From Schizochytrium sp. TIO01 (lineage: Eukaryota > Protista > Bigyra: Labyrinthulomycetes), in the NCBI GenBank assembly GCA_004764695.1, contig SMSO01000034.1, forward strand, positions 310,001-374,000: a DNA stretch of 64,000 nt. Direction: 5' to 3'. The notes beneath the pieces are model-generated. The model saw only the letters and a list, made by a program, of their open reading frames with translations, did not search any database and was not told where the DNA came from. Positions 1 through 64,000 of the stretch are shown piece after piece. The translations under genes were made by a program, and so were the position numbers. How positions within the stretch are numbered: position 1 is the first letter of the stretch; every line of letters begins with the position of its first letter.

Positions 1-1751
1 GGCCTTAGGTCCTCCCGTAAAATACTTTTGATTCGCTCGAAGTCTCCCAATTTGACCGTCTCAAGTCTTGTGCGTTCCAAAATTCCTTGAGAGGAATCAA
101 TAACAACTTGTATGTCTTCTGTATATGCCACATGTAGAAGAGTTTTTACAATATCAAATGGAATTGCCTCGCGTGCTACACACAAAGCACACAAGAAGTC
201 CTTGCGCTTATTCCCGTCCGCACTGTTTTCATTTAGAAAATTATCCCTTAAACATGACTCGTAGATTTCCAGAGGTGATCGTGAATCTTCTGGTTGGTTT
301 GGTAGAGATGTCGTATCAAAGTCATACTGAGTAACAAAGTTGCTGGCTTCACCCATGTTCCCCCCACTTTTTCGCAGTGTCAAGGCTATCCATTCGTCAA
401 GGGGCTGGGTATTGGGATATTTCTCTTCGAGTCTAATTTTTGCGACCTGTTTGACATCTTGGTAATTGTTGGGTAATTGCGGGTCTAGAAGATGAACTAG
501 AGAATTTGACAAGATATCTTGTCTCTGACTAGACAGAATGAGGCCGACCCATTTGGGCAGCCTTTCGTTCCAATCATTTAAAAGTCGTTGAAGATCATCT
601 TTTCCTTCAGTGATGAAGTCAAAGCCATCAATAATGACCACAACATTGCGTTCACTTTTGACGCTTCCTAGTGGCTTAACAATAAATTCAGTGAAGATAA
701 CATCTAGTGTGACGCTCTCTAGCTCGGAAAAGTTTGTGAATGTTTCTGATACCGCTGTTATTTGATTACAGCAAGTTTGCACAGACTTCTGTAGTTGTTT
801 GGCAATGCTTAGCAAAACAAATTTCGCAGACTTATTTGAGGTACGCCCATGGGACTCTGCTTCTTCTGGGACAAAAAATGCTGCAGCGACTAGAATCGTT
901 GATGCAGACTTTGAGAATATTCCCTTCATCTTCTGGGAGAGGCGACGTAACGATAGTCGCCTGGATGCGTGTTGGGAGTCACGTTCCCAGTTCGAAAATG
1001 CTTTTGGATCTAGACATTGCGCAATTTTGTCTGGATTGAAGAATTCGCCGATGCCGCAGAGGGCAGCCAAGAACACAGATTTCCCCATTCCTTTATCTCC
1101 CGAGATGAGTAGAGAGTTTGAAAAAGGTTTTGAAGCCCATGTTTTAACAGCATTAAAGAGCCACGTTCGAGTATCCTCGATAAATTTGTAATAAAGGTCC
1201 TTAATTCTGGCCAAGTTTTTGGATTCATCCAACCCTACCAGAAGTGAGGCTCCAGCATCACTTTTAATACCTGCTTCGCGTTCCTTCATAATTGCATCGA
1301 AAATAAATCTCGCGGCTTCTCTGGCGTTGTTTTGATTTTCCTCAGCTATAGAATGGTACAACAATGGCGCCAATCGAAGGAGCCTGAGGCCCCAATTTTT
1401 TTGATCATGCATATTCGGATTTTGCACAACAGGAAAGACGGTTTTTTGCGAGTGATGTGTCAGCATCACATCAAATTCAAATGAACAATTTTGAAAGCTA
1501 CCTTCGTCATCCAACTTTTGTTGGTATTCCGTTGTGATGAAAACTACCATGTACTCGCTGTTTACGATGCCCTTGGCAATTTGTATATCAAGGCCGCGGC
1601 CAACCATTAGGTCGTTCATATCTTGCCAAACATCAAGGTTTAGCTTGCTAAGTTCTTCATAAACCATGCAGACAAACTTCTGACGTTCCCTGTTTGGTCC
1701 CCACGCATAGGATAAGAATATGTCCTTCGCAAAGGCTTCCGTTCGTGGCAT
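1..1751 (-). CDS. TIR-NACHT(-WD40) NLR-like protein, paralog A, 5' part (runs off window start)
   Basis: Collinear with no net indel to 23576-25326. Manual translation from ATG 1751 gives MPRTEAFAKDIFLSYAWGPNRERQKF...NCSFEF (TIR) and Walker A GDKGMGKS. It is missing from the ORF track because its stop lies outside the window. Confidence 0.88.
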   Translation of the reverse strand, partial: MPRTEAFAKDIFLSYAWGPNRERQKFVCMVYEELSKLNLDVWQDMNDLMVGRGLDIQIAKGIVNSEYMVVFITTEYQQKLDDEGSFQNCSFEFDVMLTHHSQKTVFPVVQNPNMHDQKNWGLRLLRLAPLLYHSIAEENQNNAREAARFIFDAIMKEREAGIKSDAGASLLVGLDESKNLARIKDLYYKFIEDTRTWLFNAVKTWASKPFSNSLLISGDKGMGKSVFLAALCGIGEFFNPDKIAQCLDPKAFSNWERDSQHASRRLSLRRLSQKMKGIFSKSASTILVAAAFFVPEEAESHGRTSNKSAKFVLLSIAKQLQKSVQTCCNQITAVSETFTNFSELESVTLDVIFTEFIVKPLGSVKSERNVVVIIDGFDFITEGKDDLQRLLNDWNERLPKWVGLILSSQRQDILSNSLVHLLDPQLPNNYQDVKQVAKIRLEEKYPNTQPLDEWIALTLRKSGGNMGEASNFVTQYDFDTTSLPNQPEDSRSPLEIYESCLRDNFLNENSADGNKRKDFLCALCVAREAIPFDIVKTLLHVAYTEDIQVVIDSSQGILERTRLETVKLGDFERIKSILREDLR

Positions 1752-3519
1752 ATTTACAGCCTTGCTTTAGCAGATATGATCTCGTCAATTCCCGGACTGG
1801 GCTCGCCTGTCTTCAAGGAGTTCTGCTGCAGCTTTGCACTTGCGTGAGGTATTTCAACCCAAGTAAAAGTTTTGACAGACTACTAATAGAATAAGTATAG
1901 AACTTTTGAAATAGCATTCAAAACGAGTAGTTAGTTTACGATATTACTGTGTAATTATAGGGTAGACACGATGGAGGAAGTCTGCAAAAGTTGTAGTGTA
2001 AAGCTGCTTTGTTGAAAAGTTGAGAACCCCAAATAGGAATAATGTTTTTGAAAAGAAAAATTATTCTTTTAAACTTAAAAAAACTCTAACTAAAATGACG
2101 AGTTTCTGAGAAGGGCCTAAGCTAGTTTTTTAAAAGAAAGTAATAGAATAGAAAGGTAAACCTTTAAAAAGAAAACAGATACTTATCTACTGATGGGTAA
2201 ACTAAGATACGTGCTTTTATCATATGGTTTTTGACTTGGCACGATTGATATTGGTAATTTCTTGGGATCGACGGCACCAAGTGATAGTAGATCAAACTAA
2301 TTGATGGTCTTAGTAACAACTGTTCTGGTTATCTTCAAATGGCGCGCGTGGTATTAAAAAAAAAATGGTTGCGCACTCTACAGATTCCCAAAATCTATGT
2401 CAATTTTGCATGACAGTGCTCTTTGTTAGCAACATTCAGGGAAACGGTCGAGCACGCACATCAGGTTACTACTAGCCTACTCTAGCACAATTTTTTTTTG
2501 TTAGAAGCTGTAATCGTTTGCAAACATAATCAATTAAAGCCACGATCTTTAGTGTTTGAAGATCTAGCTTGATCTTTTAGTTTCAGGTTTAGTCCAGATT
2601 TGATCATTCAAGTTTTTAATTTGGCTATACTAGACAGTTTGTTGATGGGGTCGATGGTTAGTCAGCAATGTAGTTATGTTGTAGCTCCTACTACCTTTTA
2701 AATTATATAATAAATTGTAAATATAAATATACAAATAATAATAATAATAGAATTTAAATCGACAGAATTTTCTAAGAGATCTAGCACAAATAAGTTAAGA
2801 AAAAGAACAAGAAATGACTTGACGACTTAAAGCATAAACATGCGTCTAGGTTCTCGACTTTTTGCAAAATCTTCAGACGCTACATTTAACGTAGTTTGGG
2901 CTTAAATAATAACTAGCTAGAGAACAAGGACATGTTGTAAGCCGGTCAATCCCGAAGTGAGGACCTGTGGAGTTTTAAACGAGCCTTAACGTGGGGAGAT
3001 GGCACTTCGTTCTTTAAATGTTCTAGGACGTATGGTGTATTTCTACCAATTCTATTCCTAACAATTATTTTGCTGGGTTAAACTCGCCTCTACAAATCGT
3101 CCATTTAGTACTCTAATAGACTCTGAATAGCGAGTATATCTTCATCCCCCACTTTCCCTCAGAACTGCGCAGAAACAACTCAGTTCCTCTTCAAATGCTT
3201 CATCATTATTATCCATGCAGTCCTTCTGCACGCGCGTGCTTGGTAGTCTGGTGCTTATTCGCAATCATAGTTTAATTTATATATTATGAGAATATGTTTT
3301 TTACTTTCTTAAAAAAGAAAAGAAAAGAATAATAATGAAGGATTGTTCAGACTCCTACATTTTAAATGCACAAAAAGCTTCTTTCTCTCAAGCATTTTCT
3401 TAACATCTTAAAATTTTAAACTTTATTCTTCTTTTTCGAAGAAAAAGGAAAGAAAAGATGAAAAACAAAATGAAAAATAAATTTACACTTTGGTTAGGAA
3501 GGGTGCACACGAAGGTTCT
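1..3519. repeat. Segmental duplication block 1 (copy A), paralogous to 23576-27058
   Basis: Near-identical coding sequence and clearly alignable upstream non-coding sequence, offset 23,575 bp in the coding part. Confidence 0.95.
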
Positions 3520-5711
3520 AGGTAGGCCAAGAAAGATCTTTGCAGCCTGGAATGAAGACCAATCTTGACGACGTTGAATGTGAGCCAGCCATGGCAGGCA
3601 CTATAGAAGAGGAAGCGACGTGATCAACGCAAAGGGATGGTGACCAAAGAAACGCTGTTTTGACGACTTTTTGCACGCCCCTCTTTAGATCGATGCCCAG
3701 TTTCTGATCGCCGAACTGCTTGCACAGGGATATTATATCTATCTTTTTAATCGAAACACTACACAAATCAATCAATTTTTTTGCTTGCATTGTATAAAGG
3801 ATGAATCATTATAGAATTCCTCAGCACTTTCCAGGAAGAAAGTAATAGAGAATGCCTTGCCCATCTTTGCAGTTGCCTATGATGAGAGAGCCATTGCCTG
3901 CGTGCCAAGTCGCCAATCAACCGAAGTCTATTCCACTCGCCCAGGCGAGAGGACTCTAAACCACCAAGGGGGGGAATCGAGACTCTTAAGTGGGCCATGG
4001 TATCATGGACATCATCATGTGCAGCTCAGGCACTGCACACCCTTGCACACACTTACCTTTTTCGGAATGAGCTCAGGTTTGATCAACCATGATCCATACC
4101 CATACCCACTTATATTAACCAACCATTTCATTTCATGCACACTTATTCATTTATTTTAAAAATAAAAAACTTAAAAACAAATCTTATGTATACCCTTAAA
4201 ATGTAAAAGTATCTTTAAGGAAAGTCAGGTTAATATTATTATTATTAGTAATCATGTTTTTAATTTTATTCTAAGGGATCTTATCTAGGTTGTTTTGATT
4301 AAGCGTGATTCCTCATTGAGAGGTCAAGTTTAATTACGTGGGAGGACCCACATTTGGTTCAATGTGATATGCGTCATTAACTCAGTCTCATGAACGAAGA
4401 AATGCAAGGCTAAAGCTCATCATGCGAAAAGCCCTTATGCCATGATATGGTGATGATGGTATTTAAGTTATATATATTGTACGTTCATTTCTTCGCCTCC
4501 AAGATACTCCAAGCAAAACTATTGCTCAACTTTTACCAAAGAAAGATAGCGTCTCATAGTATTGGATCAGTGAAGCAGCGAACTATCCACAGTGACATAT
4601 GACATTCAACTCGGTACTTCTTGTATATTTGTGTAAGCAAACCTGTGCTTTTAGGATTTAACGCAAACACTGGAAAAAAGAAAAGAAAAAAAGAGCCTTA
4701 CCAATGAACTAGAGAGTCATCTAGTAAAATGCCTCAATCATTTCTACCATGGTAGTTGAAGTTGGGTTTATGATCAATGGGCTCTACAAAATGCCTATTT
4801 ACAAATGTAATTCTTTATCAATGCCATCTTTTGATAATCACCTAACGGACAAATTTCATTAACCAGCGTCAATAGGTATTGGAGTTAGAAGAGATGAGAT
4901 GCGATAATCATGGATATTCACAGCACTTGATAGACTGGACTATTTAAAATGTCTCTAGTAGTACTTTCAAGTATCTCGGTACTTTTGATTAGGCTTATTA
5001 TGTACAGGTCTGTGATCCAGTTCGAGCTGCAACTGGGCTTGCAAATCATGTTATGAATCTGATTCACTCAGCAACAGATACTTTGTTAATTTAGATTCAA
5101 GTTTATATCTGGAAACGATAATCCTTACCACTATCGCATCACGTATTTGTTCATCGATCTTTTGGCGTTATAACAACGTAGTTAGATTGGCTAGATTTTG
5201 CAGTTGGTGAAATCTAAACCTTCAGCCTGAAAATAGGTACAAGATCTCTAAATTCAGCGAACTTATAGCTAGGATTGCCATTGCAACTTGAAGTTTGTGC
5301 ATAGATAGATTACGTTGAATAAAAGAGGCTCAACTTAAGAGCAAGAGAGTATATTAAATGTTCGGCATTAACACGTTTTAGGTTGAGTGAAATTAAGTCT
5401 TTGAGTATCGTGGCTTGTATTTAAAAAAAATGTATAGAATGTTGGTAAATATATATTTCTTTCTAGTATCTTTCCAAGAGCCATTTGCAGAAATAACCTG
5501 ATTTGACAATACCCGTAAAACTATATTTTTGCAACACAATTTAAGAATTAACAAGGTATTTACAGCAAACACCAATTTATTGAAATAGGCAGGAATTCAA
5601 ACAAACCACATGTAATTGAAATTAAATTTAATAATAACCGGATAGATGGCATCGTTCGGGTTATGTTTGGACAGTTGCGCATTTAAAATGTCCTGGTGCA
5701 ATTAAAAATTG

Positions 5712-7556
5712 CTAATTGTTTTCGTCAGCCATTTCATGCTTCCGTGCTTTCCCCATAATTGCGAGATATACACGTCTTCGCATTGATCTTCTTGCAATTT
5801 GTTGTAAAGCTGGGTCTTCCAAACCCGAAAGTGTTGGTGTGCTCATACTACTTCTGCGCACGGATCTCCGGACCAATTCGACAAGAACAACGCCAACATG
5901 CTTTCCTTTTCGGACATTTTGTAGATCAGTTTTGGACCTTCTTTCATCTCTTCCAACGTCAAAAGGAACATACCCAGCTTTTTCATCGTTTTTGCCTCCA
6001 TCGAGCTTTCTGATTTTTTGTGCAAGTTCATACGGAAGCTCTAACGTATCGACCGAAGTATACATCACAAATAGCAAACGAGATCCTTTGCTGTTAGATA
6101 CTTGATCGGCAGGTTTATCCAGTTCCTTTTGTGCATAAGTAGCAAGGTGAACTGTAATTCGGATTTCGCCGAACATCATCAAGCTTTCACTTATAGACTG
6201 CAGAAAAAGTTCGAGTGATTCTTGGACATCAATTCTGACATTCTCACTTTCATCATTGCTAAGGGCATCACTTAACTCAGAGAACAGATCTTTTGCATCG
6301 TTAACTTTGCAACTTGCTTCGACATCTTTGGGATCACTTGTGTCTGCATTTTCAACACGACGTATGGTAAGAGGGAGATTAAGAGAAGTTTTGAAACCCC
6401 CCTTCCGTCTCGAATGTCCAAACTGAGTTTCAAGACAAACATCGAGAAACGGGAAGAACTCATCAGGCTCATCTAGTGTTGTATTGAGGAGCATAGAGAT
6501 GGTTACAAAGCGTTCACGGCCTGCCTCAGCTTTAGTTAGTATGTAGGTACATGACTCTGCAGTACATTTATCTGGTACCGGGGTCCAGGGTGATGGCATA
6601 TTCTTTTTCATCTTTCTCAGATCGATTTTGACTTTGCCTCGAGACTCTGCGGGAACCTTTAAAGTCAACGTATTCTTAAAGTTCACTCCAGTCTCCTCCT
6701 CATGTACAGAACCAATGACTTTCTCATGTTCCCAGGTCGTTATAAGTGTACCAGAGGTAGCTTTTGTTAGGTCTTTAAAGAATGACACTGCTTCTGCATC
6801 GCCATCAATGCTATACGCATTAAGCTCGAAAAAGAGAAACAAGGCTTGCTCTCTTTCAGCACTGTCGCTCTCAGAATATGCGTTCTCCATGCGATACTGT
6901 GCATGTTTGACTGATTTGATGACTTCTTCTGCATCAAATACGGCACCATCGCTGGAGATGTGAACCTCGAGGCGCACAGGCCTCAAAGATGAGTCATCAT
7001 CTTTCTTTTTTTCGAGTGTCTTGAGAAACTCAGTTTCCTGTTCCCAAAGACAATCAAAACCTTTGCTCATTTGAGTTCCACCATCAATCTCAAGAGCATT
7101 TACTTTCTTTATGATCTGTGGAATATTGGATGCTGTGAGCTTTTCGAATCCCTTGGTAACACACGTTGCCTCATCGCTAAACTTGATGACTGCAAGATAT
7201 ATGCTTTTTTTTTTGGTTCTTGGCTTGACTTTATTAATCCATTCTTCGAAACGCATCTTTGCGACATCAATCCGACGAAGAGGCTTTGGTGGTTCTCGTT
7301 CTTTTTCTTCATCAAGCTTTTCAACATCTGCAGCACCGTCAACACCCAGCTTTACCTGAGAGAACATACTGCCGCTAAAATCCATGATCCACGCAACTGC
7401 ATATGCACCAGTATCAAGATCATAAAGTCGATGTTTATAGTCGAGTCGAACGTTTATCTCGTCACCAGCTTGTTCTGCTTCTTCACGATAGGACGCTCTA
7501 AAAGTAGAAAAGAAATGATTAGAATCAGCAACAACCTTATTGTTCGATTTTGCCAT
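5712..7556 (-). CDS. vWA-domain protein (614 aa), intact MIDAS, with C-terminal beta/helical region and Arg/Ser-rich tail
   Basis: AVAWIMDFSGSM (DxSxS), GGTQMSKG (MIDAS Thr) and VHISSDG (MIDAS Asp); long open ORF with ATG start. Confidence 0.85.
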   Translation of the reverse strand: MAKSNNKVVADSNHFFSTFRASYREEAEQAGDEINVRLDYKHRLYDLDTGAYAVAWIMDFSGSMFSQVKLGVDGAADVEKLDEEKEREPPKPLRRIDVAKMRFEEWINKVKPRTKKKSIYLAVIKFSDEATCVTKGFEKLTASNIPQIIKKVNALEIDGGTQMSKGFDCLWEQETEFLKTLEKKKDDDSSLRPVRLEVHISSDGAVFDAEEVIKSVKHAQYRMENAYSESDSAEREQALFLFFELNAYSIDGDAEAVSFFKDLTKATSGTLITTWEHEKVIGSVHEEETGVNFKNTLTLKVPAESRGKVKIDLRKMKKNMPSPWTPVPDKCTAESCTYILTKAEAGRERFVTISMLLNTTLDEPDEFFPFLDVCLETQFGHSRRKGGFKTSLNLPLTIRRVENADTSDPKDVEASCKVNDAKDLFSELSDALSNDESENVRIDVQESLELFLQSISESLMMFGEIRITVHLATYAQKELDKPADQVSNSKGSRLLFVMYTSVDTLELPYELAQKIRKLDGGKNDEKAGYVPFDVGRDERRSKTDLQNVRKGKHVGVVLVELVRRSVRRSSMSTPTLSGLEDPALQQIARRSMRRRVYLAIMGKARKHEMADENN

Positions 7557-8263
7557 TGTGCTCTATGCTGGTGTCAGTGATCTCAAAGCTTTGATTTGGG
7601 TTTGGTTTGATTCGAGTTTGGTTTGATAATTTGCCTGAAAATTAGTGACTCCTTGTTCCGACTACTTTGACCAGTGGGTTTTACAGGTCTTGCCACTAAC
7701 TGGAGCACCGCGTTGAAATGCCTCGCCAGTTCTTTAGAATTGTTAGGGGATCTCTTTCAGCTATACCTACCGTAAAGAGCATGTAAACAAACCACATTTC
7801 CAGAGTTGTAGATCTTCATGCCATGCAAAAGCAGATAAAGTTCTTGATTCATGCAGCACTGGGTAAAAATCATGTAAATATTATAGAAACTGGCTATCAC
7901 TCTCCAGGGGGCAAATATATTCTTTTTAAGAATAAAGTTAGAGATCAAGCAACCAGCTAGCTGTACCATTGCCAAGATTTGGTCTTCCGTTTGCTTGAAA
8001 ATTTAGTGATTAAATTTCAATAGCCGAAATACAATTGATGATTTCAATGTTTAAAATTAGTTTTGAAATAAAGGCTTACATACAATGTCTTTGAAAAAAA
8101 TAAATTAAGAAAAATACAGGTTTTAAAGAAATAAAAAAGCCTGAGATTCTTCAACTTAAAAAATAAAAAATAAAATTTAAAAAAAGTAGAAAACTTTTTA
8201 TGTGGAACAACTAACAAAAACTTTAACAATTGCGAGGATTGCGAAGAATCTACCTACTTTCCA

Positions 8264-8903
8264 GAGTCTTGTAGTCATATTTTTAAAATCAAGAGCGCTA
8301 AGAGCTCATTACGCTATTCGATAGTTCTAAAAATGAATATTTCAAGAGGCCCGAGAAAAGTCAAGATTTTCAAGACCAAACGCGTTTCGGGCTTTAGTTG
8401 ATTTCGGGCGGAAACCCTTCCATCTAGTCAATAAACAGTCGACACAAGCAGGCATGCAGCGATGTTGGCTGAGAAGTACTGGTTTCTTTTGGTCAGAAGT
8501 ATATGTAAGTTTTTGGTTTGGATCGTGTGCACCCCCCTGAGCTCGCCTAAAATCATACAAAATTTAGGCAAACGTGTGTAATGGTGTGATAATTGGAAGC
8601 ATTAGTATAGCCAAGTTCAATGTTCATTTTTCAAAATATTATTATTATTATTATTTATTGATGAATTAATAGTGTGTTTCTGGTTGGTTTTAAAAGTAAT
8701 TTCCAAACTTTACATATGAATGATCAGAAAATCGCAATCACATCCGAACCAGGCTATTGACCATATTGGAGATGCCTGCGCTTTGCACGTGTACCTCTAT
8801 TTCGACAGAAAGCTCCGAGCCCCGGAGCGGCCTTGCTTCCGGTTTGCACACCCAGCCCGCCAACCAAAAATGTAACTCGCGCAAATCTGAAAACAAGTAC
8901 AGC
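8264..8903. repeat. Segmental duplication block 2 (copy A), paralogous to ~27058-27685
   Basis: atcaagagcgctaagagctcattacgctattc...gaaaacaa is alignable between the two sites. Confidence 0.9.
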
Positions 8904-9817
8904 TTCTGAAAGCTTGGATCATGTCAGCAAGGACTGACTCAGCCAGATTTTAGCAATTCGAACCGACTTCGTTGGAATCAGCTCGTGTGCTGCAGAGCGA
9001 TATCTATGTTGATATCTGTAGTACATACTGCCCGAGGTATAGTGTAATTTAAAGGTCACTAGCATCTTATTTAGGACTCGAAAGGGAGCTACAAGACTCG
9101 CTACTGAGAAAGACGCAAAGCTACGACTTATAGCATCTTGACTTAAATATTGTGGTGGGTGACCTTTACGATTCTCTATAAATGCATAAGCTTTCACGTC
9201 GATCCTCAAAACTTATCCTTTCGTAGTCATGGGTACTACTCATCTAGCTCCACTGTACTGATGTTTTCAGTGACAAGTTAAAGTTCATTGAACAGTTGGA
9301 GTATGTAAATAGGGTTTACTAGGCGGCGGTGCGTCCGGGCCCCTGAGAGAAGCTATCACGAACCAGTGTGCTTGCGAACACCTATGCTATTTCCATAGGA
9401 CGAGGATTCACGAGGACATCAGTCTAACCTTAAGCAGCTCAGCTCGACTTGATAAAACAGAACTGTGCAGCGCGTGCCGATTCCGATTTGATGCCGCTGA
9501 CCCTTTTTGTAAGATCAGATTTCAGAGAAGAGTTTTACCTACAGACCTACTCGATTTTTTTGTTTCTTAACTGGTGGTATGTTTAAACAGGAAAATAGTA
9601 AACCTGGAGATCTCAATACAGGTTATGCGTCACCGCGAAGTACCTAATTCTATCTAAAATCAAATGTCGAGAGTAGTAATGGTGTTTCCTTGGAGCCTTG
9701 GCGAATCACATATAGGAATCTCTGTGTCTTTTCCGCTTTGAATAATCTCCTATTCTGCAGTTCTGTTGCACGCGCTGTCAGAGAAATTTCCAACTATGAT
9801 GATGAGAGAACGAACTT

Positions 9818-9958
9818 TAAAAAAAGAAAAAGAAAAAAAGAAAAAGAAAAAGAAAAGATATCTTTAATTTAATTTAATTTAATTTAATTTAATTTGTTCA
9901 AGTGTACTCGACCTGATCGTAAGTCTCTCGGGCCTCTTTTTTTTTTTTTTTTTTTTTT
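9818..9958. repeat. Low-complexity tract: (GAAAAA)n, (ATTTA)n, poly-T
   Basis: Seen directly in the sequence. Confidence 0.85.
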
Positions 9959-11838
9959 AAATTAAATTTAATAAATAAATATTCATTATTCTATTACCTT
10001 TGTTATGATTATGATTATTATTATTGTATTCAATAGATTGCCTAGCTATATATATTCATTTAAAAAGTTGTTATTTTAGTCACCAACCTTTTCACAGTAA
10101 TCAAGAATACTAAGTACTGCAAATTTTAGAATAGTAAGTGCTCTACCTACTACCGATGAATCTGGAGTCTGTGAACACCAATTGCGAGGCCTTTAGACGC
10201 AGTCCCCTATCAAAGGAAGGCCGACTGTAGGGGGTTGGGCAAGCTCGCTCATGGCTGCATTAATTACTTTTTTTAATTTGTTTTCATTTGGAGGAAAGGA
10301 GCCACCCTTGTTGCACATTCGAAGAATTAATCAACTGAACTACTCGTATACACGCGGAGCTAATCCTACAGCACTCTGGTCTAGCTAGAGCGCGAGACCA
10401 ATTTTATTTAACTGGAGGAACTCCATACCATCTTGAAGTGAGTATGCGTCGGAGAGTCGGTAATGTCGGCAAGCATCATCCTCAGCTCGCGCAACATCGA
10501 CGCTTAGACGGTACACACCCCTGTTTCCTTCAACAGTGCGTCCGTGAGGACCAACCATTAACATTTTACAAATTATTTATTTAAAAAACTTTCCAACAAA
10601 GCATCTTATTTTAGGAAGGACTTTGGTTAGTGTATACAGGGCCTCGCATCATCCGCAGAGTCACAAGATCCTCCTTGTCCAAGTAGGAAAGTGACACAGT
10701 AAAGAAAAATATTTGTGATTTATAGATATTCTACTAGGTGAAAAAGTAACGTGGAAACAAATTATTTCGGCAGTCAAACATAAAACTTAGCTTAATTTAA
10801 TACAAAAACGTTTTTAAATATAAATATAACTTCAAGTTAGAAGAACATAAAAACGTTTTCAAGGGGAAAATAGGAATGTCTAATCCAAGGTCTGCGGCCG
10901 GCGCAACTATGCAGAAGAATGATCACCATTCTGCTCCCTTAGACGTGCTCCTATCAATGACCTTGATTCAATAGGGAATCCACAAGTTAATACCTATCGC
11001 TATTGTAACTGACGTTGCTAGCTTGAATTTGGCAATGTGATACCTGATTAAGTTTGCGAGGAGACTCTGATCTTTAATGTATCATAAAAGGAAAAAAGAA
11101 AAGACACTTGGGATAAATACTATACTATTGAGCGATTGTTTTAACTTGAGATTTTTACCTAAGTTACTTCAACTCAGAACCGCTGACTAGTGAGGATACA
11201 TATTGTATACAATAAAAGTGCAAAAATGAAGAGTAATACAAGTAATAATTAAAGTTGCTGAAGAACACTCGATGGTATCTTCTTCGTGATTAAACCAAAT
11301 GTTTTACGGTGAGTCTTGCCATCAAGCTGAGGACCAGTCGTTGAATCATGACCCATCGTCGAACCTGAAAGCCGCAAGCGCCATCCAATTCTAAAATCGT
11401 GCGAGATCTAGGCAAGCAGGTGATGGCAGAGACCGTTTCTACCTTACCTACCTCATGAGGCTAGCAACTATTTGTAGCAACAATAAAAGAACCTTCGAAT
11501 AACTGGTATATGGAATCAAGAAGATAATTAGTATACTCTACTCTTATGTATATGGATGATAGATATAATTGATAATTAAATAAAACTAGAATATTTAGTT
11601 GAGAGAGAGAGAGACTTCTTAGGTGCAGCAAATCAGCAACTCGGCCAAGTGAAGGCATCATCTTAACTTGCTATCCCGAGGAGCTGCGAGGGATAGACTT
11701 CGGCAGACTCCGGCGTCCAAGAAAGCAAACTCTGAGAAACTTCTACGAGGCGCCAGCTTGGATTCACCATTAACCAGCCGCTGCCAACTCAGGACAGTCC
11801 AGTCTGTGCTTTCTGAATAGTTCTTCGGCTTGACTAAA

Positions 11839-13857
11839 ATGGATTTAACCTCGCACTCGGGCAAAGCCAAAACGTCGAGTGAAGACAGTCAAACTTACCT
11901 CAAATATCAACTGTCAGATGACTCCTTCGTCACAGTTAGCATGGCCTACGAGTCAATTAAGGTTAAACGCGAAGAAGTTTCTCTCCGAGTCGTTACTGAT
12001 CCGGCACCTCCTGTTAAACACGAGATCACTAGTCAGGAATCAGGCTCTGTTCTTCTACTTGTCGTAGACACAAGTCGGTCAATGATTGATATTCAAGAGG
12101 ACCTGGCAGAGGAGTCAGGAGGCGGCTTCGCCACTCGAGGCGAGGTGGTCTTGGATGCCATTGACTCACTCATTGACGAGTGCCGCGACGAAGACGTGCT
12201 CGGTCTCGTCACCTTCGCTTACCAAAGCAAGGTCGTCTTTCCACTTGAGAACGCAAATGAAGACAATAAAAACGAATGGAAACGAAAGCTACGCGAAAAC
12301 ATCGAGTTCGCTGGAATGACAAACCTTGAAAATGGGATAATCAGTGCCGTGAGCCAACTTGAAGACCTTGATAAGGAAAGATACGCATCAGCATCAATCA
12401 TGATTATTTGTGATGGCTTTATCAACGCCGGTAAAGGCTTTGTCAATTCTATGGATGACGACAAGATCAAGGACGCCCAAAAAGAGCTCGCCGACTTCAC
12501 GAAAGAGTCATTTCAAGGAATTCAAGGAATTCAAGGTCTCAAAGTACGAGTTAGTGTCTGTGGTATTGGCGACGACTTCGACCGTGGAATGCTCCGCGAG
12601 ATGTGCAATACAGGGGCAGCAAGAGGACTGCCCTATTCTCTTGCACAGTCGAGCAAGCTCCTCGAGAAGATGAAGACAGCACTTTCGAAAACCTTGGAAC
12701 TTGAACGAATTCAACCTGCTGGACGAAGAAAGAAGAAGACCGTAGTCGCAAACGAGATGAAGATTCGAATTGAGCTACACCAAGGCGCTAGCCTGGACAT
12801 AGGAAAACATAGAAAACTATTAAGAAAAGGCAACAAGAAATCTGAGGGTATGAAAAAGATCTCATTGGACCCTTTTGACGATGGCTATCAGAGCATTACG
12901 TTCTCTCCTTTACCAGAGAAGGCAATGATCGACATACCTGTTCTGCTTGGCCCTGCTGATGGTCTTGGAGAGCGTGATGATACAGGTCAGCCTATTATGC
13001 CCCGACTTCCAAATACCAGAAACATGTACAGAATCGCTACAATCTATGCGTTATGGCCCAAGAAAGAAGAGAAAGGGCACATCGATGTAGTCCGAAAGGG
13101 GGGTGAATCAATACTAGACGAACAGATTCAAAGATTAAACAAGATTCAAGACACGATGGGCGGTCTGATCAGCACTCTGCGTAAGGTTTCAGGCATGGAT
13201 GAAATGGAGGCCGTACAAGAAGAAACCATTGTCGAAACTGAGAGCGAACTGGATTCTACGCAAGTAGATACAGTCCAAAAGTTAGAGGAGATTTTAGCAC
13301 TACATAAGTCGTTTACCAAAAAGCTGGACAATGGTAACTTTACGCAAAAGGAAGTTGACGAAGTTCTTCAGAGCAAGGAGATGCTGTCGAATTTGATAGA
13401 TATGTTTGTATCTGTGAGGAAAGCGATAAGCTATGTTTTTAATCTGAAGGAAGATCTGAAGAAAACGGACGCAGATGAGTATGTCTTAGGGTGTGATTTT
13501 GCAGGTTTCTGTGACCTTCTTTGTTCCTCTTTGGAAACAGGGCTGGGCAATACAGGTCTAGATACAGATGGTACGGGCGGCGGCGACCAGGCAGATACGA
13601 ATGATACAGATAGCAAGGGCGGCAGCGACCAGAAAGATATGAATGAGCTGTTAATGAAGGCAAAGGAAGCTCTTGGTGCTGTTATGGCAGGGCTTGAGAA
13701 TGCAATTGAAGACGGTATTGTTGAAAAGCTGCGAAGACAAATAGAAGACCAGGAAGACGAGCAAAAGAGGGGACATCCTCCACCCAAGCGATTATCTTCT
13801 AGAATTCGAGATTCCTTGAAAAGACTTTCCAGGTCTTCCAAAAGGGGGGACAGCTAA
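11839..13857 (+). CDS. vWA-domain protein, tandem copy 1 (MIDAS intact) with beta-rich domain and acidic helical C-terminus
   Basis: LLLVVDTSRSM (DxSxS), AGMTNLENG (Thr) and IMIICDG (Asp). First ATG is at 11839; the ORF track uses the TTG at 11830. Confidence 0.88.
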   Translation: MDLTSHSGKAKTSSEDSQTYLKYQLSDDSFVTVSMAYESIKVKREEVSLRVVTDPAPPVKHEITSQESGSVLLLVVDTSRSMIDIQEDLAEESGGGFATRGEVVLDAIDSLIDECRDEDVLGLVTFAYQSKVVFPLENANEDNKNEWKRKLRENIEFAGMTNLENGIISAVSQLEDLDKERYASASIMIICDGFINAGKGFVNSMDDDKIKDAQKELADFTKESFQGIQGIQGLKVRVSVCGIGDDFDRGMLREMCNTGAARGLPYSLAQSSKLLEKMKTALSKTLELERIQPAGRRKKKTVVANEMKIRIELHQGASLDIGKHRKLLRKGNKKSEGMKKISLDPFDDGYQSITFSPLPEKAMIDIPVLLGPADGLGERDDTGQPIMPRLPNTRNMYRIATIYALWPKKEEKGHIDVVRKGGESILDEQIQRLNKIQDTMGGLISTLRKVSGMDEMEAVQEETIVETESELDSTQVDTVQKLEEILALHKSFTKKLDNGNFTQKEVDEVLQSKEMLSNLIDMFVSVRKAISYVFNLKEDLKKTDADEYVLGCDFAGFCDLLCSSLETGLGNTGLDTDGTGGGDQADTNDTDSKGGSDQKDMNELLMKAKEALGAVMAGLENAIEDGIVEKLRRQIEDQEDEQKRGHPPPKRLSSRIRDSLKRLSRSSKRGDS

Positions 13858-14640
13858 CTTTGAGGCTGATATAATAAGGCATGTGTCGTCCAACGATTTA
13901 TCTGTACTTTCTTCATTCACTTCAGATCTGCAGGGTAGTCTATATTAATGTTTTCCAAGTAAACAAAATATGTTACTATCTCGTATCATTGATTTTTCTG
14001 TGCTATAAAAATTTGAGCGAGTGTAATGATGATTGAAAATTGTGAAGTTTAAAAGACAAATAAAATGTATTCAAAAAAATAAATTTTATTTAAAGTATTA
14101 CTCATATTCAAAAGCGAAGCTAAAAGTGATCGCAAAATCATAATTGGCTCGTGTTGTATGGTTTAATGGCGACGTCCCGCATCCTAATTTTATTTTATTT
14201 TATTGTTTCAAAATGATTCATGTAAATTAAATGAAAAGTAAGAGTCCTTATAAGGAATCTATCAAGAACGACCAAGAGTTGAACCCATGAGTCTTTTCTT
14301 CTTCTCCATACTCTTTTTTCTCTTCGAAGTTGAAAGGAAAAATAAAGAAAAGAGAAAAAGTAAAAACGTTTTCACTCCAAATTCAAAACATTTTCTACGC
14401 AGCGACAACAACAGCAACAGCAACAGCAAAACAAGCAAGTGCTCCCGCGGCAGACCAGCAATCCTGCGAATCTCAAAGTGGTACACAGATCACATCTTCG
14501 CTCCATCCGTAGCTTGTGAAGCTGCCAGGCCCGAGGCCTGGCGTTCCCAAGCATAAACTCTGCGCTTGAATACCCGCTGCAGCATACCTGATAGGCGGGA
14601 CTCACGAAGAGTCCTTCGACTTGGACGATACAAAGACAAA

Positions 14641-16641
14641 ATGGATCTAACCTCGCGCTCGAGCAAAGCCAAAACGTCGAGTGAAGACAGTCACACTTAC
14701 CTCAAATATCAACTGTCAGATGACTCCTTCGTCACAGTTAGCATGGCCTACAAGTCAATTGATGTTGAATCCGAACAAGTTTCTCTCCGAGTCGTTACTG
14801 ATCCGGCACCTCCTGTTGTTGCACACAGGATCACTAGTCAGGAGGACGAAATAGGCGCTGTTCTTCTACTTGTCGTAGCCACAAGTCGGTCAATGGTTGA
14901 TATTCAAGAGGACCTAGCAGAGGAGTCAGGAGGCGGCTTCGCCACCCGAGGCGAGGTGGTCTTGGATGCCATTGACTCACTCATTGACGAGTGCCGCGAC
15001 GAAGACGTGCTCGGTCTCGTTACTTTTGCGAGTCGAAGCGAGGTCGTCTTTCCACTTGAGAACGCAAATAAAGACAATAAAAACGAATGGAAACGAAAGC
15101 TTCGGCGTGATATTGCGTTTGACGGGAGAGAAAATCTTGAAAAAGGGATTATCGATGCCTTGAGCCAACTTGAAGACCTTGATAAGGAAAGATACGCATC
15201 AGCATCAATCATGATTATTTGTGATGGCTTTATCAACGCCGGTAAAGGCTTTATCAATTCTATGAGGAAAGAGAAGATCAAGGCCGCCCAAAAAGAGCTC
15301 GTCGACTTCACAAAAGAGTCATTGCAAGAAATTGAAGGTCTCAAAGTACGAGTTAGTGTCTGTGGTATTGGCGACGGCTTTGACCGTGGAATGCTCCGCG
15401 AGATGTCCAAAACAGGGGCAGCAAGAGGACTGCCCTATTCTCTCGCACAGTCGAGCACGCTACTCGAGAGTATGAAGACGGCACTTTTGAATTTCTTGGA
15501 ACTTGAACGAATTCAACCTGCTGGACGAAAAAAGAAGAACAACTTAGTCGCAAACGAGATGAAGATTCGAATTGAGCTAAACCAAGGCGCTAGCCTGGAG
15601 ATGGGAAGACTTAGAAGACTATTAAGGAAAGGCAACAAAAAGAATTCTCCTGAGGGTATGAAAAAGATCTCATTGGATCCTTTTGACGATGGCTATCAGA
15701 GCATTACGTTCTCTCCTTTACCAGAGAAGGCAATGATCGACATACCTGTTCTGCTTGGCCCTGCTGATGGTTTTGGAGAGCTTGGTGAAGGGCAGGATGT
15801 TTTTATGCCCCGCCTTCCAAATACCAAGAACATGTACAGAATCGCTACAATCTATGCGTTATGGCTCAAGGATGATGAGGTAATTGAGAAAGAAGTGAAA
15901 GGGCACATCGATGTAGTCAGAAAGGGGAATCAATCGATACTAGACGAACAGATTCAAAGATTAAACGAGATTCAAGACACGATGGGCGGTCTGATCGCTA
16001 CTCTACGTGAGGTTTCAGGCATGGACGAAATGGAGGCCGATCGAGAAGAAACCATTGCCGAAACTGAGAGCGAACTGAATTCTATGCAAGTAGATACAGT
16101 CCAAAATTTAGAGGAGATCTTAGAACTACATAAGTCGCTTACCAAAAAGCTGGACAATGGCAACTTTACGCAAAGGGAAGTTGACGAAGTTCTTCAGAGC
16201 AAGGAGATGCTGTCGAATTTGATAGATATGTTTGTAGCTGGGAGGAAAGCGATAGACTATGTTTTAAAACTGAAGAAAGATCTGGAGAAAGCGGACGCAG
16301 ATGAGTATGTCTTAGGGTGTGATTTTGCAAGTTTCGTTGACCTTCTTTGTTCCTCTTTGGAAACAGGGATGGGTAATACAGGTCTAGATACAGATGGTAC
16401 GGGCGGCAGTGACCAGACAGATACGAATGAGCTGTTAATGGAGGCGAAGAAAGCCCTTGAGACTGTTACGGAAGGGCTTGGGAGTGCAATTGAAGACGGT
16501 ATTGTTGAAAAGCTGCGAAGACAAATAGAAGACCAGGAAGACGAGCAAAAGAGGGGACATCCTCCACCCAAGCGATTATCTTCTAGAATTCGAGATTCCT
16601 TGAAAAGACTTTCCAGGTCTTCCAAAAGGGGGGACAGCTAA
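14641..16641 (+). CDS. vWA-domain protein, tandem copy 2 (MIDAS degenerate)
   Basis: Paralog of copy 1 with LLLVVATSRSM and DGRENLEKG. ATG 14641 aligns with the copy 1 start. Confidence 0.86.
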   Translation: MDLTSRSSKAKTSSEDSHTYLKYQLSDDSFVTVSMAYKSIDVESEQVSLRVVTDPAPPVVAHRITSQEDEIGAVLLLVVATSRSMVDIQEDLAEESGGGFATRGEVVLDAIDSLIDECRDEDVLGLVTFASRSEVVFPLENANKDNKNEWKRKLRRDIAFDGRENLEKGIIDALSQLEDLDKERYASASIMIICDGFINAGKGFINSMRKEKIKAAQKELVDFTKESLQEIEGLKVRVSVCGIGDGFDRGMLREMSKTGAARGLPYSLAQSSTLLESMKTALLNFLELERIQPAGRKKKNNLVANEMKIRIELNQGASLEMGRLRRLLRKGNKKNSPEGMKKISLDPFDDGYQSITFSPLPEKAMIDIPVLLGPADGFGELGEGQDVFMPRLPNTKNMYRIATIYALWLKDDEVIEKEVKGHIDVVRKGNQSILDEQIQRLNEIQDTMGGLIATLREVSGMDEMEADREETIAETESELNSMQVDTVQNLEEILELHKSLTKKLDNGNFTQREVDEVLQSKEMLSNLIDMFVAGRKAIDYVLKLKKDLEKADADEYVLGCDFASFVDLLCSSLETGMGNTGLDTDGTGGSDQTDTNELLMEAKKALETVTEGLGSAIEDGIVEKLRRQIEDQEDEQKRGHPPPKRLSSRIRDSLKRLSRSSKRGDS

Positions 16642-17448
16642 CTTTGAGGCAGATATAATAAGGCATGTGTCGTCCAACGATTTATCTGTACTTTCTTCAT
16701 TCACTTCAGATCTGCGGAGTCGTCCATTTAAATATTTTTCAAGTAGATAAGATAAAATATGTTACTATCTCGAATCATTGATTTTTCTGTGCTATAAAAA
16801 TTTGAGCGAGTGTAATGATGATTGAAAATTGTGAAATTTAAAAGACAAATAAAATGTATTCAAAAAAATAAATTTTATTTAAAGTATTACTCATATTCAA
16901 AAGCGAAGCTAAAAGAGAGATCGAATTTAAAAGTGATCGCAAAATCATAATTGGCTTTTGTTGTATGGTTTAATGGCACGTCCCGCATCCTAATTTTATT
17001 TTATTTTTTGTTTCAAAATGATTCATGTAGAAATTAAATGAAAAGTAAGAGTCCTTATAAGGAATCTATGAAGAACGACCAAGAGTTGAACCCATGAGTC
17101 TTTTCTTCTTCTCCATACTCTTTTTTTTTCTTCGAAGTTGAAAGGAAAAATAAAGAAAAGAGAAAAAGTAAAAACGTTTTCACTCCAAATTCAAAACATT
17201 TTCTACGCAGCGACAACAACAGCAACAGCAACAGCAAAACAAGCAAGTGCTCCCGCGGCAGACCAGCAATCCTGCGAATCTCAAAGTGGTACACAGATCA
17301 CATCTTCGCTCCATCCGTAGCTTGTGAAGCTGCGAGGCCCGAGGTCTGGCGTTCCCAAGCATAAACTCTGCGCTTGAATACCCGCTGCAGCATACCTGAT
17401 AGGCGGGACTCACGAAGAGTCCTTCGACTTGGACGATACAAAGACAAA

Positions 17449-19470
17449 ATGGATCTAACCTCGCGCTCGGGCAAAGCCAAAACGTCGAGTGAAGACAGTC
17501 AAACTTACCTCAAATATCAATTGTCAGATGACTCCTTCGTCACAGTTAGCATGCCCTACGAGTCAATTGATGTTGAATCCGAACAAGTTTCTCTTCGAGT
17601 CGTTACTGATCCGGCACCTCCTGTTGTTGCACACGAGATCACTAGTCAGGAGGACGAAATAGGCTCTGTTCTTCTACTTGTCGTAGCCACAAGTCGGTCA
17701 ATGATTGATTTTCAAGAGGGCCTGGCAGAGGAGTCAGAAGACAGCTTCGCCACCCGAGGCGAGGTGGTCTTGGATGCCATTGACTCACTCATTGACGAGT
17801 GCCGCGACGAAGACGTGCTCGGTCTCGTCACGTTTGCGAGTCGAAGCAAGGTCGTCTTTCCACTTCAGAACGCAAATGAAGACAAAAAGAAAGAATGGAA
17901 ACGAAAGCTTCGGCGTGATATTGCGTTTGGCGGGAGGGAAAATCTTGAAAATGGGATAATCAGTGCCGTGAGCCAACTTGAAGACCTTGATAAGGAAAGA
18001 TACGCATCAGCATCAATCATGATTATTTGTGATGGCTTTATCAACGCCGGTAAAGGCTTTATCAATTCTTTGAATGACGACAAGATCAAGGCTGCCCAAA
18101 AAGAGCTCGTCGACTTCACAAAAGAGTCATTGCAAGGAATTCAAGGTCTCAAAGTACGAGTTAGTGTCTGTGGTATTGCCGACGACTTTGACCGTGGAAT
18201 GCTCCGCGAGATGTGCAAGACAGGGGCGGCAGGAGGACTGCCCTATTCTCTTGCACAGCCGAGCAAGCTCCTCGAGAAGATGAAGACAGCACTTTCGAAA
18301 ACCTTGGAACTTGAACGAATTCAACCTGCTGGACGAAGAAAGAAGAAGACCGTAGTCGCAAACGAGATGAAGATTCGAATTGAGCTACACCAAGGCGCTA
18401 GCCTGAGCATATTAGAACTTAGAAGACTATTAAGAAAAGGCAACAAGAAATCTGAGGGTATGAAAAAGATCTCATTGGATCCTGTTGACGATGGCGATCA
18501 GAGCATTACGTTCTCTCCTTTACCAGAGAAGGCAATGGTCGACATACCTGTTCTGCTTGGCCCTGCTGATGGTCTTGGAGAGCGTGATGATACAGGTCAG
18601 AATATTATGCCCCTCCTTCCAAATACCAAGAACATGTACAGAATCGCTACAATCTATGCATTATGGCTCAAGGATAATGAGGTAATTGAGAAAGAAGTGA
18701 AAGGGTACATCGATGTAGTCAGAAAGGGGAATCAATCGATACTAGACGAACAGATTCAAAGATTAAACGAGATTCAAGACACGATGGGCGGTCTGATCGC
18801 TACTCTACGTGAGGTTTCAGGCATGGACGAAATGGAGGCCGATCGAGAAGAAACCATTGCCGAAACTGAGAGCGAACTGAATTCTACGCAAGTAGATACA
18901 GTCCAAAATTTAGAGGAGATCTTAGAACTACATAAGTCGCTTACCAAAAAGCTGGACAATGGCAACTTTACGCAAAGGGAAGTTGACGAAGTTCTTCAGA
19001 GCAAGGAGATGCTGTCGAATTTGATAGATATGTTTGTAGCTGGGTGGAAAGCGATAGACTATGTTTTAAAACTGAAGAAAGATCTGGAGAAAGCGGACGC
19101 AGATGAGTATGTCTTAGGGTGTGATTTTGCAGGTTTTTTTGACCTTCTTTGTTCCTCTTTGGAAACAGGGCTGGGTGATACAGGTCTAGATACAGATGGT
19201 ACGGGCGGCAGCGACCAGAAAGATATGAATGAGCTGTTAAAGGAGGCGAAGAAAGCTCTTGATGCTGTTATGGCAGGGCTTGAGAATGCAATTGAAGACG
19301 GCATTGTTCAAAGTCTGGTAGCCGACTTAGAGCGGAAAGGTGCAGGCATTGAAGACCAGGAAGACGAGCAAAAGAGAGGATATCCTGCACCCAAGCGATT
19401 ATCTTCTAGAATTCGAGATTCCTTGAAGAGACTTTCCAGGTCTTCCAAAAGGGGGGACAGCCAACGTTGA
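17449..19470 (+). CDS. vWA-domain protein, tandem copy 3 (MIDAS degenerate, mosaic of copies 1 and 2)
   Basis: Paralog with LLLVVATSRSM and GGRENLENG; ATG at 17449. Confidence 0.86.
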   Translation: MDLTSRSGKAKTSSEDSQTYLKYQLSDDSFVTVSMPYESIDVESEQVSLRVVTDPAPPVVAHEITSQEDEIGSVLLLVVATSRSMIDFQEGLAEESEDSFATRGEVVLDAIDSLIDECRDEDVLGLVTFASRSKVVFPLQNANEDKKKEWKRKLRRDIAFGGRENLENGIISAVSQLEDLDKERYASASIMIICDGFINAGKGFINSLNDDKIKAAQKELVDFTKESLQGIQGLKVRVSVCGIADDFDRGMLREMCKTGAAGGLPYSLAQPSKLLEKMKTALSKTLELERIQPAGRRKKKTVVANEMKIRIELHQGASLSILELRRLLRKGNKKSEGMKKISLDPVDDGDQSITFSPLPEKAMVDIPVLLGPADGLGERDDTGQNIMPLLPNTKNMYRIATIYALWLKDNEVIEKEVKGYIDVVRKGNQSILDEQIQRLNEIQDTMGGLIATLREVSGMDEMEADREETIAETESELNSTQVDTVQNLEEILELHKSLTKKLDNGNFTQREVDEVLQSKEMLSNLIDMFVAGWKAIDYVLKLKKDLEKADADEYVLGCDFAGFFDLLCSSLETGLGDTGLDTDGTGGSDQKDMNELLKEAKKALDAVMAGLENAIEDGIVQSLVADLERKGAGIEDQEDEQKRGYPAPKRLSSRIRDSLKRLSRSSKRGDSQR

Positions 19471-19879
19471 AACTCCTGGGAAGATGAAACGAGGTAAACG
19501 TTAATTTCAGGGTGATCAAGAGAAGGAGAACAGCAGAAATAACAAAGTCCACAATGGAGAGGTCGGCCAACGCGCAAAGCGCGCATTCCGGGAAACAAAT
19601 AAGCAAAGTGAATGTTTTTCTTTAAAAAAAAAATAGTTAAAAATAAACGAAGTAAGCATAATTTCATTTCCCTATTTAAAAGAACAAAACAAAAACAAAA
19701 CGATCCGCGTGGGAGTGATTGATAAAAACAAAAAACACTGGGGAAAACTGGGTTCATCGGGCACATTCCTAAGACCGAAGCTGGCGAGGATGCACATAGT
19801 TTCCAGAGGCTTGAGTGGCATTAAAAAAGGAAGCATGGTTCAAAGGGATATCTTACTTAACTTGACTTTGAAACCAAGG

Positions 19880-21360
19880 GTTAATAGTAGATATTACAGT
19901 GAAGCTGAAAGCTTTAAAAGAATACTACCTACCTGGTTTTATTTGCTACAAGCCTTAACTACGGAACTGGCGCGCTGATGATGAATGCGTCCAGGCTTTC
20001 GCCGAGCAGAGCTATATGTAATGAAAGAAGAGCTGATTTTCTCAGCCACGAACGAAGAACAGTCCTCCACTGTGTTGGCAAAGTTTTGCGATGGATTTAT
20101 TACAACAGGGGTTGGATTTTTGCGTGACAAGACATGATATCAAGATGCTAATCAAGAACTCATCCAGATGATCAGGAGTAGTTTGACAGATGAGGGTCTG
20201 AAAGATGTGAGTGTGTCCATTCACTGCTGCGGCATTCGGACTGACTTTTATAGAAGGCTTGTGAGTCAGATTTCCCAAGATTGTGGAAATGGAGAAGGTT
20301 TCGCTACACCCGAAGAACAAGTGAACCAAACGGAAGGATTTTTATCCACCATATTGAAGAATGAAAGGCGCTCGTCCAAAGCAGGGGGGCGGATTAGTGT
20401 CCAATTTTATCGCAGAGGAAGGGTTGATCTTATTCTCCCCTGCAATGTTCGCTTCGACCAAACTTGTATAAAAATTAAAACGATCAGGTAAAATAAAGAG
20501 TATCTAATCACACCTCAAAAGTTGGATTCAGGCCAAGCCATTTCATTCTCAATGCAAGTGCTGCGAGTAGAAAATGTCAAGCTTCTTCGATATTCCTTGG
20601 AAGGTTGCGAGCATGTGGGATCAATTGCCTATGTGAGACGCAGGATATGCAAGCGCGACCACCAAAAGTATATCCGGCGTCAAACTACTAGAGTGCACAG
20701 TGAAATTGCCACAACGATGGAAGATCAGAGTCTGTACCAAGACGAACAGCAAATTCTTAATTCAAAGAAGCCAGCCCTGTCTAAACTAGAATCATTGAAA
20801 AGGGACTTGGGTAAGAGTGTGAAACTTGCAAAAACAATAGATCCCGATTCTGTAAAGCGTCTAGGCGAAACTAAGATTATACTGGAAAAGGCCATAGATG
20901 CTATTAAGGATGCTGCTCAGAAATGTGATAACGCCAATGACTCAGAAGAAAAACTAACGCTAGATTTTCATCTAAGTTCACGATTCCAAACCTTGGCTGA
21001 TGTGCTTCGCGCAGAAACGTCTTCCTTTTTAGTGCTGGTATTTAACAAAAAACAAGATCGGGAAGTTGTCCAAAATGTACCAGTGCGACACCTTACTGTA
21101 AGCTGTTGAACAAGAACTTAAGGATCTGGAAGACATACATCGCGTCGGAAACTTTACCGAAAGAGCAATACAAGAACAACAATTTGACAATCATAAGCAA
21201 ACAGCCTGTGAGTGACGTGAGGAGCCTCGTAGGGAGCTCAAACAAGAAGGGTTTCTCAACCGGACATCGATGAAGGACAAAATCTCGGGGCGATGGAGTT
21301 AACCGAGACGACGATCCCGACAGCACGGAAACCCGACAAAATCGACGTGGAACGACTAGT
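19880..21360 (+). pseudogene. Divergent vWA-family pseudogene
   Basis: ORFs 19709, 20168 and 20522 share one frame, split by in-frame stops (TGA 19976-19984, TGA 20135, TAA 20489). FCDGFITTGVGFL..*YQDANQELIQM..GLKDVSVSIHCCGIRTDFYRRLV matches ICDGFINAGKGFV..KDAQKELADF..GLKVRVSVCGIGDDFDRGML of the array genes. Ends are approximate. Confidence 0.72.
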
Positions 21361-21582
21361 TCATATCAAGTTCATCCTCAAATGATCCTCCAAAGTAGCT
21401 CATGTTTGTATTGATGTTCTATACTGTATATTTTTCGCTTTAACCACGATTGCAGATTTGTCAAAGCGCACAACAATTTCCCCCAAAACAAATTATTATT
21501 TGAAGCCTAGAAATAAGTAATCGTACAGCACTAAAATACAATAGGTACTAAAACACTACGTTCAAAAGTTGGAAATTGATTC

Positions 21583-24500
21583 TTAATAAGAGCTGTTCTT
21601 CACAATCTTTAACATAGATAGAGTACTACTTCCTGCAACAAAACCGTAAAACCTTGTCTCTGATGCTGTCCAGTGACTTATATTGTCATCAAAAGTAAAG
21701 CTTGAAGTCATAGGATGTTGCACGTGCCCGCCCTGGACATGCCAATTTTCAGGCCGATCTCTCTTCCAATCACATTTGGAGACTATCGCTTGATCAACAG
21801 GTTCAATGGATTTCCTATCTTCGAGTATGTGCCAGCCACCACATTTCACCCCATCTTGGTTTTTTGCCAGCAAAATGTCCTCTGACAGACAGAGATCAGT
21901 GGCTATGAAGGTCAGTTTTCGCGAAGCAAGCTCTGCAAGAGAGTTCAAATTCCATATTTTGAGGACTTTGTCACTAGATGCAGTTGCAAACCAGTCGGTC
22001 GCAACAACGATCGAGGTGATCTTGTCTCCATGAGCATCGACGATACACATCTCTGCTTTTTCTTCTCCTTTGGAACGCTCCCAGACTCGTATGCCTCCTT
22101 TGCAATCCCCACTCAAAATATACTCAGGAGCTAGTGCAAGGCACGAGGATGGTGCTACGTGACGACTGATATTGTCATCTCTACCCAAGGGCAACATAGA
22201 AAGCCGTCCTACTCGAAGCTGGCCATTTTCGTATCCAATAACACTTCGCTCCTTTGGACTTAGCGCAACACTCGTTACAGCTAAGTTACTTTCTACGAGT
22301 CCAGTGCACTTGATTGCCTCAAGATCTGTAAGGTCCCAGCTGCAAACAGTTCCATCTTCTGATCCACTTAGTAGGAAAAGTTTCGTTCTAAATTCACGAA
22401 TAGAGAGGGATGAAATACGACCTAAATGTAGAAGCTCGCCTTCCTGCGAAATGCGATGAGCAGAAGCAGTCTGATTCGACGATTTGCTTGAAGTATCATC
22501 ACTCTGGTCCTCGATTTTCCACACAGAAATTTCTCCTTTCTCATTCCCCACAATGATTAAACTTTCACCATACATAACAAATGCAGTACACACCGCAGAT
22601 CCCAAACCTTGCAACACCCTTGTGCAGCATTCCGAATCACTCTGGTGAAGGTCCCAGCTAAGAATCTGAAAATCTTCGGTGGCTACAAATATCGACTTTG
22701 AAGTCATTGCTACACCAACAATAATTTTTTTTGTATCAAATTCTCTTCGGGGCTTGTGGTCCTCACTTGAGTGATCCCATAGAGTTACACAGCCGTCTAA
22801 TGATCCACTCACCAGATATTTTGAATCCATTGCCATACATGTGATATCCATGTCATGCCTGCTAGGAAACTCCTTCTGGTTTAATTCTGTTGGTGTGTAA
22901 ACACGGATTAGCCGACCTTCTTCACCGCTAAACGCACATGCAAATGCGACTTCCCCATTGCTTTCTGAAGAACACATAGCTAAGCATGTTGGTATCATAT
23001 CGATCTCAAGGTGGAAGAGTTTCTCACCAGTGTAGATATTCCACGCATTGACCTGCTCGTCATCTTCCGATAAGGAAATAAAAAGGTTGGCCGCAGCTGC
23101 AAGACCCGTTACACCATCGTGATGCTTTCCGCTTAAAGTGTACAGAAAGGAGCCCTGGGTGGTTGAACTAACTGGCATAAGTTCATCATAGGAAAGGCTG
23201 TGCTGGCCTTCTGCACCTGTGTATAAAGGATGCTCTTTCGACATCCGACAAAGAATTTGGGTCCGAAGTTGACGAGAGTCGAAAATAAGTGCGTCAGTAT
23301 TTTGCACAAGAAAATCAATTGTTGTGATCGCAGCAGAGTGTTCCTTTGGAGCAATAGAGCGATATTGTTCAAGGTCTTTGTTCCACAGTGTGACATCTAC
23401 ACCCTGTTGCACAATCGCCCCATAGATCTTGTCATAATCTACTAGGTATCTGGCGAGATCTTCCAATCGATTTGCCTCAAGCAGATGGTATATTGCATGT
23501 TTAGCGCTAAAGAGACACGTTGATACCCTATCTTGACAAAGCTCAGCTAAAAGCGCATGGCCCTTTGCCAAAATTGGCCTTAGGTCCTCCCGTAAAATAC
23601 TTTTGATTCGCATGAAGTCTCCCAATTTGACCGTCTCAAGGCTTGTGCGTTCCAAAATTCCTTGGGAGGAATCAATAACAACTTGTATGTCTTCTGTATA
23701 TGCCACATGTAGAAGAGTTTTTACAATATCAAATGGAATTGACTCGCGTGCTACACACAAAGCACACAAGAAGTTCTTGCGCTTATTCCCGTCCGCACTG
23801 TTTTCATTTAGAAAATTATCCCTTAAACATGACTCGTAGATTTCCTGAGGTGATCGTGAATGTTCTGGTTCGTTTGGTAGAGATGTCGTATCAAAGTCAT
23901 TCTGAGTAACAAAGTTGCTGGCTTCACCCATGTTCCCCCCACTTTTTCGCAGTGTCAAGGCTATCCATTCGTCAAGGGGCTGGGTATTGGGATATTTCTC
24001 TTCGAGTCTAATTTTTGCGACCTGTTTGACATCTTGGTCATTGTTGGGTAATTGCGGGTCTAGAAGATGAACTAGAGAATTTGACAAGATATCTTGTCTC
24101 TGACTAGACAGAATGAGGCCAACCCATTCGGGCAGCCTTTCGTTCCAATCATTTAAAAGTCGTTGAAGGTCATCTTTTCCTTCAGTGATGAAGTCAAAGC
24201 CATCAATAATGACCACAACATTGTGTTCACTTTTAACGCTTCCTAGTGGCTTAACAATAAATTCAGTGAAGATAACATCTAGTGCGACGCTCTCTAGCTC
24301 GGAAAAGTTTGTGAATGTTTCTGATACCGCTGTTATTTGATTACAGCAAGTTTGCACAGACTTCTGTAGTTGTTTGGCAATGCTTAGCAAAACAAATTTC
24401 GCAGACTTATTTGAGGTGCGCCCATGGGACTCTGCTTCTTCTGGGACAAAAAATGCTGCAGCGACTAGAATTCTTGATTCAGACTTTGAGAATATTTCCT

Positions 24501-25326
24501 TCATTTTCTGGGAGAGGCGACGTAACGATAGACGCCGGGGTGCGTGTTGGGAGTCACGTTCCCAGTTTGAAAATGATTTTGAATCTAGACATTGCGCAAT
24601 TTTGTCTGGATTGAAGAATTCGCCGATGCCGCAGAGGGCAGCCAAGAACACAGATTTCCCCATTCCTTTATCTCCCGAGATGAGTAGAGAGTTTGAAAAA
24701 GGTTTTGAAGCCCATGTTTTAACAGCATGAAAGAGCCACGTTCGAGTATCCTCGATAAATTTGTGATAAAGGTCCTTAATTCTGGCCAAGTTTGTGGATT
24801 CATCCAACCCTATCAGAAGTGAGGCTCCAGCATCACTTTTAATTCCTGCTTCACGTTCTTTCCTAATTGCATCGAAGATATATTGCGCGGCTTTTCTGGC
24901 GTCGTCTTGATTCTCCTGATCTATAGAATAGTGCAACAATGGCGCCAATCGAAGGAGCTTGAGGCCCCAATTTTTTTGATCATTCATTATCGGATCTTGC
25001 ACAATAGGAAAGACTTTTTTTGGCGAGCAATGTGTCAGGATCACATTAAATTCAAATGAACAATTTTGAAAGCTACCTTCGTCATCCAACTTTTGTTGGT
25101 ATTCCGTTGTGATGAAAATTACAATATACTCGCTGCTGTTGATGCCCTTGGCAATTTGTTTATCAAGGCCGCCGCCAACCATTAGGTCGTTCATATCTTG
25201 CCAAACATCAAGGTTTAGCTTGGTAAGTTCTTCATAAACCATGCAGACAAACTTCTGATGTTCGCTGTTTGGTCCCCACGCATAGGATAAGAATATGTCC
25301 TTCGCAAAGGCTTCCGTTCGTGGCAT
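21583..25326 (-). CDS. TIR-NACHT(STAND NTPase)-WD40 NLR-like protein, paralog B (~1247 aa)
   Basis: TIR: IFLSYAW, VWQD, IAKGINSSEYIVIFIT, NCSFEF (putative catalytic Glu). NACHT: TRTWLF, Walker A SGDKGMGKS, Walker B VVVIIDGFD. WD40: LVSGSLDGCVTLWD, LLSGSEDGTVCSWD, ATASSDKVLKIWN. First ATG is 25326; the track uses GTG 25332. Confidence 0.92.
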   Translation of the reverse strand: MPRTEAFAKDIFLSYAWGPNSEHQKFVCMVYEELTKLNLDVWQDMNDLMVGGGLDKQIAKGINSSEYIVIFITTEYQQKLDDEGSFQNCSFEFNVILTHCSPKKVFPIVQDPIMNDQKNWGLKLLRLAPLLHYSIDQENQDDARKAAQYIFDAIRKEREAGIKSDAGASLLIGLDESTNLARIKDLYHKFIEDTRTWLFHAVKTWASKPFSNSLLISGDKGMGKSVFLAALCGIGEFFNPDKIAQCLDSKSFSNWERDSQHAPRRLSLRRLSQKMKEIFSKSESRILVAAAFFVPEEAESHGRTSNKSAKFVLLSIAKQLQKSVQTCCNQITAVSETFTNFSELESVALDVIFTEFIVKPLGSVKSEHNVVVIIDGFDFITEGKDDLQRLLNDWNERLPEWVGLILSSQRQDILSNSLVHLLDPQLPNNDQDVKQVAKIRLEEKYPNTQPLDEWIALTLRKSGGNMGEASNFVTQNDFDTTSLPNEPEHSRSPQEIYESCLRDNFLNENSADGNKRKNFLCALCVARESIPFDIVKTLLHVAYTEDIQVVIDSSQGILERTSLETVKLGDFMRIKSILREDLRPILAKGHALLAELCQDRVSTCLFSAKHAIYHLLEANRLEDLARYLVDYDKIYGAIVQQGVDVTLWNKDLEQYRSIAPKEHSAAITTIDFLVQNTDALIFDSRQLRTQILCRMSKEHPLYTGAEGQHSLSYDELMPVSSTTQGSFLYTLSGKHHDGVTGLAAAANLFISLSEDDEQVNAWNIYTGEKLFHLEIDMIPTCLAMCSSESNGEVAFACAFSGEEGRLIRVYTPTELNQKEFPSRHDMDITCMAMDSKYLVSGSLDGCVTLWDHSSEDHKPRREFDTKKIIVGVAMTSKSIFVATEDFQILSWDLHQSDSECCTRVLQGLGSAVCTAFVMYGESLIIVGNEKGEISVWKIEDQSDDTSSKSSNQTASAHRISQEGELLHLGRISSLSIREFRTKLFLLSGSEDGTVCSWDLTDLEAIKCTGLVESNLAVTSVALSPKERSVIGYENGQLRVGRLSMLPLGRDDNISRHVAPSSCLALAPEYILSGDCKGGIRVWERSKGEEKAEMCIVDAHGDKITSIVVATDWFATASSDKVLKIWNLNSLAELASRKLTFIATDLCLSEDILLAKNQDGVKCGGWHILEDRKSIEPVDQAIVSKCDWKRDRPENWHVQGGHVQHPMTSSFTFDDNISHWTASETRFYGFVAGSSTLSMLKIVKNSSY

Positions 25327-27417
25327 GTTCACAGCCTTGCTTTATCAGATACGATCTCGTCAATTCCCGGACTGGGCTCGCCCGTCGTCAAGGAGTTCTG
25401 CTGCAGCTTTGCACTTGCGTGAGGTATTTCAACCCAAGTAAAAGTTTTGACAGACTACTAATAGAATAAGTATAGAACTTTTCAAATAGCATTCAAAACT
25501 AATAGTTGGACTACGATATTACTGAGTAATACAGGGTAGAAAGTTTTTCTGATATTAATTAGTGTAAACTTGGTTGGTTGAAAAGTTAAGAACCCCAAAT
25601 AGGAATAATGTCTTTTAATAGACATATTTTCCTTTTCTTAAAAAAACTCTAACTAAAATGACGAGTTTTTAAGAAGGGCCTATGCTAGTTTTAAAAAAGA
25701 AAGTATTAGAATAGAAAGGTAAGAAAACAGATACTTGGCTACCGATAGGTAAACTAAGATACGTGCTTTTATCATATGGTTTTTGACTTAGCACGATTGA
25801 TATTGGTGATTTCTTGAGGTCGACGGCACCAGGTGATAGTAGATCAAACTAATTGATGGTCTTAGTAGTAATTGTTATGGATATCTTCAAATGGTGCGCG
25901 TGGTATTAAAAAAAAATGGTTGCGCACTCTACAGATTCCCAGAATCTATGTCAATTTTGTAAGACAAGTGCTCTTTGTTAGCAACATTCAGGTAAGCGGT
26001 CGAACACGCACATTATATTACTACTAGTCTACTCTAGCACATGTTTTTTTTTGTTTTTTTTTCCTTTTGTTAGAAGCTGTAATCGCTTGCAGACATAAAA
26101 TCAATTAAAGCCAGGTATTCATGACGATCTTTAGTGTTTCAGGATCTAGCTTGATCTTAAAGTTTCAGTTTTGGTCCAGATTTGATCATTCGGTTTTCTA
26201 ATTTGGCTATATTAGACAGTTTGTTGATGGGGTCGATGGTTAGTCAGCATTGTAGTTATGTTGTAGCTCCTACTACCTTTTAAATTATATAATAAATTGT
26301 AAATATAAATATACAAATAGTAATAATAATAGAATTTAAATCGACAGAATTTTCTAAGAGTCTAGCACAAATAAGTTAAGAAAAAGAACAAGAAATGACT
26401 TGACGACTTAAAGCATAAACGTGCGTCTAGGTGCTCGCCTTTTTGCAAAATCTGCAGAAGCTACATTCAACGTAGTTTGAGTTTAAGAAATGGCCAGACA
26501 AGGACACATTGTAAGCTCGTCAATCCCGAGGTGAGGACCCGTGGCGTTTTAAACGAGCCTTAAAGTGGGGAGATGGCACTTCATTCTTTAAATGTTCTAG
26601 GACGTATGATGTATTTCTACCAATTCTATTCCTAACAATTCTATTGCCGGGTTAAACTCGCCTCTACAAATCGTCAATTTAGTATACTCTAATAGTGTAT
26701 TTTCACCCTCTTTTTCCTCACGACTGCACAGAAACAACTCAGTTCCTCTTCAAAAGCTTCATCAGTCTTATCCATGCAGTCCTTGTGCACGCGCTTGCTT
26801 GGTAGTCTGGTGGTTATTTGCGATCATAATATAATCTATTTGTTATAAGAATATGTTTCTACTTTCTGTAAAAAAAGAGTAATCATGAAGGTTTGTTCAG
26901 ACTCCTGCATTTTCAATGCAAAAAGCCTCTTACTCCCGAGTATTTTCTCAAAGTTTAAAATTTAAAACATTTCTTTTTATATTAAGAAGAAAAAGAGAAG
27001 AAACGGAGAAAAACAAAATTACACTTTGGTTAGGACGCGCGCACCCGGAGGTTCTCGAGTCTTGCGGAAACTGCGGTTATATTTTTAAGATCAAGAGCGC
27101 TAAGAGCTCATTACGCTATTCAATAGTTCTAAAAATGAATATTTCAAGGGGCATGAGAAAAGTCAAGATTTTCAAAACCGGGCGCGTTTCGGGGTAATTG
27201 ATTTCGGGCGGAAACGCTAATAAACAGTCGACACAATCAGGCACGCAGCGATGTCGGCTGGAAGTACTGGTTTGGATCGTGTGCACCCCCTGAGCTGGTA
27301 TTAAATCCCTCAAAATTTAGGCAAATGTGTGTAATGGTGTGATAATTGGAAGCATCGGTTTGGCCAAGTTCAATGTTCATTATTTAAGAATAATAATGAT
27401 AATTATTTATTTATTTG

Positions 27418-27463
<46 letters not shown>

Positions 27464-27690
27464 AACAGAATTATCAGTGATTCTGGTTGGGTTTAAATTA
27501 ATTTCCCAATTTTACATATGAATGATCAGATAATCGCAGTTACATCCGAACCAGGTCATTCGCCATATTGGGAATGCCTGTGCTTTAATCAGTACCTCTA
27601 TTCAGACAGAAAGCTCCGAGTCCCGTAGCAGCATTGCTTCCGGTTTGCCGCCAACCAAAAGTGTCACTCGCACATACCTGAAAACAACTA
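23576..27690. repeat. Segmental duplication copy B (blocks 1 and 2 fused)
   Basis: Matches 1-3519 and then 8264-8903 with no intervening sequence. Confidence 0.93.
27418..27461 (+). repeat. Poly-A tract (44 nt), absent from the paralogous block near 8660
   Basis: Seen directly in the sequence. Confidence 0.9.
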
Positions 27691-27699
27691 CTGCAACGC

Positions 27700-28860
27700 G
27701 CCGTGAGTAAACTTAAAAAGCTTGATAAGGAAAAATAGGCACCAGCGTCAATCATGATTCTTCGTTATGGCAATATCAACCCTGGTAAAGGCGTTGTCAA
27801 TTCATTTGTTGTTGCAAGGAGTTGAAGGTCTCAAAGTGCGAGTTAGTATCTATGGTATTGGCGATGACTTTGACCGTAAAATGCTCTGCTGGATGTAGGG
27901 GGCAGCAAGAAGCCAGCCCTATTCTCTTGCGCAGTTGAGCACGAGTATGAAGACGGCACTTTCGAAAACCTTGAGCTTGAACGAACTTACCCTGCTGCAC
28001 CAAGAAAGGAGAAGAGCCTACTCGCAGACGAGACGAAGGTTCGAATTGAGCTACACCAAATCGCTACCCTGAACATAGGAAAATTCCGAAGACTATTGAG
28101 AAGACGCGACAAAAACAAACCTGAGGGTAAGAAAACGATTTCATTGGATGATTTGGGCGATTATGATCAGAGCACTACGTTCTGGCTTTCACCAGAGAAG
28201 TCAATGATAGACATACCTGTTCTGCTTGGCCCTGCTGATGGTCTTGGAGAGCATGATGAAGGTCAGGATTTTATGCCCCGACTTCTAAATGCCGCGAACA
28301 TGTACAGAATTGCTACAATCTATGCGTCATGGCTCGAAGATAATGAGGTAAGTGAGGAAGAAGTGAAAGGGTACATTGATGTAGTCAGAAAGGGGAGTGA
28401 ATCGATACTAGAGAGACAGATTCAAAGATTAAACCAGATACAAGACACGATAGGCGGTCTGATCGGTGTTCTACGTCAAGTTTCGGGTATGGACGAACTG
28501 GAGGCCGTACAAGAAGAACTCGAGCTGAAACTGAGAGCGAGCTGGATTCTACGCAAGCAGAGACAACCCAAAAGTTAGAAAGGATTAGCACTATATAAGT
28601 CGTTCACCAAAAACTTGGACAAAGGCAACTTTACGCAAAGGGAAGTTGAAGAGGTTCTCCAGAGCGAGTAGACGTTGTCGTATTTGATAGATATGTTTGT
28701 AGCTGGAAGCAAAGCGATGGTCTATGTTGATAAACTGAAGAAAGATCTGAAGGGGTCGGATGCAGATGAGTATCTCTTAGGGTGTGATTTGGCAAGTTTC
28801 TTTGACCTTCTTTGTTGCTCTTTGGAAACAGAGCTGGGCAATGCAGTTCGAGATTCAGCA
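27700..28860 (+). pseudogene. 5'-truncated, frameshifted vWA array pseudogene
   Basis: Aligns to the array genes from ..gccgtgag..aactt onward, with stops (e.g. TAC>TAG ~27735, TAG ~28668), deletions and frameshifts. The downstream flank 28860-28955 matches the copy 3 flank at 19530-19625. Confidence 0.9.
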
Positions 28861-29155
28861 ACAGCAGAGATCACGAAGTCCATAACGGAGAGGACGGCCA
28901 ATGTGTAAAGCCCGCATTCCGGGAAATAAATAAGCAAAGTGAATCTTTCCTTTTAATTTCTTTCTTTTAAAAAATACTTTAAAATGTCAGATGCTTTACT
29001 TTGCTGGTGTTGAATTTCTATCTCGCAGCAATTGCCTTTGATGATGAAAAAATGCGGAAAGGGATTCGCCTGGATCGAATGCACTTACTAATGGCTCGTC
29101 AGAACAAACGACCCACACCCTGAATCAGCCATCTATCACAGCATGCTATGCTACA

Positions 29156-29460
29156 CCCATCGGGTTAAATGCGCAGCCCATTTGACCAACGAAGGGAATG
29201 TTCTCACCTCTCAAATAGAAACCTTTCGAAGTCATCACTGTGGATCGGGGCTTGGATCAAAGCAATGATCGTATACTGCTTTCCTCACCCTCCTGCTTTC
29301 TGCACTACATCTGAGCCGCAGCGCATTTAACGCGATGGGAATGTTCTCACCTCTCAAATAGAAAACTTTCGAAGTCATCACTGTGGATCGGGGCTTAGAT
29401 CAAAGTAATGATCGTATACTGCTTTCCTCACCCTCCTGCTTTCTGCAGTACATCTGAGCC
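29156..29460. repeat. 124-bp direct duplication (29194-29317 / 29337-29460) with an inverted 22-bp junction piece
   Basis: Direct copies are near-identical. 29318-29339 is the reverse complement of 29156-29177 (20/22). Confidence 0.9.
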
Positions 29461-31316
29461 ATCGTCTCTGTGCTCAGTGACCCTCTCGGGAGCGCATTCT
29501 TCGAAAGAGCTAATTTCAGGCATAAATTGCATTTCAATCGCGCACACTGAGTCTGATTCAATGTTAAGACGTATGCGAAAGGCAAAATGGAAAGGCTACG
29601 GTAAAAGGGGTAGGTTTCTTATGGACCGGATGAAGAGCTGGTACTTCCCAGGTACGGGTTTTGAGAGCTGGTTTCTCCTTTTTGTAGTTAAAATGTCTGG
29701 GAAAGTACTGGTTGATTGATAAAGTGTGTTCGAAACGTCTCTAAACACCGATGCGAAGTCTCTCAAACAGAGACTGCCTAGTCCATCCATGATCTGCCGT
29801 TGGCGCAATCTGCACATGCGTGGAATGCCTGTGCATATAGAAATGGCTTTCAGGTAGCATTTTTCTTTGTTTGAAATATTTGAGTTCTTTACGTTCAAAT
29901 GAAAAGAAAAGCAAATACAGACAGGTCTCATTCTGACTTAAGGACCAAGGTTAAGCTCGAGGCATTCCAAGCAATTGAGGTTTTTCATATCCTGTGGCAG
30001 TCGAAAGAACAGTAGAAAAGGACTATGCTCTCTTATTGTAACTTTTGCACTACGTTGCGCAAGGGTACCTAACGTTGCTCGAAGAAGGCTTTCCTGTGAG
30101 AACAAAGTAGAGCAATAGTACACCTTTGCTCAAGTGACCCGAGCGCACCGCGCAGTCTTTGAAGAGTTTGAGCACTATGAAAATCAATAAAAGAGGTCAA
30201 GCAAACTTTAACGATGAAGATACCCAAACGTTAAAACGACACTGATGGCATCGTGAATCAGAACATTTCCCCGGTAATGAAGTCTATGTGTAAACTTGTT
30301 TCTAGACCAGTACTCAATTAAACTCAATAACTGTATAGCTTGCCGCAACATCCAGTATAGGAGAAAGGATGCAGCTTCATATAAATTTAGTTTTCAAAGT
30401 AATACTCTCAAGAAGTTCGAAAGCGATAAAATGTCAGCACTTTGCGAGATTTGAAACTACTGAAACAGTGACACATACTGCCACGAAACCCTTTTCACAA
30501 GGAAAGCTACACTTGAGCGAAGTGTTGAAACGGCAATAAAGACAAGGTGTGTATCTCCTGAAGAAAAGTTCTAACAGAGAATGAATAGAATACTCTTTTT
30601 TAATTATTCATTCATATTTTTTCTGGTACAAAACAAAAAAAAAAAGTCACAAGACCCTTCATTTACTTTCGAAATAAACTTGCTCGCAACAATCCTTGTC
30701 AACTATCCGAGGTATCGTCGACATCAACACGCACATTCAACCGAACCAAATTTAATTCGGCCCTCAACGTGACAACAGTTTAGGGGTCAGCGCAACGGAT
30801 CGATTATTCGCTCAAAGTGCAACCATAGAGCAGAAGGGGTATAAAATATTAACAAAATAGTCAAGCTCGTAATACTTGGTTCGCTGTCCTAAGAATATAC
30901 CACTTCCTCGCGCTCGGACATAATCACAGTTTCGGTGGTGGCCCAATACTTGATTTATCCGTTGCATCTAATACCTTTGTGCCCTTACATCAGTAAAAGT
31001 CTCAGTAGCCACTAGTCAAAGCAGCTCGAGATTGGGGCATCGAAATAAGTTTTGTTACAAAATTACTCTAATGACTGCGAGCCATTTTGGTTCTTCAAGT
31101 TGTTCCTCACCATCTATCAAACATGAACGTCATCATAATATCTTTCAAGCCTGACTTAGTGAAGTTCCCTACCAAGAACGACACTCTCAAACTGTATGGA
31201 GTTTATTCCTTGATCCTGATTCTTTTGGTTGCGGCGGAAAAGCAAACACCTAATCCTAAATGCAGCTCTTCATAAAGGATTGGATTGGTGTTTTTGCCTA
31301 TATAGATAATCAATAA

Positions 31317-32456
31317 ATGGCTTGCTCGGAACACTGGCCATTCTCGGCTTGCAGCTATGGTGGCGTTTGCAATGAGACATTGGGCAAATGTGTATGCTCG
31401 CATCAGTATATCTCATCAGGAGATCTTATTATCGACGATGGGCAAGACTGTGCTGTACCTCGAGCGCTTTTAGAAACAATTCTCTTAACTGTTCTCATTT
31501 GCTCAATCACTAACATTATACTGAGAATATTCGAAGTGACCAAAACCTATCGTTTGAAAGCTCGGTTCCAAGGGAAGGCAGTAAATCCCTTTGCGAGGAC
31601 TTTAGTTTATCACAGTTGGGGTCTCGTAGTGAGCTTGGCACTCCTCGTGAACTCAGTGGCATATTGGATCTTAAGAAATGAAGCTGTAGGAAAGAATATT
31701 GCAAAGACTACTTTACATTGTGTTATTGGCTTTATTGTGTGGCGCTATCTTCAATATGTATCAAGTTTCTTCTTGCAAAATATATCCATCATTATGGGGG
31801 TTCGTAGCAAGACACGAAGTCGCTACATGGAGCGTATACGATCATACTTGTTGCCTTTGATGTGGATTGGAGTCTGTTTTGTGCACGGAATTATACCCTG
31901 GGCAATTTATTTTACAAAATCGCAAATATGGCTTTCTGTATTTGCCGCGTTTATGATCTACACGATGCTACTAGTTGCTATTCTGTTGTTTACAGCCGCG
32001 CAGGGTTTCATCGAGGTGATTAACGATGTTCTGGAAAATGGAAATTCTGTTGAGGATGACATGCGTCATAAGCTCGAACATATTCGAAAAAATGCGTGGC
32101 TTGCAAAAGTTGTCCTCTATGTTGTTATTTCGACAAACGTAGGATTCTACATAGCAGTTTTGGCCTGGCCATGGGCAAGAAATTTCATGGTGTTGCAAGT
32201 TGTTATCTTGCATTGCAGTGGCGTTGCAGGAGAAAGCATCGCACGAGAGCTGGGGAAGGTTGTTTCTGCACGGGCAGCTCGGAAATTCCGACTTGTTCGA
32301 GTTTCTGCTATGGGAGGTTATTTTTCGACACCCACATCATCATTTTTCTTTCATAGGCAGAAGAAATCTGCCGAGGGACGCAGTTCCACAACCATCTCGG
32401 TGGCCCCAATCAATACATCAATACAAGAGTCTACACCGCATGATACCAAACATTAA
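31317..32456 (+). CDS. EGF-like + 7TM receptor-like protein, copy 1
   Basis: N-terminal CxxxWPFxACSYGGxCNxTxxxCxC..GD..GxDC, followed by about 7 hydrophobic segments and a WPWAR motif. Confidence 0.85.
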   Translation: MACSEHWPFSACSYGGVCNETLGKCVCSHQYISSGDLIIDDGQDCAVPRALLETILLTVLICSITNIILRIFEVTKTYRLKARFQGKAVNPFARTLVYHSWGLVVSLALLVNSVAYWILRNEAVGKNIAKTTLHCVIGFIVWRYLQYVSSFFLQNISIIMGVRSKTRSRYMERIRSYLLPLMWIGVCFVHGIIPWAIYFTKSQIWLSVFAAFMIYTMLLVAILLFTAAQGFIEVINDVLENGNSVEDDMRHKLEHIRKNAWLAKVVLYVVISTNVGFYIAVLAWPWARNFMVLQVVILHCSGVAGESIARELGKVVSARAARKFRLVRVSAMGGYFSTPTSSFFFHRQKKSAEGRSSTTISVAPINTSIQESTPHDTKH

Positions 32457-33268
32457 CACCAGATTGCGTATCGAGTCACGCATTTTGGCGATTCAAAGCT
32501 CCATAGACCTTTGCATTGACTGTTCTGGCTCGCCATTTGTTGAATACTAAAGAATTGAATATTTTGAAAGTAAACAAATTTATTTTAATTTTGGTTGAAG
32601 TTATGTATAGTCATTTTTCTTCCCGGATCCTCAGAAACAGTTGTCGCATGGGGGAAAGCCAGCCACGTTTTTTACTTGTGTTGACTTCAACCAACCAAAC
32701 AATAACAATAGTTGAGTTTTGGTTTTGAATTTTGCGACTTACATTGGAAATATTTATTTCTATATATATTTAAAAAAATAAAGATGTTACCTATTTCCTA
32801 GTCCACATTTACTAAACCACATAATATGATATTGTTATTATTGTGTATTTCTAGCACAATCACCCTTTCGGCCTTTATTTACTTCGCCTCACTTATGTAA
32901 CGTAGAACTATATGAGCTTGTACCATTAACTTATTTTTTCAAGGTCTAACATACAAGTTGTGCAACTTTTCTCTTTCTTGTTATATTTCCACTCAAAAAA
33001 CAGGTATATCGTAAACTTTAGGATATATATATATGTATAAAAAATTTGATTTTAAAAAAAAAGGTACCGTTGAGATACATTTCCCGGTTACCATGTTGGC
33101 AATGAGTGACCTGCCAGTACACAATTTGACTTGATAATTCTAGTTCCTTATTCTTTAATTGTATTTTTCCAACCAACTAAAACCTTAACGTATGTGGGTA
33201 GGCAATTGACATGAGACCAGCTTGTTAACACCGCCGCATTCAATGCTTCAAGTACCCTGGATAGGTCA

Positions 33269-34576
33269 ATGAGCTGCAAGGCAAAATGGCCTTTCGCAGC
33301 ATGTAGCTATGGTGGAACCTGCAACGTGACGCTTAATACGTGTGTCTGTACGGAGTGGTTTATGGACACTGGTGACTTTTGGACAGAACCTGGCCAAGAT
33401 TGTGTTTTACCATGGTTGTTTCGTGATGTCTTGATTGTTCTTTCAATTCTGACCTCTTTGGGCAGCCTCTGGACAAGATTGATAGAGCTATATAAAGCCC
33501 ATCTATCTTTTTCTGAGTTTCGTGGGGGTAGCAAAAATCCATTTCTACGTATTCTTAGGTTTCATCAGCTTGGGTTAGTCACAAGCCTGTCTGGTATTAT
33601 TACGAGCGTTGGGTATTGGACGTGGCGTAATGATTTGATCGGAAGACATATTCCAAAAACTATTTTCTTCGCAATATCTGGCTTCATACTCTGGTTTACA
33701 GCTCACTATACAGCAAAGTTCTGCATTGATAGTGTTGCAATTATTCTCGGGACGCTTCGTCCTGGAAATCAACATAAATTCCTTTTATTCGTGAAAAGAT
33801 ATAGTCCAGCCTTCACATTTCCAGGGCAATTCATAATATCCATAGTATGCCCTATTGGTATATTTCACAGTACAGACGGGTCCTTCGAAAAATGGGATAT
33901 TATCATCACAGCGTTTGCATTGTATCTGTCAATATCATTTGCTATCGTGCTTTTGCTAACATTTCAAGGTCTTATTCAAACGCTTCATGAAGCAGTTTTA
34001 AGAAGTAGATATCAGTCACAAAAGCAGGGTCGTAAGCAAGATCCCTTTGCAGTTAAACTTACCGGTCTTATCGAGAGGGCCAAGAGTGCAAAGTTGTGGA
34101 CGCAGCGATTTGTTGTACTCAATATTTCAATTTGTTTTATTATTTGCGTCTGGCCTTGGGCTCGGCCATTTATTGTTCTTGAACCAACCATGTTTTGTCT
34201 TTCTCTCAGTATATGCGATATTGCCAACTGCAAGCTTGGTCAAGGTATCGCAAACACAACGACCTTAACCAAAATTTCGAGCAAGATTTCGGTGTTCAGA
34301 GATTCCATAAGAACCCTCGTGGTCCGAAACTCACAGGTATCTGAATTCCACAGTTCGACCACACGTCAAACTCATAGTTTCCCATCCCGGAGCACAATTT
34401 CTCAGTCCCCACTGTGCAGAATGAAAACTGCTTTAGTCCGCGTTCAACCAAAGGAACAATATGTTTTGCCAGCGAACCACGCCTTGGAACAGATTAGTTT
34501 GAAGGGAAATCAAGACTCAAAAGAATCTGCAGCTGAATTTTCAACTTGCAATAAAAATACAAATGACTCGTCATAA
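33269..34576 (+). CDS. EGF-like + 7TM receptor-like protein, copy 2 (long Ser/Thr-rich tail)
   Basis: Same 6-Cys module, TM pattern and WPWAR motif. Confidence 0.85.
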   Translation: MSCKAKWPFAACSYGGTCNVTLNTCVCTEWFMDTGDFWTEPGQDCVLPWLFRDVLIVLSILTSLGSLWTRLIELYKAHLSFSEFRGGSKNPFLRILRFHQLGLVTSLSGIITSVGYWTWRNDLIGRHIPKTIFFAISGFILWFTAHYTAKFCIDSVAIILGTLRPGNQHKFLLFVKRYSPAFTFPGQFIISIVCPIGIFHSTDGSFEKWDIIITAFALYLSISFAIVLLLTFQGLIQTLHEAVLRSRYQSQKQGRKQDPFAVKLTGLIERAKSAKLWTQRFVVLNISICFIICVWPWARPFIVLEPTMFCLSLSICDIANCKLGQGIANTTTLTKISSKISVFRDSIRTLVVRNSQVSEFHSSTTRQTHSFPSRSTISQSPLCRMKTALVRVQPKEQYVLPANHALEQISLKGNQDSKESAAEFSTCNKNTNDSS

Positions 34577-35651
34577 TTCAGCCTGCTAGCCACTTCTTCG
34601 CAAAATGGAAAGAAGGTATGAGCCCATGTTCAACAAAATGAACTATACTTGTTACAGACACTTTGATAAAAAGAATAAAAATCTAAAGAAGCTACGAAAC
34701 TTACAAGATTCTAAAACAGAAAGTCCAATATGGCCCGTCGCCTTTCAGATTCACAAAAGTTTGGTCATAAATGAACAGAATTCCTTTGCCTATCTATATT
34801 CCACGATTCTAGGTATACATCTTTCTCTTTCGAAAAGTATTTGCCTATGTATCTAACTACATGTGGGAGGGTTGTCTTGACATCTTTACCTTTATTCTAA
34901 AGTGTAGAATAGATCAACTCTAGCTATAAAGGAACGCATGTATAACTATCCTTATCCACCATTATACCCTAAACCCTGATTTATCCACATTTCAGGATTT
35001 GCTCTATGTGGTTTCAAAAACAGAGCTGTAAATAAAGGGCATTATCAAAAAGTTGGTATACCCAATTTATTTATGTAAAAGTAGTTTATTCTTTAAATTA
35101 AAATTTTATCCTAAAGAAACATTAATACTTGACTATTCCGTACCTAGTCATGGACTTCCTTTGATTAATAAACTGCTGTACTCTACTTAGACTTTTTATG
35201 AGAGTTGCCTTCACTTGCGAGAATGTCAAAGCATGGTTACAGTACTCTGTAGCTAGTGCGATTGTTCCCTCGTATTTAAACTTTGAATCTTTAAGCGACC
35301 GCGACCGTAATATAATCACTTCCTGGAAAGTTAAAACAAAAGGCGCCCTTCAGTAGATGGCGGGATTTCCTCGCACGACTATGAAAAAGTATCAATTAAA
35401 AGCTAAAAATAAAAATATACCCTATAGAAATGAAATAATGATTAAACCGGTTTGAAAGGCAAAGGTTCCGTTAAAAGAATAATGAACAGGTTCCAAGAAA
35501 AACTCACAATTGATTGAACGGCAAAATCTAGTCTTGTGATGTTCTGAGCATTCTAGACATGAGACCATAGACGGATATCAACACCCGTCGAGCATGGTAA
35601 AACATGTACAATTGAGTCTCACGGAAGTGATTCGTGTTTTTTTCTACCTGG

Positions 35652-36791
35652 ATGGCCTGCGAAGCACGCTGGCCTTTCTCAGCTTGTAGCTATGGAGGTA
35701 TTTGCAACCAAACTCTAAAAAGATGTGTATGTACTGAAGATTTTGTCGATGTAGGTGATTTCTGGCCTACTATAGGTGCGGATTGTGTTGTGCCGATACG
35801 CTTGCGAAATGGATTTATTTTTGCATCCATTGCAGTTTCAGTAATCAATTTTATTCTGAGAATACGAGAGCTGTACCGTGCAAAAAAGGCTAAAGATTGC
35901 TTTCAGGGCAGTCACAAAAATCCACAATCTCGTATTTTCTATTTTCACTGCTCTGGACTTTTGATGTCAATAACCTGTGTCGCAATGAGCCTAGGAAGCT
36001 GGTTCTGGCGGGATCAGATCATTGGTTTGCATTTGCCTAAAACTATTTTGTTTACTATTGCAGTCCATGTGACTTGGTTTGCGATTCATTATGCTGCCAA
36101 CTTCTGCATAGACAGTATTCATCTCATGTTAGGTAATCTATGCCCGACAAGTCAAAACCCCTTGCTTAAGTTTGTGACACATTACAGCATGATTTTTAGT
36201 TACTCTGGAGTAATCATGAGTTCTATCATATGTCCATTTGGGTTGTACTTTAGTGATAGCGATTCGAACTTGGAATTCTGGGCGCTTTTATTTTCCAGTG
36301 TCGCTGTATATGTCACAATTATTAATGGTGTTATACTTTTATTGTCAATTGAAGGCTTTATAGCAACCTTGCGCGAGGTCATTAGTCAGAGCAAATCCAC
36401 TGTGTCGAAAGCACAAGAAAAGACCGAGGAAATAGTTCAAAAATTAGAAGAGCTAATACAACGGTCGCTTAAAGTTAAGGTTGTTCTTCGACGCCTGTTG
36501 TTGTCTACTCTCATGTTCAATCTGGCGTTTTGCATTTGGCCTTGGGCACGCAGCTTCATTAGCCTTGAAGTTGTCATTCTTAACTTCTCAGTAAGTACTA
36601 GTGAGGGAGCGTCTCGGCTACTTGGAAGAGTAGTAGCTCAAAATTCTGTTATGAAAAGAAATACAAATAGAAATGGTGTCCAGTATCGAAAAGCAGGCGT
36701 GAGAAGCTCTCAAACGAATTCTACTTCCGCCACGGTTCACCCTGAAGCAAGTGCGCAATATTCCTCACAAGCAACTCCGGCTCTGTCTTGA
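35652..36791 (+). CDS. EGF-like + 7TM receptor-like protein, copy 3
   Basis: ATG 35652 (MACEARWPF) aligns with the paralog starts; same motifs. Confidence 0.85.
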   Translation: MACEARWPFSACSYGGICNQTLKRCVCTEDFVDVGDFWPTIGADCVVPIRLRNGFIFASIAVSVINFILRIRELYRAKKAKDCFQGSHKNPQSRIFYFHCSGLLMSITCVAMSLGSWFWRDQIIGLHLPKTILFTIAVHVTWFAIHYAANFCIDSIHLMLGNLCPTSQNPLLKFVTHYSMIFSYSGVIMSSIICPFGLYFSDSDSNLEFWALLFSSVAVYVTIINGVILLLSIEGFIATLREVISQSKSTVSKAQEKTEEIVQKLEELIQRSLKVKVVLRRLLLSTLMFNLAFCIWPWARSFISLEVVILNFSVSTSEGASRLLGRVVAQNSVMKRNTNRNGVQYRKAGVRSSQTNSTSATVHPEASAQYSSQATPALS

Positions 36792-37816
36792 GAGATATGA
36801 GAAATGGCCGCTTTTAAAATTGTGCTATGACTACAAAGTAAAGCCTTGGAAGGACGCTCCATAGAAAGCGCTTGATGGCATGCCCTGCTATTAAACTTTC
36901 TCAAATACCTACTGCGAATAATGTTAGGAAAACTGCAGCTTTCATTCGAATGTACCAGTGAGCTCCCAGGTAACCAAATTCTAGATTTATATTAAATTCC
37001 TGCTTTATTTATTCTCCTCCTCGTGCATATAATTTGTGAGAATGGATACTTGAGAACTTTGAATCAAATACTTCTTTATGTGTCTTTTCTCCTTTCACTA
37101 CACAATGAAGTTCTGGAGGCCATACCAATTTCATTTTTCGGATTTTGCTTGAGTATCGTACACCAAGGTATCTACCAGCATTCCTTTTTTTGTTTAAGTG
37201 GTTACGCTACGCTCTCGAGATGCTTTCAAAAGAATAAGGAAGCATAAGTCTGAATGTTGTACCTTTCAACGCTTCCTTGGTTCCTCTCGCTTGTGTTACT
37301 TTTACTAAAGGAGTTCAAAAGAGGCAGCAACACCCGAGAGCTTGAGGAAGAAAACATCTTCCACCAGTATTCAAAGGCGCTCCTCTTATCGATCCTTAAC
37401 TTGGGTAAAAAGTCAAGTTTGCACACCGAGCAATAGAAAGGTGTACATTTTCATGTTCTGATGTACAGTAAAATAGAACATGTAGCTGTGATATCGCCCT
37501 TCCATGTATGAAAACACAGTAGATATGTTCAGATAAGTACCCCTGCTCAAGGAAGATTAATCGTTGCTTTCTGCCCAATATGTTAACCTTTCATTATAAA
37601 CTCCTAGACATATTTTTATTAAAGTTTTATATATTATTGTGTTCTATTAATTAATCCGTTTCCATGTTAGTGAAATTTTCATGCATATTATCGCTATTAT
37701 AATTAGCAGTTTACCAAAAGCAGATCCCGATCAGACATATAGTCAAACCGTGGACGACTACTACAGAGTTACCCATGCAAAATTAAGTCTCGACAAGACA
37801 CGACTGACTTGCGGCC

Positions 37817-38941
37817 ATGGCACCGTGTGAAGCCCGTTGGCCATTCGAAGCTTGCAGCTATGGAGGGTACTGCAATGAAACATCAGGAGAATGTATTTGC
37901 ACATATAAATTCGTCGATAGAGGCGACTTTTGGCCTACGCAAGGCATCAATTGTGTTGTTCCAAGATATCTACGAGACGGTCTTCTCGTAATAACCATTG
38001 CCATTGCTCTGTTCAGTCTAATGTTTCGTATCTGGGAATTGCACAGAGCGAAGAAGGCAAAAGACAACTACCGTGGTAGTGGGAAAAACCCGAATGATCG
38101 AATTTTCCGCTACCACGCAGTGGGGTTCTTTATGTCTTTAACGTGTGTAGCCATGAGCTTGTGGAGTTGGATTTGGCGCGAAGATTCCCTTGGTAAGCAT
38201 TTTCTGAAAACATTGTTATTCACGTTTTCTGTTCATGTAACATGCTTTGAAATTCATTATGTTGCCAACTTTTGTATAGAGAGTGTAGAAATTTTATTGG
38301 GCGCTCTTTCTCCAGAGAAGAAAGACTGGCACTTCGTGTTTGTTACACGCTATAGTGTGTTTTTTACATACATGGGGGTCATATACAGTTCGATTGTGTG
38401 TCCATTCGGAATGTATTTTAGCAAGAGCAGTTCTCAGGATGAGAGATGGGCGCTCTATTTTGCTGTATCATGTGTTTATATGGTTCTTACTGAAGGTTGT
38501 ATTTTGCTTTTCTCTATCGAAGGGTTCATATCTACTGTTCAAAAGGTCATTGAACACAGCAACCAGACAACCTCAGACGACCGAAGCACCATGTCATTGA
38601 TCAACAGGCTTCAAACACTGATGAAGCGCGCACGCACAGTCAAGTTGATCATCGGACAAACGTTGGTTTCTATTTTTAGCATTAGCGTGGCCATCTGCTT
38701 TTGGCCTTGGGCACGGAGCTTTATAATTCTCTCCGTTATAAACATTAATTTCTCCGTCACAGCCAGTGATGCAATATCACAGTTGCTAGCAAGGGTTGTT
38801 GTGCGAAATACTATCAACAAGATGCCGAAAAATAATCCGTACCTTTCAATTAATAGGTTACGTTCAAATCAGTCGCCTGCTACAGTCCTTCCGAGGTCTG
38901 CTTTAGGTTCTAAGTCTTCTGGAGTTTTGCCTGAATCATAG
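37817..38941 (+). CDS. EGF-like + 7TM receptor-like protein, copy 4
   Basis: MAPCEARWPFEACSYGGYCNET; WPWAR motif. Confidence 0.85.
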   Translation: MAPCEARWPFEACSYGGYCNETSGECICTYKFVDRGDFWPTQGINCVVPRYLRDGLLVITIAIALFSLMFRIWELHRAKKAKDNYRGSGKNPNDRIFRYHAVGFFMSLTCVAMSLWSWIWREDSLGKHFLKTLLFTFSVHVTCFEIHYVANFCIESVEILLGALSPEKKDWHFVFVTRYSVFFTYMGVIYSSIVCPFGMYFSKSSSQDERWALYFAVSCVYMVLTEGCILLFSIEGFISTVQKVIEHSNQTTSDDRSTMSLINRLQTLMKRARTVKLIIGQTLVSIFSISVAICFWPWARSFIILSVININFSVTASDAISQLLARVVVRNTINKMPKNNPYLSINRLRSNQSPATVLPRSALGSKSSGVLPES

Positions 38942-40143
38942 TTCTTTCAATAAAGTGTAATCCTTACGGAGGTCTTCAATTACAATGATATTTCAGTGTC
39001 ATGGTAATAGAACGATAGAACCCAAGATGAAAAGCTTCAAAATCAAGATGATAAGGTACTCTACTTAAATGATACCAGATATTTAGTGGGGTTTGATAGG
39101 AACTCAATACCCATGAACGTGCAGAGTGGTTGTTGCTTTGAAAGCTCACAAAAGTAGTACCGCAAAAAATGATGACTTGAATACTTTTAGCAATCATAAG
39201 TTCTATCATAGTGGCTCAATTTCTACATGCAGGGTAAGATCGAGCGGAATGCAATGAGGTGTAAAACCCTTAAGGTTCACACGGACGGAAGGCCTAAGAA
39301 AGATACTAGGTGTTTAGAATGCGCTGATGGAGTGTAAATTCAGGTGAATTCTCAACTTTTTATTGTTTTTGTTTAGAGGTCAAAATTTTAGTTTTTCCTT
39401 GAAAATAGTGTTTTATTTGCCCAAACTAAAGTTGCATTTACATAAATTGTGTGATTATCCATATCTTAGCATACCTTTATCCACATAACAAAGCGACCTT
39501 TCCCAAAAGCTGGATCGCTAAATTTTATTTCAAGCCTTCGTAAGTATTTTAAACATCCTGAAGTAAGTCATTATTACCGAGGCCAAAAATCACTGAATAT
39601 AGCGGATTTGATGATAAAGTTATGAGGTTTGTCTGGCTACAGCTTGCTTTTGATTAATTTCTGGGGAGATTTTTTTATTAAAGACGATATTATATATCCC
39701 TTTCCTTGTGCGAGACTTTATACTTTTAGATGAGGCTATTTATTGTGGGTATCTGATACTTTATCTCTAAAAATAAAACATAACTATTTTTGTCAGACAT
39801 TAGGGAACACGGGACTAGAACGATTTGCAAAAATTATAGATCCGTTGGACTTCTTGTGTCTTCGACACAACAAATAGACCTAGCAACCACATTACCTCTG
39901 TACCTCAGTTTCATGACCCAACGCATTTAATGGAAACCGCTTCCTCTCTCTTTTTTATTGTTACCTGGGAGCAAGCATGTAGGGTCCGTACTGTTTCTGG
40001 GCACAACCAACATAGACATGCTCATATCTGGCCCGAGTACAGTTTATTCATCCAAAGACCCACTACCGAGTAACTTTGGAAAGTCTCATCTATGTCCAAA
40101 GTGTTTTCGAACAGGTGCCAGGCCTTTGCTTGAGAGCTAACAG

Positions 40144-41298
40144 ATGCCGTGTGAGGCTCACTGGCCATTTCCAGCTTGCAGCTATGGCGGTATTTGCAAT
40201 GAGACTCTTGGAAAATGTATATGTGCATCGAACTATATTGACACGGGAGATTTATGGCCACTATCTGGGGTCGACTGCGTTGTACCTAGCTTGTTGCGCG
40301 ATGGTATACTCTTCTTAACTATTGTTCATTCTATAATTAACTTTGTTTACCGCGGACTTGAACTGAACAAAGCTCGGCATGAGATGGATGAGTTTCGAAA
40401 GCACAATCATAATCATGGACATAATCCGTTTGTACGCATATATGAATTCCACCGTATGGGGCTCATCCTTAGTACATCGAGTCTCTTTGGGAGCATTGGG
40501 TACTGGATTTGGCGTGACAAGATCATTGGGAAGCACATTCCTAAAACCCTTCTTCTTGCTTTCACCGGGTCAATTACTTGCTGCTTTGTCCACTATGCAT
40601 CTCTGTTTTTTATAAGCAGTATTAGATCAACATTTGGGCAAACGAATTCCGCTCAGGGTAGACTATTCGAACTTGTTCAGAGCACAGGGTTTCCAGTGCT
40701 TTATGTTGGTCAAATTGTTCTTGTGATTGTCTTGCCTTTTGGCCTTTATCGGAGCGATGACTCATCAGCAGCAAATTGGTCTATTGCATTTGCAGCAGTT
40801 TGTGTGCAGGTTCTAGTCTCTTATCTGGCTGTCGTTGTCATGACTCTACAGGGATTCATCATGATGCTGAGAAATGTCATCATTGTTAACAGGTATAGAT
40901 CTCCGCATCAAGCTGTAGTTGAGAAAGGTATTAGCGATATGATTACACGCACTCAGCGTGCGATGTTTTGGATTAGCCTTGTGATTCTTCTAAATATCAT
41001 GTTTAGCATATTGCTATGTGTATGGGAATGGGCGCGCGCCCTAACGCCGTTACAAGTAGTGCTTATCAGCAGTTCAGTAACTCAGGCAGAGGGCGCTACA
41101 CGAAGACTCGGTGAAGTGGTTTCACGGAATACAAATAGACGCACAAAAACTCGTTTAGCGGCGCTTCGAAAATCGATTGAGGGCTTTGCAAACTCTCGAG
41201 GTTCTCTGAGAGCATCGAATGTAATCTATCCAGAAACTAAAGAAGCGAAGACCAACGACACAAAGGGTAGTATAGTTCTATTGACAGAAAACAAGTAA
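40144..41298 (+). CDS. EGF-like + 7TM receptor-like protein, copy 5
   Basis: MPCEAHWPFPACSYGGICNET; WEWAR variant of the motif. Confidence 0.85.
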   Translation: MPCEAHWPFPACSYGGICNETLGKCICASNYIDTGDLWPLSGVDCVVPSLLRDGILFLTIVHSIINFVYRGLELNKARHEMDEFRKHNHNHGHNPFVRIYEFHRMGLILSTSSLFGSIGYWIWRDKIIGKHIPKTLLLAFTGSITCCFVHYASLFFISSIRSTFGQTNSAQGRLFELVQSTGFPVLYVGQIVLVIVLPFGLYRSDDSSAANWSIAFAAVCVQVLVSYLAVVVMTLQGFIMMLRNVIIVNRYRSPHQAVVEKGISDMITRTQRAMFWISLVILLNIMFSILLCVWEWARALTPLQVVLISSSVTQAEGATRRLGEVVSRNTNRRTKTRLAALRKSIEGFANSRGSLRASNVIYPETKEAKTNDTKGSIVLLTENK

Positions 41299-42450
41299 TA
41301 CCTGCCCAAGGCAGAACGACTATTTTTATTTTTATTGTTTTTTTTTTGGGGGAGGGGGGGGGGGGGCATGGTAATGCTTATTCGGCGCTTTAGTTTTGAT
41401 TCCTTCGGCCTTTTAAGCAGAATACGTATATTTCAATCAAATGGAAACAGGTTTATTTTTGTACAAACGAAAGCATATTTCCAAAGGCAATCACCTAGTT
41501 TTGCAATGACGATCATATGATAACAACCATGCTACATCACTTTATTGCCCACGAACGAAGTTCCAAGGTAGCGCGCGCTTCCAAAATGATTCATTCTACT
41601 GCAACCAATTTATTTATTTTATTAGTATCATTGTGAGCGAAAATAAATTCAAATTTAATCAGTTCCATATTAAATTAGACAAAAGAAGTCAAGAAATTTG
41701 AACGCGAATCTTGGTTTTTAATCAATCTGCAATGACGCCGTTATAATGCCTTTAAAACTTGGATGCTAGATTACCTGTCGTTTAAACGAGGCAGCTACGT
41801 TTCTAAATTTGTGCGATTCCGAGGGTCATAAAAATGTTGGTCATTCTTTGGAATCCTCTGACATCTTTGTCTCAGTTGATAAACAAATGCATCATAGAAT
41901 CACTGCCAGAATCAACGATAGCAAACAAGCCACTAGCTGGACACTAAGAGCCGCGGTGATCTATATTGCGGATGACAATTTTTTCAGTAAACCAGAATTG
42001 TGCATGCTACTCTATTTCAGAATCCACCAAGATATCATAATGACACCAAACACAAAACCAAGGAAACAGGAAAAATAAAAGGTTCACGTATTTGGAAGGT
42101 TGCAATTGGTGCAAGATGTTTCTAAGGAAAGCATTTTCAAATACAAATAACCTTAGGTATAAACAACGCCATCATTTTTATTTTTTTATTTCTGCATCGA
42201 GTCAATTTATAAAAAAGGATGAAACTAGTTAGAACGCAAGTTACGTTGGAAGTTGCATGCCGTACTCAGTGATGCCAAACTGCTTTTTATCAATTCATAT
42301 GTCCTGCATAGCCTAGGGGTTCATTCCATAACATTTGTACATACAGGTCAAACCTTTTAATTTCTAGTTCAAATGCAAATTTCGAAACTTTTCTAAAGTG
42401 GATGAATATTAAACTTGAAGAATGCTTGAATCGCACTACTTTCTTAGTAT

Positions 42451-44982
42451 CTAACGATAGTACTGTTCAGAGGAGTTTCCAGACTCAGATGAAGGAACCC
42501 GTCGCATCGATAAGCGCAGCCTTGGGGCTGTGGAGTGGCTTTCAGACGAAGGAGCTCGCCTCATGGATAATCTCGATGCTATGGAAAGAGTTTTGCTCAT
42601 AGAAATACGAGGTCCAACCGAAAGGCGCTGATATGCTCCTTGAGCATTTATCTTTGCACCTGTCCAAAAAGAGCGACGGCGACTTGCTTGTGCATGCCGA
42701 ATAGCTTGCTCATTAAGGTCCTGTTCTGTAATTCGAAGATCATAAAGAAGACTTCCAATTAATGATGGGATTTGAGTTTCTGGCTTGCGTTTCTCTGCAG
42801 AGCCTGCTTTAATCTCATAGGCCCCAAGATCTAGGAGTAGTGTATTTGGTTGTGGTTCATATGCTTGAACTTTACGGTCCCGCAAAGCAGACACTCCAAG
42901 GTCTTCTTGAGAAAGATGAAGTGAAGAAAATTCTCGATCACACTCCTTGTTTATCCACTTCAAAGCCCCAGCCCAAGCCGCATTTCGAGCTTTGGCTGGG
43001 TCGCAATGCACGTGGTAGTCAAGATCAAGGTGGTTTTCCCTAGCTAGAGTTGCAAGTTCAGTGTACAGACGCGATCCCAGTCCCCGGATTTTTGCGCCAC
43101 CACCAACAACTTGTATATTTGCAGCAAGTGAGCTGTGAGTGTCTTCTTCACATAACAGGATGCATTCATGAATACACTCTGCCAGTCCTACACCGCCCAT
43201 TGACCTGCTCATGAATAAAGGCTCGAATACTGATGTTCGTTCGTCCCCTTCCAAACGTACGAAGCGTCCATTTGGCAATGTGAAGTTGGCTGTCTTGCCA
43301 TCATCTGCAGTTTCCACTGACTCAACAAAGCATAAATGCTCCTTGATTTCCTGTACAAGGACCCAATCGCTTGCTGCATCAAGGAAAGCTTGGTCATCAG
43401 AATCAGCGAGAAAATCTTGTAAGTCTTCGTTTGCCTGATGACCGCCCCAAGTTATGATTCGAAAGCCCTCAGGAATAATATGACCATTAACAACCGGAGT
43501 CACCCGAAGTGATGAATGACCGAGGTCAATCACCACAGCATTTGTTCTGCCCTTTTCCAAGGCCACCATCTCAGGCATGCTTACAAGTGTGACTGAGGCC
43601 GCCTGGAAATGCTCGAGAAGAATTCGCGTCACTACAGCATCCATTCGATTTGTTAATGGTGCCTGATGAAGAACAACCATGTTGTGCTCTGTGGGGTCAA
43701 TGTTCAATTCATCGGTAAATATCCAGTCTAATAAGGTTTCCATATCTGGGATCAACATGTCTTCATCCAGTTGACGGAAAATGCTATCAAAAAGCAAAGG
43801 GTTACGCAGGTCCATCAGTGCCCTTGTGTTAGTTAGAACATCACGGAGTCCAGGTTTATACGGTGGGGTGTACCGAGAGTCAACGTTCGCCCAAATCATT
43901 CGTTGCAATGCCGTGGAGGCGTTTGCATCTCCTTGCATGAACTCTTCTCGCGGGATCCACAGCAACTTAGTAAACGCTGCCAAGCTTGCAAGAATTGAGC
44001 CTCCTACCCACGTGGACCATTGGCCGTCGGGAGTTGCGCGAACACAATGTCTTGGAAGCCACGATGTCTCCTTCAGCTCCATGTCAAGGCGATCTACAAA
44101 TCCAGGAATTCTAGATGGGGAACCCATCACATATATTTTCTGCGCGAGGTCAGTTTGGCTGAGCACAGGGCACTTGGACAACGACTCCAAAACTAGCTCT
44201 GCGAGACCTGGAACTTGAATCTCAGCAAGGCCTGGATGAAACACCAATGCACACGCTTGTTCAAGGCTGCTATTGCTTAAAAGAACCTCCTCGCTACTGC
44301 CATCAAGAAGTTCCACGACCCTTGGTGTTGGCGCAATTGCACTCAAAGCAGTGATGTCATCACCCGAGATGCGGCCGTGCTGTAACAATGCCTGGTGTGC
44401 TATCTCTAAACTCGTAACACTCTCCTGGGAAAGAAATGTTAAGTAGCTCGCTGCGTCACGAAAACCAATTTCCGCGCGAACGATACCTTCGGGAAGCGGG
44501 ATACCATCATACACAGGAAAGACCGTTGTATAGCTCTCGTCAATATGCACAGTTAAAACATCATTAGAGTTGAGCTCGTACGTGAGCATTTCAGTAGGGT
44601 AACAAGAAATCGAAGGTACCTCACGTGTCATGAACAGGGTTTGAACAAGCCTGTGTCGTTGCTCCCGAGGGGTCAGAGCGCTCAGCGAAAGTAGAACCGC
44701 ATGTTCTTGACCCAGGATATCAAGTTCTGTGTATACGTGTTCTAGGACTGCATCCATAGCCTGCCAGTCCTCCACAATCCCACGCTTCTGCACCCACTGA
44801 ATAGCTAGACCAGACTTGAGAGCTGCACTGCCTACGAGGCTATCAGCGCCATTTTTCGCTACCACGTTTGCAAAAGAAAGCCTTGGCACATCTTCGCCCG
44901 CAAATCCCGCTTGTACCTCAAAGTCGCCAAGGTGAAGCACTAGTACTGCTTTGTCGTCATCCGCAGGATCTCCTATTGTCAT
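42451..44982 (-). CDS. Actin-related protein with two actin folds (843 aa)
   Basis: Fold 1: QAGFAGEDVPR..RGIVEDW..PVYDG..TWVGGSILASL. Fold 2: DMETLLDWIF..GRTNAVVIDLG..EIKEHLCFV..FTLPNG..EPLF..VVGGGAKIRGLGSRL..AAWAGA. Confidence 0.9.
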   Translation of the reverse strand: MTIGDPADDDKAVLVLHLGDFEVQAGFAGEDVPRLSFANVVAKNGADSLVGSAALKSGLAIQWVQKRGIVEDWQAMDAVLEHVYTELDILGQEHAVLLSLSALTPREQRHRLVQTLFMTREVPSISCYPTEMLTYELNSNDVLTVHIDESYTTVFPVYDGIPLPEGIVRAEIGFRDAASYLTFLSQESVTSLEIAHQALLQHGRISGDDITALSAIAPTPRVVELLDGSSEEVLLSNSSLEQACALVFHPGLAEIQVPGLAELVLESLSKCPVLSQTDLAQKIYVMGSPSRIPGFVDRLDMELKETSWLPRHCVRATPDGQWSTWVGGSILASLAAFTKLLWIPREEFMQGDANASTALQRMIWANVDSRYTPPYKPGLRDVLTNTRALMDLRNPLLFDSIFRQLDEDMLIPDMETLLDWIFTDELNIDPTEHNMVVLHQAPLTNRMDAVVTRILLEHFQAASVTLVSMPEMVALEKGRTNAVVIDLGHSSLRVTPVVNGHIIPEGFRIITWGGHQANEDLQDFLADSDDQAFLDAASDWVLVQEIKEHLCFVESVETADDGKTANFTLPNGRFVRLEGDERTSVFEPLFMSRSMGGVGLAECIHECILLCEEDTHSSLAANIQVVGGGAKIRGLGSRLYTELATLARENHLDLDYHVHCDPAKARNAAWAGALKWINKECDREFSSLHLSQEDLGVSALRDRKVQAYEPQPNTLLLDLGAYEIKAGSAEKRKPETQIPSLIGSLLYDLRITEQDLNEQAIRHAQASRRRSFWTGAKINAQGAYQRLSVGPRISMSKTLSIASRLSMRRAPSSESHSTAPRLRLSMRRVPSSESGNSSEQYYR

Positions 44983-47417
44983 TCTGAACTAGGTTTTGCC
45001 CTTTCCTTGACACCGAAGACCACCCTCCCTGAAAGGCAACCAGGCCTGAACGCCCTGGCGCGCCTTCTTCCTCGTCAGTTGTCTCTAAGGTACGATCTTA
45101 AGCCTTTCCTCACGCCAGCTACGGGTTCGCGGCAAGCGGCCACGCGGGCCAATCCGTGTCACGAGTTCGGGCTTTGCAAGCCTCTCCAATACTTGAACGA
45201 TCATTCTACGCACAAGACGGCGTAAATTGCGTGCTAGCTACCTGAAAGTCATTTCTACCCCAAAACTAGATTAGTCTTGGTTATTCAACATTGCTGTTTT
45301 TTGGAAAGCTTAAAGCGAATGAGCACTTTGGCTTTGCCAATGCATATTGCCGTGGAGGGGGTGGCATCGCCTCCATCAGCCAGATCAATTACGCCGCGCG
45401 ACTGTCATTGGATCGTGGAAAAGCTCTTGATTTGTGCAGCAAGACCATGGATCAGCGCTGTTTAGTGTCAGGGTCTCACTACTACTGTTTTCAATAGCAG
45501 GTTTCTACAAGGTGCACGCGCTGCTTCGCGAGCCCGGAAACTCAGATGTTTGTTTGGGTGGGCTGCGAATACCTGGTGCCTGCTTGCTACATATCTGTCG
45601 GTCAAGGGCCTCGTCGGCAGCGCGGGTTGCTAGAAGCTATTTAGCAGGTCTGGTCCGCCGCCTGCAGAAACAGCCGGACCCGGACAACTCGCCATCCCTT
45701 CTTTTAGGCCTGCAGTGTTCGATTGAGTCAGACGAGTGCACACCCTGCGCGAGTGAAAACCGTGCACAATTCAACGTTGACTATGATTACCATATATTAT
45801 TTAGCTATTTATGTAAATAAAGCGACAGTCCCAGTTGCAGCCTTCTAGGGGTAGGCACAATGATTGAGTTTCGTCTTCAATCTGTATTCTTTATACAAAG
45901 CGAGTGACTGTTTTAGCTTGATTTGTACCTAAGTTTGAAGATTTTAACTCGGTTTCAGAGCGAGTGCTGTTTAAATCATGATAATACACCTAGTTAAAAA
46001 GAATTAACATATGTATATATATATGTGTGGGTAACCAAAACTTTGCATTAATAAAAAGAGTAAAAGTACTTTAATATTAATATTAAAATTAATCTAACAC
46101 AAACCAACAACCAAAAAACGTAAACTAGACAATCAACATCAATCTGTGCAAGAGGCCTGCCATGGTAAGCCCGTTGTCTCAATTCGCCTGCGTGGAGTAC
46201 AATACTCGTCGGCGCCACATGCATTTGCCAGGGTCGCTGATCTCGCTTGTGAGCAAATCTGGAATGAGCGATGCAAATCTATCCATAAATGTGGGTTTGA
46301 GGTACCTACGTAATGCAGAGGTACTGCGAGGACATCGGAAGGGACATCTTGACGATGATTGTTGATCGAATTGCGGAGGGCTCGCGAGCTTCGAATTCCT
46401 GATGTTTCAGTCACTGCTGTGGCATCGCTCGCATTGCAAACCCGCGCTCTTGGCCAACGCAAATAAATATCAACCTGCCAACCAAAGACGAGGAGCCTGG
46501 GGACAAGAAGTCCAGCTCTGTGGCACAAGCCCAGTTTTGGTATCAGAGTTGTGAACTGGCGCTCTTTCGAGCGAGCAACCGGAGAGAGGGAGCAAAGCTT
46601 TCATGGGCACGGCGCCGTACTAGCTGCGACTCTGCTCTTTCATGGAAGCGTCAATCGATCACTTTCCCTGAGAATCCCCAGGCCGTGGGTGCGTCTGCAC
46701 AGAGCTCTAGTCGCCCCTCGAATCAAGGTACAACCTGTTTGGTATAAGTCCTTCGCGAGAGGCTGGACCCAGCCCCGTGCTTCAATGATCTTCTTCATCT
46801 CCTGCTGCCTGGGCACCAGTTCTTCCCTCTGCTCGTGACCTGCTCGTCGCAGCACTATGCATTCCCTCGCTATTATTGCCTCGCGGCTTTTCAGAGTGCC
46901 AATCGGATTGATCGACCTTGCCCCGTGTCTCGCCATTGGAGACTTGGCACACGCAACTCTGAGCATCAACTTATCACGTCTCAAAGCAAAGCCGAGTCAG
47001 GCAAATCAAAGGTTTCGCCACTACGTCAAGGCGAGCTAGAGCAGAGACTTTCATAATGATTTATTCGATGCTGCTGCGACCTTAGATATTTCTTCTTCGC
47101 GAGAACATTGCTGCGTCGAAGCCAAGCCAAGCCCATCTCACCGTGCATGGACTCTGGCCGGTTTTCCCAAGAAGAACAGCCCCTTGCTTCGAAACGCAAG
47201 TATAAAATGATAGAATACTAGATTTAGTTGGTGCCTGCTGTCGTTCTTTGTACAGGTTCGCTGCACCTCGCCTTTTGCACTTGAACAGGGCTTGCTCGAG
47301 CTGAGCAGAATCAGCACCTGTCTCCGAACAAGCGTATCTTTCGTTTGCCTCACAGGGCTAGAGCATGCCATGTCTCTGCGACACTAGAATTTGAGAAAAA
47401 GAATCGCGTGCAGGGAA

Positions 47418-48616
47418 CTGCTCTGACCTAGCCAAATAGATCACAGACCATCTCATGAAAGCAAAGAGACTCGGGATCGACTTGCTATGGGTCTACTCGT
47501 TGGTATTGCAGATTTACATACTTATAATATCGTGCATTATCACATCAAACCAGAAAACATTTTCCTGACAAGCAACGGAACACCATTGCTTGGCGATTTC
47601 GACGGTATCTAAAATGCATCAAAAATGCAGGTCGAACCACTACCTACACAACTCTCCAAGCAACGCCTCGATACATTGCCCCTAAGCTGAAAAATGGGTG
47701 CACAGGAACATTTCAAACCGCCATGGATATGTACTCCGTGGGCGTTGTGTTGGAGGATTTATACCCGGAGCCAACCACTGCAATGCTAGAACTCATTAAT
47801 TCTCTCAAAGCAGAAGACCCTGGTCAGCGTCTAAGTGCTTGCGAAGCACTTCAGCATGGTGCATTTGGAGTTGATAATACATTCAAAGTATGTCTCATTT
47901 GCATGGAGGAAAAAGAGTATCGCGAAGGAACCAGTTGTGAAAAGGGGCATTTAATTTGCAAATATTGTGCAGCAAGTTCGGTAGGGAAAGCTACAGAACC
48001 TCAAGCCCATGTACTTGTAGATGCCGAAGGAACGATGGCGTGCATGAAGCCTGGATGTGATGGTAGAATTCCGAGTCGAGATATTACTCGCCTTGCGCCA
48101 GATGCTGTAAATCACCTACTCCTCATCGCACGGATAAAGGTAGAAAGCGAGGCAGCAATTCGGGCCGAGCAAGAAGTTCAAAGACGTATCGCGGAGTTTC
48201 TTGGAGCAGAGGGCTCGACGCGTGACACAGTGCTCCATCTACGGTACATTCAAGACAACATTTTGAATGTGTGCTGTCCGAGTTACAACACTTGCTTCGA
48301 TCAGTTCGATGGCTGCTGTGCTGTAAAATGTGGGAACGATGCGTGTGGCCATCATTTTTGTGCTTGGTGTCTTGAATTCAGTTCACACGATAGTAATGCT
48401 TGCCATAATCATGTGAGAACCTGTCCTTAAAAAATTAGACAAGATGCATTCTTGGCTGGCTCATTTGAGCAAGTTCGCGAGGCTTGGCGGCTTATACGTG
48501 CTGAACGTCTACGCATGTACTGGAGCCAGGATAAAGCCCTTCAGAATGCTTTGGTAGTACAACTCGCGCCTCTGCTGACACCAGATATTGTCGGTTCAGA
48601 CTTAAAACTAGAATAA
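47418..48616 (+). pseudogene. Protein kinase-RING/RBR E3 ligase fusion, disrupted
   Basis: DLAK*ITDH; LHTYNIVHYHIKPENIFL..LLGDFDGI* (TAA 47610); a frameshift; ATPRYIAPK; DMYSVGVVL; then RING1 CLIC..CEKGHLICKYC..CMKPGC and RING2 FDGCCAVKC..CGHHFCAWC. After a premature TAA at 48428 the frame stays open to 48616. The 5' end is uncertain. Confidence 0.78.
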
Positions 48617-49389
48617 ATAAGAGTAGATATGTTTGAGTAACAAATGCAATTTTTAGAACACGCACGAATTACCATTTTCTTCTTGCTTTACTTTCTTGTG
48701 GACTGTCCTGGGAGCCTCCATAGTGCTTAAAAGGGTTGTACAAGAAGTAGCGAACCCATCTTCAATCCAGTCATTAACTAATCACATTAATTTGTCCGAG
48801 GCCATGCTCACGATGATAAAATGTGCCTTTTATTTCTCATGTATCGAAATCAGGATTGTGTGAAGCCAGTAGTGAACAGATAATTTGCTCGACATTTTGT
48901 CAAACTCGTCTCTTCTTTTTTAATGTTAAAATTTAAAAAAAGAAAAGGAAAAAGTTCATGAAATCAATTTACAGAAGGCGCCATAAAACAGCTTTCGAGC
49001 ACAAACATAAAACACTAGGTCAAATGAAGCATCCCGAAGTAGGTTTGCTACTTTTCGAGTGCATATGTATTACTCTATCTGCCAAGCTTGTATCTAGACA
49101 GCTATTATGAGCTCTGATACGTGTCTTTTTTCAATTATATTAAATAAAATAAATGAAATATATATAGGCCTACATATTTCTAACTTTCTTTCTTTGGCAT
49201 GTTTTAGTAGGTACCTCTCGGCAGTAGCTTTCTACAAGCAATTCACTTCTCTTGAGAGTGACGTTGGGACGGATCCAAACCAATTAACGTTGGTCAGAGC
49301 CACGTCAATTTGCCGCTCGAGACTTTGATCTTGTAGACTGAGACGAACCTTTGTGCTTGGTCAGTGGCCTGCTGCCTTAACGTTTCGCA

Positions 49390-50496
49390 ATGAGCAGCGG
49401 CGGCCAGGACAAGAACGACAAAGGCCTGGTGCTGGTCTCTGGTGCCAGTGGCTATGTTGCGAGCCATGTCGTGCGCGAGTTTTTGGACAACGGGTACCGA
49501 GTTCGTGGAACTGTGCGAGATCTTGCCTCCAAGGCATCCCACCTGGAATCGTGGGCTTCTGAAGGCGATCCTCTTGAGCTCGTCCAAGCTGATCTTACTG
49601 ACCCCGATTCGTGGAATCGTGCATGCGAAGGCTGCGATTTCGTGGCACACGTTGCGAGCCCTTTTTTTGTGGGATGCAGCGATGCGGACGCTGAGGAGAA
49701 ACTTTATATTCCAGCTCGAACGGGCACGTTGAATGTACTCAAGGCTGCCAAGCACGCCAAGTCTGTGAAACGCGTAGTGCTCACAAGCTCCATGGCAGCC
49801 ATCGGCGGAGGCCACTCCAATGAAGAGCTAGAAAGTGACCCTGAAATCCTCTGGACAGATGAAAACTCTGCGGACCCATATTCCAAGTCCAAGACCATGG
49901 CTGAGAAAGCCGCTTGGGAATTTGTACGCGAGCATCCTTCAGCTTTCGAGCTCGCGGTGGTCAACCCCACACTCGTGGTTGGGCCGCCACTCTCGCCAGG
50001 CGATGCAACCAGCCATGAAATTGTTCGAAGATTAGTCATGCGTCAGATGCCTGGCGTTCCAGACCTCGAGTACACTCTTGTAGACGTCCGCGATGTCGCA
50101 CGAGCTCATCGTCTAGCTATCGAGGTTCCTGAAGCAGCCAATCAACGTTATGCTTTGGTCGGAGGTCTCATCAATTTCTTGGACTGGGCCAAGATCTTGC
50201 ACGACGACCTTAAGCCGCTGGGATATAACCCTCCAACACGAAAACTACCATATGTCTTACTATGGCTAGTCTCGTGGTTTGATGCTGGTGTCAGAACCAT
50301 TTTGCCAAGCGTTGGTAAACCTGCAGCAAGGACAAATTGTGAGAAAGTTGAGCAGCAGCTGGGACTACAGTTTCGTGACCTTAAGAGCACGCTTATCGAT
50401 CATGCTCACGCCTGCATTAGCCAAGGAACTCCTGGATTTAAAATGACTGCCGCCTTTAAAGCTGCCGAGGCCAAGTCAACATCTCATGATCAGTAA
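49390..50496 (+). CDS. NAD(P)-dependent epimerase/dehydratase-family (extended SDR) aldehyde/dihydroflavonol reductase-like protein
   Basis: VLVSGASGYVA Rossmann motif, HVASPF, VLTSSMAA, catalytic YSKSK, VNPTLVVGP. Confidence 0.93.
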   Translation: MSSGGQDKNDKGLVLVSGASGYVASHVVREFLDNGYRVRGTVRDLASKASHLESWASEGDPLELVQADLTDPDSWNRACEGCDFVAHVASPFFVGCSDADAEEKLYIPARTGTLNVLKAAKHAKSVKRVVLTSSMAAIGGGHSNEELESDPEILWTDENSADPYSKSKTMAEKAAWEFVREHPSAFELAVVNPTLVVGPPLSPGDATSHEIVRRLVMRQMPGVPDLEYTLVDVRDVARAHRLAIEVPEAANQRYALVGGLINFLDWAKILHDDLKPLGYNPPTRKLPYVLLWLVSWFDAGVRTILPSVGKPAARTNCEKVEQQLGLQFRDLKSTLIDHAHACISQGTPGFKMTAAFKAAEAKSTSHDQ

Positions 50497-53433
50497 ACAT
50501 TGTGTTGCTTTAATACGTGTTTATGTCTCCATCATAGGCTAGTCTACATTTCACTGAGGGGGAATGCCGACTCACAAGATGTCAGCTTGCACACAAAAGT
50601 TACTGTTGTTGACGCATTGAACACTATAGCGTCTCTCGTCGCCATTCTGTATACTCCCTTCGATTTTCGTCGGAACTTTGCTATTTTCATGTATTGCGTT
50701 GCAAAATAAACTGCTTCTGATTTCTACTTGTCCTGGAAATTTACTAACTTTCTCCTGTCACCAAGCGAGGATCAATCCCTTTAACTTAACTTCCTTTTAA
50801 ACTTGGAATATCGATTTTCATTTTCGAGTCTTTTAAAATCAAACAAAACGACTACTAATTAAGAAAGAAAAACTGTTTTGATCCAATTCAATGAGCGAAA
50901 AATCTTCGCTTATCGAGTATCTAGATTTTTACACAACCATCTTCCGGGACTTACACTGAGAAGTTCTGCATGGGCTTTGTAAAGAACGGATGCCAACATT
51001 AAAAACACGTGTTCATCCTGATAGGCTACAATGAAACAGAAAAATTCGATATAATGATGGGGCCTACTTTGCTGCGAATAGTCGCAGTGAGAGCAAATCA
51101 TTTGCCAATCTCGTCTTGCTCAAAGCGAAGGCATCAACATACAATCTGCAGGATGCAACGAAGTACCCACTTGGCTTGGTGGTCACAAGTGACGCTTATG
51201 TAGCACGCGGCGCCGAGGCTCTCGGGACTTGCCTCAAATGCGGTCTCCCGAGCATTCATAGATAAGATCACTACCATATTGTCATTTCGTTGCTATCATT
51301 GCAGTTCCAGCTAAAGTCTTCCGCAGTTCTCATTTTAGAGCTGAGGCACACTCTGTTCTTTTGGCCTTCCTGGAAACCAGAAGCACAGCCTAAAGTAATA
51401 GGTAACTAGGTCTTACTATGATACCCAAACTTTAAGTTGGGGATTGAAGAATCTCTTCATTAAAGTGTCTCGGCTTGGACTTTTGTTTTCCGAGAAGCTC
51501 TTGATGCTTTTAATGTTTTCAATGTAAACAAAGCAATCATCGTAAAGTGGTCATACCTAGGTGGGTTTCAATTGTTCTCATTTCTTCTGCTGTCGATAAC
51601 AAACAAAGCACACCGACGAATCATCGTTATAGATTCTAAATATTCCATTGATTTCATTTAATTTAAAAAAGTAGGAGAAAATAGCAATTTACAATAAAAC
51701 AACAAAGCTACTTTACGAGTAGATTAAAAATCATGAACCAACTAGATTTGATGCTCAAACCCAATGATCTAGATTACTTATGAAGCTAATGTTGAAATAC
51801 GGACTATGCAAAGCCCGCCAGAGAACTGAAGGTACTGCGCTTTTTCAAAGCACGCTTTGTCAAAGCACTGCAAAGAAGGTGCTCAATATGCGTGATGCTT
51901 TTGAAGCTTTCTGAGTCTCGTGCCACCGCTGCTCACTTCTATGGATAATTAATTAATAACTTAATTAAAGAATATCGCAACTATTTTTTAATATTAAAAC
52001 TTTTAATAAGCACTATGAATAAGCGTACAGTATTCCTTTTGTTTGTATTGTGTTAGCGGTAAGTGAGAAAGCACATCCACTTAGAGAAGATTGCAAAGAA
52101 TCGTGGATTGTGTTGCAACTCCGGCGCGGAGAATGCTCTGCAAGGTCAGCTACAGTGGTACACGATGCAGGCATTGATCATCTGGCCGAGGATCTTGAAC
52201 TACAGCTGTGGCTCCACAATTCTGATATATCATTTTCGATGGGTGATGCAAGGAATGTGGTGATTCTGCAAATGGAGATGCAGAAAAGAAGAGAACCGGA
52301 ACAACTTTGACAAGAACCTGAAGCGGAGTCAGGTCAAAAGCTTTCTTAAGGGAAAGAGGGCGCAACAATGCATATATTTATGGATCCACAGCGAGTTCAC
52401 CTTGTGCCAGTCTTATCAACAACGACATCTTGAACCTAAGGCATGGCGAATCAAATTTGAAGAACTTGTCCAGAATACTTGAACAAGAGCTTGCTTCTCA
52501 ACCGCAGTGGCATTGTACAATGCAGTTTTTCACGTCAAAGGGCGAAGTCTACAGCATATAGTTCTTTTCTCCGCACAAGAGATATGTGCAATGGATTGAA
52601 GACACGTAGAACGCTGTGAGGTTTGGAAACCTTACGAAGTCATCAAAACGTAAGGGATCTCGAGCTCTTCCCTCAACGACTCTGGCACGTACTTTTAGTG
52701 TTACCTACTGCAGCTGTAAGTGGAAGCCTCGGAATATGCAGTTCCTGCTGCGAAGCTTTCTTCGTTGAGCAAAGTCTCCTTCGAAGCCGCTCGCATGAAA
52801 GCAGATCGTTATTTGTAAGAGCAATCCAGATACCCTACGCCTCGTCTGGTTGCAATTATTGTTTGGTGCAAGTCCAAGTGCGTATATTTCTGGAGTAAAC
52901 TAAACACAACTCAACTAAAAAACAAGTAAAACCGACTAAAAGTAACTCGACAAAAGAAAAAAGAAGAAACAAAAATAAAAGAAAAGCCTTAGGATAGAGT
53001 TAATTAAATAAGCAAGCGCCTCGACTCTCAGACTCACACAACATACAAGAGCAAGGCCTGGCGCTTCAGCATTAAGCTTCTTTCTGTGCAACGTGCCTGG
53101 AGAGGGGCTTTAAAAAGCGAACAACGCGAACTCGTCGTCCACCAATCCTCTATCGCTGGACTGATCGACTCAATGGACTACGTCTCCAAGTCGTATCTAG
53201 GAGTCTCACGAAATCTTCACAAGGGCAGTATCCCATTCTCTACAGTGGGGTATCGGTTGCGCCTAAAGTAGACTATTTGGGCACGTAAATAGGATATTCG
53301 AAGTACAGTAGAGTATTCCAACTCTGGGAACAAGAGGAAAAAGCGAAGAAGAAGGAAAGAAAGAAAGGGAAAGAGATTTTTAAAAAGATTTTTTTATTTT
53401 ATTTTTTTCTGGGAAGCAGGGAGTAGATTGCGA

Positions 53434-55305
53434 ATGCCATTGAGCGCCGTCCTCGCCGGAGGGCCGCCCGCTCCTTGCGCCATCGCCGCCCCCGCGTCGA
53501 CGACCATGCGTACGGAATCCTTCGCTTCCTCAGCGTCCTCCTCCTCCGCTGCAACCTCCGCTCTCTCAACCGTCATGTCCGGTCTCGCCATGGGCGCTGC
53601 CAAGCCCTCGGCGTCAACCTCATCCTCAGCAACAACACCATCGTCGCCCTCCTCAGCAGCCTCTGTTAGGCCCCCGCCGCCACCTTCAGCCCAGAATGCC
53701 TCGTCCGCCCACGCCCTGCGTCGCGGAAGTGTTCTCGACGGCCGTCATGCCCTTGAGAACCTGCGCACGGTACGTCGGATCAAAGATCACTATCGCATCA
53801 AAGAGGAGCTCGGAAAGGGCGCATTTTCTGTGGTTTATAGAGCGCAACACATCACTTCTGGCGAAAAGGTTGCCGTGAAGATCATCCAGTTCTCATCTTT
53901 ATCTTCATCGGAACAGCTTCGCCAGGAGCGCATTTTAGAGAATGAGATCAAGATCATGCAGCGTATTCGTGAGAGGTGTGATACAACGAACTTGATTAAG
54001 CTCAAGGATGTTGTCCGCGAGGAGAACCGCATTGCAATTGTCATGGAAGTCTTGGAAGGTAAAGAACTGTTCGACCGCATTGTGGCTAGGCAAAGATACA
54101 CTGAGCAGGACGCAGCTCAGCTGATGATCAAGATCATGAGAGCAGTACAGACGTTGCATAATGCGGGCATTCTCCACAGAGATCTCAAGCCAGAGAATCT
54201 GGTCTTCGCTAGTGATGCTGAAGATGCTGAGGTCAAAATCACCGACTTTGGACTCGCCATGGTTATGGACTGGCCAGACGTCCACAAGACTGTTGTTGGG
54301 ACGCCAAACTACGTAGCACCTGAGGTTGTCTCGATTCAACCTAGAGGCCCTTTTTATGGCCCTCCCTGTGATATCTGGTCCATGGGTGTAATTCTTTACA
54401 TTCTTCTTGTAGGATACCCACCTTTCTATCATGAGAACGTCCGGGAACTCTTTAAGCAGATTCGCCGTGGAGCTTACGAATTCCATGCTGACCAGTGGGC
54501 CAACATCTCCAAAGATGCCAAGGATCTTGTTAGCCGTATGCTTGTCACCGACCCAAACAAGCGCCTCACCTGCGAGGAAGTGCTCAGCCACCGCTGGATG
54601 AAGAACGCCCCAAGCGAGGAGCTTGGATCTACGCTCGACCAGATGAAGAAGCTCCGTGCCAAGCAGCGATTCCGCGCGGCAGCCATGGCTGTCATCTGGG
54701 GTGCTCAACTCGGCATGCGCCGCAAGCTGCAAAACCTTGTCGATTCCTCCGAGGCCAATTGCTTCAACCTCGACGAACTTCAACGTATCCGCGCATCCTT
54801 CCAGCTTCACGCGTACCAGGAGCATCTCGACCGTGCAGCATTCCATTCCACTATGCGTCGCCTTGGCTTCGAGGACGTTCCAATTGATCGCATGTTCGAA
54901 CTTTTTGACCAAAAGGGACAGGGATTAATTGATTATCGGACATTCCTCGCCAACCTTGCCATCCTGCGTAAAAGTGAAGAGGATGCTTTGCTCCTTTGCT
55001 TTAAAATTTATGATGAGCACGACTCAGGCTTCATCTCCAAAGACAGTGTTGCCAGGGTTCTTTCCGTCATCCTCAATAAGGATACAGAAGAAATTGTTGA
55101 TACCCTTGAGCGAATTTTTGACCGCGTTGACGTGAATGGAGATAATCTGATTAGCTTTGACGAATTCAAAGCAGGTATATTCTCCGAACCCGTCCTCGTG
55201 CAAGCCTTCCTCCAGCCGATGGATACTATTGCCAGCTTGCCGGAAGGTAACTTTGCATTTGCAGATATGGAGCGCGGCATTATTGATCAGCGCTACCTCA
55301 CCTAA
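53434..55305 (+). CDS. Ca2+/calmodulin-dependent protein kinase with CaM-binding helix and visinin-like EF hands (CCaMK-like)
   Basis: LGKGAFSVV, VAVK, HRDLKPEN, DFG, APE; RAKQRFRAAAMAVIW; EF-like loops DQKGQGLIDY, DEHDSGFISK and DVNGDNLISFDEF; Ser/Ala/Pro-rich N-terminus. First ATG is 53434. Confidence 0.93.
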   Translation: MPLSAVLAGGPPAPCAIAAPASTTMRTESFASSASSSSAATSALSTVMSGLAMGAAKPSASTSSSATTPSSPSSAASVRPPPPPSAQNASSAHALRRGSVLDGRHALENLRTVRRIKDHYRIKEELGKGAFSVVYRAQHITSGEKVAVKIIQFSSLSSSEQLRQERILENEIKIMQRIRERCDTTNLIKLKDVVREENRIAIVMEVLEGKELFDRIVARQRYTEQDAAQLMIKIMRAVQTLHNAGILHRDLKPENLVFASDAEDAEVKITDFGLAMVMDWPDVHKTVVGTPNYVAPEVVSIQPRGPFYGPPCDIWSMGVILYILLVGYPPFYHENVRELFKQIRRGAYEFHADQWANISKDAKDLVSRMLVTDPNKRLTCEEVLSHRWMKNAPSEELGSTLDQMKKLRAKQRFRAAAMAVIWGAQLGMRRKLQNLVDSSEANCFNLDELQRIRASFQLHAYQEHLDRAAFHSTMRRLGFEDVPIDRMFELFDQKGQGLIDYRTFLANLAILRKSEEDALLLCFKIYDEHDSGFISKDSVARVLSVILNKDTEEIVDTLERIFDRVDVNGDNLISFDEFKAGIFSEPVLVQAFLQPMDTIASLPEGNFAFADMERGIIDQRYLT

Positions 55306-56105
55306 GCCTTGTGGCTTTTTTGTCCCATCGGCAGCCGCTTCCTTCTGTTGGCTCCACCTCTTGTACTACCATTCCCTGTTTTGCACTGCCTACTCTTTGT
55401 TGTCTCTCTGTCATACTTCGTCTGTGCAATACGCTTTTCCCATGACGACACAGCTTTTCTCGACGAAATGCTCCCCTGTCATTTGTTGTTGGGTGAAAAC
55501 ATGAAAATCCGAAAAACAAGATCCGCATTTACGTGCTTATAAATCTAAACTCAAAAGGAAATCCATCGCTCATTTTATTACACTATCTAATAAACAGATT
55601 CAACACCTCACTTTTGTTATGATCTCTTTGATGCCTTCGATCTCTGAAGATATCCCCAACGTAGTCTATTTTTAAATTTCTAAAGATCACAAACAAACAC
55701 AAGTGATATATGGTTGAATACATCATTCTCTTGAAGGTCTAAACAAGTTTATGCGAGCAACACTTTGAAAGGCATGTTCATCTGGTTCGAATTATATCAT
55801 GTAGTTGCCTTGTTTCCTTGTTGTTTGTCACAAACTCAGACTCATTTCGCAGCGTATTTTTTTGGATAAACAAACGCTTAGCGTTTTGCTTTACACAAGA
55901 GAGACAATGCCAATTCAGAGTGACCCTTACGTGTTTTCATTATATAGTCTCTAGTCCTGCTAGCGCCACACAACTCATAAGACAACTCTGAACGATGAGA
56001 TGAAAACCCTCTCAGGTCAATCATATTCCATCCAAAAGTTGCATCCTGGGGATGCATATTTGGTCTCCCGAGTCTTCTGGAGTGGTTCCTCTTTCCTAAG
56101 CTATC

Positions 56106-57518
56106 ATGCCAAAAGCTCCGCCCCCTCTGACTGCACGAGGTCTCTTGGTGCGGGACTTCATCAAGAGATCGCTGTACGAGCAAGGCCAGGGCTACTTTAG
56201 CCAGGTAAACTGTGTGTATTCACCTCCAGAACCTGTCAACTTTAGAGCATTGAAGGGCCATTATGCGTACGTTGCGGAGCTAGACAAGCTCTACAAATCT
56301 CGTGCAGAAAGCTGGCTCACACCTGCAGAAATCTTTCGCCCGTGGTACTCTCGGGCTCTCGCTAGGTACCTGCTTGAAAGCAGTACGCTCACGCCTTGGC
56401 TCAAGCAAGGCGAAGAGCTCCACATCATCGAAGCAGGAGGTGGTAATGGCACCAATGCGCTGCATGTGCTGGACTACATTAAGGAGTGTGCGCCCAAAAT
56501 CTACGAGCGGACAACATATCGCTTAATCGAAATCAGCGATGCTATGGCAGAACGCCAGACTACGCTTCTCAATGCTGCACATCCAGGAAGATTTGAGGTA
56601 AATAATGAGGATTTCTGCACCTTTTCAGGACGTGGCGAAGATGGACCGTGCGCAGTTATTGCGCTTGAAGTGCTTGATAACTTGCCGCATGACAAACTCG
56701 TACGTAAATTGAGCGCTGAAAAGAAGGCCGAGGTGTCTGGCAAGGACCCTTGGTGGATCTATTCGTCCAATGATATTCTCGAGTGGCACCAAACCCACGT
56801 GCTTCCGCTAGAAGAGGATACGAAAGACAAGTTTGGAGAGCAGTTTCGTCCACTTTCAGACCCCCTCGCCGTGCGTGCTGCAGAACTGTTTCTCGGTCGT
56901 CATCAGCTCCCAGCAAACCCGGATACCAACAGTCAAGGTCATGACCAGAACAACACACTGATGGACCGTGTTGTTGACTGGGCGCGATCTAGTCTCATGA
57001 AAGGTCGCATACTTTCCGAAGAGGCACCTGAAGAAAGCAAGGCTCGAAGCGTCTTTGTGCCTACTGGAGCTGTGCAGATGCTTGACACCCTCGCTACGAA
57101 GTTCCCGCAACACGAAGTCCTTGCTGCAGATTTCAACATGCTTCCACCCCCCGAAATTTCCTCCTGGGAAATGATGCGACGACGAGGCGAACCTGGAAGC
57201 ATCTTTGGTGTACGGAATGCGCCTCTGGTTGCGAGCAAGGATGCCAAAGGTAACACCGTGGACCACTCCACTTATCTTGTGCGTCTGGGCTTGGCAGATA
57301 TCTTCTTTCAGACTGACTTCTTGGCTCTGCAGGGCGCGTACCAAAAGGTCATGGGCAAGGAGTGTGTACATGCTAAGTGCCGCCCGCAGAGCCACTTCAT
57401 GCGAGACTACGCAGACTACGCGTACACAGAGACAAGAACGGGATACAACCCAATGTTAGAGGACTACCACAACATGGACTTTTTTATGGGTTCAACTATT
57501 ATGCCTCCTCAACATTAA
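56106..57518 (+). CDS. SAM-dependent protein arginine methyltransferase, NDUFAF7/MidA family
   Basis: LVRDFIKRSLY..GYFS, TPAEIFRPWY, motif I IIEAGGGNGT, LIEIS, ALEVLDNLPHD, GLADIFFQTDF. Confidence 0.85.
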   Translation: MPKAPPPLTARGLLVRDFIKRSLYEQGQGYFSQVNCVYSPPEPVNFRALKGHYAYVAELDKLYKSRAESWLTPAEIFRPWYSRALARYLLESSTLTPWLKQGEELHIIEAGGGNGTNALHVLDYIKECAPKIYERTTYRLIEISDAMAERQTTLLNAAHPGRFEVNNEDFCTFSGRGEDGPCAVIALEVLDNLPHDKLVRKLSAEKKAEVSGKDPWWIYSSNDILEWHQTHVLPLEEDTKDKFGEQFRPLSDPLAVRAAELFLGRHQLPANPDTNSQGHDQNNTLMDRVVDWARSSLMKGRILSEEAPEESKARSVFVPTGAVQMLDTLATKFPQHEVLAADFNMLPPPEISSWEMMRRRGEPGSIFGVRNAPLVASKDAKGNTVDHSTYLVRLGLADIFFQTDFLALQGAYQKVMGKECVHAKCRPQSHFMRDYADYAYTETRTGYNPMLEDYHNMDFFMGSTIMPPQH

Positions 57519-57667
57519 TGTAGCGTTAGATCTAGAAGAATTTTTATATGCGGTTTTGGGATTTGGTTTTAATTCTCTCCAAATGATTGCACAGATAGAC
57601 CCCAACGAATTTATCTCGTTGATATTGATGTAAATGAAGATGAAGATAGACTTCTTTATTTATAAAG

Positions 57668-59422
57668 TTAGTTACTTGCCTCCTCGACATTGATGTAGAT
57701 GGGCGCAGGGTGGTTGCTCTCGGCAAGAAGCTTCTTGACAAGGTCAGCAGGCACGTCAGCAATCATGTGCTGGCTGTGATCGAGAGGATCCTCACAACCA
57801 GTGCATACGCGGAGCACGGGGCACTCCTCGAAGAGCTTGTCATCGATAACAGGGATAACATCGCCCTTGACGTTGTTGTACAGCGACAAAAGGGTCATGC
57901 AGCCCTTCTCGTGGCAGAAAGCATCCTTGGTGCTGCTCGACATACGGACCTCGCGCGCGCCAAGCATCTTGGCCAAAGCCTTAAGGTTAATATCCACAGA
58001 CTGGCGCAAAGCAATCATGTATTCTTTCTTAGCCTTCTTATCCTTGACAAAGAGGTTGTGCGTGGAGTGACCAATGGGGCGCTTTGCCTCCAAATCCGGG
58101 TTCTCCTCACGGCGGGGCACAATGCCCTCCTGGGCAAGGCGGTCCAAGAGACGCTTGTGGGCATCCTCGTGCGAGAGCTCGAGAGGCTTGACCTCAGCAG
58201 AGCTTGCAGCAGGAGCTCCAGCGGCGTCGCCAGCATCATCAGCTCCCTTGTGGGTAAAGGCCTGGATAATAGGCTTGCGACCAGAAGCAGCAATGAAGGC
58301 CAGGAGGTCCTTGGCCTGCACGCCCATGGTGGCCTCATTGGTGAGCGGGTGGAACCAGGAGATGGTCTCCGGAGAGGCAACCATGGCAGTGTCGAGCACG
58401 ACGTTAACCTTGCACTCGGTGTCATTCATGAGCGCAAGGGGAGTCACAGCTCCGGGCTTCATGCCAAGGACCTCAAGGAGGACCTCGGGCTTGGCCTGGC
58501 GGAGCTCCGCAGAGTAGCCGAGCGACTTGGACAGAGCCTTCATGTTTACTTCAGCCTCCTCAGGCACGGACACGAGCCAAATGCAGGAGTCGTCCTCAAC
58601 ATCCTTACGGGGCTTCTTCGCCTTAAGGAACAAGTTCTTGCAGACAAATCCGGGCTTGGATTTGAGCTCCTCCGGCATCTCTGCCATGGTATGAGCCGCC
58701 GTGTGCTCAATGACCTCAAGCTTGGCGGTATCAGCGCCGACCTTGCCGAGAGCCTCCTTGACAATGCTGATCTTCTCAGCCTTGGCAGCGTCATCATCAA
58801 CGCGAGTGAACCCGTTCGATGCTGCAGCAGCAGGCACGTCTACCTTTGCCTTGCCCTTGGCCTCCTTCTCAAGCTGACGCTGAGTCTTCTTCTTCTTCGT
58901 GTTGGCGTTGATCTGGTTTGTCAGGTCTGCGTTGACACGTACGTGGGCAGAGCTTGCAAAGCAGTCAATCTGGAAACCAACACGCTGCTTGCCAAGCGTG
59001 TGCTTGGAGATAGAGTCCACACTGGCGTGCTCCAAACAGGCATCAAACCATGCGTTCACAGCAGGGTAGGCCGCTCGTTGATCCGGCTTGAGGCAAAGTC
59101 CGAAGAGCACGTAGGCAGAGGTCAAAAGCTCGGCATCAGCGGCGTTGGGAGCGTCTCCGCCGATGAACTTAGAGCTCGAGGCACCGAGAATCGTCTCGGC
59201 AGTCTTGAGGGCCTCCTCGAATTGGCCTTCCTGGCGCACGCGCTCCTGGTACTTGGTATCGCGGGCTCCGAGACGGGCACAGAGCATGAGAACGGCGGCA
59301 TCCTTCTCAGGGATTGCACTCTTAAGCTGGCTCGACACGCTCTGGATATCAGAGCTCACGTCACCACTGTCGCTGCCCAAAAGGCTCGAACGGAGGGCAT
59401 CCATGTCGAAGACGTTGGCCAT
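57668..59422 (-). CDS. GST-C-like domain + two YbaK/ProX (prolyl-tRNA editing, PrdX/ProXp-ala-like) domains
   Basis: FIGGDAPNAADA..YPAVNAWF (GST-C-like); CKNLFLK, LGMKPGAVTPLALMND, FHPLTNEAT; second copy THNLFVKDKK..KGCMTLLSLYNN. Strong GC3 bias. Confidence 0.82.
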   Translation of the reverse strand: MANVFDMDALRSSLLGSDSGDVSSDIQSVSSQLKSAIPEKDAAVLMLCARLGARDTKYQERVRQEGQFEEALKTAETILGASSSKFIGGDAPNAADAELLTSAYVLFGLCLKPDQRAAYPAVNAWFDACLEHASVDSISKHTLGKQRVGFQIDCFASSAHVRVNADLTNQINANTKKKKTQRQLEKEAKGKAKVDVPAAAASNGFTRVDDDAAKAEKISIVKEALGKVGADTAKLEVIEHTAAHTMAEMPEELKSKPGFVCKNLFLKAKKPRKDVEDDSCIWLVSVPEEAEVNMKALSKSLGYSAELRQAKPEVLLEVLGMKPGAVTPLALMNDTECKVNVVLDTAMVASPETISWFHPLTNEATMGVQAKDLLAFIAASGRKPIIQAFTHKGADDAGDAAGAPAASSAEVKPLELSHEDAHKRLLDRLAQEGIVPRREENPDLEAKRPIGHSTHNLFVKDKKAKKEYMIALRQSVDINLKALAKMLGAREVRMSSSTKDAFCHEKGCMTLLSLYNNVKGDVIPVIDDKLFEECPVLRVCTGCEDPLDHSQHMIADVPADLVKKLLAESNHPAPIYINVEEASN

Positions 59423-62400
59423 TTTGCGACACAGAGGATCCTGAAAAGCTCAAAGGCGGCAGAGAAACTAGACAAAATTTAAGGCGGAAGTTTGCGCTAG
59501 GGTCGCACGCAGAGGCGACGCGAGGGCGTAACGCGAGAGTAGCAGATTGCACGCCGTCGTTGCGCGCAGTCAGCCTGGCTGCCATGAAATCAAATCCAGT
59601 GATATCCTCGGATACGGTTCTGCGCCGGTTCTGCGCCGGTTCTTCTCAAGCTGCGGCTCTTTTGTTTTACACGGACAGAGTGCTGCGAGAAGCATTTTGC
59701 GAACAGAAGCGGGCTTAATGATGTGATTGGGATGGACATTCGATAAGTCAGGGAAGGGTGCATTGAGTTGACTCACCTCGTTTTATTCAGGAGAAACCAA
59801 TTGGCTTTTGCGATGCGTAAGTTGATATGACCTGTAAGAAGGAAAGGATTTACAGTTTACTCTTGATCAGAGCTGTCGCTTTCTTAGTCTGAAAATAGTT
59901 GTACCTGGTTAAAATCGAAGAACTAGATAGTTTTACTTTGTTTCTCAGTTCTTTCTTGTCCTGGATACTAGGTATCAACCTAATGGTATGATCTAAACTC
60001 GATCTTATAGTCACATGAAAAAATTCCAGCGCCTGGCAAGTGAGAATGCTCAGTTCCAGTTCCATTTTTCTTCAAATCACTTCACCCATTATGTATGCAG
60101 CGAGATGAGCATGGCATCTTTCTGTTTGTCTCTTTTGTAGCATCTTGCATACATATATATCGAGAGACAGGAAGCTAAAATGTAATCTACGATGCGTAGA
60201 CGTTTATCTAAACGTGTCCAAGCGACTTGGTCTAACGGAGATAAGAAAAGGGAGCCATGGAAGTGTATAAAACGAGCTTTGCTGCTAAAACATACATGTC
60301 AGAGTCGGGCTCGGATGCACTACTAGAGGCAAGCATGCGCGGTATGGCTACACTTTGACATATTTCAAAGGTATTCACCGACACAAAGCTGCAAGTCAAA
60401 ACCTGTGTTTGGGCTTCCGTCAGTGACGCATCACGAAGCAGTCTCGGCAAATCCTCGTTGTACTTTCCAGCATCCTAAAATGGACGACAATAGTTGAACT
60501 TGGGCTCTCCAAGCTGCTCTGTTCTTCAAGGATGTTTACGATGATTTTCTCTCGAGTTCCAGTCATAGCCTCTGCAGACTTAGTTTTAAACGTCTTTCAT
60601 TTGTACCGCAGAAGTTAACATAAGGAATCTTCAGTTTAATGGTCGAGTTCAGAAGGAGAATGCAAGGGTTTTATCAAGTGACCGAGTCAGTCCCTTGATT
60701 CTGATGATTTAATTATTTTTTGACATCACTCCTGCTGAAAGAAAAAAAACAGCTTTCGAAACCTCTGAAACCCTTTACTTTGTTGCATGAAATGTCAATC
60801 CTTCTCCTTTCGAGAAGTCTAAACTACTTTTATGTCGATGCTTTGCCGCGAGGTTCAAGATTACCGGTGTTTCTTTTAGCTTTTGCCGTATCGCAGTCCG
60901 CCCTTTTCCCTTCGGTCTGCCCCGCCATCGACACCGTGCAGAGTGAGCGTCCCAGGACCTCTTGCACAATTGTCGTTCTTGCGTTCCGCCGTATATTTCA
61001 TCTTCGTGAACTCTTCTTCATTCTTTGAGCTGCCAGAGCGAAAACGTGCGTCTCAGTCAGGTACAAACAAGCTCGAAACACACTTCAAGTTCGAGTCCCA
61101 TTCCAAGGCCTCAAGCCAACCCATTCACGGCACGCATCGTCGTCATCGTCATCATCGCCGGCATCTTGGAGAGTCTAATTCGAGTGGGCACAGAGACACT
61201 TTCAATTATCGCGCCGTGTGAGCAGCCCTGCCAGCTTATCGACTCTGGAGGTTGATCTTGATGACATTGAATGGGTGCCTCGAGTTCGCTCGGGCGGGGC
61301 GCCGTGGTCGGGAGGTCTTGGCGCTTCGAAGCAGCGGACTATCTTGACAGGCTGCTCAGGCTTGAAGCTTGAAATGCTGATTTCTTCACGACCTCTCGAA
61401 CAGGTACCAAGTTCCGAGTTTCAGCGTGCCAGCACCGTCTGTGAGTTTTGCTGTGTTACCTTTCGCTGCCTTTCTCGAACCCGTTCTACTGATGCCTCAG
61501 CCTTTGTTTGATGGCAATCTCTGCGGCGAGAAGGTCGCAGAGTCCTCGAGTTGAGCTCGAAGCACGGAGCTGCAGCTAGCTGCCAGGCCTCCCTCTGCTT
61601 GCATCCCGAACGGCCTGGTTCGAGCCATGTATGTGCCTGGTGTCGAAGGAGCTGCGATCTCGAGACGCGCACAAGTCGTCGGCGATTGTGGTGGAATTCT
61701 GCGAGCTGAGGGCATTTCAGGGGTATGCCCACTTCGTTGGTAATTCGTTCAACGATTTATGCTTTGGGTTATTCATCGATGTATCCATCCTTGGATTTAT
61801 CCATTCAAGTTTAACAGCCAAGTAAGTAAGTATGTAAGTAAGTAGGTAAGCGACAAATTTGATTGATCCTTCGATTCATCCATCCATCCATCGATTCATG
61901 CATCCATTGAAGGGTGTAAGTTGGCGATAATGGATTTATTCATCGATTTACGATTGATTCATTTCGTTAGTTTGGCTTTCTTGGTGGTCGTCTGACTCGC
62001 GAGAAGCGCAGAACAAGCAACACTCAAGTTTACGCTGACTCTGCGGTTGAAGAGCTCTGTCGTGCATTCATTCGAGCTGTGGGGCGAATGACAATGCAAT
62101 TTCTTGGATTTTGTCTGTTCTTGTGGATTCTCTTGCTTGCGACGGGCGAGGCCTTGGAAACCTTGCAATGCTTACGCCTCATTGAGCGTAGCAGCAGTGG
62201 CAGTCTGTGCGGGGATAAGCATGAGCTCCTGCGGGTTGGAAACAAAGTCCAAGGTCGCTGCTGTTTTCATAGCGCGCTGTTTGGAATGGATCATAACTTC
62301 AAAGCGATACCTGAACTTCGCGTTCTTTGCTTTTTCGAAAGAAACACCACGAAACTGAAAGTGGTTAGTACACAGTAGGTACTTTCAGTTCCTTTTTTTT

Positions 62401-63161
62401 TTTTTTTTTCCTTTTTAATTTAAAACAAACTACAGTTAGTAGAATAATTTTAAAATTTAATTTAAGAATCATTCCATCAATTTTTTCCAACTCAGCTGCA
62501 TCTTCATGACCAGCTGCAGCTTCATTCTAGCACTGCTCACGCAAAGACCACCGCCAAGCATCAGCCAGATCATCGCATCGTCCGCGCCCGCCACGATAAG
62601 CTCGAGCTCAGCCAGGCAAACCGAGCTCGGCTCGTGTGGCATACGTCGGAAACCTTAGCTGGTGTGAGCTGACCATAGGAGGGAGGAGGGAGATTCATAT
62701 TTCCAGTCCCGTGAGAACTCGCCGCCAAAAGCCTCAGGAAAGACCGCAGCCAGGCTATCTATTCACTCCTCGCCGCGCTGCCCTGGGGCTTCAGCTCCTC
62801 CTGCTCTGAGTCGAGGAATTCGTCGCCGAGCGGGTGGGCGGGCGGCCCTCGGTCCAAGCCCGACCTCCTCAAGTCTCAATCTCAAAATCTCAATCTCAAA
62901 AAAAAAAATCAAAGCTGCTCGAGCTATGACACGATATATCATATGATGGGAAGAAAGGCGGCGTCTGTTGGTTTTGCGATTCTGCGATTCTGTCTCTCAC
63001 TCAATTGGTTTCCGGAAGAGTGGGAACGCAATCGTCGCGAGCTTTGGCCAAAAGTTCGAGCAAGGCTTTGCGAAGTCTGCCGCCATCGCGAACCCTTCGC
63101 CTTGGAGCGAATCGGCGTCAGTGGCCAGCTCGCTCCGCTCCACTCTCCTCGTCGACGCTGT

Positions 63162-63218
63162 TTCATTTTCATTTTCATTCTCATTTTCATTCTCATTCGC
63201 ATTCTCATTCTCATTCTC
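63162..63218. repeat. Hexamer microsatellite (TTCATT/CTCATT)n
   Basis: Seen directly in the sequence. Confidence 0.85.
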
Positions 63219-63537
63219 AAGAACTTGGTTGGTGGCTTTCTTGGACTTTGCGACAGGAATTGTTGCCGCTGCTGCCGCTGCTTTGGTCAGTCAGGTTGAT
63301 GGAGAGAAGCGGCACAAGAACGACCTGGAGAACGGCAGGAAGGAGCTCGAAGCGAGCGAGCACCTGTGCCAAAGACGTTCGCCACCTGTCGATAACGAGG
63401 GCGAAAGGCTGGCACTGAAGATGGATGGTCTCGCGCGGCGTCGTCTACAACGGCAACAGCGACGCGGCAGCGATGACTCTAGAGTTATAAGAGCAGCAGA
63501 AGATGAGAAGCGCTTTGAGCAGCGCAGGTTCGGAGGC

Positions 63538-63776
63538 TCTTGTCTTGTCTTGTCTTGTCTTGTCTTGTCTTGTCTTGTCTTGTCTTGTCTTGTCTTGTCT
63601 TGTCTTGTCTTGTCTTGTCTTGTCTTGTCTTGTCTTGTCTTGTCTTGTCTTGTCTTGTCTTGTCTTGTCTTGTCTTGTCTTGTCTTGTCTTGTCTTGTCT
63701 TGTCTTGTCTTGCCTTGTCTTGTCTTGTCTTGTCTTGTCTTGTCTTGTCTTGTCTTGTCTTGTCTTGTCTTGTCTT
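63538..63776. repeat. (TCTTG)~47 pentanucleotide microsatellite
   Basis: Near-perfect array with one variant unit (CCTTG at ~63713). Confidence 0.97.
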
Positions 63777-64000
63777 CTGTTCGTTCGCTGCGACGGGGAA
63801 TTCGCAGGGATTTGCGGCGACTCCTTGGGAAAGATTACGATGACTTCCTTCGGGAAGCCTCGCGGTGGAAGCCGCGAAGCGTCATAGGTGGTCTTGTAAA
63901 ATGGAACTCGAAGAGCGGAGTAGGAGTGGACTAGGCGGCGCCTAGGCGCTCGGGGATTTGGGAGCAAAGCAAAGCTGAGGCATCAGCAAACCCCAAACCT

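Follow-up and report, generated by a model that had tools for sequence, protein, structure and literature searches.

Several described systems combine the domains considered here. TIR-STAND receptors (plant TNLs, bacterial TIR-NACHT/Avs-like proteins and SARM1-type TIR NADases) have a TIR domain at the N terminus with a conserved Glu at the C-x-x-E position, followed by a P-loop STAND NTPase and then by repeats that presumably act as the sensor, and they undergo tandem birth and death. Fungal HET-E/NWD proteins of the NACHT-WD40 type form fast-evolving clusters and offer a precedent for an NLR working with an adjoining gene. The TEP1/NWD family joins a TeTIR or DUF4062 domain to NACHT and WD40, and TEP1 also carries TROVE and vWA (bioRxiv 10.64898/2026.09.21.753143; 10.64898/2026.05.01.722283). 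In the bacterial vWA-MoxR/iSTAND ternary conflict systems, the gene for a MIDAS-bearing vWA protein is linked in the genome with those for an NTPase and for death-type effector domains, among them TIR and sometimes NACHT (Kaur et al. 2020, PMC7159879).

In Schizochytrium sp. TIO01, we found a locus in which three TIR-NACHT-WD40 genes (NLR0, NLR1 and NLR2) are interleaved with two lineage-specific intracellular vWA families (types v and X). Positions refer to the window, the whole stretch of 64,000 nucleotides that was analysed, and DNA upstream of it has negative numbers. The three NLRs share the TIR-STAND organization described above, including the tandem birth and death, although their NTPase is a NACHT (NPHP3_N type) and not NB-ARC, their repeats are WD40 and not LRR, the host is a unicellular stramenopile and the NADase activity is predicted. 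Unlike in fungal HET-E/NWD proteins, the WD40 repeats are not homogenised, since no DNA-level tandem repeat was found in the WD40 region. With the bacterial conflict systems the locus shares a MIDAS-bearing vWA protein adjoining an NTPase with a TIR effector, as well as diversifying components; in contrast, it has neither a MoxR AAA+ ATPase nor VMAP, consists of separate eukaryotic genes and not an operon, and contains two vWA families. Every ATG-started ORF of at least 150 aa from -12516 to 29000 was an NLR, an X, a v or without a Pfam match, so that no MoxR ATPase lies beside the vWA genes, and the adjacent STAND protein with the TIR effector is of the NACHT-WD40 type, not VMAP or iSTAND. 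PADLOC gave no match for X and v. From these sequence comparisons we tentatively propose, as a quite possible reading, that the NLR and vWA proteins function together in a copied three-gene thraustochytrid module.

The sequence-only reading had described NLR-like genes with TIR, STAND NTPase and WD40 parts, and profile searches confirmed this description, with TIR_2, NPHP3_N and WD40 models above cut-off. NLR2 (21583-25326, minus strand; 1247 aa from the ATG) matched TIR_2 (E 1.7e-11), NPHP3_N/NACHT (1.3e-8) and many WD40 propeller models, and its approximate parts are the TIR domain at 24913-25290, the Walker A motif (GMGKS) at 24652-24675, the NACHT and helical part at 23650-24730 and the WD40 region at 21757-23214. 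The 5' part of NLR1 (1-1751, minus strand, 583 codons comprising TIR and NACHT; 3-1757 and 585 codons as the copy of NLR2) opens the window and is 91% identical to NLR2, and the remainder extends to -2085; the truncation is due only to the window edge, and the gene is continuous in the genome as an ORF of 1278 aa (G000:C33:307915-311751). NLR0 lies upstream of the window, 9-12 kb from its start, and is far closer in sequence to NLR1 and NLR2 than any other paralogue (E 2.9e-76 vs 5e-30 for the next). NPHP3_N was above cut-off in all three, and Walker A (GMGKS, 221-225), Walker B D375 and Glu92 are invariant among these proteins, which share only 28-31% identity. The codon 25051-25053 (minus strand), singled out earlier as that of a putative catalytic Glu, corresponds to Glu92, in the context CSFEF common to the three NLRs. 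The TIR domain has its nearest relatives among the bacterial NADase TIRs (AbTIR and PdTIR, for example) in PDB alignments, which stop at residue 79, so that Glu92 is assigned as the candidate catalytic residue by motif position only. A PADLOC match to bSEFIR/ThsB points the same way. The WD40 propeller models span residues from about 705 to 1190, and the WD40 part (about 550 aa) probably forms two propellers. The predicted architecture supports the assignment of NLR0, NLR1 and NLR2 as NLR-like immune receptors, namely TIR-NACHT-WD40 STAND NTPases. TIR receptor genes are also plentiful elsewhere in the same genome.

Six vWA loci, four intact and two pseudogenes, had been counted from the sequence; the counts stand, but the fourth intact locus (5712-7556) belongs to the separate, very divergent family X. 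Type v comprises vWA-A (11839-13857; 672 aa), vWA-B (14641-16641; 666 aa) and vWA-C (17449-19470; 673 aa), all on the plus strand, together with v0 upstream of the window and the two pseudogenes. VWA_2 and VWA were above cut-off in vWA-A, vWA-B and vWA-C, which are 81-87% identical to one another. The MIDAS motif (DxSxS...T...D) is retained in vWA-A (DTSRS, GMT, CDG), v0, X0 and X1, whereas its D and T are gone in vWA-B (ATSRS, T to E) and likewise in vWA-C, the frame of vWA-B being kept. X1 (5712-7556, minus strand; 614 aa) gave no match of its own in the Pfam search. It is nevertheless a vWA protein: its MIDAS DxSxS is intact, the DxSxS, GGT and SDG motifs of the X family are in register in the alignments, the upstream member X0 matches VWA at E 2.9e-4, and the top structural matches of the X1 AlphaFold model are vWA structures (4fx5, ArnB, ITIH1). 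Models bear out the vWA fold for both v0 and X1, and the v and X proteins alike have a vWA domain, a beta-sandwich and a long helical tail that terminates in a basic segment rich in Ser and Arg, although model confidence is low outside the vWA domain. In fold, X1 and v0 most resemble ArnB, the Sec23-24 'core motif' and 4fx5-type vWA plus beta-sandwich proteins (Foldseek E 1e-12 to 1e-13), but at an identity of only 12-16% and in comparisons based on models whose mean pLDDT is 58; the long helical tail and basic C-terminus have no recognisable counterpart in those proteins. The 64 Mb genome has only two X copies, X0 and X1, and type v is confined to this locus bar one weak match. One pseudogene (20027-21109, plus strand), of the v0 type, aligns with v0 residues 128-490 at 34% identity, is missing the N-terminal MIDAS part and is interrupted by several stops. 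Its orientation is convergent with NLR2, mirroring v0 with respect to NLR1. The other (27700-28857, plus strand), of the vWA-A type, lacks the first ~170 codons and has frame breaks and two TAG stops.

The genes are arranged in blocks. An ordered block of NLR (minus), X (minus) and v (plus) is present twice, and one of the two, NLR0-X0-v0, is a third, old unit of the locus, which thus reaches beyond the window on its upstream side. The identity between the blocks is alike for the three genes (NLR0/NLR1, 28%; X0/X1, 30%; v0/vWA-A, 35%), at about 30% of the protein sequence, indicating a matched old divergence of all three, and X1 and its same-unit partners vWA-A, vWA-B and vWA-C are both on long branches. 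The NLR-plus-v part was copied again recently: the DNA from -2085 to 3519 matches 21583-27055 at 91-94%, including the non-coding regions upstream of NLR1 (1752-3519) and NLR2 (25327-27055), 12523-13567 matches 27815-28858 at 81%, and the non-coding stretch 8274-8903 matches 27076-27694 at 73%. This last homology joins the NLR and a vWA gene in one duplicated unit, and the earlier proposal that the two were copied as one unit is thus upheld by DNA-level matches, with NLR and vWA genes duplicated as blocks twice. The X1-bearing stretch 3519-8274 is missing from the NLR2 copy, and NLR2 is intact although X is gone from its unit and the v gene there is a pseudogene. The vWA genes also form tandem 2.8-kb units, which are mosaics (100% identity of 13741-13863 and 16525-16647, 88% elsewhere; local dS from 0 to 0.57). 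Birth-and-death evolution by tandem amplification, mosaics and pseudogenes, which the sequence-only reading had recognised, therefore holds, and the MIDAS motifs lost from vWA-B and vWA-C belong to the same pattern. The adjoining DNA contains a further tandem family, with five genes of the 7TM type (31317-41298). A search of the long spacers revealed no transposon-like repeats, and the base composition of the locus is not unusual.

The genes of the locus are real and under selection. Between NLR1 and NLR2, the coding divergence was 3.6% vs 11.2% in the duplicated flank; all four NLR coding indels and all vWA coding indels in three pairwise alignments were multiples of three, whereas most of the 16 indels in the flank (1752-3519 and 25327-27055) were not. 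Under neutral random substitution, the probability of finding no stop was 0.004. The dN/dS values were 0.87 for the NLR (1.6 for TIR) and 0.7-1.1 for the vWA genes, values near 1 that would also be expected from relaxed constraint, and the excess of non-synonymous changes in TIR (32 vs 5 synonymous) appears too small for significance by a rough estimate. Selection thus acts on the two NLR copies and on the three vWA copies alike, keeping open frames while amino acids change fast.

If the NLR and vWA proteins do act together, the WD40 propellers would keep the NLR inactive until a signal arrives, and oligomerisation of NACHT would then bring the TIR domains together for NAD+ cleavage, with Glu92 as the candidate catalytic residue. 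Cooperation with the NLR would most likely involve a MIDAS-dependent hetero-complex of X and v, serving either as an adaptor or as the partner that the NLR senses or guards. The copies that have lost the MIDAS, vWA-B and vWA-C, would be decoys or regulators, and NLR2, which no longer has an X and v of its own, would rely in trans on the proteins of the adjacent unit. A genome-wide enrichment of vWA genes next to NLRs, a point raised in the sequence-only reading, does not serve as an independent test. Among 16 NPHP3_N and 33 VWA_2 loci, the two occur together at this locus only, and the other 13 NPHP3_N loci had no VWA_2 match within 400 kb. The three NLRs here are copies of one another, and the NLR-vWA adjacency is therefore one evolutionary event.

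X and v may instead be the real conserved functional pair, with the NLRs as unrelated neighbours carried along by regional duplication, which we regard as possible but rather doubtful. X and v form a divergently transcribed pair in both blocks. A profile search of 1.8 billion representatives recovered full-length X and v relatives from Hondaea fermentalgiana only, where GBG30633 (X), GBG30635 (v), GBG30636 (X) and GBG30637 (v) are near-consecutive and alternate on one 57-kb contig, so that the X/v pairing is conserved between the genera. No Hondaea protein matched the NLR profile in a word-indexed search, which is insensitive; the survival of NLR2 without its own X and v, and the general rarity of functional gene order in eukaryotes, also favour an independent pair. 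However, the NLR-X-v order has been held in two blocks whose age is reflected in an identity of about 30%, and the NLR clade is confined to this locus just as X and v are; the Hondaea comparison covered the four X and v genes, and an NLR may lie at GBG30634 or beside the cluster. Against the three-gene module, X and v are themselves distant paralogues, and their adjacency may be a relic of tandem duplication.

That there is no functional link at all, and that fast-evolving, dispensable families were amplified and decayed together in a region that is unstable and prone to duplication, about 300 kb from a contig end, seems unlikely. The tandem 2.8-kb units, the mosaics, the two pseudogenes, the MIDAS loss, the dN/dS near 1 and the adjoining 7TM-type family would fit such a region, but the frames were kept against the neutral expectation, the X/v clustering is conserved between genera and the long spacers lack transposon-like repeats.

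We consider it improbable that vWA proteins of giant viruses are the source of X and v, or the model that they mimic, with the NLR monitoring them in a module of virus-related origin. The nearest protein-language-model clusters to vWA-A and X0 consisted of VWFA proteins from Nucleocytoviricota, 550-690 aa long (183-185 features in common, scores 0.95-0.96), although the Atlas of these clusters cautions that its taxa do not indicate gene transfer, and the best BFVD fold matches were vWA proteins of Pithovirus, Klosneuvirus and Yasminevirus, with about 500 columns aligned. Against such an origin, the sequence similarity to a giant-virus MAG protein (27%) ends at the vWA domain, beyond which model confidence is low, no viral relative of X was found and the base composition is ordinary.

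The locus resembles the TEP1/NWD family in the order of a TIR-like domain, NACHT and WD40 and in an associated vWA domain, and the sequence-only reading had offered a 'split TEP1-like' module. This is largely refuted, as the TIR is a canonical TIR_2, TROVE had no match in the whole genome and the vWA proteins, on separate chains, resemble ArnB/4fx5/ITIH-type vWA plus beta-sandwich proteins and not Ro/TEP1. DUF4062 matched none of these NLRs, with nothing listed for NLR1 even at an E-value limit of 10 (HMMER filters drop most matches above about 0.1), while it was above cut-off at four other genome loci (C35, C34, C30 and C5), on two of which (C30 and C5) an NPHP3_N/NACHT match lies about 1 kb from the DUF4062 gene; no VWA_2 match lies within 170 kb of the DUF4062 genes. 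Descent from, or equivalence to, the animal TROVE-vWA-TeTIR-NACHT-WD40 protein is therefore highly improbable, despite the same broad domain set, the NPHP3_N type of the NACHT and a short Beta-prop_TEP1_C match in NLR1 and NLR2 (43.7-44.5 bits vs a cut-off of 32; 22.2 in NLR0). TEP1_2nd, at 58 bits vs a cut-off of 89, also speaks against it. Generic WD40 models scored higher than the TEP1 propeller models.

A broader form of the proposed NLR-vWA cooperation would make the locus a labyrinthulomycete-specific innate immune module of three components, the equivalent in eukaryotes of bacterial vWA-NTPase conflict systems, in which a TIR-NACHT-WD40 switch is paired with a giant-virus-like X/v hetero-complex of co-sensors or guarded viral mimics, with the MIDAS-dead members as decoys; we think this distinctly unlikely. 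To our knowledge, almost nothing is known of cell-autonomous immunity in heterotrophic stramenopiles. Labyrinthulomycetes host large DNA viruses, and thraustochytrids are culturable and transformable, which should make the host amenable to bench work. The X and v families are new in themselves, occurring in two genera only among 1.8 billion representative proteins and resembling giant-virus vWA proteins. If the link between the NLR and vWA genes is merely historical, the locus is a clean instance of birth-and-death evolution in a protist NLR cluster; if the NLR and X/v proteins do cooperate, it would represent an NLR of a eukaryote that depends on vWA partners encoded by other genes, linking plant-like TIR-STAND signalling to bacterial vWA-NTPase conflict logic.

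The map of the locus was based on an ORF listing, Pfam matches and an all-against-all BLAST of the window plus 30 kb upstream (positions 310001-374000 of contig C33 and the adjoining DNA; the genome, G000, has 64 Mb in 37 contigs). Every gene described here is a single long ORF starting at its first ATG, and spliced models were not used. The sequence-only reading had noticed TIR-NACHT-WD40 genes (NLRs) interleaved with vWA genes. This observation was confirmed and could be extended: the vWA proteins belong to two families, v and the divergent X, and a third, old unit, NLR0-X0-v0, was found directly upstream of the window at C33:297485-306000 (window -12516 to -4000, negative numbers being upstream; fetched stretches L004 and L002). 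NLR0 (-12516..-8800, 1238 aa) and X0 (-7743..-5575, L002:2260-4425, 722 aa) are on the minus strand and v0 (-4004..-2181, 607 aa) on the plus strand. They are followed by NLR1 (-2085..1751, 1278 aa) and X1 (5712..7556, 614 aa), both on the minus strand, and by three plus-strand v genes, vWA-A (11839..13857, 672 aa), vWA-B (14641..16641, 666 aa) and vWA-C (17449..19470, 673 aa). A v0-type pseudogene (20027..21109, plus), NLR2 (21583..25326, minus, 1247 aa) and a vWA-A-type pseudogene (27700..28857, plus) complete the locus. NLR0 was taken as its start because the nearest gene further upstream is a purF-like housekeeping gene at about -18267. The long spacers 3519-5711 and 8903-11838 occur as single copies and contain no remnant of the NLR, X or v families. 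Just beyond the other end of the locus, a 143-bp tandem repeat occurs twice (29190-29460, 96% match), and five tandem paralogous genes of 374-435 aa with 29-50% mutual identity occupy 31317-41298.

Pfam finds TIR_2, NPHP3_N (NACHT) and a WD40 region of about 550 aa in all three NLR proteins, and the Walker A motif (GMGKS), Glu92 and the Asp of Walker B are invariant among them. The codon at 25051-25053, which had been singled out earlier as that of the putative catalytic Glu, encodes Glu92 of NLR2. NLR0 shares only 28-31% identity with NLR1 and NLR2, and it is their closest paralogue in the genome. The TIR of the NLRs is most similar to the bacterial NADase TIRs AbTIR, PdTIR and Cat1 (bSEFIR/ThsB in PADLOC); PADLOC and NCBIfam matched the NLRs at the TIR level only and gave no useful match for X or v. 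A word-indexed homologue search with residues 1-700 of NLR2 and scans of bacterial and archaeal genomes with the NLR gave no match, and the matches of an insensitive profile search were all distant, at 20-30% identity, and comprised HEPN/NACHT/WD40 and TIR-NACHT-TPR proteins. NLR0, NLR1 and NLR2 are assigned to the broad TIR-STAND receptor kind. More than 12 other ORFs of about 845-875 aa in the genome match the NLR TIR at 30-35% identity (for example, C32:39525, C7:37510, C8:69339, C30:12323 and 62372, and C34:2812627), several of them near contig ends.

Type v (v0 and vWA-A/B/C) passes Pfam VWA and VWA_2, whereas in type X only X0 matches VWA (E 2.9e-4) and X1 has no match. The DxSxS, GGT and SDG of X align in register with the vWA motifs, and a profile-profile comparison of X with type v gave an E of 0.0019. 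The structures that AlphaFold predicts for v0 and X1 (mean pLDDT 58, about 80 in the vWA part) have the same parts, namely short N-terminal strands, the vWA domain, a beta-sandwich, and long helices over about 200 aa, and the first structures matched by both are 4fx5, ArnB ('Sec23/24 core motif') and ITIH1. The MIDAS is kept in vWA-A, v0, X0 and X1; vWA-B and vWA-C have lost it, with D changed to A and T to E. A basic Ser/Arg-rich C-terminal stretch is common to both families. X0 and two X proteins of the thraustochytrid Hondaea fermentalgiana (P0003 and P0007) end in a Cys-rich tail, CxCDxxCxCGGxxGGCxGDCxC, which X1 lacks and which could be a metal-binding or lipidation site. A complex prediction of X0 (45-445) with v0 (1-352), run without alignments or controls, gave no answer (its score was nil).

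It had also been proposed that NLR and vWA genes were copied as one unit, and the DNA matches bear this out. The recent duplication relates -2085..3519 to 21583..27055 at 91-94%, 8274-8903 to 27076-27694 at 73%, and the 3' two-thirds of vWA-A to 27815-28858 at 81%, so that NLR, spacer and v gene were copied together; the copy afterwards lost the X-carrying stretch (3519-8274) and the 5' part of its v gene. A poly(A) run of 48 bases (27418-27465) lies just 5' of the truncated vWA pseudogene, within the 27076-27694 segment. An older duplication is seen in NLR0-X0-v0 and NLR1-X1-vWA-A, which have the same order and orientation with protein identities of 28% (NLR0/NLR1), 30% (X0/X1) and 35% (v0/vWA-A). 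The genes vWA-A/B/C form 2.8-kb tandem units with mosaic identity, and the v0-type pseudogene is convergent to NLR2 as v0 is to NLR1. In the phylogenetic tree, X and v were separated with full support and the branches of X1 and vWA-A/B/C were long, and the order of the duplications relative to Hondaea was left unresolved by the tree.

The coding sequences of NLR1 and NLR2 differ at 134 of 3741 sites and by four indels (3, 66, 12 and 18), all in frame, whereas the duplicated DNA upstream of them differs at 190 of 1697 sites and by 16 indels, most of which are not multiples of 3. When 134 substitutions were placed at random, the NLR ORF remained open in 0.4% of the trials; the vWA genes showed the same pattern in both tests. 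The dN/dS, from small counts, was 0.87 for the whole NLR (TIR 1.6, NACHT 0.66, WD40 0.82) and 0.7-1.1 for the vWA pairs, and the excess in the TIR is not significant by estimate, without a formal test. The reading frames are preserved while the amino acids evolve rapidly, a pattern that fits diversifying genes and equally a mix of constraint and relaxation. Because the NLR dS (0.04) is below the divergence of the flanks (0.11), gene conversion within the coding parts is suggested. In contigs of other strains or studies over C33:305901-311850 (stretch L006; runs X6, X12, X18 and X20), v0 is about 1.3% and NLR1 about 4% diverged, with in-frame differences of 66, 18 and 12 bases, the sizes of NLR1-NLR2 indels, in mixed combinations. 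These suggest exchange between NLR1 and NLR2 alleles and may be paralogue or gene-conversion alleles rather than independent polymorphism. In one of the four runs, the contig depth on v0 and NLR1 differs 8-fold, which hints at no more than RNA (the RNA status of the runs being a guess) or an unequal copy number.

The genome has 16 NPHP3_N and 33 VWA_2 loci in all. Since both occur together only at this locus, and X and type v are each confined to it (apart from one weak match of type v), the NLR-vWA association is exclusive, but it amounts to a single evolutionary event. The other vWA clusters examined are unrelated to NLRs: one on C36 encodes a 968-aa vWA protein, and C31:3327241-3359859 (L025-L028) carries five tandem PAN and vWA genes, two also with long PT repeats, which look like extracellular adhesins. 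Outside the genome, a profile of the six X/v proteins searched against 1.8 billion representatives found two proteins of same-species contigs and then only four full-length relatives, all from one contig of H. fermentalgiana. There, X (GBG30633, GBG30636) and v (GBG30635, GBG30637) alternate within the near-consecutive accessions GBG30633-30637, which shows conservation of the X/v pairing across genera. The insensitive NLR-profile search had no Hondaea protein among its matches. The main alternative, in which X and v alone belong together and the NLR just lies next to them, is judged somewhat less likely than joint action of the NLR and vWA proteins.

Among known systems, the TEP1 family is defined by TeTIR/DUF4062 (bioRxiv 10.64898/2026.09.21.753143; 10.64898/2026.05.01.722283). 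The idea of a 'split TEP1', with NLR and vWA on separate chains, was rejected because the NLRs lack DUF4062 and are not strictly TEP1-like, four genuine DUF4062 (TeTIR-like) genes lie elsewhere in the genome (C30:7355551-7356996, C5:174736-176094, C35:948840 and C34:3277488), and the whole genome yielded no TROVE domain. Those four genes have no vWA neighbours and look like NWD/TEP1-like proteins, and the ones on C30 and C5 also carry an NPHP3_N/NACHT match. The bacterial vWA-MoxR ternary systems (PMC7159879) share with the locus the idea of combining vWA, an NTPase and a death effector, but their MoxR and VMAP are absent here. The reading as a conflict locus is plausible, and we infer, tentatively, that the NLR and vWA proteins possibly act together.

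A word-indexed search with vWA-A found no homologue. In metagenomes, X had no match and v matched generic vWA domains only; X had a single generic vWA match in scans of bacterial and archaeal genomes and none in scans of viral contigs. In the viral contig scans, one protein from a giant-virus MAG was similar, in the vWA domain only. By language model, the clusters closest to vWA-A and X0 consist of giant-virus VWFA proteins comparable in length, and giant-virus vWA proteins are also the best viral matches by fold. At the sequence level the likeness is confined to the vWA domain, and the giant-virus likeness of vWA-A and X0 is a lead worth following.

What the first reader, a model, noticed from the sequence alone, without database searches (positions are those of the whole stretch)
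42748..43845. Second actin fold appears circularly permuted
Fold 2 starts at the equivalent of actin residue ~55-60 (TRALMDLRNPL ~ KRGILTLKYPI; PDMETLLDWIFTDELNIDPTEH ~ [22 protein letters not shown]) and runs to the actin C-terminal motif (AAWAGA). The missing actin N-terminal segment, with the phosphate-1 loop, comes AFTER it: NTLLLDLGAYEIKAGSAEKRKPETQIPSLIG (aa ~713-743, nt ~42846-42754) ~ [30 protein letters not shown]. Actin's N- and C-termini both lie in subdomain 1, so they could be linked, and the new break falls at the subdomain-2 D-loop, so the permutation is structurally plausible. I know of no natural circularly permuted actin. The result would be a covalent actin pseudo-dimer joined through the D-loop position, possibly a single-chain nucleator (Arp2/3-like) or a capper.
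Basis: partly seen in the sequence, partly recalled or inferred. Interest (0 to 1): 0.85.

Follow-up and report, generated by a model that had tools for sequence, protein, structure and literature searches.

The report
Tandem actin protein, second fold permuted
One expressed, intron-free gene of a thraustochytrid-like protist encodes two actin folds in one chain. The second fold lacks its first three core strands and appears to get them back from a segment placed after its own C-terminus, which would be a natural circular permutation of actin and has not been described in the literature I could search.

Summary
The 843-aa ORF (window 42451-44982, minus strand) gives actin matches in the order [actin 2-366], [actin ~52-375], [actin 6-~38]. 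The last match is weak (Pfam 17.7 bits, E 1.4e-3), but it beats all 2000 shuffles (14.7 vs at most 6.5 bits).

- **Gene model:** it is real. Transcript-sized contigs from four studies cover 42181-45232 collinearly with no joints. A second assembly encodes the same 843-aa protein.
- **AlphaFold2:** with an alignment, it folds aa 361-800 as actin (Z 29 to actin 52-374). The relocated hairpin gets pLDDT 82-85.
- **ESMFold2 split-chain test:** it docks the tail onto the fold-2 core with ipSAE 0.76, against 0.05 for the best control. The contacts are actin's native ones: strand 1 on strand 4, and the P1 loop facing the P2 loop.
- **Nucleotide-site residues:** the tail plus fold 2 keep D11, G13, K18, D154, G156, K213, E214 and G301-302. 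Fold 1 has lost nearly all of them.
- **Relative:** a Hondaea protein shares the truncated start of fold 2, but its C-terminus is unknown.

The permutation is well supported by prediction but not proven. I saw no coordinates, found no ortholog that keeps the tail, and could not separate packing in cis from packing in trans. The nucleator or capper function is untested.

The parts
42181..45232 (-). Unspliced mRNA that carries the whole ORF
   Evidence: Contigs of 2.7-3.1 kb from four runs in four studies end within ~50-300 nt of the ORF ends, with no joints or indels. The runs are only guessed to be RNA, but the contig ends at the gene borders argue for transcripts.
42451..44982 (-). ORF of 843 aa (stop included): a two-fold actin-like protein
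   Evidence: Pfam Actin 274.8 bits. The same protein (839/843 identical) occurs in another assembly.
43897..44964 (-). Fold 1 (aa 7-362): complete actin fold in normal order, with a shortened D-loop and a degenerate nucleotide site
   Evidence: HMM 2-366. PDB actins at E 6e-38. D11H, S14D, G15F, K18Q, Q137T, D154H, G156D, D157E, K213L, E214L, G302S.
43855..43896 (-). Linker (aa 363-376) from the C-terminus of fold 1 into fold 2, at the position of the second half of the D-loop
   Evidence: pLDDT 27-47 and no strands in the AF2 model. Fold 2 aligns to actin from residue 52 at aa 377. The junction is collinear with the Hondaea relative.
42865..43854 (-). Fold 2 core (aa 377-706) = actin residues ~52-375; lacks strands 1-3 and the P1 loop
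   Evidence: pLDDT is mostly above 90.
43504..43527 (-). Phosphate-2 loop of fold 2 (aa 486-493, DLGHSSLR)
   Evidence: Aligned to actin 154-161. It touches the relocated P1 loop in the two-chain model. Conserved in Hondaea as DVGHQSTR.
42844..42864 (-). Short join (aa 707-713) from the actin-375 equivalent to the relocated N-terminal segment
   Evidence: alignment. pLDDT below 50 at aa 703-707.
42748..42843 (-). Relocated N-terminal segment (aa 714-745) = actin ~7-38: strands 1, 2, 3 and the 35-38 strand, with the P1 loop DLGAYEIK (aa 718-725)
   Evidence: Pfam profile 5-54. Shuffle test. AF2 strands at aa 714-719, 723-728, 736-739 and 742-745, pLDDT 82-85. ESMFold2 contacts with aa 432-438, 488-491, 627-628 and 667-678.
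42454..42747 (-). C-terminal tail (aa 746-843): a low-confidence helix (aa 753-772), then a disordered Ser/Arg-rich end with two copies of RLSMRR[AV]PSSES (aa 804-815 and 823-834; nt 42481-42573)
   Evidence: pLDDT 31-61. Sequence read. No family match. No actin remnant lies downstream of the stop codon.

Best explanation
The gene encodes a single-chain pair of divergent actin folds. Fold 1 (aa 7-362) is a complete actin in normal order, but its nucleotide-binding residues are gone and its D-loop is shortened. Fold 2 is a circularly permuted actin. Its core (aa 377-706) covers actin residues ~52-375. The three missing central strands of subdomain 1, with the P1 phosphate loop, come from aa 714-745, which follow directly after the actin-C-terminus equivalent of fold 2. 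The new chain ends sit at the D-loop of subdomain 2.

The likely origin (inferred) is permutation by duplication. A head-to-tail array of three actin repeats lost the first ~50 residues of repeat 2 and all but the first ~40 residues of repeat 3.

The likely consequences (inferred) are these. Fold 2 plus the tail may still bind a nucleotide, because D11, G13, K18, D154, G156, K213, E214 and G301-302 are kept. It probably does not hydrolyse it the way actin does, because Q137 is M and H161 is R. The C-terminus of fold 1 is tied through ~14 residues to the D-loop site of fold 2. That is the same neighbourhood that joins consecutive subunits along one F-actin strand (the C374-Q41 cross-link; recalled from the literature). 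The protein may therefore act as a pre-formed longitudinal actin-like dimer that seeds, caps or decorates filaments, with the RRxS-rich tail as a possible site of phosphoregulation. The confidence given is for the permuted fold. The functional part is speculation, at roughly 0.2.
For: - Shown: the order of actin matches is full / 52-375 / 6-38.
- Shown: the tail match is non-random.
- Shown: the rearranged sequence (tail plus core) matches the actin HMM as one domain, 7-363, at 108 bits.
- Shown: what fold 2 lacks and what the tail offers are complementary, with no overlap and only the D-loop missing.
- Shown: the mRNA is unspliced and spans everything. A second assembly agrees.
- Predicted: AF2 with a 64-row alignment has mean pLDDT 77 and pTM 0.75. 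The hairpin aa 711-740 scores 82-85 with actin's strand pattern, while the preceding linker aa 361-376 scores below 50.
- Predicted: ESMFold2 on two chains (aa 377-698 and aa 705-775), without any alignment, scores ipSAE 0.76 in three runs. The best of 3 controls scores 0.05. That mark was reached by 51 of 78 solved complexes and 2 of 108 mismatched pairs. The runs agree in at least 40% of their contacts, and the partner's pLDDT is at least 49.
- Predicted: the lowest-error contacts in that model are aa 714-718 with aa 433-438 (actin strand 1 on strand 4). Others are the P1 loop with the P2 loop aa 488-491 and GG 627-628, and with helices aa 417-428 and 667-678.
- Nucleotide-site residues are kept together in the tail and fold 2 but lost in fold 1.
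- The N-truncated start of fold 2 and the junction are collinear with a Hondaea fermentalgiana protein (29% identity over 563 columns, E 2e-53). A core that lacks its central strand has therefore been kept across genera, which argues that something complements it.
Against: - No ortholog with a conserved tail was found. The only relative's gene model leaves the actin fold after aa ~1038, so conservation of the relocated segment is untested.
- Both structure predictors know actin well and may place an actin-like hairpin from memory. The tool itself warns of this.
- No model coordinates were available. Packing in the AF2 model is inferred from pLDDT only.
- The two-chain test cannot tell packing in cis from packing in trans.
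- The P1 loop has A-Y in place of S14-G15.
- The Pfam score of the tail is below the family cut-off.
Confidence: 0.65

Rival explanations
1. Vestigial third repeat. aa 707-745 is only the decaying stump of a third actin repeat. It stays unpacked, and fold 2 is a degenerate or partly unfolded domain, or one stabilised in some other way.
For: The segment abuts fold 2 exactly as the next repeat of a tandem array would. Its Pfam score is sub-threshold. The rest of the tail is disordered. No ortholog shows conservation.
Against: Strand 1 is the central strand of the subdomain-1 sheet, so a core without it is unlikely to persist with a conserved P2 loop across genera. Two predictors pack the segment in the native place. 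It keeps D11, G13 and K18, whereas the complete fold 1 lost them. No other part of a third repeat survives, inside or beyond the ORF. That pattern fits selective retention of just this piece.
Confidence: 0.15
2. Complementation in trans. The hairpin of one molecule fills the gap in fold 2 of another, giving domain-swapped dimers or a head-to-tail polymer rather than a closed permuted domain.
For: The join between the actin-375 equivalent and strand 1 is short, ~7 residues. The positive ESMFold2 test was itself run in trans.
Against: AF2 closes the domain within one chain and still gives the hairpin pLDDT 82-85. The C-terminal residues of actin are flexible and lie in the same subdomain as the N-terminus (established knowledge).
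Confidence: 0.12
3. Artefact. A misassembly, a read-through of two or three genes, or an unrecognised intron creates the apparent order.
For: Nothing beyond the oddity of the architecture.
Against: One open frame of 843 codons. Collinear transcript-sized contigs without joints or indels in four studies. Twenty runs from 11 studies hold the stretch. An independent assembly gives the same 843-aa protein.
Confidence: 0.02

Closest known systems
Conventional actin and actin-related proteins (Pfam PF00022)
   Same: Both folds are closest to conventional actin. Fold 1 hits PDB actins at E 6e-38 and fold 2 at E 1e-22. The fold-2 model aligns to actin at Z 29.
   Different: There are two folds in one chain. 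Fold 2 has its first ~38 residues moved behind its C-terminus and has no D-loop. The catalytic Q137 and H161 are absent from both folds. The nucleotide site of fold 1 is destroyed.
'Actin, partial' of Hondaea fermentalgiana (P0002, NCBI)
   Same: It is collinear with aa 14-560 at 29% identity. It has the same short D-loop in fold 1, the same junction, fold 2 starting at actin ~52, the same insertion before the DMExL helix, and a similar P2 loop.
   Different: Its gene model carries a glycosyltransferase-like N-terminus and runs into a COR domain after aa ~1038. This is probably a fused or mis-spliced model. The second half of fold 2 and any tail cannot be seen.
Tandem two-actin proteins in the protein library (P0004, P0005, P0006, P0008, P0045)
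   Same: They have two actin folds head to tail in one polypeptide, with little or no linker.
   Different: In four of them (P0004, P0005, P0006, P0008) both folds are complete and in normal order. In P0045 each repeat matches my actin HMM only from position ~65, with a weak N-terminal stretch between the repeats, so its completeness is less clear. None shows the order found here. They are only ~25-28% identical to this protein and are not orthologs.
Chemically cross-linked longitudinal actin dimer (residues 41 and 374; PDB 2q31, listed)
   Same: The C-terminus of one actin unit is tied to the D-loop of the next. Here ~14 encoded residues (aa 363-376) run from the actin-375 equivalent of fold 1 to the actin-52 equivalent of fold 2.
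   Different: This is an analogy of geometry only, and rests on recalled knowledge of F-actin. The relative position of the two folds was not modelled here.
Arp2/3 complex
   Same: Two divergent actin-like folds are held together as a possible template.
   Different: Arp2 and Arp3 are separate chains, held in a short-pitch (lateral) arrangement by five other subunits. This genome has ordinary Arp-like genes elsewhere. No test of nucleation was possible.

Membership tests
Actin family (PF00022) | Profile match above Pfam's gathering score | tested here: met
   274.8 bits for the whole protein against a cut-off of 27. Fold 1 alone scores 152 bits and fold 2 alone 116 bits.
Actin family (PF00022) | Canonical order of the ASKHA motifs: phosphate 1, connect 1, phosphate 2, adenosine, connect 2 | tested here: not met
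   Fold 1 has the normal order. In fold 2 the phosphate-1 segment (aa 714-728) comes after the adenosine and connect-2 region (aa 622-678).
Actin family (PF00022) | Intact ATP-binding and hydrolysis residues (D11, S14, G15, K18, Q137, D154, G156, D157, G158, H161, K213, E214, G301, G302) | tested here: not met
   Fold 1 keeps only G13 and G301. Fold 2 plus the tail keeps D11, G13, K18, D154, G156, K213, E214, G301 and G302, but has S14A, G15Y, Q137M, D157H, G158S and H161R.
Circular permutant of a known fold | All core elements of the parent fold are present, in rotated order | tested here: met
   The core covers actin 52-375 and the tail covers actin 6-38. The rearranged sequence matches the actin HMM as a single domain, 7-363. 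Only the D-loop, ~39-51, is missing.
Circular permutant of a known fold | The original termini are joined, and the new termini lie at a surface loop | tested here: met
   The actin-375 equivalent (aa ~706) is joined to the actin-7 equivalent (aa 714) by ~7 residues. The new ends lie at aa ~377 and ~745, which flank the D-loop position.
Circular permutant of a known fold | The relocated segment occupies its native place in the three-dimensional structure | tested here: inconclusive
   Two predictions agree: AF2 pLDDT 82-85 and ESMFold2 ipSAE 0.76 against a best control of 0.05, with native strand 1-strand 4 and P1-P2 contacts. There are no coordinates, no experiment, and memory of actin cannot be excluded.
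Circular permutant of a known fold | The arrangement is conserved in orthologs | tested here: inconclusive
   The truncated start of fold 2 is conserved in Hondaea.
Actin filament nucleator or capper (Arp2/3-like, works-like claim) | Binds actin monomers or filament ends and changes polymerisation kinetics | not testable with these tools
   This needs a pyrene-actin or TIRF assay.

The most novel reading that the evidence does not exclude
This is a natural single-chain mimic of two consecutive subunits of one F-actin strand. A nucleotide-dead actin fold is fused through its C-terminus into the D-loop site of a circularly permuted second actin fold that may still bind nucleotide. The protein works as a genetically encoded filament seed or end-cap in the actin-based ectoplasmic network of thraustochytrids, switched by phosphorylation of its RRxS tail.
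Probability: 0.15. Interest if true: 0.9.

Novelty: new variant of a known kind. Interest (0 to 1): 0.7.

Why it matters
Actin is among the most conserved and topologically invariant eukaryotic proteins. A full-text search of about 8.4 million papers found no mention of a permuted actin, and I know of none from memory.

If the prediction holds, this would be a clean natural example of permutation by duplication caught inside a tandem array. It would show that the actin fold tolerates new termini at the D-loop. It would also give protein engineers a template for single-chain or split actins. The covalent link from the C-terminus of one fold to the D-loop site of the next would offer a natural handle on the longitudinal filament contact.

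Tried and rejected
- **AF2, single sequence, whole protein:** useless, mean pLDDT 35.
- **The search for homologous proteins, three searches (aa 361-843, aa 685-843, and P0002 aa 484-1040):** each returned only the query's own cluster.
- **Representative search:** apart from the same-species copy (P0001), P0002 was the only ortholog-like hit among the best 150. The other multi-actin hits are two-fold tandems in normal order or apparent fragments, and none has this order.
- **Metagenome scan with aa 640-800:** 11 'relatives', all false. They are an antisense frame of a bacterial transporter gene that shares the peptide EKRKPETQ.
- **Does the rest of the tail (aa 736-792) derive from actin 305-360 or from actin 52-72?** Weak resemblances only (blastp E 0.56; HMM -2.2 bits). 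Not significant and left open.
- **Do aa 351-384 supply the missing strands?** Rejected. The region is disordered in AF2 and has no HMM match.
- **Remnants of a third repeat beyond the stop codon:** none in six frames.
- **DNA-level direct repeat behind the two RLSMRRxPSSES motifs:** none found.
- **Literature searches for tandem actins and thraustochytrid actin-like proteins:** nothing relevant.
- **Earlier scan notes:** none on this gene.
Full report
**The gene.** Window 42451-44982 on the minus strand is one open frame of 843 codons. The genome is eukaryotic: 64 Mb in 37 contigs, with five identical intron-free copies of conventional actin and a set of Arp-like genes. Three things point to a thraustochytrid, probably Aurantiochytrium. 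The actin is identical to a transcript of MMETSP0958. The only distant relative of the protein studied here is from Hondaea fermentalgiana. This assignment is an inference. Actin is too conserved to prove it, and the taxon number printed in the MMETSP header points to an unrelated fungus.

**Is the gene model real?** Twenty runs from 11 studies hold the stretch. I laid four runs that are guessed to be RNA, from four different studies, on window 41800-45600.
- Each gives contigs of 2.7-3.1 kb (one run gives two overlapping pieces).
- The contigs lie between 42181 and 45232 and stop within a few hundred bases of the ORF ends.
- They have no joints and no insertions or deletions, only a handful of shared strain SNPs.
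- DNA contigs at these depths would not end at both gene borders in four data sets, so I read these as transcripts of one unspliced mRNA.

An independent assembly in the protein library encodes the same 843-aa protein with four substitutions. Misassembly, gene fusion by read-through and hidden introns are therefore very unlikely.

**The observation.** Pfam Actin matches the protein at 274.8 bits. Scanned in pieces, the matches are:

| Part | Residues | Actin profile positions | Source |
|---|---|---|---|
| Fold 1 | aa 9-187 and ~253-350 | 2-189 and 299-397 | |
| Fold 2 | aa 413-676 | 75-381 | |
| Tail | aa 713-762 | 5-54 (17.7 bits, E 1.4e-3, below the cut-off) | |

An HMM that I built from the genome's own actin and Arp genes gives the same order: 7-350 = 2-366, 413-695 = 82-364, and 712-764 = 6-58. 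In 2000 shuffles of aa 701-800 the best score was 6.5 bits, against 14.7 for the real tail. When the tail (aa 707-746) is placed in front of aa 372-706 in a script, the HMM matches it as a single domain, 7-363, at 108 bits.

The alignment to the genome's actin shows three junctions:
- Fold 1 ends at about aa 362 (LQRM ~ HRKCF).
- Fold 2 runs to the actin C-terminus equivalent at about aa 706 (RDRKVQ).
- Strand 1 of the next repeat starts at aa 714.

The tail is thus the beginning of a third head-to-tail repeat. Nothing else of that repeat is detectable, either in the rest of the ORF or in six frames downstream of the stop.

**Structure predictions.** A single-sequence AF2 run on the whole protein failed, with pLDDT 35. 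I then aligned aa 361-800 with 57 single actins and six natural two-actin proteins. MAFFT aligns the first actin of some of the two-actin proteins with fold 2 and the start of their second actin with the tail. Coverage of the tail is only 2-4 rows.

AF2 on this alignment gives mean pLDDT 77 and pTM 0.75:
- The fold-2 core is mostly above 90.
- aa 361-376 are below 50 and have no strands.
- aa 711-740 score 82-85, with strands at 714-719, 723-728, 736-739 and 742-745. This is the pattern of actin strands 1-3 and the 35-38 strand.
- A helix at aa 753-772 is uncertain, and the remainder is disordered.

The model aligns to actin at Z 29.2, rmsd 2.9 A and 309 residues, with aa 377-705 on actin 52-374. 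Foldseek agrees. I could not obtain coordinates, so I infer that the hairpin is docked from its confidence alone.

**Split-chain test.** To test docking another way, I split the domain into two chains, aa 377-698 and aa 705-775. ESMFold2 made no use of my alignment.
- It scored ipSAE 0.76 in all three runs. The best of three controls scored 0.05.
- The mark was reached by 51 of 78 solved complexes and 2 of 108 mismatched pairs.
- The runs agree in at least 40% of their contacts, and the partner's pLDDT is at least 49.
- The pairs with the lowest expected error are aa 714-718 (TLLLD = actin 7-11) against aa 433-438 (HNMVVL = actin 101-106, strand 4).
- Further contacts run from the P1 loop (aa 719-722) to the P2 loop (aa 488-491) and to G627-G628 (actin 301-302). 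The hairpin also touches helices aa 417-428 (actin ~85-96) and aa 667-678 (actin 337-348).

This is the native environment of actin's N-terminal strands. It rests on established knowledge of the ASKHA 3-2-1-4-5 sheet and the phosphate clamp. The tool warns that families with solved structures can score from memory. The result therefore shows that the two pieces look like a split actin, not that they bind.

**Sequence arguments that do not depend on the predictors.**
1. What fold 2 lacks (actin 1-51) and what the tail provides (actin 6-38) fit together without overlap. Only the D-loop is missing.
2. Residues of the nucleotide site are retained together on both pieces: D718, G720 and K725 (actin D11, G13, K18) in the tail, and D486, G488, K547, E548, G627 and G628 (D154, G156, K213, E214, G301, G302) in the core. 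The complete fold 1 has lost almost all of them. Q137 and H161, needed for hydrolysis in actin, are M and R in fold 2, and S14-G15 are A-Y. Binding is therefore possible, but actin-type hydrolysis is doubtful (inference).
3. The Hondaea protein P0002 is collinear with aa 14-560 at 29% identity (E 2e-53). It has the same junction, fold 2 starting at actin ~52 (QYVGHRAVERRFMLRLSHPI), and a similar P2 loop. A core without its central strand has thus been maintained since these genera split, which is hard to explain unless something fills the gap. The P0002 model leaves the actin fold after aa ~1038 and enters a COR domain (Pfam list), so its tail is unknown.

**How it probably arose and works.** The abutting repeat boundaries point to permutation by duplication. 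This means three tandem repeats, loss of the first ~50 residues of the second, and loss of all but the first ~40 residues of the third (inferred).

The new ends of fold 2 lie at the D-loop. Fold 1's C-terminus enters there through ~14 residues (aa 363-376), and the disordered Ser/Arg-rich tail leaves there. In F-actin the C-terminus of one subunit lies next to the D-loop of its neighbour along the strand. Residues 374 and 41 can be cross-linked, and PDB 2q31 appears among the structural matches. The geometry itself is recalled knowledge. A longitudinal, filament-like pose of the two folds is therefore sterically plausible, but I did not model it. Fold 1 keeps the barbed-end cleft helix almost unchanged (WVGGSILASLAAF) but has lost about 11 residues of its own D-loop. 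A role as a pre-formed actin-like dimer that seeds, caps or decorates filaments is a reasonable guess. The two RLSMRR[AV]PSSES motifs look like basophilic-kinase sites. None of this functional part is shown.

**Rivals.**
- A vestigial, unpacked stump (0.15) is disfavoured by the predictions, by the retained P1 residues and by the clean loss of everything else of repeat 3.
- Complementation in trans, giving swapped dimers or polymers (0.12), cannot be excluded. The join is short and the positive test was run in trans. AF2 does close the domain within one chain.
- An artefact (0.02) is excluded as far as reads can exclude it.

**Comparison and novelty.** Both folds belong to the actin family by score, but fold 2 fails the family's motif order. 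Several other two-actin proteins exist in the library, but none has this order. Four of them have two complete folds in normal order. P0045's repeats match my HMM only from position ~65. No paper in the searchable library mentions a permuted actin. I rate this a new variant of a known kind. It is supported by consistent computational evidence and by expression, and it still needs coordinates, orthologs and a bench test.

Noticed in passing
window 42481-42573 (aa 804-834): There are two near-identical peptide motifs, RLSMRRAPSSES and RLSMRRVPSSES, 19 residues apart in the disordered C-terminal tail. They look like RRxS kinase sites. No DNA-level direct repeat was detected.
   Followed up: partly
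G000: C36:63614-64732, C31:7107315-7108433, C30:5328134-5329252, C30:1633472-1634590, C8:31573-32691 (L001-L005): Five intron-free copies of conventional actin have identical Pfam scores. The protein is identical to a transcript of MMETSP0958.
   Followed up: partly
G000:C30:501145-502419 (L010): An actin fold lies inside an open frame of ~1500 aa, preceded by CH-like and SAM-like sequence. This is another unusual actin fusion in the same genome. An earlier scan note (s1-833179) seems to describe it.
   Followed up: no
P0004, P0005, P0006, P0008, P0045 (protein library): These natural proteins of 680-900 aa carry two actin folds head to tail. They are AT-rich and ciliate-like in composition. 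They were not named by any source I saw.
   Followed up: partly
P0002 (Hondaea fermentalgiana 'Actin, partial'): The gene model joins a mannosyltransferase-like domain, one and a half actin folds and a COR domain. It is probably a fused or mis-spliced prediction that hides the true ortholog.
   Followed up: partly
header of P0151: The MMETSP header gives TAXON_ID=87120, which is a Rhizopogon fungus in NCBI taxonomy. Aurantiochytrium limacinum is 87102. This looks like a digit transposition in the source metadata.
   Followed up: yes
L019-L029: The metagenome 'relatives' returned for the tail are chance matches in the antisense frame of a bacterial MATE-type transporter gene.
   Followed up: yes
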